This document shows positions 1 through 44,167 of a DNA stretch of 44,167 nucleotides, piece after piece. How positions within the stretch are numbered: position 1 is the first letter of the stretch; every line of letters starts with the position of its first letter. A program made the position numbers and the translations under genes. This DNA is from Catajapyx aquilonaris (taxonomy: Eukaryota): positions 1 to 44,167 of the forward strand of contig JYFJ02003266.1 in assembly GCA_000934665.2 (NCBI GenBank), given 5' to 3'. Below the pieces are notes generated by a model. The model saw only the letters and a list, made by a program, of their open reading frames with translations. It was not told where the DNA came from and did not search any database.

Positions 1-560
1 AGGATCTTAGTAAGTCTTAGTAAGTGTCACTAACAAGTAAGGGTGGAATTTTCATCCCACTGCTAGTTACTGCAGTATCAGTGCCAACACTGGTACTGCT
101 AAGTTAGCAGTAACAAAATTCCACCCTAACACTAAGTCTTAGTATTAGTGTCACTGGCAAGTAAGTCTTAGTGTCACTAACAAGTGTTACTAAGTCTTAG
201 TGTCACTAACAAGTGTTACTAAGTGTCGCAGTCTTAGTAAGTCTAAGTGTCATTAGCAAGTAGTTTAGTAACACTAAGACTAGTGACACTTACTAAGTGT
301 CACTTACTAAGTGTCACTAAGACTAGTGACACTTACTAAGTGTCACTAAGACTAGTGACACTTACTAAGTGTCACTTACTAAGTGTCATTAGCAAGTAGT
401 TTAGTAACACTTACTTGCTAGTGACACTAAGACTAGTAACACTTACTAAGCGTCACTAAGTCTAAGTAAGTCTTAGTAAGTGTCATTAGCAAGTAGTTTA
501 GTAACACTTACTTGCTAGTGACACTAAGACTAGTAACACTTACTAAGTCTTGGTAAGTCT
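1..560. repeat. Low-complexity satellite-like array of short ACTAAG/AGTGTCACT/CTTAGT motifs in both orientations
   Basis: Dense reuse of actaag, agtgtcacta and tagtgacact. Exact 71-bp duplication at 380-450 and 477-547. Confidence 0.85.
41..126. mobile_element. Tiny PIF/Harbinger (Tourist-like) MITE
   Basis: 12-bp perfect TIR GGGTGGAATTTT (41-52) / AAAATTCCACCC (115-126), flanked by TAA (38-40) and TAA (127-129), the 3-bp TWA TSD typical of PIF/Harbinger. Confidence 0.55.
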
Positions 561-1580
561 TTCTAAGACCTTTTCCCTGAGAAGACCATGGTCTAGACCA
601 GGTTCCTGGCCCGTTTAAATGCCTGGAATTTGGCGAATAAATGCGAGAAATCGCATGTTCATTCCGCCGAATAACTCCCCGCACGCGCGCGAATTTTTCT
701 CGGCCTGCTTAACCACCCTGAAGAAGCGTCTTGGTAATGAAACACCGGAGCTTGCATTCGACACACTTTTTCCGCAAGGCCGAGCTCATTAGCTCCGTGC
801 TCACTTCGGACCAATCCGACGGAAAATTGGGCGACCAAAAAGCCACACGAGACTTTTTTTTCGCAAATTTCCACTCCATTTGCCAGATGATTTCTCCGTA
901 GACCAGAGAAAACGCATATATGCAAATCCGGCCCGTTACAAACATACGTGCGTGCCTGTACATTAAAGTAGGTCTTGCACCTGCCGAAATAAATTGACGG
1001 GCTGGTATGCCACGGGTGTCAATTACCTCATGAGAAGGTCGTTCCTTAACCAGGAAACTGCAGCACATTGTTCTGTGCGCAAGGTCGACGCGAATAAATT
1101 GCCATGCTTTTTTTTCCCCCCTTAAACAAGATATGGGCCTGCCCTTACTTTCACCTAGTTGGCCACAAGAACCATTTGAAAAAGAGACATGGGTGCGCAA
1201 AAATGGAAGCCGCAGAAATTCGCAAAGAGGAAAAAGAGGATTACGAAGCCGCTCGAGTGTGGCTTCATTTTTCACCTGGCTTCATTTTTAGGTTGCCGAC
1301 AACAAACGAGGACAATAAATTGTTATCCGTTGCATATGCTGCGAAAATATACTGCACACCTGCTGATATGGGAGAGTTCCGCATGTTAATGCAACCGTAA
1401 CACCCCAAAAAAACAACTGGAGGCGCTATATTTTCCTTTTATCTTAGCCAATATTAGTTTCGAAAAAATTGCTCAATCGTAAGTGATGCGAAAAATTGCA
1501 CATTTCGTACGTGTTTGGCTGGATTTCCATCGACTTCCTAACAACATTTCGGTTGACAAATTTCCGCACTAAGCTGAGTA

Positions 1581-1910
1581 CTAGCAGAGGAGTCCGTTCT
1601 TCGCACGGCCTGTACAAGTACAATCAATCGTTGTTTTTTTTGATGCCATGGTAATCCATTGCCATGGACTATAAGAAGCAAACAAACTTCCCTTCACATT
1701 ATTTAAGCAAGATAAGACGTCAGGGGGGGAAACCCCCCTATTTTTGGTATTTCGACTCCAAAAACTGCGGTTTTCGGAATTTTCCCGGAATCAGCGGCAA
1801 TCAGTGTGGTTAGTTTCATCACTCTCTGTAGTCTGGAAGTGGGTTAGGCAACCCGAACAAACACACATGCATACCGTACCAACAAACTTTCCCGTTTATA
1901 CTATAATAGA
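1581..1910 (-). mobile_element. Non-autonomous Helitron (330 bp)
   Basis: Minus strand starts TCTATTATAGTATAAACGGGAAAGTTTGTT and ends CCGTGCGAAGAACGG (hairpin)...GCTAG. Inserted between A and T with no TSD, matching canonical Helitron termini. Confidence 0.75.
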
Positions 1911-2173
1911 TTATAGCTGCTACATTTTAAACACGCTCTTTAGTGCCACTGTATCCACCGGACGTGTCACACTTTCTGCAGAATCCATAAGACTTTCCCG
2001 GATACATCTTTGGGAACCCCAAAAACTGAACGACTTACGACTCTACAACCGCATTTCTTGCACTGCCCTTTCTCCTTGGTCATCCTCGGCAAGTCTTCCC
2101 AAGAACCAAACTGATGGGAATGTCGGCCGTTCGTACCACCACAACCACCGAGTCGCTCCTCGGACCGATGCAC

Positions 2174-2890
2174 CTTATTGGAGGCAGCGTCCCTCCTTGT
2201 CTGATGATGGGTGCCGTTGACCAGTGGACCTTCTCTGATGGGCCTTCTTCCTCGTTCTGCTGGGCTTGAGTTGCCACTGCTGCTGGTTGACGATGGAGGC
2301 GACGGTGCCTTCGGAGGTTTTGGTTGTCGTTTGGTCTTGAGGGCGATTGGAAGCGTCGGTGGTGGTGGTGGTGGAGGGGGTGGAGGTGGAGGAGGCGGGG
2401 GTGGAGGAGGTGGTGGCGGTGGCGGTGGTGCTGCAGGAGGCGACGGTGGATCCGACGTCGGCGACGACTGCGGCGACGACGACCCGCCCATTCTAGATCC
2501 ATACCCATCGTCGTTCACCATCAACAACTGCTGTTTGTGGTTGCACTTTTGTCGCTCTTGGGTGTGTATGACCAGGGGCGAACCCTGGGGCGACCTCCGG
2601 GCCGTGTGGTGGTAGTAATCCTCCATCGGGTGCAGATGTGGATGCGGAGGATGGTTATGGTGGTGGCAAGGATGGACCAGCATCGGAGGAGGCGGAGGTC
2701 CTCTCGGGTACATATGATGATGAGTCGGACAGCAACAATGGTGCGGCGGAAGATAAAACGGAGGCGGAGGAGGCAAAGGCGGCGGCAACAATGGTGCTTC
2801 CAGCCTCCACAGCTTATTCTTCTTCATGTCGTTCTTCTCAATCCGAATCAACGCCGGATGCCTCGGCCGGATCAACTGCAACGTGTTCAT
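2174..2890 (-). CDS. Pro/His-rich coding exon, probable alternative first exon of WDR47 (ORF stays open to 1967 if unspliced)
   Basis: GC-rich ORF with an in-frame stop upstream of the ATG at 2890, poly-Pro runs written in mixed codons, and a phase-0 donor AAG|gtgcat at 2174/2173. Assignment to WDR47 is inference. Confidence 0.5.
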
Positions 2891-5800
2891 CCTCAACACT
2901 GCAGACCACTGGTCAATTCCTCCACTTCAACTGAAGACAACTCTTTCCTCGAGACCGCGGATGGCAAGTGGCCACTTTTTCCCCAAGCCAAACTTTCCAA
3001 CACTGCTTAACCTGACAGGTGCCTCGCGCGACTCTTTTCTTTATTCTACCCCCACACCATTCCCAAGTCCTCCTATCCAGTCTAGCTTGACCTAGAAAGG
3101 CTCTCAACCACTCCATGACCACTCCTCCCCCTCCCGTGCTCCATTCTAAGCTTCCGTGCTCCTAAGAAAGAAAAAAAATCTTTTAAGAGTCCATGTCCAC
3201 CTTTTGCCGCCCCCAATCGCAAGGACACCTTCAAAAAACTATCTCTTTTCCAGGCCGCATATAAAAATTCCCGTGCAGTCTGAAACGACCTTACTTTATT
3301 GCCCCTCGCTGTGGGAAACATTGAGGTCGTTTACTCATTGATTACTATAGAGAATGTTTTCCGGCTAGTTTGCCATTTTGGGCAACATGTCCAATATCTG
3401 CCCAATATTCGCAATGGGTCCTGCTGTGTATCCAAATAGCTTCATCTAAACAATAAGTTTTTCCTCCCCATACACGAATTCAATTTGGGAAGTTTTTTTT
3501 CCCTTCCATTCTGCAGTCATTAGTGTCAACCCCTGTGTTGAATTTTGCATGATAAAGAGCCCACTTTTTTGCAAGAAACTGCTGTGTTTTTTCATCCACA
3601 GGCTTCTTCGTGACTGGGGAGCAAGAATGAGGACGATCTCCTGACAATAGCGGACTCACGTCAGAGGCATTCTTGGGAATTTTTTTGACAGGAAGATGAG
3701 GTAAGTTTTCTTGTGCATCGCTTTGTCACAAAAGATAAGGAGGAAGCAGCCTGTAAACCAAAGCATATACCCCCCACCATGCTAGCAAAAAGCCAACAGG
3801 ACGTTTGCCTTTACTGTACTACCTGGATCCTTCATGCTGGGTAGAAAGTTGTGAGAAAATACTGTACGGTAACGTACTTTCTTCCATGAACAGACCAAGA
3901 GGCCAGAAAAAAATGTTATTTTTTTTTCTTTCCACCGGAACCGACAAGGGTGATCTTCCTACAGTATCATGCATGTCTCTTCCGCATAGGAAATGCAAGG
4001 ATATACAGGGCGGTATAATAGATTAGATAGCGATCAAATTACTACACACTGTGAGGAGGAACAGCACAATATTGTAATGTTTACCAACACGGGAAGCTTT
4101 TCCTATTAATTTGAAGCCTCCTTACATGTATAAGGTGATGCACGGCCCAAGTCTTCAGTCAAAGGTTCTATCAGCAAGTGTAATCATTAAGTGAATATTG
4201 TTTTTTCCATAATTATTTTGAGTGTGTTTCACTCGTTCTAGCAATCATTCACTTTGAGCGAAAAATAATGAGCGACTTCGATTTGTGTCAACATTTTGCT
4301 GAAATTGGCGTTATTTCATAATTTCTTCTGAAAAACATGCTAGAGTACTTCAACTCGCACATAAATTGTCAAAATTACTGACGAGCAAACTGCTGGTTGC
4401 CAGACAATATGCAACTTCTTCCCCTTTACTTCCTTCTTGAATTGTACGTCCACGTATAACACGTAATACGTGTTATAACACATCTCCGTACAAATCGTTG
4501 CATGACTTCACAATTTCCGGAAGAACCTACAGCAAATATCTTCTGCAATTAGACCAGGAGCAGATAGACACATGCAAATAGCCGTGACGCAGCTATTTCA
4601 ATGGAATGTGAGAGCAGCAAGCATTTCAAAGCATATTTTCTTAGACTTCTCTTATCGCAGTTGGTTCGTGTCATATGGTCTGTATACTGTACAGTATAAA
4701 CGGTGCCGGCGCCGCTTGTTACGTCGTTGGGAGAAAGTAATTACAAGCCTGGTTCTGAAGTTGTAACAACTTTAAAAACCGTCACGGATGGGCTAGCTGT
4801 GGGCCTATACAGTCTGGTTTTCCTTTTAATTAACCTAAACCGAGATCTTGTTTTTCCCCCCCTCTCCCGGAAACCGGCGATTTAGCTCAAGCCGCACTTG
4901 GCTGCAGATAAGACCGCTTTTAAAGTGTTCTGTCGGCTTAAAAGAACGTGAAATTCGCGATAGGTTGTCTTTAATATCCACTCCCAATTTTCCACTTTCC
5001 AGGCCCGAAGCCAATTACCCAGGGGGGTGACGCAACGAATTGCCGGAACTGGACCCCGCCTTCATGAAATGACCGAAAAGACAATCAACAGTGTTTGTTC
5101 ATTGCAACTAACCTTGATAGGCTTTGCAATAATTACCTCGAGTACAACCTGCTCTAATGCCCGGAAATTTCAACAACAAATCGACAATAGCTTTGAGGAT
5201 TTCTCGCAAAATTAATTAATTTAAAGCTTCAAATGGTATTCCATTGCTGTCATTTACTACGTCGCAATAACAATGCTAAAGAAATGTTATTCCACTTGGA
5301 TCTGTTCAAAATCAGAGCATAAGTATGTAAATAATTATTAATTAAAATAATGAAGCTCGTTTACTCTGCAAGTCCACTTCCAGGAGTACGACTTTGTATG
5401 AAACAGATAACGTAAGTTGGGTTTTAACATACAAATAATACCGTATCTTTTCAGTATAACTGACAGCCGAAGCTGGCCGGCAGAACCAGCCATAACAACT
5501 CTTCTATCAGACAACTTCTTAGTGGTCAAGCGCATTCCAGACACTCGACTTTCCCATCAAGCGACAAGCACGCATGTTCTTGCTAACCAGGTTTTACATT
5601 CCACTCTACCACATGCATGGAGAAGAATGACAAAAAAATAGGGAGCTTTTTGCCCATTGAGGTCAAGGATAACATACACCGAATGGCGACACGGTGTGGT
5701 GACCCCGCGAATAATCACGTCCATGGAAGTGTACCTGATGCCAGCAGGTACTACCTTCCTATATAATGCTTTCTCCATCGTTCGTGTAAGCGTGAAGCGA

Positions 5801-7691
5801 TGTCCAGTGGCCAGTCTGATCCAGGTCTCAGCCTCGATACCGACTTTCTGAGAAGGTTACAAAAGTTTAATGCCATGGTCAAGCTCTCTTTTTATGAGTG
5901 CCCCGTCACGTATACCCTGACTCATGGACCACCCTCCCCAAAAGCCCCTGCGCAGAATCATGGTCAAAAAATAAAATGTGACACAAGTGTGCTCAGGACA
6001 TGAAACGAACCGGTCTTGAAGAGATACCCTATACCTTCCGCAACGTTTTCGTGCTTGAACTATCAAAACGATAAATCCTCCAGTTATTAAAAACGCCTTT
6101 CATATACACCGCAGATTAAAAAAATAACATTAAAACTCGCACAATGAGCACTGCACTTGCCGGAAAATGACCGCGATAACCTCTTATTAGTCGCAATTTC
6201 GCAGAATTAAATGGAGCACAATGCACATCCTTTGAAAGTGTCCAACATAATTGACGCCATTAACTCCGAGATAATACCCGGAAGTTGGCAGATATGACAG
6301 GTTTTGTTCCCCCCCCCCCTCCCCCCTTATGATTTTATTAAACGATGCAAAAATCAGGTATAATGTGCGAGAGAAGCACCGCATAGTAAAAATTCCGCGC
6401 AAACTTTCACACACAACAAAAACTATGATTATGAAGAGGGAAGCGTGCAATTTTTTTTTTGCACCAATGTGACGTGATATCCTACGCATTTGCGAAACGT
6501 GACTGGTAGGCGGCAAGCGGAAAGGTCAATGGACTGTTTCTCACACCACCTGCTCTTCAGTATATTAATCGTGGCATCGCCAAAAAAATATGGCCAGAAG
6601 GATAACCGTGTAAAAAAATAAGAGCATATGGCGAAACCGTTATGCTTCGATTTTTTATATCGCGGTTGACTGCATACCGCCAATTACCATCAACATATCG
6701 AATCGAAAATTTCGACGCTATTCGCAACATGCTGATCTATATATTTTCCAAAGTGGGCCGCGAAAGTCTAGCATCGGGCACTAAAATAAGTGCAAGTGCA
6801 ATTAAAACTTACTTTCGCCCACATGCAATTAAGGATGATACGCAAAGATCGTGAAACCATAACAGATATCCTCTTGCGTGAATATAAAGGGGTCCTTTTC
6901 ATTGCAATAAAAATAACTTTCGCGAGTCGCAACTGACGTCTTCTTTGTCGGCTTCTTTTCCAAGGATGCCGCTCATGCCTTCCATTGATTGCATTCCAGG
7001 GATGGAAAACATCGAAGCGGAACACACAACACTTATGGAGCGATGACGTTGATAATTCGAAAGTTATGCAACCTTGCCATACGATCACAGTGGGCTTGTT
7101 TGTTCCGATACATTTCGTGTAGGCTACCGGTTGACATTGACGCCTCCAAAATGAGAGAAAAGTAAGTGCGTACACCTTGCTATACATTCACTTAGACGCA
7201 ATTTCTCTCCGTACGTAACGTATATGCTGTCAATATTGTGTCATAAGTCTTTTACACACGGGAGCAAGGTCGTACCGCACCCCATGTGAAGATGCCTATA
7301 TCAAAAAGGCTTATAATAGTTTGTAAACGCATCAACAAGGGAGTCTCCCCCACACAAATCCTCTCATCATCACCCCACCCATCTTCATGGCTTCGGTGTC
7401 CTCCTTACGACCTTTTCCTTCTTTGGGACTATGGTGGCCGCACGTGGGACGACCCACATTTTTTTCATGTTTGTTTTGCTCATCTTCTAGGCACCGATTA
7501 TCTCGCCACGTACACATCCTTATATACGCAAATTACAGTGCCGTGAAATGTGATATGACAAATAAGGCTTCGAATCCTCGTCATCACCAGGCGGAGATTG
7601 TTTGTAACGCCTGTCATGCAATATTATGGTAATTGATTTTCAAGAAGCATGCAACTACTTCAGTTGATTTAACCAAACACACAGAAAAAAT

Positions 7692-7915
7692 GAGGGGCCT
7701 GAGCTCAAAAAACGGCTAAGTCAACTTGGAAAAACTGGTCGAAAAATGAGTAAAAACTTATGATTACAATTTTGAACCTTTTTACGTCAATATGTCGCCT
7801 CAGTTCAGCTACATACAGAAATGTCCAATTAATACCCAATGACATTAAAATACTGCAGCATTTGTGTTACACCCGCCAAAAGTGGTTTTGGCCGTTTTTG
7901 ATCTCAGACCCCCTC
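7692..7915. mobile_element. Sola-like MITE
   Basis: Imperfect ~27-bp TIR: GAGGGGCCTGAGCTCAAAAAACGGC versus the reverse complement of the right end, GAGGGGGTCTGAGATCAAAAACGGC. 4-bp TSD AAAT at 7688-7691 and 7916-7919; GAG termini. Confidence 0.6.
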
Positions 7916-8278
7916 AAATATTCGAAGCACGTTTTATGGTAAAAAAATGATTGTCATCCACAAACCCTTGGTGCAATTAATTATAATTAGAGAAAATGTT
8001 GCAAAATGCTGAAAATAATTAGGAAACTTTTCCCAGGCATCTTAATTCCCCCCCCCCCCCNCCCCCCCCCCCCCCACACAAATATGCGAGCAACATCTCT
8101 GTATTAAAAAAAAGAAATTAATCTCCGGGGCCAGCTCATGCGAACGTCACTTTCGCATTTTGCCATTCACTTTCCGCGAAACGCATGGCCGACATGACGC
8201 CATCCTTTGCGGTCACCTACACCGTACACGGTACAATTCAAAGCGTCCCCCATATAAATGAAGATGACGGTATCTCAC

Positions 8279-8860
8279 CACATCTGCGGTTTTGCATCCT
8301 GCCTCCATCTCCTCCTCTTCCTCGATGACAATATCCGGAGGACACCCGGTGCTTGAAGAGGAATCCCTGCGGAGATTTTCCAGAGAATCCTGCGAGAATG
8401 TTGATAGCCGACGTGGAACCCCGCCATTCTTGGAGTCCCTCCTGAGGCTCTCGGCCAGATAAGTGTTGAGCGACTCTCGTCTGATGCCTCCGTTGCTGTC
8501 CTTCCTGGTGCTTCCGTTGCTGTCCTTCCTGGCGCTTCCGTTGCTGTCTCTTCGTCCTGGAAGCGAGCTCCTCCTCGGGTCAGGGTTCGAATCCCGTCTC
8601 AGCATATTGGCCCAGAAGAATCCTCCAGAAGCTGCTGTCGGACTGTTGGAGCTGCTGCTGGCCACGCTCGAGGTCGACCCTCGACGCGATCCGGACGCGC
8701 TCAGACCAGGAGATGACCCTCGACGCTGACCATTATGCTGCTGGCAAGACTTGGGATCCGTCTTGCTATGCACAGTCAGCAGATGGCTCGTCTTCTGCGC
8801 CACCTTCAGGTCGTGGAACATGGACTCCAGCTTCCTAATGGCTCCTGAGGAATCCGCCAT
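8279..8860 (-). CDS. RRxS-rich coding exon (194 aa), probable alternative first exon of WDR47
   Basis: ATG in good context (gacATGG) at 8860, GC-rich open frame, phase-0 donor GTG|gtgaga at 8279/8278. Lies on the WDR47 strand, downstream of its N-terminal exons. Confidence 0.65.
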
Positions 8861-11421
8861 GTCCGCTCTAGGTTGGAGGTGATGTCCGAATGCCCGGAGT
8901 ACCGGTTATGTCACAGCAGGAATCGAGGCTGAACTCATGTGGCACACACCACACTTGCCCACTTAGCCAGCTAGCTCGTAACTATCGCGTAAGGAAGACA
9001 TACGTGTTCGAGCAACCCCCACCACCACCAGCCTCTCCTCCTTAATGCCTTCTTCGGCCTCCACTCCTACACACACACGGGGCCGAACCCAACCCATATT
9101 GGGTCAAGCTGGTGATTCAATCCAGCCAACCAGAGAACGCCGACGGATAACACGAGTGTCAAAAACGCAGCTTACCCCCACTACAAACTTGTTAAAAAAA
9201 AAGAGGCTCTTCCACGAAGACGGAAAAAAATGAGTCATCTTATGCTATGCTTGTCTAAGGGCCATTAACGGTGAATATTTCAGCTTAACGGATTTGTCGT
9301 GTTTGTAGATATTCTTGGGACACACACAAGGCGGCCTTCGATGCAATTTATGGGGCGTCAACCCCACCCAATTCTAAAGTGGTGGTTCCACCCTATTGTC
9401 ACGCGTGTAAAATTAAATAGCTCCTTAAAAAAAAACCCATAGGTATGCGCATAGAGCTATACGTAGGCTGCTGCAGGACACAGCTATTTTCTCCACCTGC
9501 TGCCAATTTCAGTGACTGATACCCTGTTTCACCTACGCAGACATGCTCAACCGGCTAATTGTCCGACTAATTGCAAAATGACCAACTTGTACCAGCCCCC
9601 TTGTAATGAGCCCCTAATAAATTGAAAACAGCAAAATGGAACGAAGCCAAACTTCCCAGGCCATATCCGGCCGCAGATATAAATCGGTCAGATTAATTAA
9701 GATTCCGGCTCCATGCTATTTTAATGCGTTTTCTTAAGGTACGAAGATTTATGCTCCAGACCGAGATCAGCCGAATACATCAAAGAGACGCGTCTGTATA
9801 AATATCTGTATATGGACTGCACGATTGTACATTGTATTCGTAATATGTATTGCAAGAAATTGATTGCATCTTGTGAGTCACAGCCAACGTTCATTATAAG
9901 AAAGATGAACCATGTATTCGCACAAATATTGGCAGAAACCATTAAAATCGCGACTCTTAATTTTTCATTTACCTTCTGAGTCGCATGTAAGGCAGCACCT
10001 CACGATAGCCCATGACCGACATAGATAACGTGTCACTCGACCCAGCGCAGTATGGGCGTGAAGGCTGCAAGAAACAAGCCTGGCTGCGTATCTAAAGAAT
10101 CAATCACATGTCCAGAAATGTCAGTTGTTTTGAAAGAGAAAACCTGTCATGGGCACGTAACATACGTCCCAATCACCTTGACCCCATTGAAAAAAGGCAT
10201 TCTGCGGATGAGAAATAAATCCCACGGCTGCCTTGGCTTAGGTTATGGCCTGAAGAGGACAACCTTTCACTCGACCTTTGCCTTGACTGCACACACCTTC
10301 CAAAAACTGGAACCGACGACCTTCCGTTTTTCGAGCTTCTCATGACCCGCTTTCGCACCTTCGACACCAATTTTTACGGAGGAAACCGCAACAGGGGCCA
10401 TTGACATTCTGTATAGAAAAACATAATAATTTCGGCTCCATCACGAGTGTAACCATGATGCTTGATACCTGTTATTGATAACGGGAGAATAGAATCTTCA
10501 AAACACCCCCCAAGCCAAGATGAACGTACCTGGCTATTACCACCCAAAAAATTACCGTGCAAATTTTTCCGTGCACAGATCGGATGTTTGTTTGAGGTCA
10601 TGACCAGGACCATGGCCTTCGCATCGTATATGCATCTCGTCTCGTTATGTTAAACCGACCGCTTTGAGGTCACAAGGATGTGGCCCAAGACTTGGCTGCT
10701 ATTGAAACGAAGGATGAGACAGCACATGCAATCAGGCAGGCATTTAGGGTGTTACGCTCAGAGCTACTGTAAAATAAGGAGTGAAATTATTCCTGGCAGG
10801 GTGAGAGCTACCTTACGTGCCAGCATAACACGACAAAAAAAGGAGCAGTACATAATGCTGCTTGAGAGCAGATGAGTGAGCTCACTGACCCCATCAATCA
10901 CCTGATGGCAAAAGCAGGAAGGGGTGCCTTGAATGGCATCTTCTGAGCTGGCCTAAATTACTTTCATTAGAAAGTCTTCAACATCGGGACAGACTGTTTT
11001 GTTTCTTCCATTCATCACCTGGGGGGCCTCCCTTCCACATTGTCAGAAACACAGAGACTGATTTAGTTATTGCATGAAGGATGAACAACTTTCTGAGCAC
11101 CCACAGCCTTCCTAAGAGCGCCTCGTAACAAAGGTGTGCATTTCTAAATTCCGTTGGACAAGCTCCTACCTCGAGTTATAAATATAGCAAAATGCCAATT
11201 TGGTGATTTTCATATGAATGGAGCGTTGTTTGCGATTGTCCAAGCCATTGTGAACGCCCAAGCTGCAGACAATATAAAGCTTCATGGCTGGAAGGCCACA
11301 ATTGACAAGCGAAAACTGTGGCCCTCCCTTATAATTTTGGGAGTTGGCCGGAAAGAACAGAGAATGAGGGAGTGGGGGGAAAATGTAAAGGCCACTTTGT
11401 TGCAAAAGAAACAGGCCCTAC

Positions 11422-14400
11422 CTTTGTTGCATCGAAGTGGCCATCTTGGTATGCCATGGCATCGGGTGCTTGCTGAGTTGGTGGTGTCATGTTGGACACT
11501 GGTGGTCTGAAAAGAATTTAAAAAATAACAAAAATTACACCACGAAGATCCATTATGATGCAAATAATGATCATGTGAAGAAACAAATATCAAGTAAATG
11601 AACAATGATTTTGTGCGTAAACTGATTTTCAACCTTTCTTGCAGGACAGACTTCAGCGGAAAAAGTAGTTCATGCATAAAATAAGAAAGGAGCATTCTTC
11701 ACAATTGTGCAATTGTGTATTTCAGACTAACTTATAAATGCAAAGAAAGGTAGCAAATACTTGCCTTGAAAAATTGTTTTCAACTACCACACCCTGCGCT
11801 GGAGCCATTGGATGCTGCGGCATTGTTGAGATACCATTCATGTTGGCCGTTGTTGGCGGTGGAGGTGGCGGTCCTTTTGCTTGCGGGTAAGGTGGCTGCG
11901 GCCTCATAGATCCAGGTGGAGGAGGAGGGGGAGCACGATTGACTCCAGGGTTACCCATAGGTTGGGGAGGGGCGGCCTGGTTGCGTGCAGCCAGTGGAGG
12001 TGGTTTGGGCATTGTGTCTGGTAGGTTGACTCTGTAAATCAATCGCAAGTTATGGGTACAATCACATTCAGTGGTGCAAATGGTGTTCCTTACCGCTCTG
12101 ACTGGTAAGTAAAATAGGATGCAACATTCATTTTGTAAGTCTTAGGGCCGGTTTCACCGAGCTCAGTATATGATAAAACCAGGGTATTTCTCAAAATCCC
12201 TATCTATTTGTCTGGATTTTCCTAAAGAAACCTGGTTTTATCATATACCAAGCTCGGTGAAACCGGCCCTTACTGTGCACTGGACTCTTGTCAAAGGTAA
12301 GCAGATAATAGTGTCGTCAATTTATTATCTAAAGACTGAATTGCAGTGAAGCCTGTGCATAATGTACAGCAAATTAAGAAGAAATCTTCCCATTACGAAA
12401 CTTTTGTTTGGTCAGAGCATGTGATTTTCGATATACGTATTTCTGTTGAATATAACAGAAACTAATTCACAACGGAAAATTTTTGCAGACAAGAGAGTCT
12501 GATATACACTGGCTTCACTCTAAAACCATTATACTGCACATTTTTGAAAACACAGCATACATAGTGAATTGAGTAACCCATTCGTTCTAAAGCAGTCTAG
12601 TGTATTCAATGCTGGGAGGAAACTAACGCTGTGAGGCATCAAGTTATTGAGAAGTAATATTACTTATGTGCAATGTCAGGCCCCTTACGTACTTTTATGC
12701 AATTTGTTACATGTGTGGTACCTTTAAAATGAAATGGTTTTTTAAAAAGGTACCACATAGATTCAGTCATAAGCTACATGCAACCTTTAAAATTAAGCAT
12801 TTTCTTAGGCCTCCTGAAAGGTTGTCATTTCACCACAGAGCAGGTTTTTATTTTACAGCAATGATATAATACACAGGGCGATTCTTTTAGCAATTTTTTG
12901 GGGAGGGAAAGTGGGTCTTATATGCCATCAAACAGTGTTAGCTGTTGTGATAATTTCAATGTTACCTCTGCATATTATTATTATTATTATAATCATCATC
13001 ATCATTACAGCAAGCACTATCTGTTCAACAACATTATGCATTCATAACTACGGCAAATATATTCCTTATGTTTACCTCTCAGCCACAGCTTGGCAAACTG
13101 TTTCACTGACCTGGTAGGTGGGCTAATACCCTCCTCCAGCATTCGGTTGTCCTGCCCAAGCTCCTGCAGCAGCTCCTCCCTCTTCTTCTCCTGCACCAAC
13201 AACTCCTCCTGGAACTTCTGCTTCTGCTTCTGGTACTCCTTGTACAAGTCCGACCCCTGACTTTTCGGAGGGGTTGCTCCAGGCTTGCCATCGGGTACTG
13301 TACTCTCTACCTTTGCCTGCACCAGCTTCGAATCAGGTCTGGGCGAATCTCTTCCTGTGGCTGCCTGCAATGGCGTTTGTCTCTTCGGGGTGTCTTTTGG
13401 AGTCATGCTCTTTGGTGTATCATCATCTTCCCAGTCCCCTTTTGATCTCTTATCAGCTTCTGGCTTGGGATTCTCCGATATTGCAGGAAGATCTGCATAG
13501 GATGATGACTGCAGGCTAGACTCTTCATCAAATAGGCGGTCTACAGAGGTCGCCATCCCACGACCCCTTCCTGTCAGGTGAAATCCTGCAAAACTGCGAG
13601 ACATCCCACCAGGAGTTAGGTCAATTGCTGATTGGGTCACTGATGCAGTTCGACCTTGGCCCAGCCCAAAAGGTAGGCCATCCAATGCTGGGATGAGTGA
13701 CCTTGACATGATGTCTGCTGACCTGTTGAGAATTGAGACTTTAAGTACATCTATCATATGTTTTAACCCATACAAATTTGGCAATTAAATTTTTGATTTC
13801 ACCATTAGAAATCATCGTCTACTTGTGTCCTATTGCACCGCACAGAAAACCTATTACATCACATGATCAACTAATCCAAATCCATACGCACCTTGAGCAA
13901 GATGTAAATTAACTGTTATTGAATTTACGTGAACCAAATAAACTTTTGCATGATCTGGAATTATCCTCATTAATTATTAGCCTTTTGTTCTGTTAGTGTT
14001 AGGTGTGGAAAGATCATCTCACACTACCTGCAGTAATCAATTTCATTTGAGATGACAAGGGCACCACCCACTTCACGAGATTAAACATTTGGATCCTACG
14101 CAAGTACACTCACAATAGCAGGAAGTGCAGACCATTCTACTCACTTGGGCCTGGTGTAAGGCATGGCAGAGTGTGGGAACATCTTTGGCTTGATTGGCGT
14201 GACAAGCATGTGCTCGGTCCAGGAGGTCTCCAGGGCTGGCTTTTCTAACCTCTCAACATCCACATTGAGGGTACGCTGCTCAAAAGGGCATGAAAAGGTC
14301 TCTCCGGGGATGCTCTGCAGCCACGACAGAAGGCTCAGGTCAGAATCGCTGAATCCACACCCTACAGTTGACAGAAATAAAGACTACGATGAGAGATATT

Positions 14401-16271
14401 TTCAATCACATACAACTCAGCATGAAGGCAGGTTTCCTGTAAGTTATTGTTGTCTTTTTAGCCTGATCACATGCTGTTAGAAGCTCTTGCACAATTTCCA
14501 CCAAATTCTTTTGCCTGCCACCTTCTCTGCATATGACCTCACAACAAGTTCATTCGCTGATTACAATGGCATCCAGAATTCATTTTCTTATTCATCTTCT
14601 TATGATGTTCCTCACTAACCCCATGTGGTAGATCTTTACCATACCTGTATCTTTGCATACTAAGAAAGTATTATGTAGTTCAAGCTGTGCTGTAGTGCTT
14701 GGTTTAAAAAGCTGAGTGTTACGCACACATGTAATACAAGGACTTACGGTTTTCACACATTACAAACACCGAAGGAGACTTACAACTGATTCGCACAACT
14801 TGCACAAGTAGATGCCTTGATATTCCTCAGTGTTAGTGTTTAAATGACTTGAACACAGATACTTCATGAGATCCAAGAACCATACTGATACTGTCCATGA
14901 ATCTTTTTATACAGTACCTTGATTTGTAGCATACAGCCCTACATGTTTGATAAAATTCAGTCATTATTAGTGAGTCAGTCCAGCATTCAGAAGAGTTCGT
15001 ACCATTGAGCAGTGAGGCGAACCGCATCTGTCCTTCATCCTTCCCTCCGTTGATAGCCTTCCTCTGGCAAAAATCAACGCAGGACTCATACAGCAGGCCC
15101 TTGATAACCAGCTGAATCAGTCTGTCATTTTGTGCCACATTTTTCTCCGCCTCGATCCCTTCCTTGACCACGTCACCTCCGGCAGCTTCTGCCGTCTTCT
15201 TCTTTTCCAGCCCGGGCAGAAACTTCTCTACCAATGGTAACACTGCCCTAAAGCACTGCACCCTTGCACTACTTGGGTTCCAGTCTCTATAGAGCGCATG
15301 TTCTGAGAGTCTGGGTAATGTCAACAGCAGGCACAGGTTGGAGTAATCCTCCTTGCATGGTGCGTACTTCTCCAGCTCATTTAACACCTTAGGCAATGCA
15401 TGAAAAGAAAAGAGATAGAGTGCTCTGCATATGATACATGAAGGATGTGTTACAGGATCATTTTCACCTTGAACATACACCATTTTTAGTGGAAGTTGTT
15501 CCTAAGTTTATCTCGAAAATGAGCATTTTTAATCCAAAAATTTTGCAGTTCTTTCCAATGGACTCAGGAGACTACAGAAACCTGGGATAATTCTAGTTTT
15601 CATATTTATACGAGTAATGGCAGATGATTGGTGATTTCTCCATTTGCATATTGAAATTAACGCATCCAAAATACGGTTCTCTACTGAACTACATCAAATG
15701 TTAACCAGTGTAACCATTGTTCAAAATAATTAATTTTATTAAGTATCACTTTTAATGAACAGTATGAAAGTCTAAAAATTGGGCAAAAACTATCCTGGAC
15801 CACATCCTTTCACTATTAGCTCATCAAAATATAGTGAAAATAACATTTCTTTGCACGCATTCAGTATTAAACAGGAATTAACACTTTACTTGCGAAACGA
15901 AGTATGATTCTCAGGTATGAACTGACCTTCACCACCTCGTCCACAGCTGCCTCCATGTTTGCCACAGCACCAGCCTCCGATTTGATACAGAGGAGTTCGA
16001 CGTACTTGTGTCGAAGAATCAGGTATCTAAAGTGTCGCTTGTCAAATGATTCCAATGCTTCCAGTGGCTGAACAAATTCAAGGGCATCGTCCCACTGCCC
16101 ATCCAGAATAAGCTGCCGGAGGAAGAGGAGGTCATCCCCATGACTCCCATTGATGACTCCCGTCTCCCGCTCAATGCTAAGCTGGGCGATGTGGAGACCT
16201 CGGTTGTCCAGGAACTCCAGGGACAACTTGACCACATCCTCCTCTTTCAGGGTTAGATGTGCAGAGGGCAT
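11422..16271 (-). CDS. WDR47: WD repeat-containing protein 47 (nemitin) homolog, N-terminal LisH/CTLH and linker exons; gene probably continues beyond the left edge
   Basis: Phase-consistent exons 16271-15927, 15387-15003, 14361-14145, 13722-13111, 12031-11765 (GC donor) and 11506-11422. Translation includes LKEEDVVKLSLEFLDNRGLHIAQLSIERETGVING..LLFLRQLILDGQWDDALEFVQPL, DYSNLCLLLTLPRL..WNPSSARVQCF, RLIQLVIKGLLYESCVDFCQ, DLSLLSWLQ and MSRSL, all WDR47-typical. The last two exons are less certain. Confidence 0.9.
12145..12269. mobile_element. PIF/Harbinger MITE in a WDR47 intron
   Basis: 39-bp TIR GGGCCGGTTTCACCGAGCTcaGTATATGATAAAACCAGG with 2 mismatches. TTA TSD at 12142-12144 and 12270-12272. 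Confidence 0.85.
12344..12520. mobile_element. Degenerate Tc1/mariner-like MITE
   Basis: Left end CAGTGAAGCCTGTGCATA versus reverse complement of the right end GAGTGAAGCCAGTGTATA. Flanks are TG and TA (decayed TA TSD). Confidence 0.4.
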
Positions 16272-19254
16272 TGTGGATGAAGAGCGCCTGCAGAGATACA
16301 TTCAGGTTTAGTAAAAACATGCCAATTCTGTGATAGCAAAAAAATAGCAATAATAACCATTTAGTACAACAACATATTTGGCATAGATAGTGAGCAATAA
16401 TGCATATTACATTCCCAAAATGTAGACATTACCAAAATTAAAAACAGACACGAATGCATTAGAAGTACTCCAACATTCAGAGGACCAAAATCTCAAAGTT
16501 GACTGCCCCTTCTGGCATGTCCCATTAAGAATAAAAGGTACCTCTTCCCAAGGCAGATGAAATGGGAGTTCCGCAAGAACCGAAAAAAAAAAAACAATCA
16601 ACCCTTTTCATATTAAAAACTCTCCATCTCTCCTGATCAATAATTGTAAAGCCCATCCAAAGCCCATCAGCTGATCCCCCTCCTCAACTGACAGAATCCA
16701 TATTTTACTCCCAAATGAGAGCAGCTTTACAATTTTAATATTATGGCACAGGGAGGAATAAGCACATTTTACATTCAAAACATGTGGAATGGATGGAGGT
16801 CTGTAAAGTTTTGAGACTCTCTTCTGTAATGCAATCAGGGAGCCCAATCGAAGGGCGCGGATCTGCAGTTTCAGCAAGTACACATGGAATGAGGGATGTC
16901 CTTCCTTATTTCTCATGATTTGCGCACCACAGTAAAAGGAATACTATCACTACCTCACTGCACTGCTGAAATATCTGACAGAAGCAAATTCTGCTCAGAA
17001 TGTCGGACACAGTGAAACAGCATCATTGAAAATCACTTGCACATCTTCATGCAGCTTCAAGGTCTGTTTCAGAAGCAGACTGCTCAAGTCAATCATAGTT
17101 TGTCAACCTGAATAATGCAGTGACCTGACTTGACAATACTTTCCACCACCTCCTCTAATTTTAACAGGCAGTTTCATACATAAGACTCATAAGTGTTATT
17201 GTGTTGGTTCATTGTGGTTTCTCTCCCATACTCATTTGAATTGGGCTTTGGCATCGAATATCCATTAAGCCGAATGCACGTGCCCATCCCCCTTTAAAAA
17301 AAAACACTCATTATTTTGAGATATAAAAGTAATAGCATATTATTTCCAATGCTCGTGAAGTAACACCAGCAGCCACGAAAACTCCAGCCAAACCAATCTC
17401 TCACTCTCTCTCTCTCTCTCCCTCTAAAAAAAAGGAAGTGTACAATGGGATTAATATTTCCCAGTTCTTTGCCCTTTTTCCAAGCTTAATAAATAGATCT
17501 ACAATAATGCAAAAACTTTTCTGCTTCTTCTGGAAGAAGGGCAATGCCTAAACACCCCCACAGATTTTGGTCATAGCTTAAGAGAACTTGGCCAGAAAAA
17601 CTTCTTCAGATACTGCACGTCGCACTGTATTACCAAACCCTACAAGAAATCTTGTGGCACACTACATCAAAAGGGTACTGTTTCTGTTAAAGTACTGGAT
17701 CTGCATCTTCAATGCCTGCTTTTATGCTACAATGCTTTTTGTGTGTATGCAGGCAAGTTTTTGCATTTAAGGATATACTACACTGTATTTCAAATCCCAC
17801 TGTACTTGTATTTAATAATGTCAGTGAAACGTCTTCTTTCGTCCCTTCGAAAATTTGTCACATATTCGCAAAATTTGCCGCAATATGCCAGAAATTCTCG
17901 CATGAATACAATCCCATTAAAAATGGCAGCCTTTTCTAGTTTATTTTAATCCTAGAGCTGCATTTTAAATTCACATCCACAAGATCATGAAATTGTGCAT
18001 CTAGCTACGTTCACTTGGCTGATTCGCGTGCTGCATTCTGTCAACATGACTGGAACCAAGCTGGCTGCGGGCCATACACAAACAGTTTGTCGAACAACAA
18101 TTTTCGCCTAATGCAACAAATTTTCTGCCTCATGAAATGAAAACGAACGGAGGGAGCGCCTGAGCAGAGGCTCGTTTCAAAGGAAAACCTGATCGAGAAA
18201 CTGTGTAGGAAGCGAGGAATCCAATAGTCTCAGGGCAATGCACGCTGGTGTCCTTCACCTATACGGGGCCAAAAACTTGCCCCATTTAAGTTTCATTTTC
18301 ATATAAATCCCACTAACGAATTGTACTGTACGTCTCTGGCGGCAAGACGGAGCCTTCAAGAATATAAAAGAGACCATTGTCTCGCACTCCACGCTTTGTT
18401 GGACCCTCTCGGAGGGGTTAAGAAAAAAACGACCATTTTTGTACCCCATCTCGTCATCCCCAGGACTTTCATTAGCTATTCGGAAACGGGATTAGTAATT
18501 AAATTTCATTTCCGCAAGGATAACTCCCCAAACACTGAAAATGTCCGGTATTTTGTTTGTGTCTCAAGAGTGCCGTAAGGTTATCAAACGGGGTCTGACG
18601 AGGTGACAATACCCTTTTATGCAGGTGAATGGAATAAAGCCATTCATACGCCACTAATCGAGTTAGATCGTAAGTATTACTCCGGAACAATGCAAAAAAA
18701 AATCGCAATTAACCCTATTCCCTCGATGCTCAAATTACAGCAGTTTAGGGGCAATGTGTCACAATTTACACTGCTAAATTCAATCCACTGAATGGTACCA
18801 GAACCTGTCGATTCGCGAAACTAATTTACAACCCAATTACACTGTGTAAACATACTGCTTTATTGCTTTATCGTATGCTTCTAACTTTTGAGTCATTTTC
18901 TCGCAGATTTTGGGACGTGGAAAAAAAAATTGCGGCGGTTGAAACAATGCAACTGACAGACGGGGCGGTTTGTCACGCTGAGTGGAGTCAAACCCTGCAT
19001 CATTAATAACTTCATAAATGCAAGTGGCTCGAGGGAGAGGCCAATGAATCTAGCTGGCTCATCCTGTCGAAAAAATACGATCGTTGAACCGTGAAAAAAA
19101 CAACAGCATCACAACAGTGCACAACTATCCGGACGCTCTAAAAAACCGTTGGGAAAATTCAGTCCAATACACACTCCTGCCGAGGGTGACAATTTGGGAA
19201 ACCATTATTTTAGGCTTTTCCCCCCTCAAAAAATAAAATAAAATAAAATAAGAG

Positions 19255-19600
19255 TTGTTTAGCACGACTCCGTCTGTCCGTCCGTCCGTCCGTGAACAGG
19301 TATCAGGGCCTAAACAGCAAGAGATGTAGACAAACGGTTTTCGGATTCGGATTCAGCAGACCCTAAATAGGTTTCATGGTCAACTTCCGGTGACTGCCCA
19401 CTTCCGGTTTTCCGGGTCCACTCTATCCGCCAAGGTCAAGCTGACACGCTGGTATGTTGCCAGCGAGAAATGCACGGCCGCTTGAGAGAGAATCTCTTCA
19501 AGCGGCCTTGGAGAAATGAGACTGACAACATTCTATGTCATTGTTGTCCGATATGATTAGAAAGGTGTCGTATCATATTCAACGAAGCTGTTAGCCTCAT
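19255..19600 (+). mobile_element. DINE-1/Helentron-like non-autonomous element
   Basis: (GTCC)n microsatellite near the 5' end (~19271-19293) and a perfect 10-bp stem GGCCGCTTGA/TCAAGCGGCC (19476-19507). Boundaries are approximate. Confidence 0.4.
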
Positions 19601-19731
19601 TTCCGACTACCCAATGAGAAAAAGTCTACTCGAATCACGCTCGCGTATACTGTCAGCACATTCACATTCACCGTCACCCACACAGACACAGGAAAATGAC
19701 AAACCGGCGGTGCATCCGTCGCCGCCGGTAC

Positions 19732-19889
19732 CTGAGGACCCGGTTCGCGATCCTCAGGTAATCTAAGTACCTTCGTGTACACAAGTCGCGCACTCTCCTC
19801 ACGATGCTGCCCACCGCCCATCTCGGACTCTGACCACCACCGTACGAAGAAGATGGAGAAGATGAAGATGATGCCGTGGTCAGAACCAT
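19732..19889 (-). CDS. WDR47: Alternative coding first exon of WDR47 (N-terminal extension)
   Basis: Kozak gccATGG at 19889. The phase-2 donor CAG|gtaccg joins the acceptor at 16287 in frame, giving ...YLRIANRVLR-RSSSTMPSAHLTL. Confidence 0.65.
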
Positions 19890-20650
19890 GGCGACGCTGG
19901 AGATGCCACACGTGTACTGAGCCTCCAACGACACACTTCACTTGTGATGAAAGACTCTTCCTCCGCCCCCAGCAGTACGTGTCCTGGCCCATACTGGCGG
20001 AGCCTCCAAGTCTCCGTGACGTCCCATCGATTCAATGCACACACCTTTTTTTTTTGAGACACCTGGCCAATTAAGCGACAAGTACCAGGTGCCGAGTTTG
20101 ACATAAAAAAATTGTGGGCGGAGGAATATCAGTCCAACACCTGCTGCTCTGAAGAAAGTCAGTGCATTACTGTGACTTGTCGCCGGAATTGCACCCCCCT
20201 CCACCTCCCCAACTGTATACGGTGCGGTGGTCGGATCTAATTAAGGACACTTACGACCTCCAATTGCTTAAAGTCATGGAAGAACGGAAATCTTCCTGTT
20301 TCTAATGTGCTTTGCTTCAGTTCCTGGGACCTCAGATCTTATCAAACCTCCCCCCCCCCNCCCCCCCCCCTCTCTCTCTCTCTCGCCGCCAGTAAAATCT
20401 CAACACACACCAAGCTGGAAGCAGCCACCAAATCAGCTACTTCTAAGGGGAAAATAATGGGTTGTAATGCACAGTAGCAGCGAAGACAATATCTTCGCCA
20501 CTCTGGCACGAACCAGCAATTTCAAAAATATTTCCATTGATAATAATTGCACCCCCAAAAAATTGAATTTTCATGCCGGGGAAGGTACACCGCACGATTC
20601 AGGCTGTTTTTCTGGACATATCGAGGTTTACCAATAAATGAAGATCATAT

Positions 20651-20780
20651 AAGAGCCCTAAATTATTGAGTGAAGAGCACTACATTATTGAGTGAAGAGC
20701 ACTACATTATTGAGTGAAGAGCACTACATTATTGAGTGAAGAGCATCACATTATTGAGTGACTGGTGAAGAGCACTAAAT
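20651..20780. repeat. 22-bp minisatellite, about 5.5 copies
   Basis: Unit AAGAGCACTACATTATTGAGTG with three exact copies at 20673-20738. Confidence 0.95.
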
Positions 20781-23700
20781 GATTTTTCCCTAATTGAAAT
20801 ATCACTATGATCCAATTCTCCGCTCAGTTACGACACCTCAAGACCATAATTATTCTGCATTTTCCGCCTCAATTAGTTCAAGGTATAGATATCCAAGGCT
20901 TTGCAGTGACCGTGTAAATTCCAATTATATTTAGCGACAAATCTGATTACAGTGTAGCAGTGGCGTCGACGGGCGCCATTTCTGCACCACAATGCTTCAC
21001 TTCAGATTAATTGCTCGAAACCCCCTTCACGCTTCGCAGCTGGATGCAATGCGTGCCTTCATATTTTAGAAGGTAAATAAACTAATCAATCACCAGTTTT
21101 GGCGAACGGGCTATCGAGTCCATAACCTGCCAGGACATAAGCACGATCGATTTGTTTAAGGAACACACTGACTGACACTCCAATTAATCAAAAAAGGTGC
21201 CGACCTGCTGAATCCAAAAAATCCGTTTTTGATGGGCGCTTCTTCCTTAGATTCCTGCACCATCTTGGAGAACTTTTTTTGAAGGGGTCTCGAAGCAAGC
21301 AACCCACCAGCTCGGCACAAAGCTAAACGACTGACCGCCAGACAAAACCTGAGCTGAACGGTAACCCCAAGTCAAGTGACCTCAATGCTCTAACCCGATG
21401 GAGATTCGCAATGTACCTGGCACGCCATTACCGCAATAATTCTGGACGGAGGAGCCGCCATAAAAGTTGAATCACGTGCATAACAATCTTGAAAATAAAC
21501 ATGTGGCTTATATTGCGGTTGTAAAATCCAGCGTGAAGCCCATTATCACTGCTACGTGGTAAATCACTATTTACTGCTTAAAAAATGTGGTTGTGTCACA
21601 GGTCGTTAGGTGACCCGATTGCTGCCATTTGCCGGAATATCTGCATCCAAATAGTGGGTCAGCAGGTTTCTTCCTCTTCGGAAGATCATTCAACCAGTTT
21701 GTGACATACCGTGGAATCTCAAGTGACCATACAACAGGTTTCATCCGCTCTTTTTAAAAAGGGCAGGACCTCCAAGTCCTTGGCCTCCAAAACACAAGAC
21801 TGCGTGTGCTTAGTTCTGATAATAGGGTCTAGTTATTCAGGATAGATGGCCGGATGTTTGCTACTGTCCTAGTAAAAAAGGGGTGATATTTACTGGCATC
21901 AAACGACGATAAATTAAATTCCGGCGACAGTGTCCGAATGCTGCGGAGTCTGCGTGGTCTGAAACACTATATCAACCTGCTGAAGGGGGAACTCAGCGGA
22001 AAATTCCAACCGTGAGTGCTGATAAACCAGTCCCTAACATGCAAAATAACAAGATGAGAGGGAAAAGGGACAGCTGATCTAAAAAAATTTAACAGCCCCC
22101 CCAGGAGCTGCATGGGAACATTTGGAGTGATACAGTTATTTCCGTATTCACAGGCTGTAAAATTCCTACGACAGTCGAATAGCTTTTAATTATAACTTTC
22201 TCCGCGGAAAGTTTTAAAAGCACCGATCCTCAGAGATTTAACCGTAACACTCGGGAAGACTTAAGTAATTATCGGGCTTCTACTTTTAAAGGGGCACGTC
22301 ACTGGACAGATGGCTTGATGACGAGCAGGAAGTGTCACAACAATTACTAGGTCTTACATGTCCGAGATTCACTGACACATAGGGACCAAACGCTTGCTAA
22401 TTTGCGCATACGTATGGTGATTGACAAGTGTAATAACTAATAAGAGACCACAGCTAATTCGTTGGATGCGGAAATTCCAACGTGAGATTCAGCATGAAAT
22501 ACGAGATGTATTCGGGCTTGGTAAACACACTGTGTGCTACACGCAAACACACCACAAAAATCTCAGGGTTTCGGGCGAAAAGACTCTAATTACAAAATCA
22601 GGCTTCGGGTACTTAACAATAGCACAAACACCCGCGCAATTCGCCTAAAAACAAAGGGAGAAAACTGCAGCTCGACAATGGCACTCATTAATCAGAGAAC
22701 TGCTAATTCCGCAGCTTTTCAGGTCAGAGCTTGACCAAAATCTCCAGCATGTGTGATCTTTTTATATTTGTTTCTAAATATTTACGACCTGGTTTTTTTT
22801 ATAAATCGGATGCGGTGGGTAGGAAATTCACGACTTCTTCCTTTTTAAACTAGGGATTTGGGCATTGCACCGTGTTCTACTATACTATAGTTGCACTGCG
22901 TCTTTGTACGCCTATCGCGCATCGCCATCACATAGCACCGGAATTTCATCAGACATTAACGACCAATTTTCATGATTGCTTCCACACTATACCTATTAAT
23001 AGCCGATAAATCACGAGATGGTCACACACCCGAACCCATCTTACTAACGTGGTTATGATCCGATTATAATGGAATTTCTCATTAAATGTTAAAAGCTTGC
23101 AGGCGCAGGCAATAAAATAATTCCTTTACCCCACCATGAGCATGAGCTATGTGCACACTGGTAGCAATCTCACGATTACTCCAAAAGCTTCAAAACCTTG
23201 GCGCAAATTAAAATCACTCCTGACATTTCCACGATATAAAGGCATGTGCAGCGATTTTATAAATGATTCAACAGCACGATCTAAACGTCTGATCTCAGCT
23301 TCTTCGCTGTATAAACAGAGCCCAAAACGCTGAATTCATGACATGACCGGATTTCTCTGTAAACCCTTCTGCAGTATTCCTACAGTTTCCCTGCACTGTC
23401 AAGTAGCCAATCTGCAATCGAGAAAATTCGACGCAATAAATATTTTTGCGCTAAAATGGCATACGTGACACTATATCATTATCACATTTCTTAACCCGTA
23501 TTATTAAGCGTATCTTGCGGCTTTCTGGCCGCTCCTAATTACCGCAGCTGCAGGGTAATGCACCTGTCAAGCCTCATTTCCACACCAGCACCACCAGACA
23601 AAACTGATTTTAAAGCGGCACATTGACAAGTTCATAAGTAAAAAGGACAACTGATACAAGCTTCTGAAAACTTGTCCATCGAGTCTTTAAGCGACCATGA

Positions 23701-24849
23701 AAAAATGGGTCCATAAAAAAATCGGTGTCAGTGACCAGCTTTCCTGCTTGACAGGAAGATCTGTCATGAAAACGTCACGTTCAGTGCATCTCAAAATTGC
23801 AGTCCAACCACGTACTGTACATGCACATACGCAAATGTACTTTTGTGTGTGCAAGGTATGCCTTCTCAAGTGCAATTAACTCCCCTGGGGAGCAGTTTTG
23901 GCCCCCTTTTCCTACCCCCAAGCCCAAGCAAAAATCAATACAGATGTGGGTCTGGACATATATACTCTCTCCCCCCCATCATAGTTAATTTGTAGTCTGT
24001 CCATACAGGGACTCGTGACCACAATAACATTACTGAAAAACGGGAGCACCTTTTGTAATGCAGTCAATCGCTAACCTACTTGTGTCAAACGCACAGGTTG
24101 CGGATGGACCAGGAAAATAATTTCATAGAAAATGTGATTACACGCGACGAGTTGCTCAAACAAACAAAAGGAAAATAAATAAGTGGACAACACTTTCCCT
24201 TTCGCTGCCTGTTCACAGGTTAATTAGCTCTTATTATCCATGCCCATTATTATGTTGTGAATACACAAAGTTGTGCCCGGACGGCGCACCTCCTCCAGCT
24301 TTAAAAAAATATCGGGGCAACTCAGTTGTGGGAAAAGTGTGTTCCAGAATGTGATCACGCAATGAGATGACGCCTTTTACTTAGGTAAAACGAAGTGATC
24401 TTGAGGTCTGATAATTTTGAAAAACCACGAATGCTGCCGTTCTTTCATGCATCCCGCATCATGTAATATCAAGGGGGAAATCTCTCCGCAACTTTGTGCT
24501 TGGCTGCCAAGAAACAACCGAATCGGATATTATGCTGCCAGAATGCGACTGTGTTCATCTGCAGTTGTAACAAGTTCCACAGCATCAGGTCAATTCAGAT
24601 GTTAATGTATGTGCCTGCAAATAACCTTGATTTACTGAAGGAAGCCATAAACTCACATGAAAGGGCGAAACTGCATGCATGTTGCTTTTGCTATGCATCG
24701 AAGCAGCATACTTTTTTACATTATGCTGCAACTTGGCCTTGTTAAAACTGTTTCATTATAAGCATGTGCAGGAGGACAGCAGTGGTATTGAAAAATCGCA
24801 TCAATTACTGGAATTGTGCAGTGCAGTGATTAAAAATAAGCCCTCACCA

Positions 24850-26330
24850 TACCAAATTCATGGGCAAATTGATTTCGAAAAATTGGAATAATGCAAATGC
24901 TCGTAATTTTTGTGACAAGATTCATCAAATTCCTACAGTTTGGTTTCAATACTATCACTTAGTTAGATTAACGTCTCAGTCATCCTTCAATGATGTAAGA
25001 GGTATTTGAATAATCTTCCTGCCAGTAGAGCTGAGCTAGAAAATTGTTATGGAGCTTTTACCCCACAAATACTACATGAAATAATTGAAACCTGGACAAT
25101 GTGGAACTCTTTAGTAAATGAAAATCCAGTCATATTTATGACTACATGAAAGAAAATGGGAGGTGACAACTGACTTTTGTCCATGGAAAACTGTTGTGAT
25201 GATGAAAGAGATGTCACGTTTACAATCTGAGGTGTAATCTGGCCAACAATAATTATTCAAAATGCTGTATTTAAATACAGGTATTGAATAGTTTAGCAAA
25301 TAATCGTAGGCATCAAAAAAGGATGGAACCTTTGGCATAATTTTCACATCATATTTCTTTATCATCTAATCTAATCACAAATAACTAAACGTAATAGAAA
25401 GCAACACATCCATTCATGCAATGCGCCCTCAAAACATCTGCTTATGAACTTGATTGCATGACTGCACTTGCACAAAAAAAAAATCCTGATCATGTTGAGC
25501 ATTCACTTAGCCCAAGTAAAAATTCCACCTGGCAGCAAAGTTCAGACATACGAGATATTGCCAACTGTTTCAGCCAGTTCACTCTGGTTGTTGCCAGTCG
25601 TTCTGGTCATTAGTGCAGAATACATGAAATGTTTCTAATGCAATAAAATACAGTGTTATGTTAAAATGTGTTATTAGTAAGCCCAATATCATTAGCACAT
25701 ATCATTCATTTGTACTACTTTTAGCTTGCAGGTGATTACCCTATGGATAGATGACTCTCCAGATAGGCCAGAATAATCTCAATGCCCTCATCCTATCAGG
25801 CCACATGTGCAGAAATTACATTTTCAAAGGAACCCATAGAAGATCGATTTTGTTGGCCAATTTTTAAAGTCTCATATAATTTACTTAAATTGATATTCAA
25901 TAAAATAAATGCTGGTTGAACAATGTAGCAGCACTGCAAATTGAGTTTTCATAATGGGGAATCATACATTTACAAATTTTTAAATTATTACAATTATTAC
26001 TGTCTGAAAATCGTGTGAAACTCAAAAAATTACCTATCCTCTGCAATAATTGTCACAAAATATGAAGTTACAAATTCTGCCACCTCGATAGCACTTACTG
26101 TGTCCACTGAAAATACTTAAAGTTCTCTACTTTCAAGCCCAGATTTTCACTACTCAGGAAACAGACAGGACCATTTCAAATCGGATATTCACTTTTGCAT
26201 CCAATAATATTGGAAACAACTTCCAACAGAAATTATCGCCACACACTGAAAAAGCGATTCGCGATGAATGCTTTGAAATATTCTAAATAATGGCACTGTT
26301 GGAAACCTCTGACGACTTTTGGTTTTCTAT
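24850..26330 (+). mobile_element. Possible highly decayed LINE (L2/CR1-like) ORF2 remnant
   Basis: Short frameshifted peptides in the expected order: FCDKIHQI, NALILS, and SNRIFTF..WKQLPTEII (resembles the WNxLP C-terminal motif). No intact RT motif seen. Confidence 0.3.
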
Positions 26331-26496
26331 AAATGGTGGCTGGTAACCAATTTTTAAACTTCCATATTGTTTGCTACAACTGGAATTTAATGAAATTGAT
26401 GAATATGCCTGCTTCGATTCCCAGTGCAACAACCTTTCATTTAGAATGCAAACATCAATTTATCTGCTATTGTTAAGTTTTCATTCATTTAATCAA

Positions 26497-26829
26497 GGGG
26501 AGGCGGAGTGCCACTGCAGAAACGCGCCCACAGATGGAAGGGTCCAGGGTTTGATCCCAAGCCCGGGCTTTCCCCCTCTCATCTCGTGCAGAGTTGGGTC
26601 GTCTCCGGCTTTGTCTCGGGTGGGATTCCTTGAGACTAACCATCCGGGGGAGTTCACAAAATGTACCATATGAGACATTGCACTGCACATTGCACCTCCC
26701 TTCTCACTCATCCCTGCTCACGGACCCGGGCACTTTGTAAAAGGTTCAAGAATGTACGGTGTACACAGGGACATAGTCAAGGTACATGCTACATACCTTG
26801 CAATGAGGTCAAGCACTACCATTATTCAG

Positions 26830-26886
<57 letters not shown>

Positions 26887-26892
26887 ATAATT
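26497..26892 (+). mobile_element. tRNA-derived SINE with (ATT)n tail
   Basis: GGGG start, B-box-like GGTTTGATCCC at 26548-26558, (ATT)n tail at ~26820-26892, and a 14-bp TSD with one mismatch: ATTCATTTAATCAA (26483-26496) / ATTCATTCAATCAA (26893-26906). Confidence 0.75.
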
Positions 26893-27672
26893 ATTCATTC
26901 AATCAATCAAAAATACAGTCCTCTTCTCAAATTGATTTTCAATGCACAAAATCTTTGAACCCATGAAGAGACCCAAAATGGTGGCCCAAATTAATTATAT
27001 TGTAGTTTCTATTTCAGGTTCACATTCACATACAAGCATACGACAGGTGCTAGTGGATAGTCCACATATTTCCGCAGCCAATGTGATCAAGTGGAATACT
27101 GATTTAAAATATTGAAAGCAGTCGACACTGATTCTTTTCTCAACATTCCTATATATCTGCAGTGGTAACTACGAGTCTACACCAAGAATCCAGTGGACAC
27201 TTGGACGTTTACATGCCTTCTTACTGTTACTGCTAACCAAAGTTATTACGCTAATGGGATAACTTCTCTTGCAGACTAGTAGTGTACAATACAGCCATTC
27301 CTTAGAAGCACCCATCACAAGCACTTTGACGTAAGTTGAATGACATCACGCTTCCTCCCTGGTCACACTTCCAGGGAGACCTCCTTGTCACTACCATCGT
27401 GTTATCGACAAGTCTACTTTGGCCCTAGTGTACATGAGCCGACACCTTTTGAAGTTGCAATGGATAAGTCAACGACCGGAATTCCAAATCCGACCGCTGG
27501 CCTGACCAGAGTCCATCCTGCAGCAGCCTACTAATTCTAGCAGTGTGCCTGTTCTGGCCCTGCTGGCCCCTCTCTGCTGTGTAAACAGAGCTCCTCCACT
27601 GACCCACAGTTGGTCCATCCCCAGAAACGATTCCTTTGAAATAATGTCATGCACATATAGACAGTGACTCAC

Positions 27673-27860
27673 CCTCTCGTTTATGACTGCCGCCCTTCTT
27701 GCCCTTCTGCAATGCCTCCTCCTCCTCCTTCCTAGCCGACCAGATCCTCGTGGGGGCCGCCCCTGCGTCTAAGGCCGGTGTCGTCCTCTGCCCGGGGCAG
27801 CAGCTCCCTCGCTCCACACTCCATTTGGGACTAGTGCCTGCTGCTGTCAGATTCCCAGGC
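27673..27860 (-). other. Putative non-coding first exon (5' UTR) of WDR47 with a 30-aa uORF
   Basis: GC-rich block ending in a strong donor GAGG|gtgagt at 27673/27672, divergent from EEFSEC. A stop lies in the WDR47 frame, so it would be UTR. uORF at 27824-27732. The 5' boundary is approximate. Confidence 0.5.
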
Positions 27861-28010
27861 CAGGGGCGAAAAACAAACGAACGTAGAAGAGAAATAAACA
27901 AAAAAAAAGACAACGGGGGTGGCAGTGCTGCCAACTTCATGAAACTTAAATCGAACTTATTTCGCCGAGTATTTCGCACACACTGTCCGCAGACATTGGT
28001 AGCCCTGCAA

Positions 28011-28025
28011 CCGCCAGATGGCACC
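28011..28025 (+). promoter_or_regulatory. CTCF-like motif in the WDR47/EEFSEC divergent promoter region
   Basis: CCGCCAGATGGCACC resembles the CTCF core CCACCAGRKGGCRC. Confidence 0.45.
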
Positions 28026-28261
28026 ACACGCTGGATCAAAAGGGTGCAACCCTCGGTGCAACCAGCAGCAACATTATGCTTTTCCATTGTTTTCCATCCA
28101 CTCAAAAATCCAACAAAAATCACACAATTTGTTGGCTTATTTTATTTTATTAGTGTTGAAAAAAAACAAACTTAAACGACTTCTCTCCGGAGCGACACCA
28201 ATTTGGAGAGAAACAATTTTTCAGTAATTTTCTCTACGAAGAGAAACCATTCGGCAGAGAT

Positions 28262-28581
28262 ACCATATTAGTATAGTTTCCTCTCCGGAGAGAAGTCGAT
28301 AAATGAGTTCTCTTCCAAATGACTTCTCCCCGGAGAGAAAACTGCAGGAATATTGTTTTTCTGCCGAATTACTTCTCTCCGGAGAGAAGTCATTTGGAAG
28401 AGAAACCATATTTCTACTGTTTCCTCTCCGGAGAGAAGTCGATAAATGATTTCTCTTCCAAATGACTTCTCCCCGGAGAGAAAACTGCAGGAATATTGTT
28501 TTTCTGCCGAATTACTTCTCTCCGGAGAGAAGTCATTCGGAAGAGAAACCATATTTCTACTGTTTCCTCTCCGGAGAGAAG
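28262..28581. repeat. 143-bp tandem repeat (~2.2 copies) built from TCTCCGGAGA palindromes
   Basis: GTTTCCTCTCCGGAGAGAAG starts at 28276, 28419 and 28562. Perfect 20-bp palindrome ACTTCTCTCCGGAGAGAAGT at 28371 and 28514. Confidence 0.95.
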
Positions 28582-28606
28582 CCCTGCAATCGTCGTGCGT
28601 GCAAAG

Positions 28607-30567
28607 ATGGCGGGCGGCACGAGGATGATAAACCTGAATCTGGGCGTTTTGGGCCATATCGACAGCGGGAAGACGTCTCTGGCCAGGTCCTTGAGCACGG
28701 TGGCCAGCACGGCCTGCTACGACAAGAGCCCGCAGTCCAGAGAAAGGGGGATCACCATAGACCTGGGGTTCAGCTCCTTTGAGATTGATGCACCCCCACA
28801 CATGGGTGCACATGAGAAGGTGCAGGTGACTCTGGTCGATTGCCCTGGACACGCCTCGCTGATCAGGACCATCATCGGAGGGGCGCAGATCATAGACCTG
28901 ATGCTGCTGGTGGTGGACGTGGTCAAAGGGGTGCAGACGCAGACGGCCGAGTGCATCGTCATTGGGGAGATCACCTGCGGGAGGATGGTCGTGGTGCTCA
29001 ACAAGGTCGACCTCCTCCCGCCTGACAAGAGGGACGCTGCGGTTCAAAAGGTCTGCACAACCCTCTGAAGTGAAGCGTTGCAATGCTAAGGCCACCTTGG
29101 TTTCAGATGAGTCGAAAGATGAAGCTCACCCTGGACAAGACCAAGTTCAAAGACGCACCGATTGTTGCAGTGGCGGCCAAACCCGGTGGTCCTGAAGCAC
29201 CTGACATGGAGCCAATTGGTAGGTTTACTGCAGTCAACTTGAAAACCTCAGTGTATAAGTTATACCATTGGAGTTGATCCCCTGTAATCCTAATTAGACT
29301 ATCGCTTCAACCAAATAACTGTTGGCATTGTCAGTACCATTCTCTGGTTAAATTGAATTAAAATGGTTTTGTTCTGAAGGTATGGTGAGCCTGGTTGAGA
29401 CTCTTCGCAACCACTTGTTCATTCCCGAGCGACAACAGTCTGGACCACTGGTGTTTGCGGTTGATCACTGCTTCAGCATACGGGGGCAGGGGACTGTCAT
29501 GACTGGAACCGTTCTGCAGGGAAGCGTGTCTGTGAATGATGTGAGTCCACCTGCTAACAAGCTGCAGAATGTACATTTAAGCAAACCTCTTGTGTTCCAG
29601 TCGGTGGAGATTCCTGCCCTGAAGGAGTCTCGGAAAGTCAAGTCGATGCAGATGTTCCACCAGCCGGTCCAGAAGGCCATCCAGGGAGACAGAGTTGGGA
29701 TGTGCGTCACGCAGTTTGATCCCAAGCTGCTCGAACGAGGGCTCGTCTGTTCTCCTGGTCAGGTTCCGCTGGTGTACGCAGTGATCATCGACATTCAAAA
29801 GATCCCTTATTACAAGGTATGTTACCGGTTATCATGCCAACGCTTTGTTTAATCATTGCGTTTCTTTGCAGGGTAATATCCAAACCAAATCAAAGTTCCA
29901 CATCAGCGCTGGACACGAAACTGTGATGGCCAAAGTGTCCATATTTGGGTCGAGTAATGGCTCAGAGTTTGACCTCGGGAAGGAATATGCCTATCAGGAA
30001 GAGCTAATTACAGACAAGAAAGACTCGGATCAGGAAGTGCCGTCGCAACAGTTTGCCCTTCTTGAGTTTGAACGTGGTGTGCCTCTGATACCGAACTGTC
30101 TAATGATTGGTTCCAAGCTGGACGCAGACATTCACACCAGTTCATGTCGACTGGCCTTTAGAGGCAACCTTTTACGAGCCTTCGAGGAACGAAAGTACAC
30201 AGAGACTGCTCTTCCGTCGTTGAAAGTGTACAAGATCAAGAAGAGGGAAGGCCTGGTCGAGAGGATGCTGAACGAAAACGAAGTGGTTGGAAAAGCCATT
30301 TTTAAGAAGAAGAGCAACATACAGGTGTTTGAGGGCCTCAAGGTTAAGCTGTCGACTGGTGAGAACGGGGTCATTGAAGGCGTCTTTGGGCAAACTGGGA
30401 AAGTGAAAGTTCGAGTGGCAGAAGGTTTAAGTCCAGCCGCAATTGAGCAGCTGGGAAAGAAGAAGAAAGGAAGTGCCCCGACAACTAAGCGAGAGCCGAT
30501 ACGTATCACTCTTGAATTCAAGCGATACGTGCACGATCCGCAGAAACGAATGGTGCAAGACAAGTGA
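28607..30567 (+). CDS. EEFSEC: Selenocysteine-specific elongation factor eEFSec (SelB), 542 aa
   Basis: Exons 28607-29050, 29107-29218, 29380-29540, 29601-29816 and 29872-30567 (1629 nt, all GT-AG, phases consistent). Motifs GHIDSGKT, RGITIDLGF, DCPGH, NKVD, VDHCFSIRGQGTVMTGT, QGDRVG, CRLAF, FGQTGK and C-terminal KRYVHDPQKRMVQ. Confidence 0.96.
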
Positions 30568-30569
30568 TG

Positions 30570-30575
30570 AATAAA
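30570..30575 (+). terminator. Polyadenylation signal of EEFSEC
   Basis: AATAAA directly after the tandem TGA TGA stops. Confidence 0.6.
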
Positions 30576-30687
30576 AGTAATGTGTTAAATGTAAAAGTCT
30601 CATTTCATCTCAGGGGGCCAGAAGTGAAAGCATCACTCGGAAGGAGCAAAAATCATGATTTTAATTTGATTCGATAATACTATTTAC

Positions 30688-30693
30688 TTTATT
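30688..30693 (-). terminator. Candidate polyadenylation signal of STX6
   Basis: TTTATT on the plus strand (AATAAA on minus), about 1 kb past the STX6 stop. Confidence 0.4.
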
Positions 30694-31654
30694 GCGAGAT
30701 TTACATCAATAGCTAAACACCGTTGTTATTACATATCTACAGTTTTATCATTTTGTTTTAAAGAACAGGACAGCTGTTTAAACTGCACCGCAACTGCGGA
30801 ATGTGAAGACAGGAACTGTTCAAATAAATTACAAACTACTTTGGCAAAAACTTTTTCTTATTATTTGCTTTTTTTTTTCACTAACCTGTCTCGGCAATAT
30901 TGGAACCTACTCATTGGCAACTTCTCAAGAGACCCACACATTTTTTGACTCGACTTGTTCTCACTCTTATTCCTTACGTTGGTCCCATGCTGCCTAAACT
31001 TGGAGAAAAAAAACAACATTGGGAATGTGTCACCACACATAATTGGCACAATAACTCATCCCACGCCTCCTGGAATATTATCGACTGTCCTGTTCGAGCA
31101 ATTATAGCCTTATAATATAATACTTTGTTCTCATGCAAGAGTCATTGATAGAAAATATACAATGGAAAGACAATACTGTACAATTCCCCACCTCCATTGC
31201 TCTTAATATAACCTCATTCATAAGTTTGCAATTAAAATTGCAAGTTAAAAAAAAAATCATATTTTGTGAACATGGTAACTATGAAGTGACTAGCGGATAA
31301 ACAACCACTCCTTTTTTTTTCTTCGATAGATTGGGTGGTGGTTTTGTCTAAAGGCCTCAAAAAGTTGTGCAAAAATCCAAATTAAAAATTTGCAACTAAA
31401 AAATTAACACCGAAGAGAACACCGGAAATACTGATTCTCCGTGCCTTTGTCACGTTATATACCTGTTAACTACTTTGAAAGTTTATCGCACGCTACACAT
31501 TTTACACACAACCAAACCTATGTTGACTTTTTAAAAGACTACCCAACCTGCTGCCGTGAAGCATCGATGTTTTCGGCCATGACGTGTGGGGAAAAGAAAC
31601 GAGGATTTCAGCACCAGAAAGAAGTTGATGAAGCCCCCCCAACAGCCGCCCTCC

Positions 31655-34365
31655 TCAGAGGACAAACAGCAAGACCACAACCAGGACCATAGCTGCGGAA
31701 AGGACTCCAATTGCTGCCCACTGGCGCTTCTCTGGAACGATATCGTACATTCAAAACTGTGATTGTGCGCCAGGATGTAGTCGTTACTTACCATTGGACA
31801 TGTGTAGGACTTTAGCAACTTTCTTCAAGGTGCTGTCCAGCTTGGAGTCCGCATTTTCCATCTCATTACCAAAGTCATCCAACATTCTGAAACAGGCAGG
31901 TTCAATTATACGTGCGAAATATGTGCAAACTGAGAGTCTTACACTGCCTGCTCGTCCAGTTCGTTGGAAATCTGATGTGACATGGACTTTAGGTTGCCCA
32001 CAGTTCCGTTCAGCGCATCTATCTGGACGTCCTGCTGCTGCACAAGCCTCTCTTGCTGCTTGAACGATGTGGTCAGGTCTTTCCCACCTCTCTCGACGGC
32101 GGGACTGAACTGACCGCTGGGACTGTCCACCTCGTTTTCCAGGCGGGTGTATTTGGTGGAAGCGTGTGACGGGCCATGGTTGTTCACGACAGCTTGTCTC
32201 ATCGGGCTGTTCTCCAGAAGAGGCTATGCAATGGTCATAATGTTCAATGTAAGCATGACAAGCAACAACATAGGAATTACTGTACCAAACAATATTTGCA
32301 TTGAAAAGTAAAGGCTGCAAATAGACGATTCTAGCTCAAATTTCATCTATTAAACAATGATACTTTTGGTGGTTAGCTATTAATTTACATACAATGCAGC
32401 CTAAAAGACGCCCAAATTTTTTCCTTACATTTATCAACTACGGACATAAACAATACTGATCATAGAAACTATCATTTTAAACCATGGTTATATAAAATTA
32501 GCAAACCACTGCTACCATTAACTATGGGCAAATTTTGGCTTTCGAATAGCAAGATGACCCAATGGCGCATGTGCTAACTAAATGAGTCGTTTTCTGGCCT
32601 GCCAGATAAGTTTTACAAGGACAATGCATATATACACCTTCTGTTACACTGATAACGCCTCTTTTGTTCAGCCATGACCTTGGTCGGCAGTAAAGAGGAG
32701 CCATAAACCGTACCTGCCGCGCAGTTCTGTCCCAGTCGCGTCCTCTTGACAGGTTCATCTTTTCCTTCATGCCCTGCGTGGGTAATAAAAATATTAGCAC
32801 ATAATGAGACAGTTTTATCTGCAAGCATTTACAGCTTGCAGATAAAAGTGTCACATTACCTTCACTTCCTCCCTAGCTTGTGTCACAAAATTTCTCCAAC
32901 TGGTCAGCTCTTTGTTGTCTATTTTAAACTTGGTTGGGTTCTTCTCAACAATAGGTAGGACCGGAGTTAAGGGAAACGTATTGCTCGACAACAATTTTAC
33001 TAGAATATGCAGCGTCTAACACCCAAACAAAATCAACATAATTAAAATGTGCGGTGCTTCTTTCTGAGTTAAAGTGGTCCTTATTTGCCCATGGTATCAA
33101 ATATAGTTTCAAGTCAAACAGATAAGATCCTGCCTCATGTGATAAGCCTAAAAGGCTCGCATTCCCAGGAAACAGCAAATTAGCCCAACCGTGTGACTCT
33201 GACATGATTATGCTGGAATTTTGTACAATCCAAGTGAAACCAGCATATTCATGAGGAACAAAGCCATCTCTGTGCGTTGCTATCTTATAATTCGTTGTAC
33301 ACAGTAAAACGGAAAGACTAAGTGTTTTTTTTCGTGTGTACAGTAGATAATATGCACTAATGAGAAAAACAACTGTGCAAGGCCACAATTTGAGTCTTCA
33401 CGCTCCTTTAATATCTTTAAACATTCTGAGACGCTGATACAGATTCCAAAAATCAATTCTGGTTGTATAAATATGCCGTGTTCCTTTAGAATCAGGAACC
33501 TATTGGTTGCATTTAATGAATTGCAATTAATTAATTAAAGTGTAAAAGGATATCAATAGTGTCCTCTAGGTCCTCGAGGTCCCACTCGACGCTCCGAAGC
33601 GAGTTCCTCAGCTCAGTCGAGGTCCATTCCAGTTCCTCTTTGCTGAAGGACGACGCATCTTCACGAAGCTCGCTGCAACGCTGGTACAAACCTCGTGTCT
33701 TGTTAAGCGCTTTGCTCACTTCACTGCGGATTGAAAAGCACGAGTCAAGTCCACTTGCTACAATTATATGGCACTTCATGGTGATGTAAGTGTTAGTAAA
33801 CAACTATTACGGACCTTTCTAATCTACACTAATACTTGGTAGTAGGGAATATGGTCAGCACCTTCACCCTCGAAGTTGTCGACACGTAACTACTTTCATG
33901 AAGCGCTTCTACAATGCGATTAGACCTAGTATGTGAATACCCCGCCAACCCTGAAGCCCCAAAGCAGCAAACCAGTGCCAGTTAGTAGAGGGGTTAGTCA
34001 CTTCATATTACATGGTGCGACGGACTTCAACCGGACTTCAATGGCTTCTGTCCGGACTTGAGTCCTAGGTGCACTTAAATATGTCATCAAGTGACTAACC
34101 CCCTGTTCAGTTAGTACTAACCCTCCACCTACCGTGTGTGAGTCTGGGTTAAAAATCAAGATGCAGTAAAACCGTGATCAGTTATACTCACATGAAGTTC
34201 ATACTGCATGAGGAGACTGTTCTAACCCTTATTTTCTGTTCTGTTCTCTATACCTGACGACATAAGCCGAAACAGAACTGAAACACTGACGACCTCGACA
34301 AAGAAAGAGAGAGGGTCGAGAGAGACTCACTCCTTGACCACGAAGAAGGGGTCCTCCAGGGTCAT
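31655..34365 (-). CDS. STX6: Syntaxin-6 (Qc-SNARE), 270 aa
   Basis: Exons 34365-34331, 33723-33554, 32954-32860, 32773-32714, 32223-31943, 31886-31792 and 31731-31655 (813 nt). Translation: [44 protein letters not shown], SNARE motif QQDVQIDAL..ISNELDEQAVMLDDF, C-terminal TM segment QWAAIGVLSAAMVLVVVLLFVL. Confidence 0.95.
32955..33553 (-). other. U12-type (minor spliceosome) AT-AC intron, STX6 intron 2
   Basis: 5' site ATATCCTTTT, branch site TTTCCCTTAAC (32976-32966), 3' end CCTAC. Its removal restores the syntaxin-6 frame. Confidence 0.93.
33988..34107. mobile_element. Small TIR element with 9-bp flanking direct repeat (Mutator-like MITE) in STX6 intron 1
   Basis: 14-bp IR GGGGTTAGTCACTT (33990-34003) / AAGTGACTAACCCC (34089-34102). 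CAGTTAGTA at 33979-33987 and 34108-34116. Confidence 0.55.
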
Positions 34366-35182
34366 TTCCAAGGATTTGAATTGCACGGAAGGAGGGCGAT
34401 TATTAAGCGGGCGTCATCCTCCTCCTCCTCTCCTTCCTCCTCTTTGGGATGATGGTGATTGTTTGGAACGAGACGGTCTCTCTCAGCCAGAGGAAGAGGA
34501 GCCCCAAGCAGAAGACCCTCAGCACATCGAAGGTGTTCTTCTAATCTTCTCTTTCTTTTTTTTTGGCCTCAGCAGATGATGGGAGGCTAGGAGGGCCGAT
34601 TGTAGCAGAGCAGCTTGTTGGAGTTGGTGATCGCACTAGCAAGGTTGCTTAGCTCATTGGAGAGCCGCTTATTATAACAGGAAAGCTGGGTTGGAATTTA
34701 AAATTAAATACGCAGCATCCTTCATCACCATTATTGCGGTTAGTTACTGGAATAAGGCTGTTGGCTGCAGGATTAGAATCCAGCACCGTTTTTTTATATC
34801 AGAGATTTTAGCTTGACAAACAGGCTAATGGAGTATGAGAAAGCTAATAGTGCAGCAAGCTAAGCTGCTTTTAAGTGACAGTGAGATTAGAATATTTTAT
34901 GGATGATCGTCATTCATGAGCGGAATTGAACGTGAATTTAAATTTAAATTTAGCGTTTTATGCTGATTAAGCGAGAATATTTGCGTAGGATGATATATCA
35001 ATAGTTCATTATTGCACAACAGGAGAATATGTCTTGAACGAGTTGATTATTCGGAGGACAGATGGCGTCGGCTTCTTCTAGGCAACATTTATAATAATAT
35101 TACAGTACTGTACGTTCCATTACAATGCTCATTTATTTATCTCCGGTTAAAATCATTCAAGTACAGTTAAACATAGTGAGGA

Positions 35183-36667
35183 TCACATCTTTGACCCATT
35201 GACAGAGAAGTCCACATCATACCACTGAAGCTGATGGGACAATTCTAGGACATGGTCAGGTGAAAGAATCAGCTCATCACCATGCAATTCAACCCTTTCC
35301 AAATACTCTCCACATGAATCCAAAATGATTGGGATCACATCCTCTTTCATGTCGTGGTCCCGCACCTTCAGTGTGCGCAACTCCTTCAGGTTGGTATTAC
35401 AGAGAATTTCGTAAACACTGGATTTGACAGACTTGTAGTAATTATTCACTTCAAGCATATTCAGTTCGCTACAGAAGGGAATGAGATACCTCACTTGTGG
35501 CACTGGAACATGGGTAATATTCAACTCTTCCAGTGCTTGAGATCCAGCATGTGGCATTTTACATGGGAGTGAATGTCCCACGTAATCACCATACAACAGC
35601 TCAAGACACTTTAGATTGGGAAAAATCTCCCTGATTCCTGCCACATTAATGCCAGTGCAATATTGAATGGTCAGAGACTTGAGATTTGGGTATGACACAG
35701 TCATGTTTTGCTTGAAGAGAGAATCTAGGCCAGTAGCACTACGCAAGTGTAATTGTTGCAGTCCAAACATGCACACGTCCATCAAGAAAAGAAGGTTTGA
35801 AGCAGTCCCGCAATATAATAATGTCAATCTCTTCAGGTTGGCTAGTTCCCTAATCGCATTTACATGAACATTGCCATCAATCATAAGGGTCAGTCCTTCA
35901 AGGTGTGGAAAATGGGTCACAACCTGTTGCAAAGAAGCAGTTTCAATTCCAGACCGGAATGCGACAATGTCATTCAACTGATAAGCACTTTCGCACAGTG
36001 GAAGAACTCTCCGGATGCAGCCACTGCTCATCCGCAATACCTCCAGATTGGGAAGATGGTCAAGCAGGTGTATGGCTACCTCAGGAGTCATGTCAGGGAC
36101 ACAAATTTTCTTCAGGTGCTTGCAGTTTGAGAGAAGGACAAATGTGGACGGCATTTCAAAATAACAGCTGGTAAAAGTCTCATAACATATTTCAATATCT
36201 TCCAAGCGTGGACAGTTTTCAACAACTTGTCGTAAGTGCCCTGGGTTGGTAATGAAAACCGTAATGGAGCGAAGGTTACCCATTTTGGGGAAACGAAAAT
36301 GTCGATTTCGGCGCATCTGGGGAAATGGAGAAATTACAGGTTCAATACTGATCAGATCACTCATGACATGAAGACCCCTTAATATCTGGTCACCCCAATC
36401 GGAAAATTCCCTTTTTTTCTTTTCGGTAATCTCGGTGCACTTGGGATGAAAAGCGCTAGTAATGTCTAAATAATACCTCCCGCTTGAACACAACTGAAGT
36501 ACTTGCTCCACATAATCGTTTGCAAACATATCCGGGATCTCCTGGACACACTGTTGAATCTCAACCTGTCTTCCATCCTCACTCTTTTCGCACCAGTCCA
36601 GTACGAAGGCGGCCAAGGCACGCAGGCTTGAGGCACGGAGAGTGGGGGGCTGCCTCTTCCTTGGCAT
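35183..36667 (-). CDS. Leucine-rich repeat protein (RNI/FBXL-like repeats) with BC-box-like N-terminus, ~494 aa, uninterrupted CDS
   Basis: Long ORF with repeats such as CPRLEDIEI, CKHLKKICV, LPNLEVLRM, FPHLEGLTL, YPNLKSLTI and FPNLKCLEL. Probable start MPRKRQPPTL at 36667, after a 5' UTR intron 36968-36671 (GAG|gtaagc ... cttgcag). AATAAA on minus at 35137-35132. Confidence 0.82.
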   Translation of the reverse strand: MPRKRQPPTLRASSLRALAAFVLDWCEKSEDGRQVEIQQCVQEIPDMFANDYVEQVLQLCSSGRYYLDITSAFHPKCTEITEKKKREFSDWGDQILRGLHVMSDLISIEPVISPFPQMRRNRHFRFPKMGNLRSITVFITNPGHLRQVVENCPRLEDIEICYETFTSCYFEMPSTFVLLSNCKHLKKICVPDMTPEVAIHLLDHLPNLEVLRMSSGCIRRVLPLCESAYQLNDIVAFRSGIETASLQQVVTHFPHLEGLTLMIDGNVHVNAIRELANLKRLTLLYCGTASNLLFLMDVCMFGLQQLHLRSATGLDSLFKQNMTVSYPNLKSLTIQYCTGINVAGIREIFPNLKCLELLYGDYVGHSLPCKMPHAGSQALEELNITHVPVPQVRYLIPFCSELNMLEVNNYYKSVKSSVYEILCNTNLKELRTLKVRDHDMKEDVIPIILDSCGEYLERVELHGDELILSPDHVLELSHQLQWYDVDFSVNGSKM

Positions 36668-36970
36668 GATCTGCAAGATGAATGGAACGGTCAGTATACG
36701 GTATAATACAATCATGTATGATGCAAGTATGAAAATAATTTCCATGCTACTAGGGCTGGACTTGCCTGAGACTTGGAGAGATGTGCTCTCGTGACACAGT
36801 GACCTCCAAAGATTGATGGTACGACTCGGTACCTGGCAATTTATGAGAGGAATTATTATTGAAGGAACAGCAAACAATAAGTCAGCGTCTTCCACGGCTC
36901 GTCTCGCTCGGTCTAAGATGCTATTATGATTGTTGATATGTTGTGGCCAATCCATGGTTGTGGCTTACCT

Positions 36971-36982
36971 CGTGACGTCACG
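36971..36982. promoter_or_regulatory. CRE/ATF palindrome at the 5' end of the LRR gene
   Basis: Perfect palindrome CGTGACGTCACG containing TGACGTCA. Confidence 0.4.
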
Positions 36983-39900
36983 GCCTCTGCCACTCTCGCC
37001 ATCTGTCGCCCGAGGGTGGAAATGAATGGCACACATGCTTCAAATGGCGCCCCAATTTGAAATTGAGTTGCCTCCAATGGGCGATGAAGGGTCTAGTCAA
37101 AGTCTAGTCAAGACAAAAGGGGTCGAAGGAGAATGAGCATGAATGCACACTTAGGATCCAGTTTTGGAAGATAAAGTGGATCAACTTTGAAAGGACATGT
37201 GTGTTCCGTACAATTGCAACATTATTGGCCACAAACCGCCAATGTGGCATTTGCACTTTAGAGTAAGTTTTATTTTGTGTGTTAGCATAACAAAGACTTT
37301 TAGGAAAGTGAATCATTTAATATGGACTGATATATTTCAATTGTTTCTACACAATATGAGCATGACGCTTTATTTCCCCGTCCTGGAATAAGTACGTAAC
37401 TTTTTGTTTCATTTTTACCCCAGTATGCGAACCATATATCGATATTATCCCACCATAAAAACCGATGTTTCTGGGAGAATGTCGCTTTCTGCACATTTAC
37501 CAGTACTAATATTATGACTTGTGAGTATAGAGGGCACCGTTTTTTAAATATTTCCCAAGTCATATGGAATGATATTTAGCGACAAAATGGCCATTCCATA
37601 TGACCTGAGCATGTTAGTGTGACATGTGCAGTACATGTGTTCCTATCGTGATGTGTTGATGACAATTAATAAAGATGTTAATGTTTTGTTTGGCATTTAT
37701 TAGGCTAACATTTACCTTGCTTTACCTGCGACAGAAGACTATCCCGGAATTAGAGAGATACAGCAGTATCACGGAATTAGGTGAATGGTCACGGAATTAT
37801 TTTGGTGAGTATTTCTTATTTGATAGAAAAATCCACAACTGAATATCTGAGTGAACTATGAGATTGTCACCACTGTTTGCATGTGCCACAATAAGGTGCC
37901 TAATATCAGTAATATGTGAAAAAAAAGTTCAAAAGGTTATAGAAATTAGAAGTAACCTATCAGTGTTTTAAAGTTACATGAGAATTTCCTTAGTATCACG
38001 GAATTATGTGATTTTACCTCTAATCAGCAGAACATGTAGGCCTACGTAACGGAATCTAAATGCAGCGAAGTCTTGTACATTTTTGGATATTTATTTGCTA
38101 CTGAAATAAATTATTCCAAAATATAGAGGATTTTGATAAATTTACTTTAAAAATTTTAATCACATATTTTTTTGTAATTGTACCGGGAACTTGTTCAGTA
38201 TAGACCATGGATTGTTCTAGGATATGAGCTAGCCTACTTCTCTACACGTAGGCCTATGTATTTGCCATAACTTAATTCGAATAAATAATAATGTCAACTG
38301 TACTGTACACACATAACTCAGGCGTCGGACCTGCACCTAAAAATACTTGCCGTAAAAGGTTTCTGCAATTATTATTCTTGTTTTTGTCGCTCTAATTTAT
38401 GTTGTGCAAACCAGTCGTTATCATCAGCTCCTGATCAGAAATAAACGTAACTAAAAATAAGTCAAATATATCTACAACACTGGCGTTCTCCGCGTTTAGA
38501 ATTTGCATGTGCTTATTGGAGCATCATCATAGCCATCATTCGTTCCCCTCCGGTGCATCTGATTGGGGGGGGGGGGATAGAAGCAATTGGCCAAGGTCAT
38601 TGGAATAGTGCCAGGGACAGGTGGGGACGGGAGTTGAAAGGTCAATCCAACAATAAAACCGAGGAGAGAAGATTCGAGATTTGAGCTCCCCCATGGTGAT
38701 TAGTAGGAGGGATTTGCGTGTGCTGCGTTGTAAAAAAAAAAAAAGCTCGTCTCTCTCGCCCCCAGCAGGTATACTGTATAGTTTATCCAGGTCCTGACAC
38801 ATGTGGCCCTGTACCCCCAGATTAGGGATATGCCAAACGAATGGGCCACAGGCACGCGACCCTCACTCTGATACTAATGCACCAACCTGCAGATCTCGGT
38901 CAGACAACACGACCCATTAGCCAACTAGCCAGTTTGTGGAGCATCACATATTATGCTCCCAATATGAAAACCACAGCAGTCAATTTCTCCTTCAAAATGA
39001 GGGGAATATGTGAACAAAATTATTATATTGTGTAGAGAATGATGTGCCCCTTGCTTCATAGCAACATGAAGAGCAAGAGAGGCGCTTGGGTTGTCTAACC
39101 GACAGGATGACAGGTTTCAGAACAAGAATTCTGGGCATTAAATATGTTAGATAATATATTAATAAATATTTCATAAATACTAATGCAGTATGCATGAAAA
39201 ACCGTCTGTAATATTTAATACGTAGGCCTAACACTAGGTGAAAAATGTGTGCTGCCAACAGTCTGATAGATATTCCTCATGTTGCGTAACACAATACTAC
39301 TTGCAATACTATAAATTGTGGCTCGCAATTAAGGAATTAATGAAGTGATTTGATTCCGCATTGAGCGCCACCTCATTTTCATAACCGCCAATTATTACAT
39401 ATCCAATATTGCGGTAATTTCAGTGCCCATTGTCAGCATAATGTTGAACAAGTGGCGAAATGTTTACCTATATACGCTCATATATTTTGCGCATTGTCTG
39501 CGTGCGTTTAAATGTCAATTTTTCTCTCTCTAATATTATCTGCAATGCTGCAGTGCCTCGCGATTCAATTGAAACGTTTCATAATATAACTACCCGACAG
39601 TATGTTTAATCAAGTGCGCTCAGGTCCAATTATTGCTGTTTTTCAGTTATTACAAAGAGAAGTAATTTTTTCTAGTACTCGCTCGCATTTACGTACGTAG
39701 CCTACAAGGGCAACTTATCTATCCAGATTGCGCATTTTTTCGGCCCTTCAGCGCAACACGTATTTTCAATTAGCCTACTCCATATCACAAGTAATATGCA
39801 AATTGCACATCTCGCAACCTGCCCATTTACCAATATTATGGAAACCACGAGATAAGAGTGTTTGAAAACGACGCCGATGGATGGCATCACCGTCGTCGGC

Positions 39901-41859
39901 GCCAAAGGTTTGCTGGCAGCGACGTGAACGACGTCGACGGCTACGAAATCGTATATAGAGATGCGCGGATGCTGCGGCGTCGAGTGAGGGGCGGGGGTGG
40001 GGGGTTGAATACAAAGGGGAGGGTGGGAGGGGGGGGCTGAGATCCGGTGGTATACACGATGTTGGAGGTTGGGATTGTCCCGCCAAAACCTGGCCGGCAG
40101 CCGCTCAAGTCACACCTCAACCAGAGAGTCCTTTGCAGCCTCGGGTTGCGCTGAAACTCCTGTGAGGACGGCACTCACTTCAGGTAACCTTTCATTTTTT
40201 TAAAAACCATTTTCATACCAGTTTCGTACCCATTTCCTTGAACCGATGTTGTTATTGTCCTGGGCCACGTGATATTATTTTTTTTTCCGCCCCAATCGTG
40301 TCACACCCCGACCCGCATCGATGTCTGCAGTACGTGCTGCAAAAACCTCGGTTGCTATGTTGGCCATTTTTTGTGTGGGATACTGTTCCACATTGCTCGA
40401 TACGGTGCCCGCGGATTAATTTGGGTGCTCGATTTTTCACAAATTGTGGGAATTTTTGCATTGAAGTGATTAGCTCGGAAATGTGTGAAAATTATGCGAA
40501 AATGTATGTAAATGTGTGTGAAATAATAGCCTACCCAGTGCAAAATTTTCGTATGGCCGTTTTTTTTGCTCTTAATCACTCACAGATTTCCCTGCGGTAT
40601 TTTGCATAGCATGTTTTATGCTGATCTGAAATATTAACTACACCAGAGTTAAACTGAATTTGCGAAATTTTCTTATGGCAGTAATATTTATTGCTTGTCG
40701 TCGCTCACAGTTTCGCTGAAAAAACTGAGCATGTTTTTCTGATGACCTGCACATTAAATATGAACTACACCTAGACATGGAAGCGATTTTTATTTCGCCC
40801 ATCACACATTTTTGCTGAAGGTCAACATGATTAAACTTCAATGGAAATACGGCTAATTACGTGCACTTGACCAAGCAGTGTATCTACAGGTACTTCCTAC
40901 GCAAAAGCCTGGAGGCTGCTGCAGTAACTCAAGCGCTCTCCGATAGAGCAATGTTTACTTCCGCATTCCCCAGCTTCCGGCAAAAGAGCTGCTCGTTCTT
41001 TCACGGGATAAAAATAATTGGAATTTGCGACATGCCTGGGTTGTATGAGGCGAATTAACAGGCGTCCATCACGCTCATGTTGTTTCAATTACATCCATTG
41101 CAGCTGCATAATTACTCCCTTCCATCCCACCCAGGTTTTTCCTGCAATTTGAGTGTCCCCATGGCTAATTAATCTGAATATTTGAAACCCATTATTTAGG
41201 GGTCTAGAGTCAATCTTCCGTGTCACCCGTGCGTTTGATGGGTGATCACGCGAACACGATCACCCCAGGAGTGCAGTGGGATTTGATAAGGGATACATGA
41301 AGACATCTTTCACTGCAGACAAATTAGTGGGGCCAAACTGTGGAGATTTAATGACAAAAATTAATGCAATTTCTTAGATTCAAAATACACGAATTCTGTG
41401 AACAGCTGAAAACTCGATTAATTGCATTGTCCATTTGCCAAAATTTGCCAGTTTCCTCTGTGGTGTATAAATCAGCACCTATGTTTAAAAAATTGTAGTG
41501 GGTGACATAACGCCTCAGAGTGCAGTGCTTTTGGATGAAATTAAACGAATCACTGTACTGTAAACTCTGAGAACAAAGACTCGATACAGGGAATTAGTTA
41601 CACCTCGCCAATCAGAACTGAAACCCGCTCCATTTCGCGTGAAATTGCACTCGGAAGACGTGGGAATGAACAAGTAACGAAGGTTCAGCCAAAGATCCTA
41701 GGAGGATCATCAGTTGAAACATCCTGAAAAAATACTTGTGACCCCTAGAATGGACGTACTGCATGATATAATATTTAATATCTAAATATGAAACTGCAAT
41801 ATTCACATGCCAATTTTTAGTACCTTTTTGGAGGAATGGCACATGTAAATGTCTAGCGT

Positions 41860-42720
41860 AGGCGTGTCCTTTTGCTGACTGTCTAAAAATTTCCGAGTAA
41901 AAATTTCAGTCAAAAAAGGAGCAATTTCACAAAATGCTCTTTTTGAATCAATTTCACACAAAACGAGTGGTGGTCTCATCAAGCAGAATAAATAGTGAAA
42001 ATCATTCAAATCGAGTGGAAACATTCGAAATTTTGTAGAGTGGCATACTCCACAGTTTCATCATAGGTGTGGAACTTTTTGCTGACTTTCTAAAAGATTT
42101 AGAGTGAAAATTACGTACACCCCAAAAAGAAGTAATTTCTCAAAATGCTCTTGGAGAGTGAATTTCACTCAAAACGAGTGGGAGTCAAATCAATGAAGAA
42201 CAAGTGAAAATCACTCAATCGAATGGAACACACTCGAAATTTTTGGAGTGCCCCGGTCCACAATTTTATACACGGTGCAGCATATTTTGGACTTGATTGT
42301 TTAAAAAAATCATATCGGCCTATTTCTTTGGTGGCTTATTGTTGGCAGGATCGGTGTCAGATCGATCGATAACACCTCAATCCCTATAGAAGAACATAAG
42401 TCGGTGTGTTCTTTTGCTCACTCTCTAAAAAATTTCGAGTGAAAATTTCACCCCAAAAAGTAAGCCATTTCTCAAAGTGCTATTTTTAAGCGAATTTCAC
42501 TCAGAACGAGTGGGAGTCAAATGAAGTGAAGAAAATCGAATGGGAAAACACTCGAAAAGTGCATGTTCCACAATTTTTATATGCAGTATAGCATATTAAG
42601 GACTTAATTTGCTCCCCCCCAAAAAATCCTTTTCGTCGATATTTTGTTGTTGTTGTTGAATGATTGTTGGCAGCTTTGGTGTCAGGCCGATCACACCTGC
42701 ATCCCCAGCAGAACATAAGT
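41860..42720. repeat. Diverged tandem array of three TIR-bearing ~165-bp units plus duplicated spacers
   Basis: Units at about 41878-42041, 42085-42250 and 42419-42560 share AATTTCAC..AAACGAGTGG and have ends like CACTCTCTAAAAAATTTCGAGTG / CACTCGAAATTTTTGGAGTG. Confidence 0.7.
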
Positions 42721-43594
42721 TTGAACAAAATCCCTGCTCGATGTTGATTTTCTCACCTATCCGTCCATGCAACCCCACCCACTCGGAGGAGGATATACCA
42801 CCCACCCAACCAACCCCTCTCCCATCCAACAGAGAGAGCTCTTGCACAGTGTGGAGTTGCGCCCCACGTCCAATCGATATACCCGCTAATGTTTCCCAGG
42901 TAAAAGGTATCCCCCTCTCCCGTAATTCAAATCCTCTCCTGGTCCTATACAAGCTCTCTCTGCCTTTCCTTCCAATTTCGTCCCCCTTTTCTTACAGAAT
43001 ATATACTCTCAAGTCATCCTCTCGTCTTTCCATCTCTGACCAAGTCTCTGACGCTGTTCCCTTGACAACATGACGGTCCACACACAGAGAGAGACCTCCC
43101 TTTGCAGCATCCACCCACCTCACAGCTCATCTATTAACCGGATCTCATATTACAGTCCACCCACCCAACCATGCACTCCATTAATTTATAACAGAGCATC
43201 CTAGGGCTTCGTATATGCAATTCAACCACAAAATGTAACGTGCTCGATTATCCGGTGGCGTCCGGATAAATACGGCAGCTGTGCAGAAATGAAAAAATGG
43301 CTTATTTATACTGTATTTAAATTCAACGTAATTTAATATTGTTAGGTCACAATTGTATCGACCAGCTCAAAAAAGGCTCACCTTCACGTGGCATGCAGTG
43401 CGTGGCTGCATTCAATTTCCGCACGTCCGTCATTGTTACGGTACATCATGTCGTACACATTGCAGGAGAGTGTGGGCTTAATGTGCACATTCAGGGTTAA
43501 CCGGCTCATGCACATTATTCAAGTCATGCTCATCTTTTTACGTAATAAAGCAGAAGTTTGTTGGTATTTATGTACTATGTCCCAGCACCTACGA

Positions 43595-43990
43595 CCTACC
43601 TAACCCATCACTTTCGGAGTACGGAGAGTTCTTAAACTTGGTACACTGACGTCTTACTGACTGATTCAGGGATAAGTCCGAAAACTGCACTTTTTTGAGT
43701 CTAAATACCCACAATTTAGGATGTAAAAAAAATGTTTTGGTGTCTCACCTGCGGACATTGTGGCACAGATTTCTTTTATTTATCAATCACCGTGCGAAGA
43801 ACCGGTCCCCTGCTAGTCTTACATAATAAATCAAAAAGTTTGTATGTCCGGGACAGGCCTACCTAACCCACTTTCGGACTACTGAGAGTGCTAAAACTTG
43901 GCACACTGATAGCTTAAGTGCCTCTGATTGATGGAAAAAATCTGAAAACTGTCCTTTTTGAGTCTAAATGACTAAAATTTAGGATCTTTC
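43595..43990. repeat. Diverged direct repeat, 263-bp period
   Basis: CCTACCTAACCCA..CTTTCGGA..AAACTTGG.ACACTGA..GAAAACTG..TTTTTGAGTCTAAAT..AATTTAGGAT starts at 43595 and 43858. Confidence 0.75.
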
Positions 43991-44167
43991 CGGTTAGCGC
44001 CAATTCTGGCACACTTTACCAGGGAAACAGGCCTTGCGAAGAACGGGCTCTGCTGCTAGTAAGTTACTCGCTTGAGTAAATGGCACACACAAAAATGAGC
44101 AATGTTCAAAAAATATATGTGGAGTATTTCAGTTAGCGGCTGAAATAAGTTTTACGAGTACGTATGG

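What the first reader, a model, noticed from the sequence alone, without database searches (positions are those of the whole stretch)
2174..27860. WDR47 appears to swap N-termini through up to four alternative first exons
Seen: candidate first exons end at donors 27673 (non-coding) and 19732 (coding, in frame with the LisH exon). Two more ATG-initiated exons (8860-8279, 2890-2174) lie downstream of all LisH/CTLH exons, and both exit in phase 0, like the last reconstructed long-isoform exon (11422). Known: WDR47 is LisH-CTLH plus a C-terminal WD40 propeller, and the N-terminal part mediates dimerisation and CAMSAP/Patronin binding. Inference: internal promoters make isoforms in which the same propeller carries a phospho-switch or a polyproline N-terminus instead of LisH/CTLH.
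Basis: partly seen in the sequence, partly recalled or inferred. Interest (0 to 1): 0.72.

Follow-up and report, generated by a model that had tools for sequence, protein, structure and literature searches.

The report
Alternative first exons of arthropod WDR47
This arthropod WDR47 gene has an internal first exon, conserved across insects, that swaps the CAMSAP-binding head for a head rich in phosphorylation sites on the same propeller; a second, proline-rich internal exon remains unproven.

Summary
The window is arthropod-like, not vertebrate. It holds the 5' part of WDR47 on the minus strand. Six phase-consistent coding exons (16271 to 11422, 637 codons) encode the LisH/CTLH head and linker. 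No propeller exon lies in the window.

Exon 8860-8279 is a real, conserved alternative first exon.
- A profile of it finds annotated insect WDR47 isoforms of 520-675 aa with WD40 domains and no LisH/CTLH domain.
- In 3 of 3 same-contig long/short pairs the isoforms diverge right after the homologue of the exon ending at 11422.
- A reciprocal profile hits only this ORF among 906 window ORFs (E 5.8e-14).
- An intron-free environmental contig encodes the complete short form.
- The propeller-opening exon has a phase-0 acceptor in 9 of 9 genomic loci examined.

The coding exon 19889-19732 is in frame with the LisH exon and resembles insect N-terminal extensions.

The non-coding exon at 27673 and the polyproline exon 2890-2174 stay unverified. 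The polyproline exon looks coding but has no homologue, and I could not search it against the large protein collections.

Such isoforms already exist as database models in other insects. I score this a new member of a known kind, of moderate interest.

The parts
27673..27860 (-). Candidate non-coding first exon. Donor AGG|GTGAGT follows 27673.
   Evidence: The donor matches 8 of 9 consensus positions. It lies about 0.9 kb from the eEFSec start on the other strand. An ATG-led frame here would leave in phase 1 and not fit the LisH exon (my reading). No transcript evidence.
19732..19889 (-). Alternative coding first exon: ATG at 19889, 52 codons plus 2 bases, donor CAG|GTACCG. It adds a 58-residue extension in front of the LisH-exon methionine.
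   Evidence: Frame and phase fit the LisH exon acceptor. It starts MVLTTASS, like MVVATSS, MVVVTSS and MVVSTPAP in insect long isoforms. phmmer finds nothing significant.
15927..16287 (-). LisH exon: acceptor CTGCAG|G, ATG at 16271, donor AAG|GTCAGT, phase 0.
   Evidence: 70-80% identical to arthropod WDR47 over 115 aa. Boundaries.
15003..15387 (-). CTLH exon.
   Evidence: tblastn 50-61% identity. AG acceptor, GT donor and phase.
14145..14361 (-). Third coding exon of the N-terminal domain.
   Evidence: tblastn 74-87% identity. Boundaries.
13111..13722 (-). Fourth coding exon (disordered and coiled-coil part).
   Evidence: tblastn 32-55% identity. Boundaries.
11765..12031 (-). Fifth coding exon (proline-rich linker), followed by a GC-AG intron (AAG|GCAAGT).
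   Evidence: Only phase-consistent join between its neighbours. No direct homology hit.
11422..11506 (-). Sixth and last long-isoform-specific exon, ending ...YQDGHFDATK. Donor AAG|GTAGGG, phase 0.
   Evidence: Matches ...LQDGHYDVIK of Cephus cinctus isoform X2 just before the point where long and short isoforms become identical.
8279..8860 (-). Internal alternative first exon of 194 aa: N-terminal helix motif (AIRKLESMFHDLKVAQ), 11 R/K-R/K-x-S/T sites, acidic tail (DIVIEEEEE), donor GTG|GTGAGA in phase 0. It includes a 24-bp x3 tandem duplication at 8481-8553.
2174..2890 (-). Candidate second internal first exon of 239 aa: 67 prolines (one run of 24), His-rich, a CCC cluster. Donor AAG|GTGCAT in phase 0. 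Status unproven.
   Evidence: coding-like, best donor. (no homologue found).

Best explanation
The window holds the 5' two thirds of an arthropod WDR47 (nemitin) gene on the minus strand, and the gene is transcribed from several promoters.

Two upstream first exons feed the LisH exon. One is probably non-coding, at about 27.7 kb, next to the divergently oriented eEFSec gene. The other is coding, at 19889-19732. Both give long isoforms whose 637 window-encoded residues (LisH, CTLH, coiled coil, linker) end at 11422.

The next intron is longer than 11.4 kb. Inside it sits an internal first exon (8860-8279) with its own ATG. By orthology it is spliced in phase 0 to the same propeller-opening exon, which lies left of the window. 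The product is a short isoform in which the dimerising, CAMSAP/Patronin-binding head is replaced by a 194-residue head. That head has a short N-terminal helix, then a disordered stretch with 11 basophilic-kinase-type sites (RRxS) including RRxSxP motifs, then an acidic tail.

Shown here: the exon's anatomy, its orthology to short-isoform N-termini, the shared junction in other species, and the phase-0 acceptor in other genomes.

Inferred: that this species splices it the same way; that an internal promoter drives it; and that the short form keeps propeller functions without CAMSAP binding or LisH dimerisation (in mouse the propeller targets the ciliary central lumen and binds SPEF1 and JHY). 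Also inferred is that phosphorylation, perhaps with 14-3-3 binding, regulates it.

The proline-rich exon 2890-2174 may be a further head of the same kind, but that is open.
For: Gene identity and structure:
- The LisH exon is 66-78% identical to WDR47 proteins, and all named hits among the best 120 are arthropods.
- Four N-terminal exons map by tblastn with 13 of 13 queries.
- The six exons join into 637 codons without a stop.

Orthology of 8860-8279:
- One hit in 1.84 billion representatives: P0121, E 1.1e-4, 40% identity.
- A two-sequence profile found 12 proteins at E <= 0.1 among 7998 scored candidates. Eight carry WD40 Pfam families and no PF25602. Seven of them are named WDR47 and one (Cephus cinctus) is named tupA isoform X3. 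The other four are unnamed single-ORF contigs.
- Accessions include Ischnura elegans X3 XP_046391417.1 and Cephus cinctus XP_015608709.1.
- A reciprocal profile of 12 such N-termini, built without window sequence, hits 1 of 906 window ORFs, 8216-8905(-), at E 5.8e-14.
- The conserved blocks stand in the same order in 15 sequences.

Shared junction:
- In 3 of 3 same-contig pairs (Cephus, Ischnura, Neocloeon) the long and short isoforms share an identical C-terminal 347, 344 and 346 residues.
- In Cephus the long form there ends ...QDGHYDVIKSMK, the homologue of window exon 11506-11422.

DNA and transcript-like evidence elsewhere:
- Contig L004 (2202 nt) has one uninterrupted ORF with an in-frame stop upstream, then the head and the full propeller. 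L001 is a partial equivalent.
- Genomic contig L012 has the homologous ATG exon ending AIIEEE|GTAAGC in phase 0, 8.9 kb upstream of the propeller exons.
- The propeller-opening exon has a pyrimidine-rich phase-0 acceptor in 9 of 9 genomic loci examined, of 28 fetched.

Properties of the head:
- 11 R/K-R/K-x-S/T sites, against 1.11 +/- 1.00 (maximum 5) in 2000 shuffles. There are 5-16 sites in 15 of 15 family members, and RxxSxP occurs in 12 of 15.
- An AlphaFold2 model of the Cacopsylla short isoform has a helix at residues 3-16, pLDDT below 50 for residues 1-9 and 14-239, and a confident propeller from about residue 240.

Function of the two halves in mouse, from passages read:
- The N-terminal region binds Camsaps, and WdrC alone enters the ciliary central lumen (PMC8490363).
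- The WD40 domain binds JHY and SPEF1, and residues 1-315 serve CAMSAP binding and dimer formation (PMC12979858).
Against: - No transcript evidence for this species.
- No genome flank was available, so neither the propeller exons nor the splice from 8279 can be seen here.
- The insect short isoforms are XP_-type database models, and I could not inspect their RNA support.
- L004 and L001 are unnamed environmental contigs. That they are transcripts is inferred only from their lack of introns.
- The first search with the exon alone among longer proteins found nothing (0 of 4619 candidates).
- The exon is compositionally biased (bias 21 of score 48), although the N-terminal block scores 28.7 with bias 2.3.
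- The kinase and 14-3-3 reading rests on recalled consensus motifs, not on any test.
- The helix in the model has low confidence.
Confidence: 0.85

Rival explanations
1. One reading: the proline-rich exon 2890-2174 is also a genuine WDR47 first exon. It is driven by a second internal promoter and spliced in phase 0 to the propeller-opening exon.
For: - ATG-led 239-codon frame. Its donor is the best consensus match in the ORF and exits in phase 0.
- The codon-usage score in the stated frame is 0.142, the best of six frames. The maximum over 300 random intronic windows is -0.092. The N-terminal 35 codons, which are not low-complexity, score 0.318 against 0.02 or less in the other frames.
- The 24-proline run uses four synonymous codons (CCA 12, CCT 6, CCG 4, CCC 2), so it is not a pure DNA microsatellite.
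- No AATAAA or ATTAAA lies within 670 nt after the ORF's stop.
- Precedents exist. Cephus cinctus isoform X6 (XP_015608714.2) has its own 43-residue N-terminus joined directly to the propeller-opening exon. Cephus and Ischnura each have five annotated 5' variants.
- In genomic contigs L012 and L013 a third ORF lies between the RRxS exon and the propeller exons, 1.3-1.6 kb upstream of the phase-0 acceptor. It is ATG-led in L012, exits in phase 0, and carries a proline stretch and a Cys cluster.
Against: - No homologue was found. Pfam gave none and the Atlas gave no usable hit.
- phmmer against 133 stored proteins and 2005 locus ORFs gave a best E of 0.02, with bias above score.
- Three profiles or queries do not hit it: the L012/L013 third exon, Ischnura X4 plus Cephus X5, and Cephus X6. 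Pairwise E-values are 0.13-0.97.
- Nearly all six frames are open in this stretch, and a (GGN)n reading on the plus strand would show the same codon pattern.
- Phase 0 alone is expected by chance about one time in three.
Confidence: 0.35
2. The 2890-2174 ORF is not part of WDR47. It is either the first exon (or the whole 308-codon ORF to the stop at 1967) of a small lineage-specific gene nested in the long intron, or a non-coding low-complexity stretch that happens to be open.
For:
- Low-complexity composition with open frames on both strands.
- Weak discrimination between frames over the whole exon: 0.142 against 0.088 and 0.050.
- TRF reports a (GGT)n-type array at 2358-2440.
Against: - The N-terminal part has a clear frame preference, and codons in the proline run are mixed.
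- The best donor in the ORF exits in the phase that the propeller exon needs.
- No poly(A) signal lies close behind the ORF.
- No other nested-gene exon with a Pfam domain was found among 99 intronic and flanking ORFs.
Confidence: 0.5
3. Exon 8860-8279 belongs to an independent gene nested in the WDR47 intron and not to a WDR47 isoform.
For: It has its own ATG, and conservation starts at the methionine. It has no Pfam domain. The downstream partner cannot be seen in this window.
Against: In 8 of 8 longer proteins with domain hits found with its profile, the head is fused to the WDR47 propeller. The junction is identical to that of the long isoform in 3 of 3 species pairs. Intron-free contigs L004 and L001 carry head and propeller in one ORF.
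Confidence: 0.03

Closest known systems
Annotated short WDR47 isoforms of insects, for example Ischnura elegans X3 XP_046391417.1, Cephus cinctus XP_015608709.1 (named 'tupA isoform X3'), Zophobas morio X3 XP_063911116.1, Anthonomus grandis X4 XP_050301768.1, Neocloeon triangulifer X8 XP_059472191.1
   Same: An ATG-led head with the same ordered blocks: the helix motif ..RLE.[LM]F.D[VL]K.., a C..H motif, RRGS, RRDS, RRxSxP, RR.(F)STDSL[DE] and an acidic ..I.EE tail. It is joined to the propeller at the point where the long isoform joins. There is no LisH/CTLH domain.
   Different: The window's head is short (194 aa against 175-328). It lacks most of the RRNSWDPGRRGSSGSSGGWDDPIWEE block and has a private 24-bp x3 duplication. 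Identity is only about 27-46% over the parts that BLASTP aligned. Those are database models, and here the join to the propeller is not visible.
[quoted passage not shown]
   Same: A propeller-bearing WDR47 without the LisH/CTLH head. The paper predicts that it does not bind Patronin while keeping the SPEF1-binding propeller.
   Different: The paper presents it as one of 'two types of WDR47 orthologs' in different insect species. Here, and in at least Cephus, Ischnura and Neocloeon, both types come from one gene through alternative first exons. I could not obtain the fly sequence with these tools, so whether its N-terminus is the RRxS head is untested.
Mouse WdrC construct (C-terminal WD40 part of Wdr47), PMC8490363 (passages read)
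   Same: It is a propeller without the Camsap-binding N-terminal region. It enters multicilia and sits in the central lumen on its own.
   Different: It is an engineered truncation with no replacement head. The natural short isoform adds a conserved head rich in phosphorylation sites.
Other annotated 5' variants of arthropod WDR47: Cephus X1, X2, X5, X6 and Ischnura X1, X2, X4, X5
   Same: Several alternative first exons per gene. Two or more lie upstream of the LisH exon (MV..T/S.. coding extension, or none). Two or three are internal, and Cephus X6 joins straight to the propeller exon.
   Different: Their internal heads (MMF/MMY..RFRI.ER.., MRPLLYIEKK..) are not detectably related to the window's proline-rich exon. 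Two of them join the linker exons rather than the propeller exon.

Membership tests
WDR47 / nemitin gene (long isoform) | N-terminal LisH-CTLH domain (homologues carry PF25602) | tested here: met
   The LisH exon finds 629 proteins at E <= 0.001. Nearly all of the best 120 carry PF25602, and those that carry a family name are called WDR47. Four exons map at 32-87% identity with 13 of 13 queries. Pfam on the single 115-aa exon alone gave no hit.
WDR47 / nemitin gene (long isoform) | C-terminal WD40 propeller | not testable with these tools
   No WD40 exon lies in the window. No genome flank is held. The last mapped exon ends at 11422 with an open phase-0 donor.
Short WDR47 isoform head (RRxS-rich alternative first exon) | ATG-led exon whose conservation starts at the methionine, with the N-terminal helix motif | tested here: met
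   Alignments. Upstream residues are unrelated in the window and in P0121. Profile domain 1 scores 28.7 with bias 2.3.
Short WDR47 isoform head (RRxS-rich alternative first exon) | Many R/K-R/K-x-S/T sites and an RRxSxP motif | tested here: met
   11 sites against 1.11 +/- 1.00 in shuffles. RRGSSP, RRDSNP and RRSSLP are present.
Short WDR47 isoform head (RRxS-rich alternative first exon) | Acidic ..I.EE tail followed within a few codons by a phase-0 GT donor | tested here: met
   Window: DIVIEEEEE, then 9 codons, then GTG|GTGAGA. L012: AIIEEE|GTAAGC. Five unnamed genomic ORFs lose similarity just after this motif.
Short WDR47 isoform head (RRxS-rich alternative first exon) | Lies on the gene's strand between the last long-isoform exon and the propeller-opening exon, and is spliced to the latter | tested here: inconclusive
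   It lies 2.6 kb downstream of 11422 on the same strand. The propeller exon and the splice cannot be seen. Orthologues show the join, and the acceptor is phase 0 in 9 of 9 loci.
Alternative promoter (own transcription start) | A mapped transcription start upstream of each first exon | not testable with these tools
   No run could be listed for this stretch, so no reads could be laid.
WDR47 alternative first exon (proline-rich exon 2890-2174) | Homologous head in a WDR47 isoform of another species, or a visible splice to the propeller | tested here: not met
This test is limited, because the large protein collections were not searched with this exon.

The most novel reading that the evidence does not exclude
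In arthropods the WDR47 propeller is a shared module served by interchangeable heads from separate promoters. One is the CAMSAP/Patronin-binding, dimerising LisH-CTLH head. Another is an ancient head rich in RRxS sites that acts as a kinase- and 14-3-3-controlled switch for CAMSAP-independent propeller functions, or competes with the long form for propeller docking sites. The rest are lineage-specific heads such as the proline/histidine/cysteine-rich one here. The 'N-terminus-less' WDR47 of Drosophila would then be the RRxS isoform that survived after the long-isoform exons were lost, not a separate ortholog type.
Probability: 0.3. Interest if true: 0.7.

Novelty: new member of a known kind. 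Interest (0 to 1): 0.5.

Why it matters
WDR47 is studied as an adaptor. In mouse its head binds CAMSAPs and dimerises, and its propeller targets the protein and binds SPEF1 and JHY (PMC8490363, PMC12979858; passages read).

A natural, conserved isoform that keeps the propeller but swaps the head for a module rich in phosphorylation sites would separate these two activities in vivo. It would also give a handle on their regulation.

The one paper I found that touches on this (PMC12979858) speaks of two types of WDR47 orthologs in different insects. The data here show both types encoded by one gene in several arthropods. That reframes the Drosophila case as isoform loss, and it can be tested by one alignment.

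In three full-text searches no listed WDR47-centred paper contained 'short isoform'. The isoforms do exist as automatic database models, so this is a described-in-databases but uncharacterised feature. It is not a new kind of system.

Tried and rejected
- Whole-genome access: none is held for this window, so the sequence left of the window could not be inspected.
- Sequencing runs: none was listed, so read laying could not be used.
- First protein search with exon 8860-8279 alone among longer proteins: none of 4619 candidates scored. The profile search later succeeded.
- Pfam: no family for either internal exon, for P0121, or for the L012 and L013 exons. None at curated threshold for 99 intronic and flanking ORFs; the one sub-threshold low-complexity match, New_glue, I dismissed.
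- ESM Atlas with the proline-rich exon: no usable hit.
- Earlier findings of the scan: nothing by place, sequence or word. One search did not complete.
- Profile of the L012/L013 third exon against window ORFs: only a 20-residue Cys-rich match at 18004-18129(-), E about 0.01, which I judge to be chance. It does not hit 2890-2174.
- Profile of the Ischnura X4 and Cephus X5 heads, and phmmer with the Cephus X6 head: no window hit below E 0.1.
- phmmer of the proline-rich exon against 133 stored proteins and 2005 locus ORFs: nothing beyond compositional bias.
- phmmer of the 52-residue upstream extension against stored proteins: best E 0.062, not significant.
- I considered whether 8860-8279 or 2890-2174 could be internal cassette exons fed from the phase-0 donor at 11422. 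From the sequence, the only AG sites between the upstream stop and the ATG give phase 2 (8860 exon) or phase 1 (2890 exon) and have poor pyrimidine tracts. I rejected this.
- I first took the window for a vertebrate from its composition. One search rejected that.


Full report
**What the window is**

The LisH-exon translation (window 15927-16271, minus strand) finds 629 proteins at E <= 0.001. The best 120 are 66-78% identical, and every one that carries an organism name is an arthropod: ostracod, insects, centipede, spiders, crustaceans. The window is therefore arthropod-like and not vertebrate. No close relative is in the collection.

Neighbouring genes are as follows:
- eEFSec lies on the plus strand at about 28.6-30.6 kb.
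- A syntaxin 6/10-like gene lies on the minus strand at about 33.8-31.8 kb.
- A 593-codon leucine-rich-repeat ORF lies on the minus strand at 36964-35183.

**Checking the observation**

The long isoform:
- tblastn with 13 full-length or N-terminal WDR47 proteins maps four exons at 16271-13100.
- A weaker match places a small exon ending at 11422. Its ...YQDGHFDATK lines up with ...LQDGHYDVIK of Cephus cinctus isoform X2.
- Splice sites read from the sequence give six coding exons: 16271-15927, 15387-15003, 14361-14145, 13722-13111, 12031-11765 and 11506-11422.
- Each of the five downstream exons follows an AG acceptor; the first is read from its ATG at 16271, and its own acceptor (CTGCAG|G, exon start 16287) comes. 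Five donors are GT and one is GC (AAG|GCAAGT after 11765).
- Joined, they give 1911 nt = 637 codons without a stop, ending in phase 0.
- No WD40 exon is in the window. The propeller must lie beyond the left end, and the intron after 11422 is longer than 11.4 kb.

The four candidate first exons:
- The donor after 27673 is AGG|GTGAGT.
- The exon 19889-19732 has an ATG, 52 codons plus two bases, and the donor CAG|GTACCG. The LisH exon begins at 16287 with the one base that completes the codon, so the frame runs on into the methionine at 16271.
- Exon 8860-8279 is 194 codons from ATG to GTG|GTGAGA.
- Exon 2890-2174 is 239 codons from ATG to AAG|GTGCAT. Both internal exons exit in phase 0.

**The exon 8860-8279**

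Searches:
- Alone it found nothing among longer proteins.
- It found one protein among 1.84 billion representatives: P0121, an unnamed 249-residue ORF, E 1.1e-4.
- The two align from the methionine to an acidic ..I.EE.. motif. Outside that span they are unrelated, as expected for a first coding exon read through into UTR and intron.
- A profile of the two found 12 proteins at E <= 0.1 among 7998 scored candidates. Eight are 522-675 residues long with WD40 Pfam families and no PF25602. Seven of them are named WDR47 and one (Cephus cinctus) is named tupA isoform X3. They come from Hymenoptera, Hemiptera, Coleoptera, Odonata and Ephemeroptera. Four are unnamed ORFs that hold the head only.

Junction in other species:
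- In the three species where I hold a long and a short isoform from the same contig, the pair shares an identical C-terminal 347 (Cephus), 344 (Ischnura) and 346 (Neocloeon) residues.
- They diverge at one point. In Cephus the long form there ends ...QDGHYDVIKSMK, the homologue of the window's exon ending at 11422.

Reciprocal test:
- A profile of 12 short-isoform heads, built without the window or P0121, hits only ORF 8216-8905(-) among 906 window ORFs. E is 5.8e-14 and the next best is 3.5.

The multiple alignment shows the same blocks in the same order:
- a helix motif (window AIRKLESMFHDLKVAQ);
- a C..H motif;
- RRGS and RRDS;
- an RRxSxP site (window RRSSLP; RRESMP in many insects);
- RR.(F)STDSL[DE] (window RRLSTFSQDSLE);
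- an acidic tail (window DIVIEEEEE).

**Evidence independent of database gene models**

A scan of metagenome contigs with an alignment of eight short isoforms gave 28 loci.
- L004 (2202 nt) has one uninterrupted ORF with an in-frame stop upstream. It starts with a methionine and a head carrying ..LDAMFHDV.., RRLSLP, RRDSLP, RRCSLP and ..VIFEEDEDE.., followed by the whole propeller.
- L001 is a 5'-truncated equivalent (E 3.6e-22 to the head profile).
- In genomic loci the propeller region is split by introns. These intron-free contigs are therefore most simply transcript assemblies. That is an inference.
- L012 is a 15.5-kb genomic locus. It has a homologous ATG-led exon ending AIIEEE|GTAAGC in phase 0, 8.9 kb upstream of the propeller exons on the same strand.
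- I examined the 9 of 28 loci that are genomic and begin at the propeller-opening exon. In all 9 the pyrimidine-rich CAG or TAG acceptor of that exon is in phase 0. L022 and L023 are identical there, and for L019 I read the acceptor from the printed DNA.

It fails to refute in every relative examined, but it is still untested in this genome.

**The upstream first exons**

- Of 118 stored WDR47 proteins with the MPSAHL-type start, 38 have residues in front of it. Several begin MVVATSS, MVVVTSS, MVVVTHT or MVALS. Ischnura isoform X1 begins MVVSTPAP. In both Cephus and Ischnura, alternative extensions join just before ..LRIRYV-MP...
- The window's MVLTTASS... extension fits this pattern and is in frame, but phmmer gives no significant score.
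- The exon at 27673 has a strong donor and lies about 0.9 kb from the divergently oriented eEFSec start. Nothing more can be said without RNA.

**The exon 2890-2174**

For it being coding:
- The stated frame has the best codon-usage score of the six (0.142). The maximum over 300 random intronic windows is -0.092.
- Its first 35 codons, which are not low-complexity, score 0.318 against 0.02 or less in the other frames.
- The 24-proline run mixes four codons.
- Its donor is the best in the ORF, and no poly(A) signal follows the ORF closely.

Against, or neutral:
- Nearly all six frames are open there.
- Frame discrimination over the whole exon is weak.
- No homologue was found in Pfam, in the Atlas, or in the stored proteins and loci. 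Profiles of the other annotated or candidate heads do not hit it either.

Two things raise its prior:
- Cephus isoform X6 has a 43-residue head of its own joined directly to the propeller exon. Both Cephus and Ischnura have five annotated 5' variants.
- L012 and L013 share a third ORF between the RRxS exon and the propeller exons. It exits in phase 0 and carries a proline stretch and a Cys cluster.

I put the chance that it is a WDR47 head at about one in three.

**How it most likely works**

Shown in mouse, from passages I read:
- The N-terminal region binds Camsaps, and the WD40 part alone enters the ciliary central lumen (PMC8490363).
- The WD40 domain binds JHY and SPEF1, and residues 1-315 serve CAMSAP binding and dimer formation (PMC12979858).

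Inferred for the short isoform:
- It should go where the propeller goes without bringing Patronin/CAMSAP and without LisH dimerisation.
- It would then act on its own, or compete with the long form for propeller docking sites.

Its head:
- It has 11 R/K-R/K-x-S/T sites, against 1.11 +/- 1.00 in 2000 shuffles. All 15 family members have 5-16 such sites.
- RxxSxP is present in 12 of 15.
- From recalled consensus motifs (PKA/AGC kinases R-R-x-S; 14-3-3 mode 1 with R at -3 and P at +2), I read it as a multi-site phospho-regulated and possibly 14-3-3-binding module. This is untested.
- An AlphaFold2 model of the Cacopsylla short isoform gives a helix at residues 3-16. The head has low confidence (pLDDT below 50 for residues 1-9 and 14-239), and the propeller from about residue 240 is confident.
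- A 24-bp x3 tandem duplication at 8481-8553 added RKDS sites in this lineage.

**Comparison with what is known, and novelty**

- The short isoforms exist as automatic models in public databases (accessions).
[quoted passage not shown] No listed WDR47-centred paper contained the term 'short isoform'.
- The data here indicate that both types are isoforms of one gene in several arthropods. The head that replaces LisH/CTLH is a conserved module of its own.
- This is a new member of a kind that is annotated but uncharacterised. It is not a new kind.

**Verdict**

- Observation: confirmed.
- Interpretation: partly supported. It is strong for 8860-8279, reasonable for 19732, and open for 27673 and 2890-2174.
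- Interest: 0.5.

Noticed in passing
window 11763-11764 (minus strand), intron after exon 12031-11765: The only phase-consistent donor of the proline-rich linker exon is a GC donor (AAG|GCAAGT), so this looks like a GC-AG intron.
   Followed up: partly
window 28230-28581: A tandem repeat (143-bp unit x2.5, 93% matches, with 49-bp sub-repeats) sits just upstream of the eEFSec start. It lies in the roughly 0.9-kb spacer between eEFSec and the candidate WDR47 first exon, a possible shared bidirectional promoter region.
   Followed up: no
window 28583-30567 (+): A selenocysteine-specific elongation factor gene (GTP_EFTU, euk_SelB_III and eEFSec_4th domains), oriented head to head with WDR47.
   Followed up: partly
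window 31787-33803 (-): A syntaxin 6/10-like gene: STX6_10_61_N domain at 33803-33534 and a weak SNARE match at 32335-31787.
   Followed up: no
window 35183-36964 (-): A single 593-codon ORF with only weak leucine-rich-repeat matches, below Pfam cut-offs. It may be an intronless LRR gene.
   Followed up: no
window 141-548: A dense array of short tandem and inverted 14-97-bp repeats built on AGTGTCACT/AGTGACACT at the left end of the window, inside the long WDR47 intron.
   Followed up: no
L012:7758-8348 (+) and L013:1-357 (+): The two genomic contigs share an ORF with a cysteine string (CCSCNCYCCCD / CSCCCYCCCD) and phase-0 donors (GGA|GTATGT, CAC|GTAAGT). It lies between the RRxS exon and the WDR47 propeller exons and may be a third head in those species. 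A Cys string of this kind suggests palmitoylation, which is recalled knowledge and untested.
   Followed up: partly
L006, L011, L025: In these compact loci the CTLH exons and the propeller exons lie within about 150-500 nt of each other, leaving no room for internal first exons. The multi-head architecture is therefore not universal among the organisms sampled.
   Followed up: no
one search hit list: Many arthropod 'WDR47' entries of 500-650 residues carry only PF25602 and no WD40 family. They may be gene models split at the long intron that, in this window, holds the internal first exons.
   Followed up: no
window 8061 and 20360: Two single N bases. The one at 8061 lies about 220 nt downstream of the 8279 donor, inside the intron.
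   Followed up: no
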